From Klebsormidium nitens (taxonomy: Eukaryota; Plantae; Klebsormidiophyceae), in NCBI GenBank assembly GCA_000708835.1, contig DF237104.1, positions 62,001-126,000 on the forward strand: 64,000 nt of DNA, read 5' to 3'. A model generated the notes under the pieces. The model was given only the letters and a program-made list of their open reading frames with translations, was not told the DNA's origin and ran no database searches. Shown piece by piece: positions 1-64,000 of the stretch. Within the stretch, counting starts at the first letter, position 1. Each line of letters starts with the position of its first letter. The translations under genes were made by a program, and so were the position numbers.

Positions 1-275
1 GGCGTGCTTTCAAACACGTTGACCGCCCTTCGAACACTGCAAACGGTCATCCCCTGCAAAGCCCGTCTTCCCTCGAATATCTCTGTCAAGGGGAAAAGCA
101 TTATCGAAGGGGCAAATACTCATCACGTGCTCGACCAGAATGCACGCAAAAACAGCTTGTTTCCCCCTCTTAAGGGTCCAAAAACTGTATGCCGACGTTA
201 CAAGACAAGCTGGGACTTCAACCAGCTTCGTCGCCCTAACATAAACCGGATCGTTTTGTATGCAAGCCAACTCAC

Positions 276-2672
276 CAGCACAGATTGTCCGGATACGTCA
301 TGCACACGTTCCATTCCGCGTCGGCCTGATCCTGCGCGGTCTTGAAGTCGGTCTCAAACGAGACCGCTACCGGGACTGTGTCCATTGCCCCGCAGTCGGG
401 GGTACACCCAAAGCGCCCAAATCCGTTGAACTCGATGGGGCGGTCGCAGACTCCATCGCCGCACACTGGGTCCGCCCAGATGGTATTCACAAACGTATCG
501 TTGATGTACGCGTAAATGTCGTTGGCGTACGTGAAGCTGCTGCCCTGAAAATAAAGAAGAGGGGAAATGTCACTTAAGCTACAGCACCCACGGTTGACAA
601 GCACAGTAGCAAAATTTAAGAGAGCAGTCTCAGCAATGTCCAACCATGGGGGAAAATGTCCTCAGCTACAGCCCCCATGGTTAGTCCTGCAGTCTCTTCC
701 ACAAAAAGCACGCAATACAAAAAAGCGGCCCAGTCATTCACAGGTCTTTATCATCATCACTGGATTGATGGAGCTCGAATAAAACATCCCGAACCCATCC
801 GAAACATTGACACCTTCCAATGGCAAAAACATTTATCACTACCCGGAAGCCATGGCATTAACAGTTCTAACAGAAGGATCCTCGGGCCCCTTGACCTCGC
901 ACCCAAGATGTCGTTTTTGACAGAGACTTCGGTAGCTTCCACAAAGGCGAAGAGAGTGGTATATCGTCGACTTCTGCAAACTTCGCACCTAATGACTTGC
1001 AGAGTGGCAGTGCAACATCTTGGGTGCGAGTTTAAGGTGCCCGAGGTGTGATTTTAGAGTACAAGCTGTGAACTGTTTGAAACACAAACAAGCGTGGCTC
1101 CAGCGCACCTCTGGCAGAATTGCAGAGTTGGCCGTGGTCAGCTGGTACACGAGCGCACTGTTCTGCTGCATGTACAGGACAGTCATGTACAGGCCCGTAA
1201 AGATAAGGAACGACAGCAGGTTGCAGTATTGCGTCTGCCGGTACTTGGTCTCCTTGATGATGTCATAGACGCGGGAGACAATTGTGCGATCCTGTCTGCG
1301 AGCACAAAGGAGGGAGACTCAATCGGGGCTGGTTAGCCAAAATAGAGAAGCATGATAAGAAGCTTGAATTGGGTCAGAGGGGGAGTGGCCTTGTGGACTG
1401 TTTCTGAAATATTCGACCTTCAAACGCCCATGCAGTAGCGAGAATTACTCACCCTCCACAAAGGGTCTGGTAGGGTGCACTGGCCTGCGGCATTTCTTTC
1501 CTGTCATGTGCACCCAAAGCTTGACCGCCCTGGATTTTAGAAGTGCTGCATCATGCTTTTGTGAGGGTCCCATCTTCGGCACGCTTACGAGATGCTGATG
1601 TTTGAACCTTTACTTTCTTGGCCGCGGCCGCAGAACAAGTTATATTATAGGGGCACATAACGCTGAAGCTCTATATCTGCAAATGCTTCCAAGATGTGTA
1701 ACCCACATCTTCTGTTTTTCTTCGATGTAACGCAGAACTTTGCAAGAGTGGCATACTGGGTTTGTAGACAGCAAAAGCCAAGCCTCGTTTAGCAGATTCC
1801 CACAGCCTACTGCTTCCGAGATAGCGGAAAGACTCCTGCTTGGAAGAAGGACAGGCCAAAGGGAAGAGCAACTAAGGAAAAAACTAGGATGCAAATGAAG
1901 GGAGGGGTTTATGCTTTGGTATTTTGACAGGAGCGGCATGCCCTGTTTCCTGTCTGATCACGTCTAAGATGCTTCGGCAAGTTTAGCCCACACCAAACAT
2001 CACAGAAATATGTGCTACACTGATGACAGATCAATGAGACATAGTGCTGCGTTCCCTTGTACATTGAAACGTGGTGGTCAAGCCGCGATCGCCTCATAAT
2101 GCCCCTGAAACCAATGTTTGACTGGCAAGCAAAATTTTCACCATGACCACTTTCATATCCAGAGAGCTCCTATTCACCAGTTCTTGGAATCTTTAACTTC
2201 CTCAGTCACATTCTTTTGCTCCAGGTCTCAGTCCTTTCTTTCAAGCCCTCGTACTTCTTGCTCTCTTACTCATTGATTCCCACCATCACAACCTTGGTCT
2301 CTTCTGCCCCTGCCCTCCAAAGACCTGAAGACAAGGTTTGACCACATGCCCACTGGCCCTACACATGCAGAAACTCCTCGCCAGGCACTAGGAAAGAACT
2401 CTTAAACAAGGAACAGGAAAGATTGCCAGACGTGACACTCACTCTTCGACGGCGTCGAGGCCATCCTCCAAGCCCAGCCGTCCGTACCGGAACTCTGCGT
2501 CCGAAGTGTCCGACTCTAGACCCGCCGGTAAGCGTCCTGCTGGCGGCCTTTTCCCATTGCTGAAAGCGGGGAGCTCGGGGGCTGCTTTGCCCTGCTCGGC
2601 AGCAAGCCTGGCCTCCTCTTCCCTCCGCTTCTGGTTCTTTTTCCTTTTCAAGATGACAATCTGCGTCGCCAT
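276..2672 (-). CDS. Polycystin/PKD2-like cation channel, green-algal type; 5' part only (gene continues off the left edge)
   Basis: Exons 2672-2443, 1295-1109 and 544-276 join in phase with GT-AG ends. Translation: MATQIVILKRKK...EQDRTIVSRVYDIIKETKYRQTQYCNLLSFLIFTGLYMTVLYMQQ...LPE|GSSFTYANDIYAYINDTFVNTIWADPVCGDGVCDRPIEFNGFGRFGCTPDCG...WNVCMTYPDNLCW. A TM helix followed by DPVCGDGxC..P.EF..FGRFGC..DCG matches my recollection of algal/bryophyte polycystin-like proteins. The channel domain itself is not in the window. Confidence 0.65.
880..1046. repeat. Imperfect ~32-bp inverted repeat enclosing ~103 bp (hairpin or small MITE remnant) in intron 2 of the PKD2-like gene
   Basis: 880-911 cctcgggccccttgacctcgcacccaagatgt versus 1015-1046 acatcttgggtgcgagtttaaggtgcccgagg; these are reverse complements with about 4 mismatches. 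No TSD seen. Confidence 0.7.
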
Positions 2673-4700
2673 CCTGTTGTTTGCGTCAATCAATCCAAAA
2701 ACAGCCCAAAGGGACACTAGGATGGTGTTGTCAGAGCTTGGAAAGGTACGTAAACGTGTATTCTTCTAGCTTCTTCTGCTTCAGATTCAAAGGTGTAGAA
2801 TGACAAGACCGCTCATGGCTTGTCTCAGAGAACAACCACTGCGCTTCTGAAAGTGCAGATTCGGAGCTAGGGAACTTCACAAATTACAGTAGCATCCTGA
2901 CTTTTATGTCCCCAGGGACAACGAATTTGTTTGAGCCGCGCCTGCGCTGCTGTAAATGCTGCAGCGACATGATGTCTACCGAATAGAACGGAACATCACC
3001 AACAGTACGGTGCTCTAAATGCCTTCAATGTCCCAACTTGGAATTGCACGTCCTCTGAAAGAAGCCATATTCAAGAGTACAGCTTATACGGTAGCTGGCT
3101 GCTCCAATACTGCTCAGCACGGAGGCCTTTCTTCACGGTGGTCTCTTGGTCAGGACTCAGGTAGGACTACAGTGCGTCATTGTCAGTCTTCAGTCTGATA
3201 CTAGCAGTGATGGTACATAGTACATACGGTACTACAGGCAGCCGTCCATGGTGGCGTGCCGCGCTGGCATCCCACACTGACGTCCAAGGCTCAAGCCAGC
3301 TTTTCGTCTCTCATCATTCACGGCATGATCCTGTTCCGTACGACTGCCGGGATTGCTCTGTACGGAAATTGTCAGCTGTCGCAACCGCCATTTTCGCACA
3401 TGGCCCGGCGTGACACGTGAGCACGAGATATTAACTTGATGCACGCGTCGTACGGTCTCGGAAGCTGCATGACCGATTTACACCCGCGGAAAAGTACTAA
3501 AAGCGCCAGGTTAGGACAGGGTTTAGAGTAGTCTAATGCAATCTCAGTCGGGAATAAACCCGGTTCTCAGAAATAAGGACAGCCGAGAAGATACTGGACT
3601 GCCACAATCACTAGGTGTGAAAACCTTGCGAAGCGTTTCATTCCTTAATTGGCGGCCCATATGCACGTGATTCGTGAAGAGTCGAAGACCCGATTAGGGG
3701 CGGGCCGCGGGGTGCAGTCAAGTTCAAGCTAGGTTGCCTACTCCTGGTCCCTAGGGGCCCGGCCAGGGCATGTTGACTAACGAAATTGCGGTTTGGGGGT
3801 TATCAAAATTGGACGTGTGAAAGCGTGTTGGAGCTTGTCAATGTTAGGTTAGTATAGGTGTTTTGGGTTGAGCTTTTCCCCGAGCACGAAATGGAATCGA
3901 GAAGGATCCGGGGCGCTCAACCGGCCACCCAACGAAATGCAGGGATCGCCCTAGAAACCGCATGTGCAGTGCATTTATAGCCCTGACAAGACCGTTTTCA
4001 TATGTTGACAGACGCTTATATACGATCGGCCAATCAATATAGGTACCGAGAACCCGACTCGACTGCCTAGCATCGAGCACTGCAGAATGTTCGATGGACC
4101 GTCAGATCGAGCTGGATGCCATGATAAGTCGCCAGTCATGTTCTGATATGGACCAGCCAAACCAATGAATCAGAACGTGGCTCTGTATTCCGTATCGCTC
4201 TCTGAAAGCCAGGGCTGCGGACTTGAGCGAAGCCGCTGTAGAGCAATAATTGTCTGGCAACAGAGGGGAGTGGATTGCATCTGAGGATTTCATCCGTGCT
4301 TCAAAGTTTACCATAATCAAAAATCAACAATCACGGCATGGATGTGTCTTCTTGAAGCAAAGGAATTCAAAGGCCCAAGCTCATTCGTCTCTCATCCTGT
4401 TGTTGCCCCACTTGCCCAAAGCCCGGCCGTCACAGAACTGGATCTCTTGTCGGCACATCTGCTGACCCGCCCACTTCAACATAAGTCAATCGTCAAGAAC
4501 GCTTCTGCCAGTATGGCCTTTCCACTACAAATGATGGCAGATGGCACAAGCGAAGTCGACCGCACATCTCGAGTCGAGGAAATTTTAGTGGTGCGACGGC
4601 TCGTAATCTCGGACCCTTGCTTCCGCAATGCTTCTGACCTGCAGTTTCATTCAGGCCCGTCGAACACTTCCGCCCCTACGGCCCCCTTTTTCATGTTTCT

Positions 4701-7416
4701 TCATCTTCGTTTACTCTGCCGGCTCAAGTGCGTCTCTTCTGCCCCCCCCGAGTGCGCCGTCTCGTGCACCTCCGCCGATATTTTGTTGACCTCGTACAGG
4801 ATGCCCAGAGAGAAGAGCAAACTGCAAAGGTGAAGCGGTACATTGAACACTCATTACAGCAGATCGCTTCGAGCTCGTTGCTTCTCTTGCGTCGTGGCAA
4901 TCCGTTCCAGTAGGAGCAGACATTTTTGTCGCACTTCAAATGGTAAGATGCCGCCTGAGAGCTTCTCACCTTTGAACTCGTCTTCTCTTGCCTCTCTTGC
5001 CTCCAAAGGAGTTCTCTCTTGCAGTTCGTCAAAGTGTTATCCTACTTAAGTCTGACGTTTTCTCTCTTTCATTGGTGTAGAGTGGCTGCTGAGTGCAGCT
5101 TCTGATATTCTCTAGTTTCTGCCGAAAGAGCGGATTCGAAAGGCCGTATTTCTTGGCTTGTCCACGTTTGGTCTGGGGTATCACGCTTCCGTTGGTTGAA
5201 GAGTTTCCAGTTTCGGTGAAAACGACGCAATCCAAAATCAAGTCTTTGTCAACCAAGGACCTTAAGCACGAAGCGCAAAGAAAAGGGTGGTCGCAAGTTG
5301 GCTAAGCTTCGCATTTAAAGTGTCCAAGCGTTTGCGCGCTAGAATGCAGCATGCAGTCAGCAGCCTGGGAGGAGTCGGGCAATCAACGCGGCAACTGGTG
5401 AAGGCTCCAGAAGTGAACGCAAGCGCGCCACAAAGGAACCTCAATCCAGCGTAAGCGACACATTTTAGAATCCAATTGTAAACCTTTCAGCTCCGCTTAC
5501 CACGTGGTTGCCGAGACTCTGTGGACACTGAGAGCCGCAGCCTCCGCAATTAGCAGGGAAACAATCACTGCAACCACAAAATGGAACAAGGTTTTGGGTC
5601 AGCTCGTATAAGTACTCGTTCTGTGTTGGTCCGACCGGCCATTCTCTTATTTCATCTCAAGAGTTCGTGAAGAGGGGTCCAGGCCTTTTGACCAACACGT
5701 TTAACCACTGCAACTTGAAGCTCATGGGCAGATGTGCGGAGCTTGAACCAACATACTTGATTAACGCGGTTAATGAGGGCAGTTCAGCAGGATCTCACTG
5801 ATGAGGGTTTGCAAAGCGACGCATCCAAGAAGAGAAGACCGTGAGCGGATCTTGTGACCGATTGCAGCAGACGACGTGATTGGAGAAAGGAACATCAGCT
5901 TCGCCCCTACATCCCTAAGATCCTAAAACCCTTTCGTGATGGGTAGACTTGAAAGCACAGAAAATTTAGTGATATCAGGGAAGGGCTTTGAGTCCCGCAA
6001 TATCGACAAGTTTTCCGTTTGTTGAAGCAGACCGGTCATTGGTTGAAAAGCAAAACGTTCACTTCAACATCACGACTTTGGCCCGAGTGAGACCATTGGG
6101 AAAACGACTTTTCGTTGACACCAACGAACTGAGCCGCAGACCGCCAATACCAATTCATTGCTGGTGACGAATCGAGTATCTTTTCAACGTCCATCGCCCA
6201 AAAGCAAAGAGCGCTTACCGTGGGGCCAGCCCGCCCTCCCCTTGGCTGTCTCCTCGAAGTTACCGGCAAACTGTACGAAGAACAAGGCGATGTAATGACT
6301 TGTAGAAGCGGTCATTTTCGACGATGGGAGGACAAGCAAAAAAAGAACCGGTAGTCATCCGAGCCACAGTCCGCCGACCCACCAAAAGCAGTGGGCTAAC
6401 AGATCGCTGCGCTATTTCTTCCCCAAGAGACCGGAAAGTGCGCAATCTGAATGCAAGTTAGCTCTGAAAGATAACGGGACCTGGGATCACAATACCAGCA
6501 ACACAACTTGAAGCTTCGCTTATTGGGGTTGCAAACGAAGCGGGAGCCTCAGTCCAATAAGTGAAAGGGGAACCAAACACAGCTCGGCATCTCGGTCGAT
6601 CCAGAAATTTCTTTAAGTGTCTTTTGCGTTTGGGTACATCACCAGATCAACTCTTTCCTCTTCCTTTCGCAGGGATTCCCGGGGCTTCTAATCAAACGGT
6701 AGATATGAGTGGTAAATTATCCATGTAAGACTCTCAATCTTCATTTTGTCACTCGCAGAACGAAGACGCATTCCATTTAAGGCACAACAACAAGTACAAC
6801 CAAAGGGATCCCTCAGCATAGACACACACACAAGGAGAGAGGAGCTCGTGAGCTTCCCCAAGACTGTGGCATGTGTCAGGACACATAGGAACGTACCCGT
6901 TGCTCCTGAAGTACCGATTCCGGCAAAACACAGTGTGGAGGGGAAAACACGAAGATCCTTCACAAGACCAGGGGGATCCCTCACCGTAAGCGCAAAAAGG
7001 AAAAGGAAGGAGCTGACGAGTCCCCCAACAATGGTCAGCAGTTCGGAGGACGCGAGCTGCGCCTTGAACACCTGCTGCGCCGTCAGCGTGAGCAGAAACA
7101 GCACCAGCGACGAGAACATGGACGTGCCTGGGCTGGCGGCTTCGGCGCGCGCTGGAAAATAGCAAAGAAAGATAATGGGATTCAGTTACGGTTTTGTGGT
7201 TGATTGGCGTGCTTTGAACTTGAATGGTGGGAGGCCTGCGTTCCTTATAAGGGGTTTGGAGTGGCAGCCTTGGCTTGCAATGGATGATATGCAAACATGG
7301 TTTGATTAACTGTTGATTCGACGTTGACACATTGCTGAGAGATTGAAGTAAAAGGGGCTTTTGGGCCGGGGCAAGGGTGCGAACGGTCAAAGTCTGGGCT
7401 TGGCGCCTCAACCCAT
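4701..7416 (-). CDS. KRTCAP2: Keratinocyte-associated protein 2 (KCP2), oligosaccharyltransferase accessory subunit, 136 aa
   Basis: Exons 7416-7413, 7151-6985, 6270-6219, 5567-5501 and 4821-4701 total 411 nt with consistent phases. Protein: MARAEAASPGTSMFSSLVLFLLTLTAQQVFKAQLASSELLTIVGGLVSSFLFLFALT FAGNFEETAKGRAGWPHVIVSLLIAEAAALSVHRVSATTCLLFSLGILYEVNKISAEVH...*. The LASxE.xTIxGG, VHRV..TTC and YEVNK motifs are typical of plant KCP2. Confidence 0.9.
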
Positions 7417-9274
7417 GCACGAGAAGAACGCAGGAATCTTGGCTATACTTTGGCCCTACTTTATGCTCTGAAATGATGTTTGAGGGGCTGGCTCTTGATC
7501 TGCGGTGGCAAACGGTGAATGCAGACGGTGAATGACCGTACTGGAGTTAAAAGCATAGCAAGAGGTTCAATTGTCCAAAAATCAAAACAGCGATTCTAAG
7601 CAATGCCAGCAGGGCAGGGCTGATCGGTGGAGTGTGGTTAATTTGACAGGTGGTGATGTTAGAAGTAGATTTATCAATTGGGTAGGAAGGAAGCAGAAAC
7701 CCCATTCTGCAAGCGGAAGCAATTATGGCGGAATAAGGCGCCTTAGGTGCCCGCCTGGAAGCATGTCAGATCCCCCTGTCTAAGCCCCCTGCCAGAATAA
7801 TACGCTCAGCAGGGATAAGGATGGGAGACAGCGGCCGTGGATGGCTCAAAGAAGAGAGTGGAGTGGTGAGGCCCTTAGGAGCATTGCAACTGTAATTCTC
7901 CAGCAGACTCAGCACTAGAGCAAGCGGAGTTTCTGAAGTTAGGCCAATGAGACGGGCAGATCTTTTGGAGCACATTGTGCTGAAAACCAAAGGCAATGGG
8001 AATTGCCTGTGCCTAAAGAAGGCTGCGCTCAAGCTTGATCAAGCACTGCGGAGAGAAAGGCCAGAGTGGCAGTGGTAACTTTGCAGCAGGATTGTTCCTC
8101 GCACGTTTTTTCAAACCAAGGATCTCGTCAACAGCTACATGAGCAAGAATGAACGCGGTATTTTGTATGGATTACAGAATGCACCGCCATCCACGATAGT
8201 GCGGGCGATCAGATCCTGATACCTGACGATAAACTCGAAGGAGCTCGCAGTTAACAACATACATGGCTGAAGCCCAATTCGGGGTCCCAATGAGACAAAA
8301 TTTTGCAGCTGCCCTAGATGACCACATAAGCAGCTTCTTTTCACCAGTGCCCAATGCCAGCAGCAAGCCCATAGGACAAGAATGGTTTAAACACGAATCA
8401 GCTTGTCAAAAACATGAATTGCCTTTGGCAAATGCAAGAACAAGCCTCAATTTCCATGACACCGATCTAAGTGCGAAAATCCACAAAGGGTTTTTTCAAA
8501 GGATACACATACCAAAAGTAGGAAGCTGCGAACAGCATCAGCTCGCGGGAGCGGAAATACGATTGCCCAAGCTTTTGGCAACCGCTAGCACCTCCAAGAA
8601 CGTGGAGGAAGGACGTTCCCTTAACGTGCGACATAACATAAGAGCTATAGTAGGGCCGCTCGATGCTCACCCATCTTGTAAACCTTGCAACACCCAGTAG
8701 TCAAAAGCGATCAAGCTTGACCATTGGAAGTCCCACTCTTGTCAGGAGAGCCTCCTCTGAATACCAACAAACACCACTAGCCAGCGCACATTGTAGAATA
8801 CTATTAAGATCTGCATGAATAGGAACTTGGAAGCTTGATTCTACGCTAGCGAAACTCTCTCTAGAGCTTCATGATACATGAATCATGATAGTGGCGCGCC
8901 GCGCAAGAAGGGCGGCCGCGATAGGACTAATAGGAACGGGGCGGCCACGCAAAATCCATTAGGCGTACGTCTAATGAAGATGTGCGGCACTGCACAGCCG
9001 TCAGATATGGCTCATGCATTCCGTTACACCGTCCGATACGGCTGCAATCAGAGCTCAAAACTTAGCTATGCCAAGTGTCGTCATGACTGCTGCCCTAGTA
9101 AATGAGATGGAAGCCCCTGCTGACTGCCACGTGTTCGTTTTTCATGGGTCACAACCGAGTCTACCTATACCTATTGTCCCCGTGGTGCACGTGGGCACCG
9201 GACTCGGCTACTCGAGATCTATCCTGGAGTGTATTAAAGGTTGCCCTCTCTCTAGCCTCTGATGTGGTATGTAA

Positions 9275-10163
9275 GGGAAGGGTCATTTTGAAGCGGTACC
9301 CCCCGTAGTCGCTGTGGAGCCCTTTTGGGTCGAGGACCCTTGTGCCCCCCCCTTACTCACCAGCCCTGCTCGCTCAAGTCCCAAGTTCCCCCCCCATGCC
9401 TTCGGAACCTTGGAAGGTTCTAAGTCCCCCCCCCATTCACAGGCTTGGGGATTGTGGATATATTAGATGTATTTAGCGGATTTTGTTTTCTGCTGAGTCC
9501 TACAGTAACCTATTATGCAGGGGTTTTTTCACAATTGTGAAAATTCTGCTTTGAAATTGGCTTAAACCACCACCCGGAGTATAAAATCGGGCAAACTCAA
9601 AATGCTGACGTGGCATTCTCGTTGAACGGCCACCAAAATTCAAAATTGCCGAGGGCGCACGGTTATGAAACTTGCAAAATTAAGCTTATAGTACGACTTT
9701 TCAGGACCGTTTCTTCACCATTTTCGGCGGTTCTTCTTTCAATCAGTCTGGAACAGTGAGCCTTGCAAGGCCGCATCAAACCGCCGCGAGAAACGATTAA
9801 AGACAGCTCAATTTTGAGTGAGCAGTGGCATTTCTCATGTTAGAGTCATATGGATGCGCCACAGTCCAAATTTCAAGTTTCGGAGTTCCGAGACCCGGAA
9901 CTGACGGAATGTGGGTCCCACACCTATTTATACCCGGGGTGGTGGTTTAAAACCCGTCATTAATTAACAGGCTCCAGCACACAAATTTCCCCCTCCGACC
10001 TCTAGCCATCGAGGTCTGCACAGGCTCCCCCCCCATATAGCTACATGTCCTTCAAGGGGTATCAAGCCCCCTCCCCTTCATGACTCGATGTTTCAGTCTT
10101 GGTTCCAGGTACCCCCCCCTCAACAGCGACTACGGGGGGTACCGCTTCAAAATGACCCTTCCC
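9275..10163. mobile_element. PIF/Harbinger (Tourist-like) non-autonomous MITE, ~890 bp
   Basis: Perfect ~41-bp TIRs: gggaagggtcattttgaagcggtaccccccgtagtcgctgt at 9275-9315 and its reverse complement at 10123-10163. Flanked by direct TAA|...|TAA. A TWA TSD and GGG termini are typical of PIF/Harbinger. Confidence 0.85.
9566..9946. mobile_element. Second MITE nested inside the PIF-like element, ~380 bp, with a TTAA (or TA) target duplication
   Basis: Left end ttaa|accaccacccggagtataaa and right end tttatacccggggtggtggt|ttaa; 20-bp TIR with 2 mismatches. Confidence 0.7.
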
Positions 10164-11179
10164 TAATATGTACTACTAAGGTAGGTACTAAAGCACCGGA
10201 CCAGAACCTGTACAAAACTAAGTGAGGCTAGGGCTCGAGCAAAGTGCGCGGCGCGTAGTGCACATGCTCGTTTAGATTCTAGAAGCCGCTCAGAGGGGGT
10301 CAAAAATTACTGCAGTGAGCGTTCATGAGGATCGGGTGTCACTAATGGTCATGAGCTGTCAATGACGTCGAGAATGCGTCTCATCTGCGTAGCGCGTATG
10401 TAGTATGTAGTATGTAGTATTACACATTCCGGACAGCCAAGTCAACAGCCCGCTACCGAGACGAATCATCAATGATCAAAGTAAGTCAGGATACTGTTGT
10501 GAAACCATTCTAATCAATTGCGAGTTGTCACTCTGTGATCAGTGGTACCTGACCAATAACCTCTTTGCTCCCATGATGATCCAGTAGTACTCATTGCACG
10601 CTGGCATGTTCGGTAGGGCGGCCGGATTCCGCTACCAATTACCACCAGCTGGATCGGAGGATCTGTCCACCACATGCATATGCTTCCATCCGTTCCGAGC
10701 GTCACATGATGATGAGCGTCACATCCGGGAGGCGGCGCCTGGCGGCGCTAAATCCTGACTGCTCACAACCAACACTGCAACAGTGGCAATACTATGCCTG
10801 CCCATGAGCCAGATGAGCATGTGGCTGCAATTGAGCTTGCAGAAGCTGGCCGTAACCACTTGATGAAGCTGCAGCATCAGGGCGAGTCCTCTGTGATGAG
10901 TGCTCTGCAGGCTGGCCGAGTCCGTGGGGTCATGCAAACTCATGCAGTGCTTTCCCAAGGTGATTTGGTTTTTCAATCCAGCACATAGGTACCTACGCAG
11001 CACTTTTCGCCAGCATGTCCCTGGATCCATAGGCTGGGAAGTGAAACTCACATTCAACACTCGAATCGATTCACTACAAGTCCGGTTCAATCATCCTGGT
11101 CGCGCCCCAGTAACCATTCCAGCTGGCCCCCAGCTGCTCTTTTGTAATCTGATCAAGGTGCAAGGAGCTCAAAGTCTCC

Positions 11180-14100
11180 ATGGCGCTCCGCCAGCGCACG
11201 CCAGCTGTCCAGCTGCTAACAGTGGTTTTGCTCGCGCTGACAGCTGTCAGCCCCATCAAAGCGCAGTTTGGAGCAAACGGCACGTTCCACCCGGGCGGGG
11301 TGACCAGGAACTTTTCAGTCACTGGCCCATGGAGTGAGTGGGGTCATTTGCCCAGATTTCTCGACAGCATGGAGATCTATGTGTCATGTTCTAGCTCTTC
11401 AGGTCTCTGTTCTTCCTTGCTTTTTCCTGCTCCAGATCCTGTCGATGGTCAGTCACTGTGGCACCTTGTCAATGGATCAGAATCTTGTAATGGAGCAGCT
11501 CATTCAATGTCATCTGTGTCCAGATGAGCAGAATGAAAGCGGCTGCTTTTTGCAGCTCTTCTCGCCTCTGTTTCGTTTCACTGCGTGCTGATTGAGCAGG
11601 CAGCCAGTTTGTCTATCTCAGGAGCTTTGCATCCCTACTGCCACCAGCTTGAGTGACAAATCTGTTCCTCTATTGGTATTCTTGACTCGGATAAATAAGA
11701 GGGAGAAACTTCAGCGTTCTTACATGGCACGATGTCTAGACCAGTCTGGTTTCCCGAACATAACCTTCCAGAAAGCCCAGTAGTCAGGCAAACCTTACTA
11801 GATTTGAAGACAGCTGCTTTAGATCAAAGGAGTCCTATCCAGCCTTCTCCGGAAGCAGATTCTGTATTGCGAAGCCAGCTAAACCGTCTTTTAACAAGAG
11901 CATCTGTGTCTGTTGCAATGTACTTAACCCCAGCGCTGTTTTTTTTCAGACTTCATTGACACTCTGTCCCTGAACTACACCACCCAAGCCCTGCCCCAGT
12001 CCTTTGCGCGGGCGCAGTGTCAAACCGGGCAGCCGGCCTACCCTGTAGTGGAGGCGACCATTGATGGGGTGCAGCAGGTATGCAAGGTCAACTCGAAGCT
12101 ATGGGCTTTCTGTAGCTGCACACTCTTCTTGGGCATCTCCTAGAACAGCATAACCTTGCAGTGTGACCAATCAACGGATTTGAGTGGCTTGCTTGTGGTC
12201 AGATCTTTGGACCTACCCAATCCGCTCTGCGCCCCACTAGAACTTGGTCGTCAGGTCTTCCTCCCTTGGACCAGAAGACTCCAAACGACCCCTTCCAAGT
12301 TTGCCATTCACTGCACCCTCTACACTTCGGACCCTCACTCAAAGCCTTGCAATTTGGCCGCCACCTCTAGCTTTGTCAGGTGACAAAAAAAAGTGGTTGA
12401 AGATACTTCAAGTCAGTAATTGTCGAGTTACTTCAAGCGAGTGATTGGAACAATCAGAATGGGTTCCAACCTCAGCCCCTCAAAAAGACTGATGGTTACC
12501 AGCACAAGCCAAACCGACACAAGGGACCAACGAGAGGTCAGCTTACCCATTTTTTTCTTTTTTATTCAAGTCATTGAAGTCAGTACCTCACACTTCTACC
12601 AAGTGGATTTTAGTGGACTCGCGCAATCACACACATTCCTGACTGCTCTGACCGCAGGCAATGCTGGCGGAAAATCTGACATGCAGCCAGCTGATTGCGG
12701 CATATGTCCAGGTAAGCTCTGATTGGTCGTCCATTGCAACAACGTCCTCAATGTGCCGACAATCTGTAGAAGCTGGCCATTAGGGGCCACCAAAATTGTG
12801 GTTGAGTATCATGCAGTTCGTTGAGAAAGACCGTTCTGTGCTAGCTCGGTTGAATTGTGTTCCTGTGAATTGAAAGTGCCGCTTGAAACGTATGGACGTA
12901 GATCCATCACTTGCCGAAATCATCATTTCTGGAGATTGACCCTCCGGCCCATGTCTGAGGTTAGTCGGCCATCTGGCGGACATAGACGAATCGAAGCAGT
13001 CAACATTCAACGTCCTGAACATACCACAACTGCCGCTGCTCTGCAGCGATAACGCTTTGCACTGCGAGTCGCCTTTCACCCGCGTGCACAGCGCGCCCCA
13101 CGTCTCGTCAATCCCCTTGACTTCTCGAGTTCTGACGCCACCTGCTGTCACCACCACCTTCTTATGAGGCCATACGTCACCTTCTCCGGATCCTTCCGCA
13201 GTGCATCTTTCACTACGACAAGGGCACTGGCGGTCACTTCTCACCCCATCTCTTGACGTCACCTCCACAGCGTATCTCTGGCTATGAAATGAGTACCGGC
13301 GGTCACTTCTCACCCCATCTCTTGACGTCATCCTCTGACGTCACCTTCTCTATCCGCAGCGCATCTCCTACTACGACCGGAGCACTGGCCGTCACTTGCC
13401 ACCCCACCTTCTGACGTCACCCTCTGACGCCACCTTCTCTTTCCACAGTGCATCTCTTGCTACGACAAGACCACCGCCGCCACTTCTGATCCCACCTGAC
13501 CCCACCTTCTGACGTCACCTTCTGACGTCATTTTCCTTCCTTGCAGCGCATCTCCTATTACGACCAGAGCACTGGCGTTAACGCGGTCCGCCTGGTCATG
13601 CCGGACCTCGCAAACGTCACTGCCGCAAAGGACGCGCAGCTGGCGGCCGTCATTGCTTCCGGCAACAACACGCTCCCCGACCTGTTTTGCGTTCCCTTCG
13701 TGGTTAAGGATAACTACGACACGGTTGGCGTCGCGACCGCGAATGGCGCGGTGGCGCTGCTCGACAACTTCCCCTCAGCGGACGCAACCATTGTGAGAAG
13801 TCACCTTTCTACATCGGTTTCATTTGTTTGATGGTTTGCGTTTCGTTGGTGGTTAAGGATCATTACGACACGGTTGGTGTCGCGACCGCGAATGGCGTGG
13901 TGGCGCTGCTCGACAACTTCCCGTCGGCGGATGCGACCATAGTGAGGAGTAACGGTTTGTGATAGGTTCTATTTGTAGAATCGTTTGCGTTTCGTTCGTA
14001 TTTAAGGATAACTACGACACGGTTGGGGTGGCGCTGCTCGACAACTTTCCCTCAGCCGACGCAACCATTGCGAGGAGTTCACTTACAAAACTGTTCTTAA

Positions 14101-17100
14101 AAAGCGGACTGTTTTCTGTGAACCATCGCGCAAGCGAAGCTGCCTTTTGTTCCCGAGCGATGGGCTGGGCCGCCTCTCATTTGGTTCCGGTGAGACTTCC
14201 AACTGAAAGGTTTCACTGACAATCGCTCAGGTAGAGCTCAAATGGCTGCGGTTTAAGACGCGTTCGTTTTGCGTAAACCCAGGTGGCATAGATAAAGGCT
14301 TTGGGCGCAATAAATATGCATCTTTGTTCTGCTGAAACAAGGCCAAGACAACCCTTCCGCCTATTGTTCAATCTGATCGGGTCTGGCTTTGGTTTAAAAC
14401 GCGTCTTTTAATCAAATCCAGGTGGCACAAATCAAGGCTGCGGGAGCGGTAATTTTGGCCAAGGGCAATATGGCCGAGTGGGCCTTCTCGAACGCGGTCT
14501 CCATCGGCTCTGCTTTCGGCATCGTGCGCAACCCGTACGACACCGATCGCGTCACCGCAGGTTAGCAGTTATTAACCAAAACCCGAAACCCTCGGATGGT
14601 CAAAGTTTTGCAGAATGCGGTCGAAGCTCGAGCCTCGGGCCTCGAACCTCTGTCAAGCGCGGAGCTCACTTCAATCCTGATGCGAGAGAGTCTCGCACCG
14701 CGTGGGGTGTCGAAATGAATCGCCAGAGACAAAGTTGGCCATCAGAGCTGCGACAAGCGGGTATCAGAACATCTCAATTGTGAGACTCCCCTTCGACGCG
14801 ACACACTTCAAAGCACCAGCTAAATCGCAATATCGGACTTTCGCCAATGCAAGCCGCTCTGGCAGCCGTTCTTTGAAACACGTGACAACGCACGCAGGCA
14901 GCAGTGGCGGCCCCGCGGCCGCGGTCTCCGCGAGCTTCGCCATGATTGGGCTCGGTACGGACACGGGCAACTCGATCCGCGGGCCGTCCGGCCACAACGC
15001 GCTGGTGGGCATTCGCAGCACCATCGGCATCACCTCACGGTGAGCAACTCGAAAACTGACCCGTAGATCCTAAACCCTAAACCATGAACGTTAAAACAGG
15101 TTTCTAGGCCTTTTGAAACTCGGGCACGCGGCGGCGATCAGTTGGCGTTACTTCGTGATGAGCGTCGGGAGGTCTTAGAAGCATAAATTCGCGGTATCTC
15201 TCGATCCAGGGAAAGAATCCAGGGTTCTGGTTACCGTATCGCCGTTTACAGTTTCAAGATTTGAGGAACACTACGTGGATGTTCGAAATTTGTTCCTTTT
15301 AACATTAGCTACGAATCAGGTACGACTCTGCCAAGCGACAGAGAACGCCCACTCTTTGCCGCTTGTAAACAAGACAGTCCGCCACATGCTTTTGATAAGA
15401 AAGACGAGCAGGTTTGGAACTGATATTCCAAGCGACAAAGAACGCCCACTCTTCGCTGCTTGTAAGCAAGACAGTCCGCCATAAATCTGGAGATGAAGAC
15501 AAGCACTTTTGGAACTCATTTTCAAAAAGTTTGATAACTGATACTGTGTGCAGGGCCGGCATCATCCCCCTCATTCTGAACCGCGACATCGGCGGGCCCA
15601 TGGGGCGCACCGTCACTGACGTGGCCAAGGTCTTCCAGCACATCGTGAGGGCGCTCGCTGACGTCACTTTGTAATTCCGTATCCGCGCGCTTAATCGAGG
15701 ATACGCGTAGTCTGTCGTCGTTCATTGGCGAGGAGCTCGGATCTGGCAGATTCTAGAAAGGGCCGCTGCACGAATGAACGGTGAGACGCTATCTTCAAAC
15801 AGTGATGCAACCGGCCGAAGCAGGCATTCCTTGAACGCGCCTCGATCGAAGCTCCTTCTTTGACGCCTTTCGAGTCGGGTTCGAATCGCGCGTCCGCAGG
15901 TTTTTCTTTTCTTGCAGACCGTGATTGAACGAGTTGCCAGGTGTTCGCAATTCTGTGAGCTTCTCATTTTCCTTACCAGGTGGGCCCCGACCCGACCGGG
16001 CGTGACGACGTGACCCTCCGCAGCGCAAACTCTACGCTTAATCCGTACGGCATCCCGTCCAACTACACGCAGTTCCTCAACGCGAGCGGGCTGCAGGTAA
16101 GCGAGATTCTCCGTTGCTCAATCCGCGACTTTCAGCTTCGATCGGCGTTTGAGAATCTACTTAAGATTTACTCCCTGAAAAGGCACATCGCTCGAGACTA
16201 AGGTGAGAGATCCTTTTCCTTCCAGGGAAAACATAAGTCTTGAAACTTTTCCTTTCAGGGAAAAGGTAACTCTTGAAAGCCCATCAAGAACTTGAGTCGA
16301 ACCTCGAGAGATTCTTCCTTGCCAAAGACTGAGATGCCGCTAGTCGCCTGACTGTGGACTATATCAAGATCGAGCGGCTGAGAAGATTCAGTTGTGTGGC
16401 AAACCTCCGCTCGACCTGTTAGGAAAGTCGAGGTAAGGAACGGGATGTGACCGCTGACCAAGGCTGTTTGAACTCGCTGCCTGCAAGCTCTTCTGACCAG
16501 GATTATAGACCGTTTGTCTAAAGGCAGAAGATCAAAAGCATCTTTACCCCCTCCGAAATTCTTTGGTCGAGTTTGATCTGAGTTAACAATTGCTCTAGAA
16601 GCCACATGCTTTCACCTCGTGGCTGCACCAGGTCTATTCTTTTGCGACGCTGCAAGCGGCGTCGGGCAGACGCCCTCTCTAACCACTTGTGGTTAACGGC
16701 GAAACCCGCCCACCGAGCGGAGCTTGACGGATGGTTGTAACCCCCTTTCGTCACAGGGCAAAACAATTGGCGTGCTTCGTAGCCTAGAGTTCAACCCGAC
16801 GACTAGCCCCGACGGCGAGATCCAGAACCTGTTCAACCGCGCCATAATGGACCTTCAGTCGCTTGGGGCGACTGTCATTGACAACTTCACTGTAACCGGT
16901 ACGCACCAGCCTCGTCTGCGCCCTTCACCCTAGACTTTCTCGCAGCTACTTGTGAAGGCAGCTGTCAAGAGTTTCGCTCACACTTCACCCCTTTGCGGCT
17001 CCTGCGGTGCTCTGTGCTATCTCACTCTTGCGTTGCAATGTTTGTGATATCTTCGTACGGAAGATATCACAAACAATCAGGGCAACTTTTCAGCTGAGTG

Positions 17101-20100
17101 TCTCTTCTGACCCCTAAACAATTTGCTGGCAGCAAGCCGTGAAAACGGACCCGGGTTTTTTGTTATCTCCCACGCATCACTTCTGTTCGCCTGATCTGGT
17201 TGTTCCAGACACTTTTCTGCGCGACAAGCTGCTGTACGGACGTACTTCCGCCGTCCTCTTCGAGCTAAAATTCCGGTTTTCTCGCTCCAGGCAAACCCGC
17301 TGAGCGAAAAGCCGTGGCACCAACGAAACAATCTTCCTGGACCGTGTCAGTGCCGAAAACGCTCGACAGACAACTAAAATGGTGACATGTTTTATTTACC
17401 TTCGCAGTCAACTCGCTGGGCGACAGTGCCGGAAACGATCAGCAGACACTGGCAACTAGAATGTGACATGTGTTTTTGACCTTTTCCAGGCAACTCGTTG
17501 GGCGACAAGCCGTGGGACGGCCGCAACAGCTGGTACGTGGGTACCGGCGCGAACGGTTCCTTTGTCGGTTTCTCGAACCCGCAGTGCGCCAACTGGATCG
17601 AAGACTTGCAGACGTATCTCAGCACGGCAGGCAGCAGTTTCAAGACGGTGAATGACATTTACGTCAGCGGCGGGTTCCACCCGTCGGTGGTTGGGAGCTT
17701 TACCAGCAACATGAGGAACCAGAACATCTCGTCGGCCAGCCTGCCAACGGCCAACGGGATTGCGGCGGTGAGGAAACGAAGGAAACGGACGGGAATTTTG
17801 AAAGCACGGAAAATAGGATGCATAAGAAAATGTTGGCATTTAAGACATGAACAGGTTATTGTGGGTAGGAGACCAAAAGCTTGGTTGCGAATGCCGACTT
17901 TTGCTTAGGAACGTATCGATTTGGGTCAATCAGAACACTTTCCTGCAAACCTCGCACGCGGCATCGCACTTGTCAAAGGCGATGCTGCATAGAGAATGGA
18001 GACGGCTTTGTGAGAATCGACCTTATTGCGAACCGGATTTCAGTGCCATTCAAGTAACCTCGCTATCGGCTTGAGCAGGCACGCCTCCAGACTGCCAGCC
18101 GACCCATTAAAGAAAGTCCTTTGTGGTTGCAGGGTCAAGTATGCACCTGCGGGGACGACTTGACAAACGTGAGTGGACCTCAGATTCTCATCAAGAGTGG
18201 TCCAAGCTCGTCGGCAGCAGATTGCGGCTGGGGCGCCCTGACGGCGGATTGTTCACATCCTCTCTGTATGTATTTTCTGCAAGATAAATCTTTACTGGAC
18301 GCTCTATCCTGTTCATTCCATTGTCAAGAGCGCCAGAAGATATCGTGACTCCGTGTCGCGGGACTTCAATCATGCTTTGCACATCCCCACCTCATACATG
18401 CGTCACCTACTCTTGCCCGATAACGGTTGGAATCGGTTGGTTCCGAGCCCGTCTTTTGCACAAAGTCAGACGCAGCTTTGCAGAGTCCGAACCGCTTTGA
18501 ACCCACCTGAACTTCGTAACTGCTTTCTTGCGGCGGTGCAGCCGTGTCGTGTCGAGTTTCGGACGCGGCTCCTGGCAGCGATGGACGCCCAAAATGCGGA
18601 CGCCCTGATCTACCCGGGGTGGGCCAACCCGGCGCGTCTGGTCGGCGATTACGACAGCCCTCTGGGCGACCTTTCGCAGATCATCCCGCCCAACACCGGC
18701 ATGCCCGGGATCGTCGTGCCAATGGTGAGCTGCCACGTGGCGCTTGTTATATGGTAATGCGGCTGTTTGTGGGGATTTGAGAAGAAAGGGAGAAGCGAAT
18801 TGTTACAATGCAAACCGCCTGACGCCGGCATGCCCGGGATGCCTGTGCCGAAAATGAGCCGCCACGTGGCTTTCGTCGAAAAGCGTCACGAACGGGGGAG
18901 GATCAGAAATTTATCGCTCGACACGGGATGCTCGGGATTGTTGTACTATCCATGGGCTTTGATTCTTCGTTTAAATACTGCGTCGCAAAAAAGCAGGGAC
19001 AGGGGACTTACCGCCGTTCTGCCGAGGCTGATCACCAGCCCAATATTGGCATGGTCAATTTCGTGGGAGATGCCACGTGGCGTGCTGGGAAAGCGTCTTG
19101 TCATATCCACCTCGTCCCTCTCGATACGGACGGGTAAAGGTAATTAGGCGGAAATGCTCAACGGCTCAAAGGCTCAGATCAACTCCAGTCAAATCAACAT
19201 AGCGGAGTTGCTTAGGTTAGTTGGCGGATGCTGATTCCTGTTTCTCCGTTGCAGGGCTACACATCCCGTGGGCTTCCCGCGACTCTACAGGTGAGCCGAC
19301 CGCCTTCTTGAAAATCCAGTCGCTTCAAGAAAATTGTTGAGGTTCTGATTTTTAGTTGCCTCGATATAGCGGGAAGGGTTTGTTTTGATGTGCGAGTGGT
19401 CTGTGAACCCCTCTTTCAGTTCTCGTCCAGCCAATTGCGTAGTGGCAACTGCTGGCCTTAAAGACATCGACCAAAATATTGAGTCCTTGGAAACTTCGAC
19501 GATGTTCGATTATGCCGCAGTAGACCTTAATGCCGGCGTCTTTCGTAGAACACTCAGTGAATGGGTTGGTCAGCCGGTCCAACTTTTCACGCCAGTCGAA
19601 CGCCTTCTTATCATCTTATCCTCTCCTTATCGCACTTTCCGCGACCTTGCCTTTCGATTCCCGCTGTGTTCTCTGTTGCTTCTTCCTTTGATCTTCGCTG
19701 AAAAACGCACCTTTTCGCGTGTGCTTCTTTCAACCTCTTCTTCCTCCAATGTCTTTTCTGAGCGTTTCAAGCTCGCGCTGCGTCCTGCAGATTGTCGCCC
19801 GCCCTTACGCGGAGCCAACGCTCTTCACGATCGCATATGCATACGAGCAGGGCACCAAGCGCCGCACGGTGGGTCGCAGTCTCTAGACCAACTTGTTTGC
19901 AATAGACTCGCCGTCTCTGGGATTATTGGAGTGAGATGCCACCTCTGAATTCCACTGCTAACTCGTTTGCACACTGTCTTATTGTGCGCGTGTTGTCGCA
20001 ATCCGATGCTACGTAATCGCACTCCGCAACCGTCCTTCGTCTCCAATCTTTGGGTTTTATTCCCTCCGTCGCGAGTAGCTGATGACAACCTGAGCTTCCT

Positions 20101-20220
20101 CAAAGCGCACAAGTATTCAATGATAAAATCTTCCCTATAATGCAGCCCCCGCCCGGTTTCTCGGAATGCACCGCCAACAGTACGTCCTCGGGCATCACGT
20201 CCAAAGAGGCCTTCCCGTAG
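11180..20220 (+). CDS. Secreted amidase-signature (AS) family amidase (Ser-cisSer-Lys triad), ~15 exons
   Basis: Approximate exons: 11180-11333, 11950-12077, 12658-12711, 13547-13792, 14422-14560, 14898-15039, 15554-15643, 15980-16096, 16757-16898, 17491-17767, 18133-18168, 18542-18724, 19255-19290, 19791-19868, 20146-20220. N-terminal signal peptide [28 protein letters not shown]. Motifs: [18 protein letters not shown] (catalytic Lys), [36 protein letters not shown] (nucleophile Ser), [56 protein letters not shown]. Many NxS/T sequons. Confidence 0.92.
13140..13546 (+). repeat. Ladder of four degenerate copies of the amidase exon-4 acceptor junction
   Basis: AG followed by exon-4-like starts at 13202, 13271, 13360 and 13449 (real exon at 13547). 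For example gcag|cgcatctccctactacgaccggagcactggc versus real gcag|cgcatctcctattacgaccagagcactggc. Six TGACGTCA motifs lie in the spacers. Confidence 0.85.
13836..14075 (+). repeat. Two copies of the amidase exon-4 3' end plus donor, inside intron 4
   Basis: Copy 1 ends ACCATA|gtgagg at 13941. Copy 2 has a 21-nt deletion and ends ACCATT|gcgagg at 14069. The real donor is ACCATT|gtgaga at 13792. Confidence 0.9.
15325..15520 (+). repeat. Purely intronic ~97-bp tandem duplication (amidase intron 6)
   Basis: ccaagcgacagagaacgcccactc...gcttgtaaacaagacagtccgcca at 15331 recurs at 15428. Confidence 0.85.
17039..17075. repeat. Perfect 16-bp-stem hairpin in amidase intron 9
   Basis: tgtttgtgatatcttc-gtacg-gaagatatcacaaaca. 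Confidence 0.9.
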
Positions 20221-21580
20221 ACGTGGGCGGAAGCCTCTAAGTTGGAGTCGGAAGATCTCGTCAAGTATAATAAGGGGTGTGCGTTGATGCTTGCCATGTT
20301 GCTTCCAAACTCTAAACATCTTGGATCAATGATTATTGTTTGGGGTTTGATAGGAATCTAAAGACTGCTAAATGAGTAAGGTGCACACAAGTCAGGATTG
20401 CAGAGGGGCTTTACTTAGGCGGATGACGGTGCCGAATACATCGCTTTGAATGCGATGCAGTGACCAGCTTATCAAGCAGCTTCAAAAGAGGGGCTTTGAG
20501 GTGAACGAAGTACGAAGAGGATGCATGTTGTGTCGAACGGGCTGGGTACGAAAGACACTTCGAAAGATCTGGAGGCTAAGTTACATTCAATGTATGCACA
20601 CGTCTTGAAGCTTGACGTTCTGAAGTTGTGAAGTTCGGCGATCGTACATGAAAGGTGCATGACTCCACTTTAGTAGCGAATTAACATTTGTGACTGATTG
20701 GCTGCCTATAGCCGGGACGTTGCACCGTTATTAAATGTTCAACTGTCGGAGCGTTTGTGTATGGGTAACCTGGAAGCCTGCACATGTTGATGTTTATTCA
20801 GCTTGACTGGCATGCCATGCATGCGATGCAAAGCTCAATATAATGCGTGTGCTGTAGTTCACTTTGCGCGCGGTTTAAAGTCAGACCCGCAATGTACTGG
20901 CAAGCGCTCCGCCGGGCAGGGTCGTACGCGGTACCACTAAGACGGCCCCGGCCAATTACCACATGAATACTCAACCAAGCGGCCCATGCTCGGTAAGGGC
21001 TTTACTATGATGTGATGTATGGATTACTTATGTTTTAGCTGCCGCGGCCGATACCTAAAATTGCAAGGACTGTGCGTCGGCCAGAACCGTATTAAAGCTC
21101 TCGAAAAAGTTGGATTTCAATTGAACCATTGATCCGCGAAGTTTGCACAATTTGACCCACTGTAGTACGTCTAAAGGGGTGCATGAACTTGCAATCTGAA
21201 ATGCTCAGTTATGTAATCAGACATTTTGATCTGCCACATAAGTGCATCCGTGACCGAAGATTGGCCCGGCTGCAGGTATGTGCCACCCCAAATCCAATTT
21301 AAGCGGCCGGGTACAATCAACGCAAGCTAGGCCAATGGCGCACATGCCGGTTGCACATGCATGTGGCATGCTTGTAAAGTTCCATTTCGGCCAAGCTGCG
21401 CTACAGATATACATTCATTAGTTTGCGAGACGCGCATTCAATCATTGCTTGCATTCTGGGCAGTTCCTAGAGTAAACCTAATGATCGAACAATGATTGTC
21501 CTACTCGTCGAACTTACTGAAAACTAGGTATTTACAGCCCTACTTGACTTTCACAACCCCGCGAACACGCTAACCTAGTC

Positions 21581-24500
21581 TCACCTCGGCCGTTGACTTT
21601 CTCCAGCGTATATTGATACAATCGAGTCAGTCGCGCCCGCGGCTAGAAGCACTTGGTATGGGTGGAACTGGAGGCAACTGACGGGCCCTATCCGTTGCCC
21701 CAAAAAGCTGTTATGATACCTTACCATGCTGAGTTGCTCTCCAGCCATGCTGAAGACTTTGATATATTGCTTTGCGGAGCCGCTGGCCATAACCGGGGCA
21801 TGTCTGTGCACGGTGAGGGCAGTCATGCTGCCCTTGTGGGCTTCGATGGATAAGTACGACTGGCTCGCCCGCCGCATGTCGAGCAACTGGATGTCGCCCC
21901 ACACGGACGCACTCACGAGCTGTAGCAAAGAGGAGCAAAGTAAAGATTAGGGAACAGAAGGTTCTTCACTGAAAGGGCGATTCGGCAGGCAATCAAGCCC
22001 TTCTGTGAAGCTCACTGTAAGTCAAAGGAAAGCTTCACGGAGGTCATTGGATCATTATCTACACATGAGCGAGAAAGACAGTATACTGATATTGACAAGT
22101 GTCGGTAAGATCTGCGCGCACGACATTGCAATGAAAAGTGAGAAACCCGGCTTTGCACAAGCGCAAAGTCAACGAAAATCAATAGCAGAACAAAAACCCA
22201 CTGGTGGAGTACACTTGAACGAGGGAGCCTGCAATTGAGCGTAAACAGAAAAAGTTGCGTGGGCGACCAATCAAGTGCACCGACTCACCTTGGTCGGTTC
22301 TGCCCCGGGCTGGAAGTCGACCCCTACGACTTTATGCGTGTGGGGGGTCGCCGTACCGACGAGTCTGCACAAGAGACGACACGTGTCAAAGCGAGCAGGT
22401 GAAGCGAAATATCAAAAGTAAGCACATTGGGTACTAACGTTTGTGTGCTCAATATTAGCGGCTCGATCGATCCTTCCAAAACGCGTTCCTACTTATTTGA
22501 CGGGTCGAACATAGTTCGGGTGCAGCTTTGGTCACTTCGTTGCAATTGGGGAAGACCGGTTGCCCACCGCAACGTCCAGGGTCGTGCACCACTCCTCTTA
22601 ACCAATGAAATCGCCAAGCTGAGGGCTGATTCGACACACGCAAAAAAAAAACTTTCGCGCGGCTCAGAGGAGCCATCAATTCTGCAGTATGTGAACGCCC
22701 CAAACGGACGCGAAGACGCAGATAGTGTGCGGACTCACGAGTTTCGCGTCCGCATGTCGAACAGCTTGACGGACCCGTCCGCGCAACCGGCCACCAGTTG
22801 CGCTGGATGGACCTGGGAAGCGTTCTGCAGCAGCGGACAGCACCAAGAAAGAGGTAAGGGGAGAGCGAGTCAGTCAGCGCTAGTGAGATAGCTTTGAATG
22901 CGGTTGGACACATATCAAAAGCGAGAAGAGCTTGATTTACGAGCACAACTTCCTCGTGGGCACGCGTTGAATAGCTGGCATTGGCCCGGCGTATTCCCGA
23001 GCGAGAAAGCGAGTGCTGATGAGATAGCCTGGAAGGCTGTTGAACACAAACAGAGAGCGACGAGGGCTCAAATCACAAGCACAGCGTACTCCAAAAAAGA
23101 CACCTAGGAACGCGTCGATTGGACGGCTTGGCCCGGCGTGCTTTTCAATACCTGGAAAAACATTGAACCCACTGAAAGAGCTAGCAAGCGCAGGAACGCT
23201 AGATTTGCATTCCGAGAAGCCCCGCTTGAGGATCTCAGGCGTAAAATTTAGTCTTAAGAAAGCTCCTGATTTGGGCCCGGTTGATAGAACCGGGGTGAGG
23301 AACCAGAAAAGGTGGACCAACTCCGAAGACCGGGCGGCTTCGCAATTGCGCTCGATTGGAGAACCGCGATGAGTAGGGGCGAAGATGAAAGGGCGGTCCA
23401 TCCTTTCACGCTCGGTGAGTCAAGGGTGATACAAACGGACGCGTCTTCTTACCAGAGCCACGACGGACGCGTCCGTTTGCATGGGCACGCTCGCGCTCAG
23501 CATCTCCCGGTCCATGTCCCACACGTGGAGGAACGGCACCTCCCCAGAGGCGTACTGAAGAAGAGATGGACAAAAGAATGGAGTGTATTGTTTTGGTGCA
23601 CTAGAAAACGCTTCGCTTTCAAGCTTCTCCAAATTGGGCGAAGTGAGCTTTTGAGAATGGAACTTCGGGCAATCAAGTACCCGACGACAGAACGTGTACG
23701 TGCGGCCCTTTTGGAGACCCGCTGACGAGCTGCTGATGCCGCGTTCAAACGCTTTCGAAAACATTTGCACAACGATCAACAGCCTGGCAGCGTGACCGGG
23801 CGGGGAGGAAGGAACCAGAGGGGCTGAAAACAAGATTCCGATCGAACACTTTGCTGAGCAACTTATTCACCACCATCATTGGCTGGCATGGCTGGCAAGT
23901 CAGAAAGGCTTTTGGCTTTTTTTTTTAATTTTGAATTTTGTACGACGGCGGCGCCCGCATGATGCCCTTCGACAGCACAATATCCGACATAAGACCTCTC
24001 AAATTCCAATTCGTAACATCTATACATTTTAAGGTATTGGAAAATCAGATCACGAAACCTTTAAGGCAACCACTGAGCTGCTGCCAGTGGTCAACGGCGC
24101 CGCCTGCCCCTCCACTTCGGGGTTTCATAAGCCAAGAGGTTTCCGAAAAGTTTCTAAGTGCATACATCACGCATCCGCAAGAGGCGCAGGCATAATAACG
24201 TCGAACTTACGAGGCATCCGCTGAGCTGCTGCCAGTCGACGACGGCGCCGCCCGCCCTGGCGCTCTGCCGGTGCCCCTCCAGGACGTTGAACGCGGTCGC
24301 CAGCCGCTGCTTTCCCCGCTCCGCAAAGTTGCGCCACACGCGCACCGCCCCGTCGTCTGCACAGAATGTCAGCAGCTTTTGAGACGGGCTTTGGTTCTGC
24401 TTCCTGTCTGCAGACCCTCGGTTATGAAGCTGACATCCTAGGGCACCAACCAGACGGACCTCGGTTTCTGGTTTTTTTGGTCAGTAGGTGTTTGCCAAAG

Positions 24501-27500
24501 GACCGACGTGGCCGAACAGTCAGCGCCAGATATTGCGCCAACAGCCGCAAACAACGCTCTTTTCATTCAAAGCGCTCGCGCACTATTTTGTTGTACTCGC
24601 TTTGCAGCTTGGTTCCTCCCGTTGCTTCTCAGGCAAGCAAATCTCGCTGTCGATACGCAGACAAATTAGAGTCGTGAATGGGAGAAGGAGCAGAGTCCGG
24701 GGGCTTACTCGATGCCACCATGAGTAAGCTGTCGTCAAGCTCGTTCATGAGACACAATCGCGACACGCCCTTCTCCGTCCCCGTGTGCTTGTCCAGCTGG
24801 TTCACTGTCTGCCCCTCTTCGTAGTTCCATATCCTGATCAAAAGTCAGGGTTATAAATCTGGTCAAATCAACCGAGTTTCAATTGACTGCAAACACCCGG
24901 TCCCCTTTGGCATCCACTTTCTGCTTGACTTTATCTCCGGAGGACCACAAATCTCTCGCAATCCAACAGCAAACTTGGAGGAACGAGTTCAATTGAGATT
25001 CCATTACCCACGACCCGCGTAAACCCATCTTCTCACGCACGACTTGTAAGCGGGGCAAAGAGCACCGTTCCTGATGTTGCCGCCCCGCCCCAGTCAAACC
25101 GAGTGTCTCAGGACGCCAACCGAAAGAGCCCACAACGTCACAGAATGCTGCTCACCTTATCGTCTCCTTTTCGTCCGCTATACATACGATGGGCACGAAT
25201 GGATGTAGCAGGAGCGTCCTCGTCTCCCGCTCCGACTCGGTGTCGCAGCTCGCGATCTGGTCGCTCACTTTGCTCACGCCTGCACCTTGAAGCCCAGCAC
25301 AGTGTCAACACGCCGAACTAAGCGCTTTTGTGAATGGTCACTTCCTCTATGCTCCATTTATTCGTAACTATCCTTATGATTCGTACTTGATATATCCCGG
25401 AAAGGATGCAGAATACGAAGCATCAATCCCGTTGTCGCAATTATTGATTCTCTCTGCTTGTCTGCTCACCCCGGCACCTTGAGCCTTTGTAAAGCGCGTC
25501 AATCGTCAGCAGGGAGCACGATATTGAGAGAACGCTAACTCTCCGCGCGGTCAGATAGTGTGCGTGAGGCTCTTCACAGACAGTGGCAGACTTGTCAACC
25601 ACCTTTTCGTTTCCATTTCGTTTCTTCTCTGCGAAAGATTCAAGCAATTATGACCATTTGACGTCTGCCAGGCAAGTATTCTCGTGGCATCATGAGAACG
25701 CTTTCAAACCTCGGCAAAAGACCGCCTTTCCAGATGCACGGAGCGGTCCCTTACTCAGATGCTGACACGTCGAGATCCCCTCGAGGGCCATCCGCTCCCT
25801 GGCTGCGCGCCGCTGCATCCCCTCCTCTTCCTCCTCGTAAGACGGCTCTAGCAGCGGCCGAGAAAAGTGCCCGCAACTCCAGCTGAAGAGAGTAGACCGT
25901 GGAAGGACCCCCGCGTCCTGCAATCGGCAAGACTTTCCGCTCAATCGTTCGGATATATTTGACGCAAGACTGTAAGATGGTTTGAGAAGCAGCTGGGAGA
26001 AGTGCCCGCAGCTCCAGCTAGAAAGAGTGGACCGGATCCCGCGTCCTGCAATCGGCAGGGCTTTCAACTTGAGGTTTCGGACGCAAAAAGCCCAAACGAA
26101 GTACACGCAAACCCCTGGAGAGAGGCTTCATCCAGTTACCCTGCCAGATTGTGTATCTTTCAATATGCTTGACGCAATCGCTGCAGAAAGCGAGTCTATC
26201 CGGGGAACGTGCTACAGTCTGGCTACGATGCGGCGTCAGCTTCCCGCTGCCAAGTTCAACTCTCGCTGGCTCAAGGTTTTCAACTTAAGAGTCCTTCGAA
26301 GGCGAAATGCAGCTCTTCCGTCTCCGGCACGGCTGTTCAAAAGCGCTGCGGCTTGATACATATATTGCTGGTTTCTCTACAACCTTCGATGTTTGCATGT
26401 TCACCGGCAAAACTTGAAACGTGAGGAGCGCCCTCGACTGGCTCTTCGACAAGAGAATGACGAGAAATTCCCCACCATCAGCAGTATCAAAGCCCACCTT
26501 GATTGCGTGCGTAGATGTTGGAGAAGTCGCCATGGCCGCCAATGCCGTAGACGATGCGGAGGTGGGGAGATGATCCCCGAGTCCCCGTCCCCCCCCCGAA
26601 AAAGAGTTCTGGGCGACCGAGGGGATGAAACCCGACGAGCTGACCCTGCGCATGCCTGCGCTGGGCGGCGTGGGGGGGAGGAAAGAGGGGGTGCGGGTGG
26701 GGGGGGAGGCGGTGGGGTTGTTCCGCCAATTTTGGCTGAGGTTTCCGGCTGCAGCGGAGGCGATAGCGGCTGCAACGAAGGTAGATAGGTGTTATCGCTA
26801 AGAACCATAATGCAAAGAGACGGGACGAAATTACACACACCTGAACATTGTGGAAGACTGCTTCAGCAAACACGGGCACACGCAACAGGAAGCAGGGACA
26901 TGCATGTTTCCTCCAGCAGAGCCTGATGTGATGGGGCAAACTTCTAAACTGCCTGGGACTTGGCCCCTACCCAAGAATAGGAAGTATGCATCTCTTTTCC
27001 TCTGGTATAAAGAGCAGGAAGTACGCTTCACCGGTCAAAATGCATCCAGCGGTTTGCCTCTTAAGATGCGAGTCTGACACTAAGAAAAGGAATTTCGTCA
27101 CCACAGCACAGAAGTCCATCCGGAACCGTAGCGAGCTAGTTTCGTCCAAGCAGAATCCCATCCTCCTTCGTCGGACGTTACAAGGACTGACCTGTTGACG
27201 TCTGAGCCCAAGAAGTGGACCGTATCAAGCCCCCCCCCGGATGCGACGGCAGCTGCATTGTCTGCGTCACGGGGCCATGCCACGTGCCCTCTCCCCGCCT
27301 GTTACTAATCGGGGGGCCGGACGACACCAATTCCACCCCCACCATCCGCAACGTTTGCCGCGCCGAGTTCGCCACCCTCGGCCAGGGATCCCTTGACAGC
27401 ACATACAGCGCGCCCAGCAACTGCCCGTAGATCGCACTATCGTCCTTCGGGTGCGCCCCGTTCGCGGTCGGGGCGTTCCCGTCGGCCCCGTTCGCATCGG

Positions 27501-30500
27501 GCGCATTCAACCCGGGCGCGTTCAGCCCACTCGGGCTCAGCTCCGACTCTTCCAACTCGCCGTTCCCAAATGCCTCGCTGTCTTCCCGCAGGATCCCCGG
27601 TCCCACTTTCTGGGGCGCGGACGACGCGCGGGGCTCGGTGAGGACGGTCGGGGTGAGTATGCTGGACGGGGAGTGAGCGCCCGGTAGATTGATCCCAACC
27701 GACCCGGCGCCCATAAGCGCGGCAGTCGGGCCGAGCCCGGGGGAGAAAGGGATGGTCGGAGAGAAGCCGTAGGACAGGTGGCGCGTTGTAGGGACATGGC
27801 CATTGAAGGGGGGCCGGGGCCCAGCGAGCATGGAGTGGGAGGGGGGCTTCACGAAGGAGGCGGCGGCTTTACGGAACTGCTTGTTGTGGCTGTGGGCCAG
27901 CCGTGCCAAAGCTGGGGGGGGAAAAGAGGGCAAAGAGGTCAGGTTTCTGCGATGCTTACAACAGCAGGACCATCTCTGAACGAGGGAGGGAGAAGTATTA
28001 TCGACAGCATTTGCAAATGCAGGCCTGCTTGAAACACCGAAAGGCGAAAGCCTTCGGGGGCCTTCAAAGGAAAGACCCGTCATCCCTCCACCTAGGGTGA
28101 GTCCAAACATTGCTGACGTAATGGCTGCTGCGACTCTGCATTTAGCCGAGGTAAAGCAATCGGAACGTCAGGGGTTCGCTCCGTAACGGGTTTAAACGCC
28201 ATCCGCTAACCTAAAGACCAGCTTCATCCTTCCAAGAGCAACCTCCTTCCAGATCGCCAGAGCCCTCAAAAGAAGCCGTTTTTACTGGTCGCTGATACTT
28301 TCATCTACGGGCAGCAACACGACAAATGCAAACCACGCCTTCTCACCAAAACCAACTCCGTCCTCACAAAGCCCCATAACATGAGCCGCCAAAACAGAGT
28401 CACATCCGGTCAGCTGAGCTCTTCTCACAGACCCAATCAGAGGGACAAACCAACAGACGACTCCTTCTCACCTTTGACCAGCTTGATACGGACCAGCTAA
28501 CAAAATGCACACTCAACGTCAGCCCAATTTCCTCACAGCTAGCAACGAAATGACCAGCACTTGAGTTCTTCTCTCACCTATGACCAGTTCGGTCCGCACG
28601 AGCGGGCTCCCGTCGGTGTGCAGCGGCAGCAGGCTGCGTCCAACGTCACGCTCGTGCGTCAGCTCCGGGCCCTCATCCGTGTCCTCCTCCGCTATGCTCG
28701 GCGCGATTGACGTGCTCTCGTTCACGACGATCAGCGTGCCGAGGGCGAAGATGGCCGCGGCGCGTACCTGAGAAGCAGTGTTGGGACTAAGTTACAGGTA
28801 AACCAAGAGCAAGAAGCGTTTGAATGTCAGTCAATTTCCATGAGGTGTCATGCAGCCACAAACGGAGTTGAGAAGTTTGAGAAGAGGACTGAGAAAGGCT
28901 CTATTTGCACCTCAAGCAATGTGTTTAAATATTGCCCCTTCGTTGAAACGGTTGTCCAGTGCTGAGTCCGCAAGAGACAATCCCGTGAAGGGCTCATTGT
29001 CAAAACAAAGATGTTACTGCTATCAAAGCTGGAAACGAAACTCCGCGTGTCCCCAGCAGCTGCCTGACCCTCTCAACAAGAAGCAACTACTAGGACCCAA
29101 CATCAAAGGCCCTAACGCACACAGGTAACACACCCCTATTCTACAAACTCACCTCCGGCTGCGGCTCCCCCAATAGCTGCGCCACCGTCTCCGTTCCCCG
29201 CAGCCCCCAGGCGAGCTCCTGCCCCTCTGGGACCCCATCCCACAGCTTCCCGAGACACAAACACAGCCACTGCAGCAGAAGCGGCTCCCCCGGGGGCGCG
29301 TTCTGGATGTGGCTCAGGCAGATGCGAACTAGATCGGCCTGGATGCACGCGTGCTGGCCCTTCGGGTGGCTGTCGGCGATGACCGCGAGCACGAAGGCGG
29401 CCATCGCCCGCTGCTCGGCGTAGACGTCGGGGCTGTCGAGGAACTTGATGAAGTACAGGTGGCCGCCGTCCTTGACCAGGTCCACCTGGCACGACTGCCA
29501 AGTAAAAGCAGCGAGGTGAGTGCCTCGGAACATGGCCACTTGATTTGTTGCACTATACTAGGCGGATTGGCAAGTTTAGGTTCTGAAATCAAAGTCCGTT
29601 CCTTGAGATTTGGGTTGAGCTGTCGTCGGCCTCGCAAAACATACAGCTGGCAGCCGCCTTCCACCAGGTCCACCTTAGCGCCACTGGCAGAGCGGGATCA
29701 AGGAGAATCAGTAATCTTGGGACCGGAGCCCGGGGTGCTGTTGGAAGGGCTAACGTGGCGGGGTTTATGGGCTAGGTTGCTTTCGACCTATCATTGATCA
29801 AAATTCCGGGTCAAAACCCAAAACCTCGCCACGTCAGCCTTCCGACAGCGTCCCCGGCTCTGGTCGCCGAATACCCCGATTCTCCTTGACCCCGCTCTGG
29901 CAGGGGACAAAACAGGAGAGTCAGTGTAATCTTGAATTCTTCAGAGGTCGCCTCGGCAGGAATAGAAAGATGGTCCTAAAATTGCAGTAATCAGAACCAA
30001 TTAGTTCCGACTCGCTTCCAACAGGTCGGCTCCGCAGAGCTACAGGAGCACGGAAAAGCAGAGGGCAAGGTTTACTTGATTCAAGAATGACTTGTTGGCC
30101 TGACAGGTTTGGAGCAAGAAGAAAAATAGAGGAAAACGAATCATCTGGAGAAAGTATATAAGTCAGAAATCACTCGCGGCAATGTGTTCTAATCAGAAGG
30201 CCGTTGTTCTGGCATCTATTACAAGACACCGGAAAAGTAACAGACCCGCAGCAGCGTCGTCCAATCAGCTCACCTTGTCGAGCGCCAAGATCTTGGTCCA
30301 TATGAAGACCAAGATTTGGCGCAGCTCTGCGGCGGTCGTTTGCAGGAGCTTGAGGACGTATGGGAAGATGCCAACCGACAGCGCCAGGTCCACCGCCCAT
30401 GCGCCCATGTCAAGAAAGCGGCCCAGCAGAACCAGAGCGCGCAGCCGGTGCGACTGGCTGAGCAACACCTGGAGAAAGGGGGGGCGGAGGGAACTCAAGA

Positions 30501-33500
30501 GGACGACGAATCTTCCATCGAAGACGTGTATGTATATCAAGGATTAGGGTCCAAGAACTTGCGGCCGAGCAGAAGCAGCCCCCGCAGCCGGTGCAATTGG
30601 CTGAGCAACACCTGAAGAAGAGTCCAATGCTTTAGGATACGCAGTCTCTTTCAAAGAAAGCGATTCTCTGGTGCAGGTGCAACTGGCTGAGCGACACCTG
30701 AAGACGAGCCCAAGGGTTCAAGATACGCATTCGCAGAAGCAAAGAGTATCTCTCCAATGACCCCTTAAGGTTGTCAGAGTTGGCAGAGACCGCCCAGCAA
30801 GACCAGCGCGCACAGCCGTCGCGACTGGCGGAGCAAAACCTGGAGAGAAGTTGGATAAGTGAAGCAGCAGATATGTTTTGCATCGACAACCTTTACTCTG
30901 TCAATTGCTCGTGCAATTGTATTCGTCGATGCTGTGATTCTCAATCAAACGAACCGTCTGAGTACACTGATCCAACAGGTGACGACAAGACACGGCCAAT
31001 GGTTCACCTGCTGCCGACACAGATAAGAAAAGAACAGAACCCTGGTTCTGACTGTCGCTAGCTTGGCCAGCTTTCGGCCAACAAAACAAAAAACGGTGCT
31101 AAAGAACACAAAAGGCCGCAGCTCACAAAGGCCCACCTGGAGTACAATGGGCAGCTGTTCTGGTGGCTTCTTCTTTTCCGACCCATGTTCTAGCCAAACC
31201 TCGAACGCCGTCAGCTGCTCCGTGAAGAATGGACTCGGCTGCAGAGACGGATGGCTGGCTGGTTAGTGAAACCCAAATTGCTGCACGTTGATTGCAGCAA
31301 TCTTTATGACTGAAAAACGGTCTCGTCTGCAGAGAGATTGTTGTGGACGGGTCTGCGAAACCGAAGGCGTGCTTTACATGGAAGCTCCAACAAAGGACGG
31401 GCTCGCTTGCAGATGGTGAGTGGCAAACCAAGCCTGGACGTTGATGCTATCAGAAGCGATGCCCTCAAAAGGTGCCCTCCACTCAGCACATGAGGGCTCT
31501 GCTGCATGATTCCCACACATCGCGAAGCAAGTCCCCTCCAGATGGCACCAAATTCTCACTGCTTTCACACCCGGTTCGGTTCTCTTCAGTGTGCGAGATG
31601 ACTTGTATGGAGACTCAGCTACTTCAGTACTATCGCGATATCGGAATAAAGCACGCTGATTCTGGATGCACAAGAGCTTCTGCCCAGGAGTTTCAGTAGA
31701 GCTCGTCTTACCTGAAATTCGGCGTTGGGGTCAGCCAGAAGCTGGGGGAGCTGGGAGAGGCAGATCTCGGCGGCCATGTCCCATGCTTGCCTGCAAGAAG
31801 ACAAGCGACGTGCTTTGCGTCGAAGCTCCTGCTAGACGCAGGTCCTTTTCTGCCCCGTAAATCCAAACCTGTCCTTGTCTCCAACGGACATATCTCTTCA
31901 CTTACGGAGACAACTTAACAGTGTCTTGGGATGAACCTTGCTGTACTACTCAAAGCTATCTAGACTGGGTTTGCAAGGTTTCTTTTCCAGATTTAACTGC
32001 TCTGAACTCCCAAAGGCCTGTCACTGTAACCCATTCTTCTGATCGCGTTCTCAAAAGGGGACGCCACAGAAATCTGACGTATGGAGTAATCCACCCTGCT
32101 CAAAGCAGCTCAAAGATGAGGGCCTCCACTTATTTGGACAAGAGCCGAAGGGCTGACCACATGGGGTGCTGGTGCGTGGGTGGCAGCCGGGGGTGCGAGA
32201 CGGGGGTGCAGTTTGACGCACGCATCACGCGCTCCGCAAGCAGAAAGTTGCGGAAAAGACTGGCCACCAGCAGGTCCTGTCGGAACAACCGCTGGAACAG
32301 CTCTGCAGGAACAGGTTGGACGAGTGTAAACTTGAATGTGAACCGCTTGGGATACTGAAGGGTGTGACGGCTGCGGGGAATGCCAAAATTTGACTTGGGA
32401 AGGGTTGAATGCCACGGGCCGCAAAGAAATTTTAAATGAAAAGGAGAAATCGCCTGTGCTCCTGCTCGACTGTGCAGCGGGCTTGAATCCGCGTGTCCAT
32501 CGCAAAGCAAAAGGATGCTGCAACACTCTCAAGAACTCCGGATAGCGATTCCAGTGGATACGATGCAGCCCTGCGGCGTTGAAATCAAAGAAAGCGTTCG
32601 CACCCCGCGGCAGCACGTTCCAGGCGATGGTGTCAGTGATTGCAGTGAAGATCCAGTTGAGCTCGCCGAGCGGCGTCTTGCGGTCGTTCTGGCGTCCAGG
32701 GATCTTGTCGATCATGTCACGGTCCAGAACGTCTTTGAGCAGCGAGCGCGGGCAGAACCTGCGGATTAAAGAGAATCTTAACGTTAACAACTTCCCCGAG
32801 TGCAGGCGTTTGATGCGTTCAGATCGCCCCCGTCTTGAAACTTATGTGAAGAGCGAGCATTTCTGAGTAGAAACAGGAGAAGGAGCGAGCTTCAACAAGA
32901 CCAATCATCAGAGAATGACACCCTGGAGAAAACAAGCGGGGCATCTGTTAGCTCTGCCTATCACATGCGCGTAACGGTATCGGTGCCAGATTTTCTTAGA
33001 GGCGAGAGCCAGTCCAACCAAACGGGAAGAGAGCGACGCATTCTTCCGAACATGTGGTGCACGAAGTCACTCGAGGGGGTTCGGCAGCCATACCAGGTGA
33101 GAGCGATCTTGATGGGCGTGGTGAGGCAGGCGGTGAAGACGTCCGCGGGCAGATCCGCGTTTTGAGGCAGGATCTCCTCGGCGCCGCATGCGGCCAAGAT
33201 GATCGTCTCCTTCATCGCCGATATGGCAGACCCGCCGTGGCCCCATTCGGGCCGCTGCATGACAGAATCGCTTCTCTCCTTGGCCATCTGACGTTTTGTG
33301 GCTTTTCTGCGAATATGCAACCACTCGTAGCATACCTCCGAACCGGCATGGGAAACACGAATGGAATCGAACGCGGTGCTATGCTTGACAGGATACGAGA
33401 CCGAAGGGTTGACGGAACTTCGCAAAGGCTGACCGTCATGTACCCACAGGCCTTAAAGAGACAGAGACCGCTGATTCAATATCCTATGAGCACCAATATC

Positions 33501-36450
33501 ACAACAGCAGCAGGAGTTCGCGGGACAAATTTTGGATAAGCAGGGAACCTCCTCACCTCACAGAACGCGTTCACGATCATTCCGGCAGCGCTGCAGTCGA
33601 AGACGTAGATCGAAGGGGTCTGCAGCCACGTCTCGAGCTCGTACACGGACAAGGGGATGTACTGCGTGTACGTCTGCAGCAGTACAACGAAAGTGAGCGG
33701 CAGATATACACACGATGATGTCACTATTCTGTCAGCATGTAGAGGACTCTGCTCTCATGGCTCTATCAACGCCGGACCCCATGGCAAGGCTGCAGAGAAC
33801 TTGGAACGAGTGTACATTCACCTCTGACAAGCCAGATCTAGAATGATCTCTTAGTGATACATGCAAAGGCGGCGCAAAGACGTTCATCAGTTTAAACGCA
33901 CGAAGAAGTCAGAGGTCACACTAGAGACACACTTGGGGCGCCAAAGGGAATATCATCCCGTGCTTATGTGTGTCCTACTGCCCTACGGCGGACTTCGACA
34001 GGGAATTTCCGACCAAGTGGATGGGCTGGAACAAAAGCATTGTACAACAACGCTTGCTGCCAAGTCTGACGGGCAAAACATTTCCAGCCTGAGCAGAGAA
34101 AAAGTGGATGCAGCTATAGGACCTTGTTGAACAGCCAGATCTCGCCATTCGCCGTCGGCTTCGGGACCCCATGTCCGTTGTAGTGAAAGAGGACCCGCTC
34201 CGTCTTGGCGTTCTTGCGGCACGATGTGGCCAGCTTCTTGACCTCGTCCACCGTTGGATCCAGATTCACTTTGTACCTCGCCTGCAAGATTAAAGTAGAC
34301 TGTTTGTGAGGAGTTGATTCAAATATAGGCTCTGGATAAATCTTTCTTCTGATTTGTTAGGAACAACAGAGTGCAGTTTGCAGGAAATAGACGAAGGACC
34401 CAGCAACGCTACTGTCTAGTGTTCACAAAGTAGATCTACAGGGAGGACTGGCGCCTTCAGGTCCACTCTGCTTCTGTCTTCACTGCCAAACGACCCCAAA
34501 CGAGCACAAGTCCACATCTAATTGATTCATACAGCAGCAATATGGTATGATGAAGACAACTCATCATACAGTTGTTAGCAGGAAAGCGCAGGCACTACAG
34601 CAGGCAGGGCAGGTCAAAAGAAATCAAGATGCTTCAACAGTGCCACCTTCAACGCTTACCAAGATATGGTCCTATCTCTGTGTGCGCTCGCAGCTTGAGA
34701 ATCGATTTCATGTGTTGCAAACAATTGTTCAAATGCAAGATTGATCAGTGCCAGGTTTGACAACCGGTAAGAAAATGCATCACTGCACTGCCAGGATTGA
34801 GTGCAGGGCTTACCCGTGGTTGCCAGCGTTCGTACTGTGCTTGGAGATTTTTACCGATCTGGTCCAATGCTTTCTGCGCCTGCATTGACATTGGGTCTGC
34901 AAGGAAAGACTGAAGGTATGAGTTGCACAACTTCTCGTAGAGCAAAGGCAGCGATTGGAGCAGTAACTACACTCCACTCGAAGAGTTGGGAGCCCTCTGC
35001 CACCCGATTCACACTCATTAATCCGGAGAAAGCAGTTTTGACATTTGACATCTTTGATCAGCACTCAAGGTTCACCTAATGAGTGGGAGCACGGTACAAC
35101 ATGCAGATGGAAGGCTTGCTGCAGAACCAGCATGAAGTTGCGTCGGTGCCCCGCTTCCCACCTACCGGCTCCATCTTTGAAATTTCCAGTAGCCTTTGCA
35201 GACATCGGGTTTCCACCTCAACAGTCGATTTTTCAAGCTCATTCCTTCATTGCTCAGCTACTTTTGTCAAGCATTAGAACTACAAATTCTAGAGAAGCTC
35301 AATTCAATGAGGCAAGGAACCAGTTGCTAAGCTGAAGCTGTTCTACAACTGGAGGAGAGAGACTGAGAACTGACCTAGCCAGCACTCCACTCGGGCGCAG
35401 GGTGAGATCTTGATGACGTCAGGTGGATCGACCCCGATGTTGAGGCACAACACCAGGGCCACACTGCTGGTTTTCATCTGGTGAAGAAGACAGGAAGGGG
35501 GTTTGACAATGCAAAAACCTTCAGCACCAAAGTGGTGGTTTTCAAGATTCAGCATTACTTTCACTTCTCGGCAACTTGGAGACCCAGAACTCAACTTACA
35601 GGTCCGCTTGATACACGCATCAGTGAATCCCTTTTCGGCGTTCGCAGAGGTGTACTGTCCAGGATACATTCTTTGACCTGGATTTGAAAGACAAAGTCTT
35701 CAGAGAAATTCCCCTTTCAGGCAACGTCCCCTTAAAGTTGCACAGCGTTTCATACCACTAAAAAAGAAGCATATCGCTGTGCGGTGGCAGTGTTGTTGCG
35801 TGTACCGGCGCACCTACGACCTCCCCTCAAAAGAATCCGCTAGAAACATTCCTCGACGCTGCTCAGCATGGGGCACTTTTTAAGAAGGTGGTCATCAACA
35901 GAGTTTACTTGACGTCACAGCAGCCTCCAGAATCCGTACATCAGCACCACTCAGCATTGTGCTCTCTGCACAACAACGTTGGTAGATTGCTGATGAAACC
36001 TGCAGAGGCCCATGCTCTAGCATGCCATCATTTGATCTTGCACTGCTCTTTGACTTCGAGTTGTGTGAGAAAAGCAGCAACCTAGAAAGATGGATAAAAC
36101 AGCTGAGTACAGAACCGACAACCTTGCAAAAGGGACACTTTTGCAGAGAAAACCCAACACGAGCAGCTTACCCGATCCTTCATCCTCCACTTTGAGACTA
36201 CCCCCACGTCCCCCTGCATGCTTGATTGGAACGCCTCCACTCCAATGTTGTGCCGCAGATCGCAGAGATAGACGCTCTGAGGGAGGTAGGGGATGACATT
36301 GTCGGGTCCCATGCTCCCGTCGTCAGACTGGATGCTCCTTCGCAACATGTCCTCTGTTTGCGGAGACATGACCACCGGGGAAACGGGTGGGGACGGGATG
36401 GCAAGCTCGGACGGGTACGCCTGTCCGGGGGCCGTCCGAGCATCCCCCAT
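21581..36450 (-). CDS. RAPTOR: Regulatory-associated protein of TOR (RAPTOR): RNC domain, HEAT/ARM repeats, WD40 repeats; >20 exons
   Basis: Exon translations include [10 protein letters not shown]|[33 protein letters not shown] (35477-35375), [176 protein letters not shown] and [11 protein letters not shown]. The last exon (WD40) is ...[33 protein letters not shown]...* with TGA at 21581-83. The ATG at 36450 is inferred. Confidence 0.97.
30545..30850 (-). repeat. Three degenerate copies of a RAPTOR acceptor junction (exon [10 protein letters not shown]...)
   Basis: On the minus strand, ag|GTGTTGCTCAGCCA-like starts at about 30611, 30697 and 30839, versus the real start at 30468. Confidence 0.85.
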
Positions 36451-37647
36451 GATCCCGTCTTGTCGCAGATGACGTTTTTGCTGGTGATCTACACTCAAAC
36501 TTGGTTCTACTTCAATCTGATGATCTACGCCCTAACTTGGTTCCACTTCGATTTAACGCTGATAGATCCTCAATTTACCGAGCAGTAGAGAATCCACCAT
36601 AGCGGCGGGAAAAAAATCTCAAGAAAACAGAGTGCAATGCTACGGGACCTTGCCTACACCAGTAGGTTTTGCATTCAGGAACTTCCCGGTGACTCTGAGA
36701 CCCCACGACGCAATCTGCCTGGAGTCTCTAAGCAAAGCGGTCCGGCCAGCCAAAATGCGTATTGTTCCAGGTGCTAACTTTTCGAAAGGGTATATGACGA
36801 ACACTACTTGTTGCATCAAAGTGGACAACAACAGAGAATGTAGCGGGAGCTCCTACAGCAAAGATATCCAATGACCATGCTGCCAGGAGGTTTATGCAGG
36901 CTCAAGCGACAGTCACCAGCTGGGGGAAGCTCGTCCAATGCCATGGTGAATGCCGAAACTCCCGCTATTTCCGCAGAACAGCTCGTATTGATTGGACACC
37001 CGCAGGTAGCACTTTGCTGATGCCAGGGGCTGAAATTTGATGCTGATGACCTCCTGATGTAGCAGCATCCCCCCTGTAGATGCGCTGGGCAGTGGGATTG
37101 GATTTGAAGGGAAGAGAGCTCGTCTTCTTTGCAATTTACAGCCTCATGACAATGTTCCAGGAAGGCGGCAAACAAAGACCGATTCTCTTGACATTTTTGC
37201 TTGTAGTCACGTTTAAGAATGAGCACACTGGTCAGACTTCCGAAGTCCGCATGCCAGTACACTGCCAATGTGGTGACAGTGGTCAGGGATTTTGCAGCTT
37301 CTCCCTGCAAACAGACTGAGAGAGTCTGCATGAGACTCTGAGAACTCCAACTTCAAGACGGCGGTGTAGAGGGCTGGGCGCATTGGGGCGCATTCGGCTG
37401 CAGCGCCTCAGCTTGCCCTTCTGAGATGGGGCAGTCGCACGAAGGATGCTTTGTATGTTGACGATGGGCTAAAGAGAAGCACGCGGCATGCGGCGGAGAC
37501 CATGCGCTAAGACGTTTGTGAAGCTCTCCACGAGCTGTGGTGGTACGGCTGAATACCAAACGAACAGTCTCTCTGTATCCGGCAAGCTGCTTGAACTTTA
37601 CCTTAGGAATCACAAAGTTTGGAGGGGGGGGCTTCATCGTCAAAAAC
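36451..37647. promoter_or_regulatory. Short divergent intergenic region, probable bidirectional promoter and 5'UTRs of RAPTOR and TFIIA-gamma
   Basis: The two ATGs are ~1.2 kb apart and point away from each other. No specific cis-elements verified. Confidence 0.5.
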
Positions 37648-38909
37648 ATGGCGAGCATGGAACTGTACCGCAGGAGTACTCTGGGGACCTGCCTGGAGGC
37701 CACTCTCGATGAGCTCGTCAATCAAGCAGCCATGACGCCTCTCCTGGCCGTGAAAACCCTGATGCATTTTGACAAGGTGAGGGCACCGGTGGTTATCTGG
37801 AAATTGAGCATGCTGGGATGAAGTCGTTTTTCTTAATAGGTGCAGCCCATGATGATCTGCAAGGTTCATTATCCTTATCGAAAGGCCTGGCATGATATAT
37901 GGATGGTGAACCGCTTTCCTCCAACAGCTTCTTCACAATCCGGTCAAGAATTTGCACTTTGGGCAGAACCTGTATGTGTCGTGATTTCAATGGCAGGGCC
38001 CATTTGTTATCCAGCAACTGGCTCTGTTATTGTTGCGCGTCCTAGCATTAGACCCCACCGTGGCAACTTCTCTTATGCCCTCACTTTCTTATATTGGTCA
38101 AGGCTGCCAACGTTGATGAGCGAAGTTCTTGACATGTGCAAGGTCTTCAAGAGGCCCTAGCTCATGACGCATCAGCTGTCTGAAAGTATCGCCCAGATCT
38201 GTCCCATGTTTTCTTGTTCACTATCTTTGAAAAGATGAAAGCTGAGGCCTGGTCAAGTAGTGGAAAGGTAAGTAGCTGGAGGAAAGTAGGACTTTCCTAC
38301 GAAATTTGCAGACATGACCAGGTTCGTTTTTGTTTCAGGATTGTACTAGTAGCGTTTGAGTTCGAATTCTGAACAACTGTGAGTGTGCAGGCCTTTGAAG
38401 ATGCTTTGAGGGACAGGGTGACAACAAAAGCGACCATCAAGGTATGCCAACGGGGTATAATGTGAATCTTGCGCGACTGGCCTTAAAGTATGATGGAACT
38501 CAAATGTTCATGATTGTTTTCAGAAAAAGTTCCATTCTGGCATCTGATTTTGAGTATTGTGCTTCCGTGGTACTTTTCTGAAGGCATTTGACTTGCAGGA
38601 CTTATGACAACGCTACAAGATCAGATCTGTAAGAGGGCCTTGCATGTCTTAGGGCGTCATTCAAGTCTTCCTTCAGTCCTCCATCTTCGGCAAAAAGAAA
38701 ACACTGCCTTGGTTCTTTCTGGCACAACCTAACTGTGCCTCGTTTCCTCCGTCATTCAGGGGCATCTTCATACCTATCGATATTGTGACCAGGTATGGAC
38801 GTTTGTTGTAGAAAATGCAGTTGTGAAGACTGATAACCAGGAAGAGCATGTCGATAAGTTGAAAATCGTGGCCATAGATGCAAAATTTGGTCAGCTTGCT
38901 TCGCGGTAG
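37648..38909 (+). CDS. GTF2A2: Transcription factor IIA gamma (small) subunit, ~109 aa
   Basis: Exons 37648-37776, 38391-38441 and 38760-38909 give MASMELYRRSTLGTCLEATLDELVNQAAMTPLLAVKTLMHFDK|AFEDALRDRVTTKATIK|GHLHTYRYCDQVWTFVVENAVVKTDNQEEHVDKLKIVAIDAKFGQLASR*. The ELYRRST, FDK, GHLHTYR.CD.VWTF and KIVA.D motifs are present. Confidence 0.95.
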
Positions 38910-40269
38910 GTTATCTTGAGCTCTAAATACAAGCGGCAGAAAGGCAATATGATTTGCATAGAGTTTGTGAAAGGGCACCATCGGCACAACTCTTGGGCAG
39001 AACCTCTTCAGTGATTTCCTGGATTACTACGTTGGGGAGATATGGATCTGTAAGTAGACCTGTGAATGCCAATTCAGTTGGCCTTTCAGATCGTTCCCAG
39101 ATCTGGAATCTTAGAGGTTCAAGTTCTGGTGTACTTTAATTGGGTATTAGATGCAAGCTGTTTTCGTCCATGTTTTACTGGATAACTTTGTGATCATGGA
39201 AGGGAAATCAAGGATGTGGGTTCTCAAATATGAGCACTTTCAAGAGTTGGAGTGAGCAAGCGTGCTTACTCATCTCCCGAGTCATGGATGCAACTCTTGC
39301 TATTCACAACTGCCGACTCACCATTCAACCGGTCTTGTACATGGAAGCGACGGCATGCGTTCGCATTCGCAGTCCTCTGCTGCATGTTCATATATGTAAC
39401 TTTTGCTTTAGCGGGTCGCTGTCATGTAAGCCATTGCATGTAAACCATCATATTATACAGATTGTGATGAGATGTTTAATAGTAGTACTTTGGTAGGCTT
39501 GAGAAAAAACATTGATTAGAGCATGCGCTGGCATGATATGGATGAACGTTTATCATGGCTGAGCCGAGGTCCATAAATGCGAATGCAACCATTTAAAAAT
39601 GCATCAATCATATGGAGATCACACCCATGTCAGTATAAAGTCCATGGTGGGATCGAGAAGCGCATGCCGCATTTGAATAATGTGAAGATTGATCAATTTG
39701 TCTGACAGTGAGAGCTTTAAGAGACACCCACTACGGGGATGGATTCAAAAGCTTCCATCTCATGTTCTCCTACTCGAGTAGGACTCGAGTAGCTTACTTC
39801 CAGAAGAATCCTTTGAAGAATCCTTTCATTAAACCACAAGCTATGGTGCAAGGAGCAGTGCGTCGGCCAAGCCAACTCGTAGGCAATAAACGTGCCATGG
39901 CCCACAGAACCATGGACATTGAAGGCAACTTTTACTTCAATGAAGCTGGCTTGCAAGTCGCGGCACACCCGCGTGCGTTGGCGAACTTGGAACTTAGCTA
40001 CTGTAGGACGATTGCGCTAGATTTGCTTTTACACGCTCTACTCGTGGGAGCCCTTCGGCCCGGCCATCGGACGCCCAAGAAACTCTGTGGTCGGTACAGT
40101 ACGTCAGGCACTTCCAGGTGTCGTTGCCTCAATCAGCCACATGCCGGCTTTTCAAAATTTCTGAATCTGTAATCTCTCAAAAGTTACTGCGCATATGCCT
40201 AGATGTGTTTTGTGGAACGAAGTCTCGGGAGTGATGATGCTCAGGAGTCAGCTGGCTAGTGCAACATCG

Positions 40270-40620
40270 GGAGGTTGAGACTACGCCTTGAAGGCGACGT
40301 CGGCAGATTGAGCGACTTCTGACGAGTTTCCGGAATCCCGGGCAGCGCCGCCGGGGCGCCCCGGCGACGCCCGGCGATCGACGCGGCAATGTAAACGCTT
40401 CCGAAGCGACGTCGTGGCGTTGAACACTTGCCCCCGAAAATACCGCGCAACCAGTCGACGCGAAATACCGTGCGAACAGTTTTTGCAAAATAACCGTCGA
40501 TGAAATTTAGAATCGCAAATTGCCGTCGATTTTCAGCCCCGCCAAGTTCGGGAGACGCCGTGGCGGCGCTGAACACTTGAATTGCGGCAGCGCCGTGACG
40601 GCGCCGCGGTAGCCGGGGCT
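40270..40620. repeat. CpG/GC-rich intergenic island with internal direct repeat and terminal hairpin; possible TE remnant
   Basis: gtggcg(n1-3)tgaacacttg at ~40415 and ~40560; aaataccg repeated; gcgccgt-g-acggcgc palindrome near 40588-40602. Confidence 0.4.
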
Positions 40621-41681
40621 TACCCTTCCGATGAAGGAGCTTCGATCTGATCGAGTCGTAGCCTGTTGATCATCTGCTCAAGGGGGGATTTCCCATCACC
40701 TGGTGACATTTGGGAGGGGCGACAAGTCTTTGAGGGGTGATCAAGGTGTGGCCAGGGAGCCCCCAAGGAGCCACCAAAGAAAGGTAGGAGCTGTGTTCTC
40801 GAACCTGCAGAAGTCTTGGCAAGAGGCGCCTGCTACTAAAGCGGGTGCTCTCTTCATCTATTTCGCCGCCGCTTCATGTCTACCCGCAGCATTGCAAGTT
40901 TCTGGCTTGATTGTCAATGAAGTCCATGAAAAGCTGGTGATTAGTCAACCATGTTACCACCACATAGGTGTCATTAATGGTCTGCCATGCGCTTTTATCT
41001 TACGATCTGCGGCTCAGAAATCTCAAAGTGAGCTGAAAGAAGATTTCTTAGGGTGGAAGAAGTTTCTGGTTGTCAGGTGTTGCCATCCAGATCTCCGCTT
41101 TGAGGGCCTGTGCTTTCAAGAAAAAGGCTCTATGCTGGTGGCCGTTGGTCAACTGCAAGCGTTAGGATCATCCTGAATGCGCCACACAGATTTCCCTGCG
41201 TCTGTCTCCATATCTTCATATGTCAAGTTACCTCTTTGATCGTGGTGGTGGTAAGTTCGTTGGCCCACTTCTTAGTGAGCGGTCCCATGACGCCACTCCC
41301 TTCTTTTCTACATTACTTTCTTGCAATTCATCTATGATGACACCGACAGTTTCGTCGTTTTCCTTCTCGCCGATCGCGCCCCCACTCACCCCCAGAGCTC
41401 AGTCACATGAGAAAGGTCACGCTTTCAGCAAGCATCGTGCACAGGCATCAACTCCAGGTGTCAAAACCTTGCCTTTTCCTCCTGCATGTGCAGCGCTTCT
41501 TTCCGAGCTTCGCCAATCGCCGCGCCATCTCGGGGGAGTTCCTGACCCTTTGCACCACTGTTCAAGGGATCCGCATCCAAGCCAGCTTCAGCTTTGCCAA
41601 CCTCCTCCCTTTCAGGGCAGTCCCCAAGCATAATTTGCACTCGCCCCAACGGATTCGCATCCAAGCCAGCTCCTTTTAATC

Positions 41682-44600
41682 ATGGCTTGCACAAGAAAGG
41701 CCGCCGTCGGGCTTCTCACTTTCCTTGTAGCATCGGCCGTCTTGATATTCTTTCTGACCACTCAATCAGATGTCCAAATGCCACCCGTCGTCGTCCAAAA
41801 GCCCTTAGATGGCGCCCCGAGAGACCAAACCCAGCCGCAAACCAGCTGGTCAGGCCTGCTAACCCACCGGGATGCGGAGTACCTGCCTGAGAAGGGGGGG
41901 GAGTCCCCTTACTTCAAGCGGCATATGTCGGGCGCGCTCCAGGGTCAGCGAGTGTATTGGGAGAAACTTGTGCGGCAGGCATTGGGGGGAAACAAAAGGC
42001 GGTCGCTTCTGGCGGTTCAGAATCTGCCAATCAACGGGACCTTAGAGACTGGGTAAGAATCTGCTTCTTCACTTTCGCCAGTCAGTGTTCCTCTTGCGGC
42101 AGCCCAGGCAATAGGGAGGAGCCAAACAGGGTGCGTGCAAGAAAGAGACGAGTTCTGTTGGTCTTGGCTTTTCATTTCGTGCTGGAGGGTGAAAGGCCTC
42201 ACATGCTCTGTTGTGCACACTGAGGCGTTCGATTTTTTGTATTTAAAAGTTTCCAGCTTTGATTGTACATTGGTACACTGCACCTGAGCGCTCATCCCCA
42301 CAATTGGAAACAAATCATACGCTCTGCTGACACAGTCGTGCCCTCTCTTTCTTGTGGAAGCTTGATGTGACAGCTGCGCTTCAGCACTCCCCCTTCCTAA
42401 AAGCTTACCTCAGCACTTTACACATACTCCAGACAGTCATCATGTATGTGAGCAGCTTTCCACGAAAAATCGAAAAATCGAAAAATCGAACATGAGCCTG
42501 ACATCTTTTTTCCACCATGAAACTCTACAGGAACTACTTTGTGACTATGCAGCTGGGCACTCCCCCTCAGAACGTGACGCTGCTCCTCGACACTGGCAGC
42601 TCTCTCTTCTGGGTCGAATGCAACACCTGCGCCGATTGCACCGGGCTGACCGAAGTGAGTAACTCCTGTGCACTGCTTTCCAAAGTTTGAGGTGAAAATA
42701 CCGAGGAATGTGATCGAGGATTCTGAGCATCAGACACAGCTTCTGTTTTTCTTCAGGCACCAAGACAGTCTTTCGAGCCAAGCCTCTTTTCGATCCCTAT
42801 CTCAGAATAAGTGGGCAGTGCCTGTATTGCCGTTGTTCATTTGTGAGCTTCAATGAGAACCGGCCTCCGATTCAATTGCTAAGTCGAGTCTCCCGTGTCA
42901 AGCTCCTGTGTACACAGCCCCTCTCCGACACTTACTGCTTGCTCTTAACTGCTTTTGTCAGACCTCCTAGCTTCAGGATATAGGGTCCCAGCCTTTGCTG
43001 TCCTTAGCAGTGAGCAATCAGTCCGATTCGGAGTCCCCCCTTCTCACCAAAAGACTCCTCAACAACTTTTTCAATACCACTCACCTCTTGAATAAGGGAA
43101 CAGCCTTCCAGCGCCAATCGTCTTTATGCGCCTTCACTTGGTAGACGTGGTAATCAAGCAATACACTTACCTCTTACCACAGAGAACAGCCTTCCAGCCC
43201 CAGCTGTCGTCATCCATCATCACGGCTGGCTGCGTCAATCTCTCCAACTGCGAGTAGGGTTCTTCGGCAGTTCCACTCATGGTGGTAGCTCCCCAAACCC
43301 ATCCTTAACCTGAGGCTCTAACCACCCCTTATCGCTTACTACAGAGGACAGCCTTCCAGCCCCAGCTGTCGTCATCCATCGTCACGCCCGGCTGCTCAAT
43401 ACCCCCAAACTACGAGTACGGTTTCTACCGCAGTCTTCTTCATGGTGGTAGCTCCCCTAACCCGTCCCTAACCTGAGTTCCTAACCATCACTTACATCTT
43501 CTCACAGAGAACAGCCTTCCAGCCCCAGCTGTCGTTATCCATTGTCACGCCCGGCTGCGGCAACTGCCCCGACTACGAGTACGGCCTTTGCGCCAGCTCA
43601 CCCAACGTGGCAGACCCGTCGGAGCTCGACGCGTGCTTCAGCCTGTGCGCCGCGAACCAGAAGCAGTGCTACTACGGGTACTCGTACGGCGACGGCAGCC
43701 AGACGGGGGGGTATATCCAGAAGGACATCCTGACGGTGCCCAGCTCGAACTCGTCCGCGGTCTTCTCGAACATCACCTTCGGGTAAGGAGCTTGACTGAT
43801 GATGTCACCTTCGGGTAATCGCGTACTGCCAACGCTGTGCGTGTAGCCTCGTGGTTGATAAAGAGATTATGGTCATCGGGTAGTGTGGCTTTCAGTATTT
43901 CGTGGTTTTGCGTAGCTTTCTCTCCTATCTCTTTGTTTCCTCCCTCCTCTCCTCTGTTGGGACCCGGGCAGGTCACGAAGACATAGCTCTTGGGGTCGGA
44001 AAGTCGAAACGTGACCTTATGATTGCTGTCAGCAAGCTGTAGCGAAAGATAAACCGCCCTCTCCCATCTGATAACCGTCAATGAGCAGGTGTTTTCAACA
44101 TCACTTCATTATGCATTTTCGCGAAGCTATTATCCTAATCCCTAGTGCGATTATCTGGCGGCGATTTTAACGATCCGGACACAACCCAACTGATCGTGGG
44201 GCCCTCCATTTCGTCCCTGGATTCTAGGTTTAAGCAACTGTGTCGTGCAACGGCACTTCATTTCAGCATTTCCAGCTAACCAGATTTCTTCCAACCCCAG
44301 GTGCAATTATCTGGCGGCCGATCCCAACAACCCGGACACGACCCAACTGATTGTGGGGCCCCAAATTTCGGGCCTGGTCGGGCTGGGCAAGAGCAACTAC
44401 TCGGTGCAAAACCAGCTGGCGTCAGCGGGCGTCATCTCGTCCACGTTCTCGGTGTGCATGGCTGGCGTGGAGGGCGGGGGCGTGTTCACACTGGGCAACT
44501 CGTCGCGGGTCGTCCCCGGGATGCAGTACATCCCCATGGGCACCCACCCAGAGTGAGACGCACATGCCTCGGTGTGAATGCTCTCTTACGAATTGGCCAT

Positions 44601-47600
44601 GGTCCTTCAGAGCGGGTTTGCGCTCTCTTCTATTGTTTTGAAAGAGGGAGGAAAATGTAGCAAAGAGGGACGGGGTTGGAAATGAAATCCTGGCCAGTTG
44701 AGTTGCCTACATCGCCCGCCTTCTGTTGTGTCGCCTCGTCTTAGGTTCCCATGAGCTGCCCCTCCGACTATGCGCTTGTGGTATATCTTCTGTGAGCACC
44801 TCTGTTGAAGTTCGCTTTACCCTCTCCTTCCCCCAGAAACCACAACGTCACGCTTCCGACTATGTTTTGGCGTGATGTCTCTTGTTAACTATCCCTAGTA
44901 GTCCTCGAGCACCAACAGCTCATTGCTTGCGGGCTTTCTGGGTGCAATTTGTTGATCCTAGAGTGTCCCTCTCCTTTTCACTCCTCGTCACTCTCGCGGG
45001 CATCTTCGTGAGCGAAGCTATCCGTAAAAACCCTCTTGTTTGCTCTTGGGGGCGTCTTCTGTTACAAAGATTTGCGGTTTCTCCTCGTCTTCTTTTCAGG
45101 TAGTATAAGGTCACGCTCGCGGATATCTTCGTGAGCCCCATCAGCATAAACCAGCGTGCATCCTGAAGGCACCTCTACCGATTCTCAAACGAGTTCATGT
45201 CGGATCTCTTTATCCATTCTTAAGTGCTTCCCTCGTTTTCCTCCCAGATTATACAACGTCACGGTCGCGGGCATCGTTGTGGGCGCTCCCAGCTTATACT
45301 TAGCACTCCCAACTTATACTCGCGTGCGTTTAAAGGACCAAGTCTCCAATGAGAACTCAGCGAACCTCTTTACCGATTCCGAAGTTCTCTCCATTACCCC
45401 CAGGTTTTACAACGTCACGCTCGCGGCCATTTCTGTGGGCACCACGCCGCTGCCCATCGCGCCGTCCGTCTTCTTCCTGCAGCCGCCCATCAGCCGGTTC
45501 CGCCGCGCGAATCCGTTCTTCCTGCCGGACGCCATCTTCGACACCGGAACGTCCTTCACCATCCTGGCCGACGCGGCGTATCAGGCGCTCGTACAAGGGG
45601 TAAGTTTGCCTCAAGGTTACAGGGTTTCCAACTTTCAAGTCTTAGGGATGAAGGGGGCTTTTGCTTGTCGCAGTCTGCGTCATACAGTATCGCATATCGC
45701 CTTGAAACGGGATATTGATTGGAGTATCTGCTTCATGATGGAATGAAAGCGTGAGTTATTGGGATGTACATTTGGTTCGATCGTACTTCTGGTAGGTAGG
45801 TCATCCGTTCGTTATATTTGACCTACTTCCGATACCTGACCGTCGATCCCTGAGAGTGAGCTTGAGCCGTGCGATCGTGTGGTTCGAGGCCTTCGGCGTG
45901 CGGTCGGTGATATAATCGGGCTTGAGATGGTTTTCTCTCGTCTTAGGTTTACCGCCTTTCTTCCTCCTCTTCTTCTTTTGTGCCTCTTTCAAATTGCAAG
46001 GGTTCGTTTTCCTTTGCCAGTGGTTAAGCCCAACCCAGGCGTTGAGGGCACGTAAGGGTTAGCATTGGGGTTGGGAATATGGTTAGGGTTAGTTTAGGGT
46101 GAAGTTTAGGTAAGGATTAGGGTTTCACATTTTCAGAATCTGACTGCAGGATGTGTCTCGGGGCTAGGAGTCTTCGGTTGAAAGTCTGTCTTACTTGGCC
46201 TTGCTTCCTCTGCTCATATTGCGCCACGTGTCCCCGCCTGGTAGCGCGCCCCTCGTTGGGTCCCTCGCTCCCCGTTACCCAAGCATGCCCATCCATCTTT
46301 TGCAGTTTTTGAGGAGCGCTCCTGTGGGGAATGCTCCGGTCTACATCGACCAATACGGGTGCATTGGGTCCACTCCGGCTCAATTTGCGCCACGTGTCTC
46401 CACTTAGTAGCGCGCCCCTCGTCTTGTCCCTTGCTCCCCGTTACCCAAGCATGCCCACCATGTTTTGCAGTTTTTGAGGAGCGCTCCTGTGGGGTATGCT
46501 CCGGTCTACATCGACCAGTACGGGTACATTGTGTCTATCTCCGGGGGCCCGACGGGTAACGCGGCGCCCGCCCCGACCGCCGTCATCTCCGAGCCGGGCG
46601 TCCCGCGCACCAACAGCACCTCTGCGCCGAATCAGCTGTGCTTCAACATCCCCGTGAGAGAGTGAGTCGTCGCGATGTGATTCATTTCCTCATTTCATGT
46701 TGATTTAGGCGCAGGTTGAGATTGACCAACCCTTTGGGCTCAAGTGAAGAAAAACTCTATTTCCAAAGTTGATATGCTCCGCACCCGTACTCACCCTACC
46801 CAACCTCAACCCGTTTCCGGGCATGACCCAACTCAACGTAGCCGTAACTCAACATAGAATTGACTACTTCTCTGCAGGGACACTCGCATTGCAGATGTCA
46901 AGACTGCCTACAACTTGTGTTTGTTTTCGACGAATGGTCACACCGGTAGTGATTGCGTCTTTGTGCCTGACCTGTAGCTGTCAAGCGGTCTGCAGTTGGA
47001 TCTCGTTGTGTCACCATGTTTTTGTCTGGCGTCTGTGTGTCTGTGTCCTTCTATCCTTGTTGTATCCTTGTTGTCCCGTTAGATAGCCAACAACACTTCG
47101 TCGCTCCGCTAGCTGTGCTTCAATATTCCCGCCGGGCAGTTCCTCCTTTAGGAATCAAATGTGGTTGCTCGATTGGATTCCCAGTCATTAAAAGGATGAA
47201 GGACATTGAGCGGCCGTCTGCTGCATCCCGTGATTTCTTCATCTGTTACATGTTCTTCTCGGGCGTTTTTGGAATCTGCTTGAATCTCATTTGTCATGAA
47301 TCGGCATCAGAGAAGTGGGCCTTCACCGCTCTGCGCACGTTCCCATCCATTCTCCAATTTCTTGTTGATTGACCGAACGTGTCCCCATGCTGATTCACGA
47401 CTTCAGGGAGCACGGGAGGGCTGCATCCGGCACACTAGCGCTCGTCTCCTTTTCGCATCTGCCGCTTATCTATCCTCGATCTCCTTGCTGTTTCGTCATT
47501 CGTGAGGGGTTGTTTGCTCATCTCCGCAATGGACCAGGATTCTTCTTGTTTGCATTGCCCTCTTTCCATTTTCGAGCGGCGTTTCTTGGGGTGATAGGAA

Positions 47601-49386
47601 GCGGCTCCGACGTGCTGGGGCAAAAGCGACCGTCCAATGTCAAACTTGTAAGATTACTCTCATCCTCCTCCTCCTCGTCCCTTTATATTTTCTCTTCTCG
47701 TACTCTTTATCTTGTCTTGTAGACCCCGCTAAAGCCTCTGCAAACCAACGTGCAGGATCGGGCCACTTGGCCAGATTGACGTCAGCGGCTTCCCCAACGT
47801 GACGTTCAGCTTCGTCAACTCGGAGGCGCTGCTGACGGTCGACCCGAACGACTACATGTACATTTTCCAGTCGTCCGATCTCACCGGCTTGAACCAGGCG
47901 ATCCTAGCGTGCCCCACATTCATATCGGACGGCGGAGGAGGGACTACCATCCTCGGAGGTATGCTCAATAAAACTCAGGAAAGATAATAGTAAGCTCCGA
48001 TTAACACTAAAAACCCTAACCCAAAAAGACACCCGCTCCGCACCCGTACCCACCCTAACCACCAAACTAACCCTACCTGTCCCAGTTGGTTACCTTACTA
48101 TTATCGTGGCTTACTAATATCTTTCTTGAGTTTGATGTATGCTCACGCTTCCTTCCTCGTTGCCTCCATTACGGAGGTTACGACTCTCAAAAGACGCTAA
48201 GGAACAAATACGGGGTATGCTCAGGCTTCCTTCCTTGTTGCCTCCATTACTGAGGTTACATTTCTCTGAACTGCTAAGGCACAAGAGATGGAATGCTCGG
48301 GTTTTCTTTCTCATTGCCACCTTTTTCGATGTCACACCTCTACCCTACTCTTTGGCGCCCAGCTCGACTCAGCTCTGTCTTTACGCTCCTCCCGCTTGTC
48401 ATAAAATACAGCAACTTCATCGCTTTTTCTGAAATTGCCAAAAACGTCTCAAAAACGCTAAAGCACAAGACTGGTAACCTCAGGCTTCCTTCCTCGTTGC
48501 CTCCACTATCGACGTTACATATGTCAAAGGCGCGAAGGCATCCTTGTCAATGAAGTCTCATACCGACCCCATACCCACCCGTTATGAAATGGTTATGAAA
48601 TGAAGAGAGGGGGACTACTCTATCGCTAACCCTAGTCAATGTTTGCGGGATCCTTGAAGACGCGAACCTGGAGTGCATTTTGTTCCTCTTCATTCGGGAA
48701 GTCAGTCTTTTCCGCAACCCGTCCCTGCCGCTTGGGAGATTCCACAGCAACTATTCGTGTATCACAGTCGAGGACGTTGCGCTTACAAATTCGGTCGGTA
48801 TTTTTTCGTGTCGAAAGTAAGTGTTGTCACTCGTTGCGCAGAGTACACGATGCGGAATCACTTCTTCGTCTTCGATACGGCGGCCCGCCGCATCGGCGTC
48901 GCCCCCGTTACATGTGAGTCACCCAACTTTGCAACAGCACTTCTAAGAAGTGTTTGCTTCTCTGCTGGCAAAGCGAAGTAGCATGGCTTCGCTGTTTGTT
49001 GCGCCAGCGGTTTTCAGTACGTGCATTGTGCTGCACGAAGGACAGTACGGCTCGACGCGTCGAAAGATGATACGGTCCGTTAACGGTGACTGAGGGAGGT
49101 CGGTGTTGGGCGTTGATGCCTGAGGATTATTTCCCGGGAGCAGAAACAGGTTCCTTGGCAGTTGAAAGGAGAAGTGGAATCCGTTGTGGGTAACGGAGAC
49201 AGGGGCCGTTCTCGATGCTGTCAAGAAAAGGGCAAGTGCTCGCTCCGTCGTTGGAGAGATCTCCTCTTTCTTTGCGGAACGCTCTGCCGCTTTGATGTAG
49301 AGAATCCGCCCGTGCAACCTCCGATTTTAGGATGGTTATTGAACCGAGTTGCTTGCTCATCTGCTGCAGGCTCAAATTACACATAA
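41682..49386 (+). CDS. Pepsin-like aspartic protease, family A1 (nepenthesin/TAXi-type), with N-terminal signal/anchor
   Basis: Approximate exons: 41682-42052, 42531-42655, 43508-43782, 44301-44552, 45404-45599, 46471-46661, 47776-47958, 48842-48913, 49370-49386. Motifs: NYFVTMQLGTPPQ...LLLDTGSSLFWVEC (Asp1), YGYSYGDGSQTGG, GLVGLG, FSVCM, AIFDTGTSFT (Asp2), FPNVTFSF, TILG..TMRNHFFVFDTAARRIGVAPVTC. Confidence 0.93.
43085..43507 (+). repeat. Ladder of acceptor-junction copies before protease exon 3
   Basis: ag|AG(A/G)ACAGCCTTCCAGCCCCAGCTGTCG at 43183 and 43345, with a remnant at ~43095; the real exon starts at 43508. Periods are 162-163 bp. Confidence 0.9.
46030..46125 (+). repeat. Degenerate interstitial telomere-like tract (TTAGGG/TTTAGGG variants)
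   Basis: gggttag...ggttagggttagtttagggtgaagtttaggtaaggattagggtttc in protease intron 5. Confidence 0.55.
46200..46535 (+). repeat. Near-identical 165-bp tandem duplication of the protease exon-6 acceptor
   Basis: ttttgcag|TTTTTGAGGAGCGCTCCTGTGGGG at 46306 and 46471. The upstream intronic sequence (gtagcgcgcccctcgt...gctccccgttacccaagcatgccca) is also duplicated. Confidence 0.92.
47971..48133. mobile_element. ~160-bp MITE-like element with 25-bp TIRs and internal CCCTAA motifs (copy 1, protease intron 7)
   Basis: TIR aaactcaggaaagataatagtaagc / gcttactaatatctttcttgagttt (23/25 match). The interior is homologous to 54845-55020. Confidence 0.8.
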
Positions 49387-51288
49387 TTGCGGTCGGGGAA
49401 GCTTTCCCGGGGCCCTTCGAAGGCAATCTGCGGGCCCAGCTGTGACCGGGGACGCGCCTCCGGTGGCCTCAACAAAGATGGATAGTATTTAAGCAAGAAA
49501 GCATTTGTCCAGATGGGGGGGAAACTTTTTGCGAGAGGATATAACGATTCGCAGGAGAGATGAGTTGGACTTTTCGCAACCGGGAAGCATAATTTTCAGA
49601 AGCGCGTGCTTCTCGGTCATGGTCGACTTGTCCTATTCTTCCGAGAGGGTGCGTATTTATTTTGACGGCAGCAACTCGTTGTAATAAGGTTGGAGAATAC
49701 GGGCTGCAAGATGAGAAACAAAATCGTAAAGGTGGAAAAGACACGAAGGAATGATCGTCGTCCATAGCAAGGCACACCTTCTCGTCAGTGATATTGTGGC
49801 GAGGGACAGCCAGCGTTTTGTTGATGTAGGAGCGGATATACCGCCTTTATTTCTAGTTCCCGTGTAAACAGCCAGCTCGCGCTCGCTAGCCCGACAAGAA
49901 GAGCTTTTCCTAGGTCGTGCAAAGATCTTACTAATTGTGCTCACTTAGTAAAAGCTGAATATACACGGATCTTTCCATCCAGACACAGACATACATTGTT
50001 CAGACGCTTGAATTCTGTTAGTCTAGGAATTTTGCAAATATCTGCCTCCAGTTTGCGCGCTCGGACCATGACCGCATACCAGAGAACCTCCAGAGAACCT
50101 CCGCTCCCGGCCGTCCTCTTAAACGGCGAATCTGACGTGTATGCACTATCTGTGGACTCCACTTAAGAAGGCTGGGGTCGAATCCGACATCCAAATATGG
50201 CACGATCCGATCATGATCTAGGCGTGCACTGCATGACCCGTTGTGTTTTCAAAAAGACATAAGTTGCAGATTCCGGAAAGGCGAACCATACGTGTGTGCT
50301 GCCGCTCAAACAATCAATCCTTGACGCTTGTCATTCAGGGCATTTCGAACACATGGTCTTTCGCAAAAAGGGTTGTCCCAACGATCGACGCCCGAATTAC
50401 GCACATGTTTTGCGCGTGTTACGGCTTGACGAAGCCGGTTCTCCTATCCACACTGACATGCTCTGATATACATGCGGCCCGCGTATACATTGAATCAAGA
50501 TGCATGATGATCTGACACCGGTACGTCGCGCTTAGGTATGAAATGATACTATCGAGCTGACGGTAGACAACGACGGTAGCTGAGGGCTTCAGAGGGGCGC
50601 GCCGGTACGTGTGCATGTGCATGTGCATGTGTTTTGAGTGTATGAGTAATTAGTTAAGTTTGGGTCGACACGTGTGATCGCAAGTGAATCAGAAACGCAT
50701 AAAACTGAGAAAAATGTGGTTTACCCGGCCTCCGCTGCTCACTGAGGGTTGACAATGATTGCCTGTCAGATAATACTATAAGTTACATATCCGCCGCATG
50801 CTGTATACTACTATAGCGCCTGCGCCTCAACTTTTAGCTCATGCTCTAGCTCTGTCCTGCGCTTAAGCTTTCCTGCAAGTATCCTTACTCTCACGATATG
50901 CGTACTACTACGGTCCGCCGTATTCAATCATCGCTTCTAGAGCATGCTAGCTTAAGCTTTCGAGCTAGTCCTGGATCACCACTACGTACTGCAAAACTCA
51001 TTCTATCAAATTCTCAGCTTATGATCAATAAAGGACTCTTTACTCCACTGCTCAGTCACGTCTCTCGGATGAAGCTATCGCTCGTATCGATGGATCTCTA
51101 ACCACTTAAAGTACCACTTGGAAACTCGACTTCATAGATTAAGGTTTAACTAGCAAAATTGTTGACGCTACCTCCAACTCGCAAGCTCTTGCTGTTCGCC
51201 CTGACAAAGCCAAGTCAGTCCAAAACAGCCGACCAGCGCGCACGGCCACAGCTCGTGGCGCCACTTGGCTCAAAGCAGCTGGCCCATT

Positions 51289-54231
51289 TTAGTTGGCCCT
51301 GATGGAATGTATCCTCCGGAGTGATTTTCCAGCGCTCGTTTTGGGGTCTGCTTCGAGCTCCAAGACGTCGAGACCCCGGACGGCCTTCTTCAGATACTTG
51401 GGATACCTGAGATTGGAGAAAGTCGTCAGCATCGGCCTCAGTTTGGAACTCCAGAAGCCAGGCTTTTGAGGGTTAGAGCTCTGGGTTATCTTAAATTTCG
51501 AGATAACAGCAATCGGTTTGCAGACACCAAGCAGCAGGTGTGGGACTTTGCGCGAGCCAAGTTTCGGAGTACAGAGGAACCAAAGACGGCACTCGTTGCC
51601 TTTGACCTGGTGTTACGTACGATTCTCGGCATCCAGCTTCAAGAGAAATCATTTCCTTTCGGACAAAAGCTAGAGCCCGGACTTTCAGCCGCCCACTCCC
51701 GACTCCAGCACAAACCTTTGGCAAGTTCGCATGCAGTTTTGACTAGCTGATGACCAACTTTGGCTACTTGAAACACGATCGTTCATACGGTCTACAACGG
51801 ACGAACAGAGTTGGATTAGGACAGCAAGAGCGTCCGTTCGGACACAGAATACGCTCGTCCGGACGTCCGGGCACCATACAGCTTACAACGGACAAACAGA
51901 GTTGGATTAGGACAGCAAGAGCGTCCGTTCGGACACAGAACACGCTCACTCGGACGTCCGGGCACTCACCAGAAGTGGTCGAAGAGGAACTTGATGGGCG
52001 CTGGGATGCCCGCGCGAAACTCCTTCTCGACGTAGTCCTTGCCCGCCCACTTGTACATGGAGTGAACGACCCAGGGACCCATCTTGGCGTTCCCGCTCAA
52101 ACCTGCGGCCTTGATAATCTGGTCCACCAGCTGCAACAGCGGTTAAGGAAGGGTTAGAGCGGTCGGGAGAAGATTGGAGGGTTCAGCACAGAATATCTTG
52201 GGCGTTGCCGGTCAAATCTGCGGCCTTGATACTGTGGTCCACCAGCTGCAACAGCAGTTAAAGGAAGGGTTACAGCGGTCGGGGAGAGATTCAGGGTTGT
52301 TGATCATGAGGAAGACTGCTTTAGTAGGGGAAGGTTAGTGGAGGTTTCACGTGGTTGAGGCAGTGATGTATTCAGAGCAGGGAGAACAAGAGGGGCCATT
52401 GTTGCCTATGTTTGTAGGCGTAGATGCAGGAGAGTCTTTCTGGAGATTAAAGTGAGTCCGTTCGTTGAGAAGGCGAGGACTAAAAGCTGCGGTCTTTTTG
52501 CGGAAAAGCCACAGCCGCTGTGCTGTTCAACGCAGGCGGCTTCCCTCATTCCCAATTATATAGTGAGACATCCGAGCGCACCAGTTTTCACCGGCCTCCA
52601 TCAAAATCAATGGAATTGCTGCAGACCCAATTTGGAATATTGACCACTATCGCGAACCCACCTGGTGATGCTCCTCCTTGGTGAACTTCTCCTTGATCAC
52701 CGGCGTGAAGAACCGCTCCTCCTCCGCGATATGCTCCCTCAGTTCCGTAGCCAAGTGGGCGACCTTCTGCCTCAGCTCCTCTGCCACAAGTCGCCTCTCA
52801 CTCAGCGATGGTTCGGGGGCCCCCCGTTTGAGCGGCTTGAAACGCAGCTCCATGGCGCGAATCTCGTCCAGCATTCGGATCAGTTCCTCGTGGTCGGCGG
52901 CCATGCGCTCGGGGATGACGTCACAGCGGGCCTTGACGGCGGGGAAGAAGATGGTCTCCTCGATGTCGTGGTGGTGGTGGACCTGCGGGGTTAGCAATGC
53001 GGGTTAGCAGGTGGTTAACTGGTTGGAGAGGGGGTTGTCACAACACTTGGGTTTGCACACAGCTCTGGTCGTAACATTGAAGCGGAGGGGCTGCAAGAGG
53101 TTGTGGGAAAGCTCAAGTGCTAATGGCCCCAAATCCAGTTAGAAAGGTCACCAATCACCTAAGTACAGTACCAGTCGGCCACCATTCATATGAAGAGAAG
53201 AGATAATTACAAGTGACCATAGAGACGGCGGCAGCAGGTATGCGTTCTGCCCCTCAAAGTATCTCCAAACGAAGCAGAAGCAGATCGAAAGGACAAGCGA
53301 AAGCAGCTCCGAAAGTTCAGATCAAGGAGCTGGTATGCAGCTCACATTGGGGTAGAACCAGTCGTTGTACCACTTGAAGAAGGCCTTGACCTTCCAGGCC
53401 TGGGTTCCGTCAAAGAAGGGCACCTGCAGCAGACGCTCCATGCGCGCCAGGTCGTTGCGGATGGGCTCGTGCGGGGTCTGCAAGCAAACAGAAAAAGGTC
53501 TCATTCAGCTTCCTTGTTGGTAGCGTATGTGCTTTCTGTTTGGATTGCGACGGCCCCCAAAATCGACGGGACCACAACAACTGACGCAATCCGGCTGACC
53601 TTGAGCAAAGGGTGTGCATGCTGCGGTATGAAGGGACTTGAAATGGTTTCCGAAGCACGAGGGTGCTCAAGGAGTGACGCTGAAGCTCCTCAGCTAAGGA
53701 ACCGATCCGCTCATATGCAACCAACATTGTCCTTCAGATTGCTTTCAGGCGTGGGGAATGACCCAATGTCTGCCCACTCAAACCTTTTTGCGGTTTCCGC
53801 TGACAACTGTTCTTTGAAAGCATATGCGGCCAGGCAGATGCACAGGCATCCCGCTTGTTAAAGTCGACCATTCAAGATTGAGTCAAAGCAGCGGACAGAA
53901 TGCTGTCAGACACATGGTGCTAAAGACCAATCCGGTTACAGCAGCTATGTCCAAGTACAGGAAGGATTTGGCTGCTACCCAGGCTGGTTACGCAGACTAA
54001 AGTTTGGTTCATTGTCCAAAACCAGGCCATAACGATGTAAAATCTGTTTACTTCTCGAGTCTGGTCAATGAACATACAACCAGCTTCTAACCAGCCCGCA
54101 ACCGACCATGGCTGATTGCCAAAAAATCATGTGAAACTCACTAGCAGCGATGCGTCTGACCAATGGGTGACAACCGGGATCACAATGGAGGTGGGGCCGA
54201 AAAATGCAGGCACGTCCTTGGGTGGCGCCAT
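51289..54231 (-). CDS. Stand-alone hemerythrin/HHE cation-binding domain protein, paralog A (~274 aa)
   Basis: Exons 54231-54142, 53477-53346, 52982-52662, 52130-51970 and 51406-51289. Protein: MAPPKDVPAFFGPTSIVIPVVTHWSDASLL|TPHEPIRNDLARMERLL...KWYNDWFYPN|VHHHHDIEETIFFP...DHEELIRML...LREHIAEEERFFTP...|LVDQIIKAAGLSGNAKMGPW...|YPKYLKK...*. It has the H..HxxxE..H..HxxxE ligand pattern. Confidence 0.88.
51790..51968 (-). repeat. ~91-bp tandem duplication abutting the exon-4 donor of hemerythrin A
   Basis: aacggac(g/a)aacagagttggattaggacagcaagagcgtccgttcggacacagaa at 51796 and 51887. Confidence 0.9.
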
Positions 54232-54844
54232 TCTTCTGCTGACGAACCCCTAGAACGCTATTAGAACTCCGAGAAGTTGAACACTCCAATGCGGGGATGC
54301 GCGGCAGCTGAATGTAGCTGTTAATGATGTCTGCTTTTTTAGCTGTTGATGCTGCTGGGTGCCGATAATGGGCAGAGCGCAAACTGATACCAAGGATGAG
54401 ACAGTGTTTGTTAAAACCAGAACTGTGAGATGAATGGGTCTTTCATTGGATGCTAGGAACTGGTGAGAAAATCTGGCAGAAGGGGCTACTGTATGTATTG
54501 AGGAAGGAAGAATCTGGTTCACTTAGCGAAGATGGAAGCTTACTTTTATCCAACTTCAGGACATGCGCACATATGATCATCTTTTCAGGCCGGCAGCCCG
54601 AAGAGTCAGGAACGCCTGCCAACCAATGGACTTTGAAGACTTGCTTCCGTGAAATGCCGTTCGCCAGCGGTCGTCATGTGGATCGTGATGATCCCTCGCG
54701 CGGCATTCAAGTTTTGCCAGGTCATGCAACTCAAGTGCGAGTGTCGTCATTGCGGAAAGAGGACAACTGTACGGAAAATAAATTAGGTATGCGACTTTTG
54801 GAAATCATATACAGTTTTGGCAGCTGATCAGAAGAAACATAATT

Positions 54845-55020
54845 CTCAAGAAAGATAATAGTAAGCCAAGATAATAGTAAGCTCCGACTAACACTAAAAA
54901 CCCTAACCTATAAGGAAACACCCGCTCCGCACCCGTACCCACCCTAACCACCACCCTAACCCTACCCGTCACAGTGCGGTTACCTTACAATTATCTGGGC
55001 TTACTATTATTTTTCTTGAG
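54845..55020. mobile_element. MITE-like element, copy 2 (between the hemerythrin genes)
   Basis: TIR ctcaagaaagataatagtaagc / gcttactattatttttcttgag (21/22 match). The interior acactaaaaaccctaac...cacccgctccgcacccgtacccaccctaaccacc is shared with 47971-48133. Confidence 0.8.
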
Positions 55021-56112
55021 TTTCATAGAAACAGCTTGATCGGGATTCAGCTGTTTCTTTGTGACCGGAAGAAGCTTTCAACTTCCAAGGGACCGGTCAC
55101 CGATCTCGACACTTTCGTTCAAATTACTTCTGGATTCAATCATTGCACAAAGCACACCCCAGCTGATGACCAGACTTCAGAGTCTCCGACCACACTGCCG
55201 AATACAGTGTCAATAATTACACTAGGATCAGCAGACGAGTCCTAACACTCACAGCCGCCGGGAAAGAAAGTGCTGCTTCCGCGAAGCCTCCCCAAGAGTC
55301 AAGGCCGAAACACCGAAAAAGAAACCATTGCAGACAGCAGCTCAGATGATTCTAGACAGCTGAGCTATAGAAACTGATAGTGTGAAGCCATGTGGGTTGA
55401 ACATCTTGGGCACCCATTGACACTGGATCTTGAACCGTTGACCCATGCACTGGTCCGCTACTTCTAATGATTGCTCGGCCGGCATCCTTCTCTGTACGGC
55501 ACAGCCAGGCCCTCAAGCTCTTCCGACCCGTCTACTTGCTACAGTTGTCAAACTTTTCAGCGCGACAACTTTGCACAGTTCCCAACACAACGTCTAGCAG
55601 TACGCTCGGGAGGAGGTGCTGACTTCCAAGCGGACGAGTCACGATCACGGACTAGCAGAGCATTTACTTTTCAATGTGAGATGATTGCGCATCCTTCTAA
55701 GTTCTAGGCTATTCATGCAGTCGGCTAGCTTTTGCCCCGCTCCTTCCCCGGTCACTGCCCGCTGTCATCTTCATCGTATGAGCTACGGTAGGGGATAGGT
55801 AGCTGTCGCATTGGGTCCACGTACTTCTGGCTCTCTGTCCTCTAGCACATCATAAAAGGCTCCGGCTCTTGTGCCAGTCTGCAAACAAACTGAGCTCCGT
55901 AGGTACGTCTCCTCGAACTCTAACCCAAAGCCCGTAAACGTCCTTCCTCTCCCTTCACTCTCTCCAGAATAAGCTTCAAAAGGCAAGTGTCTTCGCTCGG
56001 CTCTCAGCAACCTCGGCATCCCGGGGGCTTCCCGCATTCAGCCTGAGCAAAGCTAATTCCACTCCCTGAAACCAATCCTCGACCCAGGCTTTCAAAGCAC
56101 CGCTCGAAAAGG

Positions 56113-58750
56113 ATGGCGCCCCCCAAGGACGTGCCTGCGTTCGCTGGGCCCACCTCCACGGTGATCCCAGCCGTCAACCATTGGTCAGACGGGTCGTTGC
56201 TGGTAAGTTGGGCGCATCTGTGATGCCAGCTGCTTATAGTAGCTTGTCTGAAAAAGGCAATTTAGGATGCTACGATTGGTTGCATTCTTATCATTGCGCA
56301 CAGGTTCCTGTCGCTGGTATGACCTGCCTTGGGTAGCTCGCAAAGTTTGTTAAGCCTGGACCTGCCCAACTATGTGTTGAGCCTGAATCGCGTATGAGTC
56401 TATACATTTTCGAAACTGTTTGGTCTATTTAACAACAGCTCAAATGATCTTGCAGGTTGCTTAGCAGTCCCCCAAAAAACGAACACTTAAAGAAAGAGAT
56501 GGACTCCGATCAGGGTTCCCTGCTGCCTTTAAAATAGTAAGCAATTCAAAAGACTTGACCAGGAAGCTTACAGAAAGGCGTCTCTTGCAGGCCCCGCACG
56601 AGCCCATTCGCCACGACCTGGCGCGCATGGAGCGTCTGCTGCAGGCGCCCTTCTTTGATGGGACTCAGCCCTGGAAGGTCGCGGCCTTCTTCAAGTGGTA
56701 CAACGACTGGTTCTACTTTAATGTGAGAGCCCCCTTGGAGCTCATTTGTACTATTGAAGAGCTTCATGACTTCGCTTTGGCTCCTCTCATGCAAGCAGAA
56801 CAGGTTGCTTAGACTCTTAATGAGCCTCCGTTCTGGCCTGGTGTTTGAAACGATATTCATCAAACAGCAGCTTCGTCTATGGAGTAAAAGATAAAGGGCA
56901 GCTCAAAAATTGGCTGTCCCTTGATTGAAGTGTGCGGCAGTAGTTCTCAGCATGTCAATGGTGAGTCAATTTTAGAAAGACGTTTTTCAAACTCCAATAT
57001 CATGAAGACTGATCTGGCACGTGCGAGTATTGCTCACTCCCAGCACATACTTATAGTCAGTGACTTGACTCTGGTTAACTTTCTCCGAAACTGATGGAGT
57101 TCCAAGATCATTGCCACCCCAACCTCTTCACAGCCACCTTCTTAAACCGATATAGCTTCACTCGAGAACGTTACTCAAGCTAATCCCAGCCGGTACCCTG
57201 CTGACGTCCCATACTGCTAACCCCACAGGTCCACCACCACCACGACATCGAGGAGACCATCTTCTTCCCCGCCGTCAAGGCCCGTTGTGACGTCATCCCC
57301 GAGCGCATGGCCGCCGACCACGAGGGGCTTCTTCACATGCTGGACGAAATCCGGTCCATGGAAGCGCGTTTCAAGCCGCTCTCTTGCGGCGCCCCGGCAC
57401 CGTCACCCTCTGAGAGGCGACTTGCAGCAGAGGAGCTGCGGCAGAAGGTCGCCCACATGGCCGCGGAACTGCGGGAGCATATCGCGGAGGAGGAGCGGTT
57501 TTTCACACCCGTGATCAGGGAGAAGTTCACCAAGGAGGAGCATCAACAGGTAAGGAGCTTTGGTGGAGCCAAGGAATTGTGCCATTTCGAAGGAATTGAA
57601 TGTGAGGACTGGAATCTGAGAGTGCTGCTTGAACGATCGCCCTTCTGCCCATGTCCCTTGGACCACGTTCTAACCTAATCAGCACCCTCCAAAGTACTGG
57701 AGGGCTTCTCCCGAGCACTTCAAATACTCCTTCAATTCAACCTTTGCCTCAACCCCTTCGCAATTCACTCTGAGCATTGCCTTGTCGCCGCGGCAACTGA
57801 TCATCCTGGGCAAGAACCCCTCAATAACCCTCTCAACCTTCCCCCGACCGCTCCAACCCTCGTTTCTTAACCGCTGTTCCAGCTGGTGGGCCGGATCCTC
57901 CAGGCGGCGGGCCTGGGCGGAAACCTCCAACAATTTGATGTCCTTAACCCTCTCAACCTCCTCTAAAACTAGTTTATTAACCGCTGTTCCAGCTGGTGGC
58001 CCGGATCATTCAGGCGGCGGGCCTGAGCGGAAACGCCAAGTTGTGCCCTTGGATCGTCCACGCCATGTACCGCTGGGCGGGCAAAGACTACGTCGAGAAG
58101 GAGATGCGGGCGACCATGCCCCTGCCCATCAGATTCCTCCTCGACTACTTCTGGTGAGTGCACGAGCGTCCGAATCTACGTGCTTGGCGTCCGAACGCGC
58201 AATGGAACTGTCCGCATCAGCGTGCTTGGCGTCCGACTGTGCGGTTGGACTGTCCGAGGAGCTTTCTGTCCGAATGCACGCGTGTGGAAGCGAGGCCGAA
58301 CGTGCGAGGGACTTGTTAGCCAGGATGATAGATCTCCAACTGCTCTGTGAACTTGCCCGCTGTGTGTTCCAACATTTTTGCCAGCTGGCAAATCGGGGTG
58401 CTGCACTTCTTGCTCATTGAGTCCTGCAACATCAAAGTCGTCTCCTCACGCGAAAAGATACTTCGAAAGTCTGCGTTCACATGCTGCTTTTGCCTGGTTT
58501 GCAGTTCCACCAGCCACTTACACGGTGAAGTCTCCTGTCTTACTCATCAATCTTCCCACCGTATTCTCGAGGGGGGAACACGACGCACATGGGTAGCTCA
58601 AGAGGGACTGATCCGTTGTGCACCTTCTACAGGTATCCCAAGTATTTGAAGCAGGGCGTGGCGGGCCTGGACGTCTTGGAGTTCGAAGCGGACCCGAGCA
58701 CGAGTGCCGGCAAGTCGCTCAAGAGAATCCACTCCCTGAAGGCGAACTAG
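56113..58750 (+). CDS. Stand-alone hemerythrin/HHE cation-binding domain protein, paralog B (~274 aa)
   Basis: Exons 56113-56202, 56591-56722, 57229-57549, 57993-58153 and 58633-58750 have the same lengths as in paralog A (90, 132, 321, 161, 118). Motifs APHEPIRHDL, VHHHHDIEETIFFP, DHEGLLHML, LREHIAEEE. Confidence 0.88.
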
Positions 58751-60092
58751 GTTGAGGGCGCACCGTCTGAGCTACGTGGTGCTGCGAGCTCGTGGGCACG
58801 TGCTAGCATTATATTGTGATTATTTTGATTATTTTGATTACTATGATTATTTTATTATTAGTATCCGGCCAGGATGATAAATCCTGGTGGGCATTCAATG
58901 TTTTCGCGTAGGAGACCGCATGACCCGCATGCGGCGCTTGATTCCAAACCTTGAAATAATGGCAGATTGACGAATTTACGAAGCGTAGGTATATGTTATT
59001 TGATTTGTGGAGTAGGTAGATTAGATGTAAGGGTGCCATGGGCATGGCCGGCGGCCGCGGGTTATCTATAGGGACATAGTAACGGTCAATCGGTCCTTCT
59101 ACGCAAATCTCATAGGCTCTAGCTGATTATAAAAGAGTTCATAAGATACAAGGTGCACAAACTCACATGCGATATTTTATACGCGTTCACTATGCACGTG
59201 GCTTTCGTGTATGCTATTTCAGAGATTACCATGCAAATTGGCCATGCATGCTATAATCATGCACCTCAGCAACGACGATCAGCCGACACCATCTTCCATG
59301 CACAATGGACGCGCATGTACTTGATCCTGGCACATCTATCTTATAGCTTGAGCGAAGCTTATCCGATATGTGACAAGCACGCATAAATGACGGGCAAATA
59401 TACGTACGTGGCATGCAAAAGATGAGGGCCGATCGCAGACATCCCATCTGGCTTATTGCCATGCATAAGTACGTACTTGATCTGACGGCAGGGGCCGCTC
59501 AGCAGCTTTTAGACGCGGATGAATGCATATATACAGCCCGAGCATGCATGTGGATTATGCGACTTGGGTCGGAGGTTGGACGATTCTCAACCCGTGTAAA
59601 GATCGGTGCAGCTTGCAAGCACTGCAGCTAGACGTACAGACCTGCAAGCTTGCAGTCTGTATTCGCATCCTCAGATCGATTCAGGCTGAATGCCGGTTGA
59701 AGAGGAACGCGGCACTGAGCTGGCCGATGTACTGGACAAGCCGTCTTGAATGACTTTACCAACGGAACCCGTAGGAACCTCTGTGCTGTGTTACCAAAAA
59801 GCTCCTCAAAGAGCGACCTCACGATCAGTTCGCTTTTGTTGCCAAACCGGACGGCCCTGACAGGACACAGCAAGTGGCAAGAATTCAAATCCGATCATCA
59901 CCGCAAAGTAATGTAGCTCACGATTTGATAGACTACGTTACAAAACGTACTCAGCACATCGCTGTCCTAGCTTCTCTGCAATGTATCATACCGCTACGCA
60001 GTTGACTCGTCCGCGCAATGCCGCCTAAACGCACTGAGAGCTGACGTCACGGGAGCCGTTCGCCCCCGATTGTCAGCGGGTTTCTCATATAG

Positions 60093-63000
60093 TTACGTGC
60101 CCTCGACTCGGATGTTCAAAAACAGCTCAATTCGACGTCCGAGTATTTCACCGAGCTCCTCCCGAGCCCCCAGAGTAATCTGCCTGCACGTCAGCAATCA
60201 AACCGGCGGTCAGGCCCGCTGGTTTACGAAGAAACTGACTGAGCTTCTGTTCGCCGTTTAACCTTCGTTCTGGGACCATGTCGTCCTAAAAAGGTCCGGA
60301 CTAAATAAGACGACAAGCCGACTGTTCCGCGAAAAAAGGTGAACGGAAAGGTAAGCGCAGAAAGGGACGGGGCGCAAACGGCTTGGTGTTTCGATCAAAT
60401 CCCTCGCTTGACTTATCGTGGAAACGGCTGGTCGCCATCAAAGGTGTCGCTCTGTGGTATCTCGAACAAAAGGTACGCAAGTCTCGGCGACGAACGATGT
60501 ACGTTCAGAGGACCAAACAAGGGCTCCAATTGACAACCTGAACTGAGGAAAAGAAAAGGGCGGTGCATTGAGGAGAGACCGACACAAGGAGGACAGTCGA
60601 GAGGGTCACAAAAAGAGAAGGAAGATAGCACCAGAACCCAAAAATCAACCGATGCCCCCCGGAAGGTTCATTTCATTGGAGCCCCCCCGCCCGCCAAGAT
60701 CGACTCGATCTTCCTCCTCTTGATCATCAATCTCTCAAGCGGAAACAAACTTTGATTTCAGACAAACAGGGAGGTAAGCGGACCCAAAAAGTCGCTCCTC
60801 GATGCCACCCCCTCTGCCCGCCGCCATTACTCTCCGACTTTATCGCAGAAAGCAAAGACACCTCCACACCGCAAGCACGTCTAGCGATCAGTGACGCAAC
60901 CGGAGACTTGCTGTATTGCAGCCCCCCCCTTTGCCCACCTCCATCGCTTCGATCTTCTTCCGGTCCACGATCCGTCCCCAAAGAAAGGAATTGAACGCTT
61001 ATATTAGCGTACTGACAATTCGCGACCCCTCCTGAGCCCTTCATCGCCCTCATTTTCCTCCTTTGTCACACTTACTCCCCCCCGTTCTTAAACCGTTCTA
61101 CAACCGTCTAGACAAACGGTAAAGCAACCAAAGTGAGCAGCAACCAGAGACTTACTTTATTGTAGCCCCCTTCTTGCCGACCACCATCGCTTTGATCTTC
61201 TTCCGGTCGACGATCAGGTCCTGCCGGATCTCCAGCACGCCGTCACCGGATTCCGCCCAACCCACCGGCTTAACCACCACCTGGTACAAGAAGTGGTTCA
61301 CTTTACTTTCTTAAACAATTGTACGTAAACACCCCATTTTAGCGTGGTTTCCCGTTCCTTCCCGTGTTTACGGTCAGAATGCGTATCTCTGCAATTCCTC
61401 GGGTTATCTGTCCCTGCCGGGAGGGGCTCGATGCTCATCATATGCTGTTTCCGTCAAACTTGCCATCGAACTTCCAAATGGCTCCTGATCTTAGACCTTA
61501 CGAAGCCTAGTCACTGCCATCCTTCGGCTCAAAATTGCGGACCACAACTCAGAACTTGCAAAACTGCAGTGGCAGGTTTGACGCGTACAGCTGAAGCAAC
61601 AGCAGGGGTAGGATTGCCAGCCTGGGATGGTAGGGTTGGTTCGGGTTCAGGTTCGGTACGGGTGCGGAGCAGGTGACTTCATAAGTTAGGTATCGGGCCT
61701 ACACTTATTTTAAGAGTCATTAGAAGTCATATAAACCTGAATTTGCGACGACTTACCTTGTACGGAATCTCTTTGTGCAGCCGGTCCAGCAGGTGCTGCC
61801 GGACGATGTCCATCGCGCGCTGCTCGTCCGAAAGGTCCGTCGGACGGCCCTCGGGCAGCTCCCAGGGCCGCAGCACGGCCTGCAGGCAAGAAAAGATTCT
61901 TATCAATCATTAAGAACAGAGAGCATCATTGCCATATGAATGTACTGATGTCATTGGATCTTTAACAGTCCATTTCGTAATTCTGGATCTGGGAGCTCTA
62001 TCTAAGGAGTACCATTTCGACATCATAACGTGCTTTCTCATTCAAGATTTGATGTTTGAGTTTGCAACCCTCCTCTTTTCCTTCTGCTTTATGTTCAGCA
62101 GGATAACCGAGGGTGTGCTTTCCGTTCGATTATGTAACTCCGCGAAGCGGTTGAAAAAAGTCGCGTGACCCTTCCGCTCGTCTCTGGACGCAAAGAGACC
62201 GCACTGTCTCTAACAGCAGCGATTCTGAGGCACAGCAAGTTGCAAAACGAGCAACTTTACTGGAAACCCTTTGCGTCCCTCAAAAGCTGGCACGTACGGA
62301 TACCTCTCAAGGAAACGAGAAGCCATCCCTACGTCCGAGTAAAGTCAGGAATGCTCCTTGAAGCGACTGTCGTATGCTTCCAGACAAGCAACTCACGTTC
62401 TTTCGGAGGTAGCGGTACAGCTGCTTGAGCCCCAGCCCGCGCTTCCCTGACGTCACGAAGCACCTGCACAAAGAGTGGTACACGTCAGCAAACCTCCCCC
62501 AATCTTTCCTTTTCTTCGGGTGAATTCGCCGATCCGATCCGATCCGATCGCCGGCCGAGCTTACGTATGATCGAACAGCAACTCTCACAAACGGCTTACT
62601 ATAAACTCGCCTTAACCCACTCTCACCGTCCTTCGACTGCTACCAAAAGTCAATTCACCTCACTGCATCATAGCCCTACCTCGTCCCAACCCTCCCCTTA
62701 ACTTCGTTCGTGACCAATTTGCTTTTAGCCTGTTAAACAAGTGCAGCGTCATCAAAGCTCGCGCAGCTCCTCCACTTCGGACAGTCCGCACCGGACGACG
62801 TTTCGTCTTAAGCCTCAGCCTGAATTCGCCTCACAACCTTCCCCTAATCGCGGCCATAACCGCCCTGCTTACCTGTCAAAGGCGTGCAGCGCCGTCAAAA
62901 GCTCGCGCAGCTTCCAGTCTCCGACGGTCCGCACATCCCGTGTCGTCCACCTAACCGGTTTGCAAACCTCACCCAAACTTTGTTTTTAAACCTCAACGTC

Positions 63001-64000
63001 ACCCTCCTGCTTACCTGTCAAACGCGTGCAGCATCATCAGCCGCTCGCACAGCTCCTCCAGTTTCGGACGGTCCGCACGCCCGACGGCGTCCACCTTGTT
63101 CAGCACAAGCGCGTGCTTCTGACCGGTCGGCAACTGCTCGCCTAGCTTGGCAATCATGCGAGGGATCCGCGGATCCGGCCTGCGTTAACACAATTCGGAC
63201 GGTCAAAATCTGGGCGCATAAGTAAAGCCGTCAGACGGTCTATGATCACTTCGACCTACATTTGAACCGTCCGCATAGAGAGTTTGGACCGTCCGGAAAT
63301 AGCTCGCCAGCTTGGCAACCATAAGCGGTATTCATGGATCAAGCCTGCCAAGGTCCGGACGGTCCGCAACTACTGCACTTGTAATCGGACCGTTCGCAAA
63401 GAGAAAGCAAAATTTGGACCGTTGACAGAGCTTGTCAGATTGCCCTTCAGTGAGACAAGCTCGGGTCCAGTGGCAAAACAGGGAGGGTTTGGGCAGTCTA
63501 GCGCGCACTTGATAGAAAGAATCAAATACCGGACCGTCCACAACAAAGAGACATCTCCCGTGCCACTCGTTACAGAATATTCCCTCAGCTTTCTTTTTCC
63601 ATGCTCGTCGACCACGACAACGACGGGACGGCAGTCCACCTCCGCTCTTTGCGCCCACTTCGCTCTCACCCCTCTGCGCTTTTTACACTTTCCTAAAAAC
63701 CAAACATACTGAGACAAAAACAATAGGCTCAGCTGAATCCCAAAGTCCTGACTTCCAGAACCTTTGTTTCTCTCCTCTCGGTTTTCCCGCGCGACGTCGA
63801 TCACAACAATGACGACATCGCAGTCCACGCCCGCCCTCTGCGGCGGATTCACCAGCTGTTGGTTCGTGGTGACCTTGTCAAAAACCAAGAAAAAATTACA
63901 ACAATATTCACATTCCATCAAACAGAACAGGCTTGATAGCATCACTATCCCTCATATTCCGGAGTTCCTCACCTCTCAATCTCCCGCGCAACGTCGATCA
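60093..64000 (-). CDS. era: Era-family GTPase with KH domain (organellar ERG-like); 3' part only
   Basis: Exons: 64000-63973 (IDVAREIER), 63179-63015 (PDPRIPRMIAKLGEQLPTGQKHALVLNKVD..., G4 NKxD), ~62462-62396 (CFVTSGKRGLGLKQL), ~61880-61758 (AVLRPWE...MDIVRQHLLDRLHKEIPYK), ~61284-61156 (EIRQDLIVDRKKIKAMVVGKKGATIK, KH GxxG loop) and 60183-60093 (QITLGAREELGEILGRRIELFLNIRVEGT*). Confidence 0.9.
61625..61715 (-). mobile_element. Truncated, diverged relative of the 47971/54845 MITE family in an Era intron (another fragment at ~46778-46830)
   Basis: The reverse strand reads cacctgctccgcacccgtaccgaacctgaacccgaaccaaccctacc, sharing the core gctccgcacccgtac. Confidence 0.55.
62725..62960 (-). repeat. 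Two copies of the 3' end plus donor of the Era NKVD exon
   Basis: cctgcttacctgtcaaa at 62865 and 63007, and a third diverged unit at ~62729; period ~142 bp. Confidence 0.85.

Follow-up and report, generated by a model that had tools for sequence, protein, structure and literature searches.

Tandem copies of splice junctions within introns of Klebsormidium nitens genes

The introns of several genes in a 64-kb stretch of Klebsormidium nitens DNA (the window) contain degenerate copies of their own splice junctions. This raises the question of whether the copies are real, how they arose and whether they are used in splicing.

Copies of splice junctions in the window

Gene models were rebuilt from open reading frames and GT–AG introns; the RAPTOR intron positions were confirmed by an orthologue and five protease junctions by RNA. 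A catalogue built with junction probes (null rate below 0.1% per probe) comprised 37 copies at 23 of the 126 junctions, against approximately 2 junctions expected by chance. An earlier note on this DNA had claimed more than 25 cases in 64 kb, and every copy coordinate it gave was recovered within a few bases. Using 40-nt probes from the exon only, the adjacent intron gave a better match than all null introns at 23 of 124 junctions (approximately 2 expected), compared with 3 of 124 for far-end and for reverse-complement control probes. The chance-level result of the far-end probes led us to reject whole-exon duplication. The presence of junction copies in the introns is confirmed.

Approximately one-fifth of the exon borders, mostly on the acceptor side, carry one to four degenerate copies of about 140 bases each, arranged head to tail inside the adjoining intron with a median spacing of 142 nt. 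Together they make up approximately 13% of the intron DNA in the window. Each copy matched nothing but its own adjacent junction, with identities of 65–92%. Both halves of the unit, exonic and intronic, were duplicated in 21 of the 37 units at z > 3, and the intron halves (identity approximately 0.6) decay much faster than the exon halves (0.83). In some copies the exon half is 85–94% identical while the intron half is unalignable.

In 15 of 15 arrays, the nearest copy resembles the real junction more than the farthest copy does, and multi-copy junctions (15/38) exceed the 10% given by a Poisson distribution. Spacing differs inside arrays (e.g. 143/86/142 or 163/162/86), as do the breakpoints. 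The seams of the youngest cases, which are few and partly eroded, show 0–3 nt of microhomology. Arrays are concentrated in genes (28 versus 1 outside coding spans, p = 0.001); GC was weakly linked to copies (p 0.02–0.06), and neither CpG o/e nor distance from the first exon showed a significant link (p 0.16–0.21).

The amidase gene (11950–20220, forward strand; Pfam Amidase on two exons) has 14 coding exons, including one of 36 nt at 18133–18168. Its intron 2 contains an acceptor array (13130–13577) with copied AGs at 13200, 13269, 13358 and 13447 and the real AG at 13545. Intron 3 has a donor array (13683–14078; real GT 13793, copies at 13942 with GT and 14070 with GC) and an acceptor copy (14243–14457; AG 14281, period 139). 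An acceptor array in intron 8 (17200–17528) includes AGs at 17406, 17289 and, weakly, 17207, and a donor array (18686–19085) follows the exon at 18542–18724, with the GT lost at 18854 and weak copies at approximately 18950 and 19066 (null fraction approximately 0.01). A purely intronic 97-nt tandem duplication at 15331–15526 served as a comparison class.

The RAPTOR gene (21581–36450, reverse strand; Pfam Raptor_N and WD40) comprises 23 exons and 1420 codons. Donor copies were found in intron 19 (24062–24257; period 148, GT lost) and intron 13 (28449–28603; GT 28471, period 106), and acceptor copies in intron 15 (25837–26081; AG 26047, period 128), intron 11 (29432–29689; AG 29685) and intron 9 (31223–31365; AG 31328, period 88). 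Intron 10 carries an acceptor array (30411–30851; AGs 30613, 30699 and 30841). The intron 11 copy is missing in a relative, where the intron measures 350 nt compared with 779 nt here. A purely intronic tandem duplication of period approximately 140 (22863–23139, same strand) was again used for comparison, and a supposed exon at 23151 was dropped on frame grounds.

The aspartic protease gene (41682–49386, forward strand; nine coding exons; Pfam TAXi_N/Asp, RNA) has acceptor arrays in intron 2 (43043–43613; AGs 43095, 43181 and 43343, real AG 43506) and intron 4 (44810–45444; AGs 44835, 45098 and 45246). Intron 3 contains an acceptor copy (44096–44377; period 156) and a short, weak donor copy with a 33-nt period and a 14-nt exact match (43772–43818; 43805 in the earlier note). 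The youngest acceptor copy (46198–46544; AG 46304) is approximately 90% identical, with a period of 165–166 and about 1 nt of seam microhomology. The end of exon 6 is copied 477 nt away within intron 6 (47087–47140, also delimited as 47087–47131), the intron half being unalignable, and a 78-nt intronic array starting from the donor GT (47959–48540) is displaced by a MITE-like insert.

For hemerythrin-1 (reverse strand) we found an acceptor copy in intron 3 (52081–52298; AG 52247) and a 91-nt duplication from the donor (51784–51965; 91% identical) without exon bases, and for hemerythrin-2 (forward strand; Pfam Hemerythrin) an acceptor copy in intron 3 (57825–58034; AG 57881). The Era-like gene (reverse strand) has a donor array in its last intron (60672–61216; GC at 60911, site lost at approximately 60670; the weaker copy listed at 60680 has a null fraction of 0.002), a second donor array (62684–63096; GT 62872, GC 62729) and an acceptor copy (63121–63364; AG 63346). 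On the same strand, an exon running off the window has a donor array (63580–64000) with copies at 63774 and approximately 63586; the previously listed 63610 derives from the 63774 copy and not directly from the exon. A KRTCAP2-like gene (reverse strand) contributes a donor copy (6799–7033; GT lost, period 168) outside the range covered before. Pfam queries with single exons did not confirm the names Era, KRTCAP2 and PKD2, and single-exon protein searches found few relatives. A putative PKD2-like 32-nt exon was dropped on frame grounds. The copies at 17289, 31328, 43095 and, outside the earlier range, 6816 are additions to the earlier list, and candidates at 42757 and 6672 were dropped after failing their own nulls.

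Splice-site use, intron length and relatives

Protease RNA from four studies showed joints at the exon-proximal site only; these data are assembled contigs of one gene, from which rare forms drop out. Tandem or mutually exclusive exon inclusion was not seen in these contigs, and retained-intron contigs (0.4–1.4% depth) run unbroken across the copies. An RNA joint that seemed to go back at 48440 was an edge effect of the stretch. Among 47 intact copied sites, 46 would yield a stop or frameshift (stops in 44 of the 47 inserts); the lone exception, at 45246 in the protease, where 156 in-frame nt free of stops would be added, was also unused in the contigs. In-frame units were not avoided (15 of 47). 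Some copies (45098 and 30613) read AG|GT, the form of ratchet points in recursive splicing, a process whose intermediates mature-RNA contigs cannot reveal.

The copied AG was intact in 37 of 39 cases and the copied GT in 9 of 15, suggesting higher retention of AG than of GT. Such a difference would follow from mild harm done by decoy donors but not by decoy acceptors. Median acceptor scores were 8.0 for copies and 8.4 for real sites. The claim that the process creates many decoy sites holds for their strong appearance but not, in the protease contigs, for their use.

Introns with copies measure 675 nt compared with 501 nt for those without, and 453 nt after removal of the copies (p = 0.94). 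RAPTOR intron positions are identical across three lineages, in which no new intron born from a copy was seen, and a single extra intron in a relative's amidase bears no resemblance to its flanking exon. The idea that copies build introns is thus borne out as lengthening, but not as the birth of new introns. The copies represent a route of intron growth without a transposon that can be read event by event.

In two relatives, at 0.33 and 0.96 substitutions per fourfold site, copies of their own occupy other junctions; the arrays are lineage-specific, the intron positions being shared. This supports a recurrent and ongoing process, as had been proposed. At RAPTOR orthologue edges, copies were found at 11 of 116 in Klebsormidium, 1 of 110 in other green algae and 0 of 42 in land-plant-like sequences. 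The copies are enriched in the Klebsormidium lineage but not exclusive to it, with cases at chlorophyte-like loci, so that the term lineage-specific applies to enrichment and not to confinement.

Origin of the copies

On balance we lean towards the view that frequent, junction-biased tandem duplication in gene bodies left the copies as neutral relics, tolerated by exon-proximal splice choice. The duplications would be DNA-level, head-to-tail events of approximately 80–200 bp, frequent within transcribed genes. A staggered break or nick pair may be filled in and rejoined, leaving a tandem copy with little microhomology. Copies lying wholly in exons or holding a whole exon would be purged, as established genetics predicts. 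If the spliceosome picks the site beside the exon body, as in the protease, the extra unit would become intron, and rare misuse would nearly always bring a stop or frameshift. Renewed duplication of the same junction, a step visible in the arrays, would displace older copies outward and lengthen the intron. Duplications may form, or survive, across junctions at approximately 2–4 times the rate seen within introns; the slower decay of copies anchored in an exon accounts for part of this excess and a real positional bias probably for the rest. The AG retention (37/39 versus a neutral expectation of approximately 0.80) counts against pure neutrality, which predicts no such excess. We regard it as possible, and rather doubtful, that a splicing- or chromatin-coupled process duplicates approximately nucleosome-sized DNA, preferentially across exon–intron borders of transcribed genes, and has been active over about 1 substitution per site of divergence, copied acceptors being kept intact and the process being a main route of intron growth.

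It is somewhat unlikely that duplication is blind to position, with one rate across gene bodies and exonic copies purged. Junction enrichment would then be only apparent, one copy being frozen by selection and exon-like DNA decaying slowly. Purely intronic tandem duplications do exist (15331, 22863, 561, 16213 and 58168), and the faster decay of intron halves fits this account. Junction-spanning and purely intronic arrays number 30:9, against a simulated junction share of 0.40–0.44, but the raw excess vanishes (p 0.15–0.47) if intron DNA decays 1.5–2 times faster than exon-derived DNA, and fast-intron simulations lift the expected share to as much as 0.68–0.75. On the other hand, calibrated decay models still give a junction excess (p ≤ 0.02), the periods of the two classes differ (142 for junction versus 95 for intronic arrays, p = 5 × 10−4), and two of the nine intronic arrays, at 51784 and 48137, begin exactly at the donor GT. 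An exon-blind test gave 15:9 against an expected share of 0.27–0.28 in every scenario (p = 4 × 10−4), a test that is not bias-free since 14 of its 15 cases are acceptors, where intron ends are partly constrained. Some junction bias thus looks real, and slower decay explains part of the excess. Junction duplications exceed the purely intronic rate, the check proposed earlier, in most null models but not in those with fast intron decay. A dedicated junction-duplicating system, as the earlier note had envisaged, is not upheld, as similar purely intronic duplications exist and survivorship accounts for part of the excess.

That selection keeps acceptor copies as functional decoys or helpers, by recruiting U2AF or branch-point factors, tuning retention or NMD, or staging splicing, appears improbable. 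The retention of AG above neutral simulations (P ≤ 0.02) and the near-real acceptor scores would fit, as would the matching periods that several arrays show in two lineages separated by 0.33 substitutions per site; as to shared or independent origin of orthologous arrays, only the periods match. However, AG retention on independent junctions is only 19/20 (p = 0.07), pyrimidine-tract scores agree with neutral decay, arrays were gained lineage by lineage while orthologous introns manage without them, and no RNA joints occur at copies.

Slightly less probable still are fewer, older duplications refreshed by local gene conversion from the real junction (concerted evolution), which would renew the exon part and AG of a copy. 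Copies with a well-preserved exon half and an unalignable intron half, the high AG retention and the hemerythrin copies, each of which tracks its own paralogue, are in line with it. Conversion would, however, homogenize intronic pairs too and hence leaves the junction excess unexplained; lineage differences in presence and intron length demand new insertions, and breakpoints differ within arrays. Assembly artefact, for which like chance similarity we found no support, is rejected, and either source is almost inconceivable, since the copies are far from near-identical, RNA contigs bridge protease introns 4 and 6 with zero differences, the same pattern recurs in relatives that were assembled independently, and shuffled nulls gave 0–2 matches against 59 real ones.

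Relation to known systems

Minisatellites that span a junction and carry 5′ pseudo-sites are known from human F7 IVS7, CBS intron 13, IFI6/6-16, LMNB2 and PDGF (PMC1557585). As in Klebsormidium, their first unit spans the exon–intron border and recurs head to tail in the intron together with its splice site, and the exon-proximal site is normally the sole one used, as seen here in the contigs of one gene. The known arrays, of 31–100 bp and on the donor side, are few, homogeneous and variable in copy number (PMC1557585), whereas the Klebsormidium copies, of approximately 140 bp and one to four in number, are heterogeneous in breakpoint and age, mostly at acceptors and present at about one-fifth of junctions. 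With their variable spacing and 65–92% identity, these arrays are not homogeneous fixed-unit minisatellites.

Intron gain by tandem genomic duplication (the Rogers model; PMC3443670) involves the same raw mutation and duplicated splice signals; in potato RdRp the duplicate received its 3′ splice site, pyrimidine tract and branch point from the parental copy (PMC4974935). There a new intron results, whereas here the copy is absorbed into an existing intron and positions are unchanged. Internal gene duplication, described in PMC4974935 and PMC2809761 after Gao and Lynch (2009), likewise produces common small intragenic duplications touching splice sites; the two citing papers describe no serial junction-anchored arrays at such density and no junction excess. 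Duplications from staggered or adjacent single-strand breaks (PMC8355091, citing Schiml 2016) are also head to tail with little microhomology; no link to splice junctions is described for them, and the repair step proposed here is our extension. Introners (PMC9860276) similarly remodel introns in a lineage-specific manner, but are mobile elements of one sequence family that create new introns. The Klebsormidium copies are locus-derived and match only their own junction; they form no new introns and no dispersed family of related introns carrying TIRs or target-site repeats. Single cases are thus known (the human F7/CBS pseudo-sites and potato intron gain), and a literature search, mainly of openly available papers, returned no description of the pattern in Klebsormidium and no published match for its density.

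The copies provide natural pairs of splice sites, identical by descent and of known age and spacing, probably thousands per genome. In an early-diverging streptophyte, such pairs allow direct tests of 3′ site choice and of whether splicing proceeds by exon or by intron definition. A junction excess that persisted among young events would show that the location of new duplications is biased by gene structure. In Klebsormidium, a model alga, such copies can also mislead gene predictors and short-read aligners.

Gene models and junction copies

The window is eukaryotic DNA with a GC content of 52%. Nine genes were rebuilt in it, together containing 63 introns of the GT-AG type with a mean length of 557 nt. 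Database searches were performed exon by exon, and joined frames were used locally for reading frame and divergence only. Pfam matches on single exons supported the amidase, Raptor_N/WD40, aspartic protease, hemerythrin and TFIIA-gamma assignments. The RAPTOR model comprises 1420 stop-free codons, and 22 of 22 introns occupied matching positions in an orthologue from run SRR23617307. The two hemerythrin paralogues (51289-58750) are divergently arranged with identical exon structure, and the amidase gene contains two conserved 36-nt exons (18133-18168 and 19255-19290).

Self-BLAST and TRF detected dozens of direct repeats of 70-350 bp close to exon borders in the window. The earlier note had listed junction copies, all of which were recovered, a few only weakly. 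With 40-base probes taken from the extreme start or end of an exon, with no intron bases included, the adjacent intron gave a better match than all other introns at 23 of 124 junctions, with about 2 expected; far-end and reverse-complement probes each gave 3/124. A fuller catalogue lists 37 copies, which belong to 23 of 126 junctions and account for 4440 of 35070 intron bases (12.7%). Polarity was strict: donor copies lie downstream and acceptor copies upstream of the real site. Copy spacing (median 142 nt, interquartile range approximately 125-163) is comparable in length to a nucleosome.

The copies are true tandem duplications: the intron half was also duplicated in 21 of the 37 nearest units (z > 3), and it decayed faster than the exon half. 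The nearest copy resembled the real junction more closely than the farthest in 15/15 multi-copy arrays, multi-copy junctions were in excess (15/38 compared with 10% under Poisson) and breakpoints differed among the copies of an array. The same junction is thus duplicated again and again, and each new unit displaces earlier copies away from the exon. The youngest copies, a small sample, are exact head-to-tail units with 0-3 nt of microhomology at the seam. Fill-in of staggered breaks, a known source of small tandem duplications (PMC8355091), agrees with this pattern better than does slippage involving long repeats. The copies may have originated by such break repair.

Two intronic duplications (51784-51965 and 47959-48540) start precisely at a donor GT without exon bases, and a 225-bp imperfect palindrome (29681-29906) adjoins an acceptor copy in RAPTOR intron 11. 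Immediately before the start codons of the protease and RAPTOR genes lie tandem duplications of 84 nt (41506-41671) and 36 nt (36481-36552), respectively, both probably in 5′ UTRs.

Junction excess and survival of duplications

In the window and a relative, 30 independent arrays span junctions and 9 are purely intronic. The possibility, raised beforehand, that junction duplications are no commoner than the intronic rate predicts was not borne out: random placement, with exonic events purged, the real exon frozen and decay calibrated on orthologous introns, predicts a junction share of 0.40-0.44 (p approximately 1e-5). Part of the excess is due to survivorship. Slower intrinsic decay of exon-derived DNA would raise the expected share to 0.56-0.60 (p 0.007-0.02), and under extreme settings (0.68-0.75) the excess is not significant. 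An exon-blind count gave 15:9 against 0.27-0.28 expected in every setting (p = 4e-4; 0.002 with two dropped), but 14 of the 15 junction cases are acceptors, at which the intron end is under partial constraint. We infer an additional junction bias in the formation of duplications. Duplications also keep to genes: coding spans contained 28 arrays in 46 kb and the remainder 1 in 17.6 kb (p = 0.001); for purely intronic arrays alone, p was 0.09.

Fate and use of copied splice sites

Acceptor copies retained AG in 37 of 39 cases, and GT survived in 9 of the 15 copied donors (Fisher p = 0.004). The neutral expectation for AG is approximately 0.80 (simulations, P ≤ 0.02), and over 20 independent junctions p was 0.07. 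Acceptor copies score similarly to real acceptors, which transition-biased neutral decay reproduces. We regard AG retention above the neutral level as a lead.

RNA was analysed at the protease locus (42480-48440, 5961 letters) using assembled contigs from four studies. All five joints, at depths of 230-2500, used the exon-proximal site, and no splicing at copied sites was found in these contigs, which cover one gene and lose rare forms. Many of the decoy splice sites postulated earlier are intact, and those in this gene went unused in the contigs. Use of intact copied sites would yield a stop or frameshift in 46 of 47 cases, so that decay could hide misuse; the one at 45246 preserves the frame, brings in no stop and has a good pyrimidine tract, yet is unused. 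Retained-intron contigs for protease introns 4-6 (44525-47785), at 0.4-1.4% of spliced depth in one study, survive in the deepest run and cross the intron-4 copies unbroken. The copies are apparently inert, and the exon-proximal site might be chosen by a mechanism resembling exon definition.

Junction-spanning repeats with silent pseudo-donors occur in human F7, CBS, 6-16, LMNB2 and PDGF (PMC1557585). The Klebsormidium copies share the junction-spanning units and, in the RNA of one gene, the silence of copied sites, but are not homogeneous minisatellites. Tandem duplication is also an accepted path to intron gain (PMC3443670, PMC4974935), from which the copies differ in not forming new introns. 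In the accessible literature, of limited coverage, we found no published description of the density, serial polarity or junction excess seen in Klebsormidium.

Intron growth and recurrence in relatives

Copy-bearing introns averaged 675 nt compared with 501 nt for the others; with the copies subtracted they averaged 453 nt and did not differ (p = 0.94). Copies therefore lengthen introns. No intron gain from copies was found: the window shares its RAPTOR intron positions with relatives at 0.33 and 0.96 substitutions per 4-fold site. Of the proposal that the process builds introns, lengthening holds and creation does not.

The claim of recurrence was confirmed, relatives bearing copies at junctions that lack them in the window and vice versa. 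In the closer relative (0.33), 15 junctions bear 25 copies between them, several of which are missing from the window (RAPTOR 16A, 17A, 18A and 20D; amidase and hemerythrin acceptors). This relative lacks the window's RAPTOR intron-11 copy, its intron measuring 350 nt compared with 779 nt. In the distant relative (0.96) the RAPTOR intron-11 acceptor bears a young 164-nt triple array, and two more arrays are present. Hemerythrin copies are each most like their own paralogue. Junction duplication is thus recurrent, and it is old. In both the window (RAPTOR at 21581-36450) and the closer-relative contig L001, RAPTOR copies were confined to introns 9-20, with none in introns 1-8; neither CpG nor GC accounts for this restriction.

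A uniform test across RAPTOR orthologues from metagenome contigs found copies at 11/116 exon edges in Klebsormidium, 1/110 in chlorophyte-like and 0/42 in land-plant-like loci (p = 6e-4), with taxa assigned by protein motif and GC only, shorter control introns and three related Klebsormidium loci. Three further cases were seen by eye in chlorophyte-like loci, where junction-spanning duplications lie at 4932-5263 of contig L037 (also in L035 and L038), 5456-5677 and 8702-8815 of L034, and 13624-13830 of L031. By these sequence counts, junction copies are several-fold enriched in Klebsormidium and not unique to it; the suggested lineage-specific process stands as an enrichment only.

Mobile-element-like sequences were also observed. 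A MITE-like element of approximately 170 bp with terminal inverted repeats of approximately 43 bp occurs at 47968-48136, with related sequences at 54849-55026 and 61620-61690; the first copy lies 9 nt into the protease intron and has a 9-bp direct repeat on both flanks (Mutator-like). An intergenic element of approximately 890 bp (9274-10164) has 46-bp terminal inverted repeats that are 98% alike. Within the equivalent of amidase exon 17490-17767, contig L004 of the relative has an extra 399-nt GT-AG intron (3196-3594). A 9-nt direct repeat delimits this intron and provides its AG, and the intron is weakly similar to the MITE core; it possibly reflects a transposon-derived gain, or a loss in the window's lineage.
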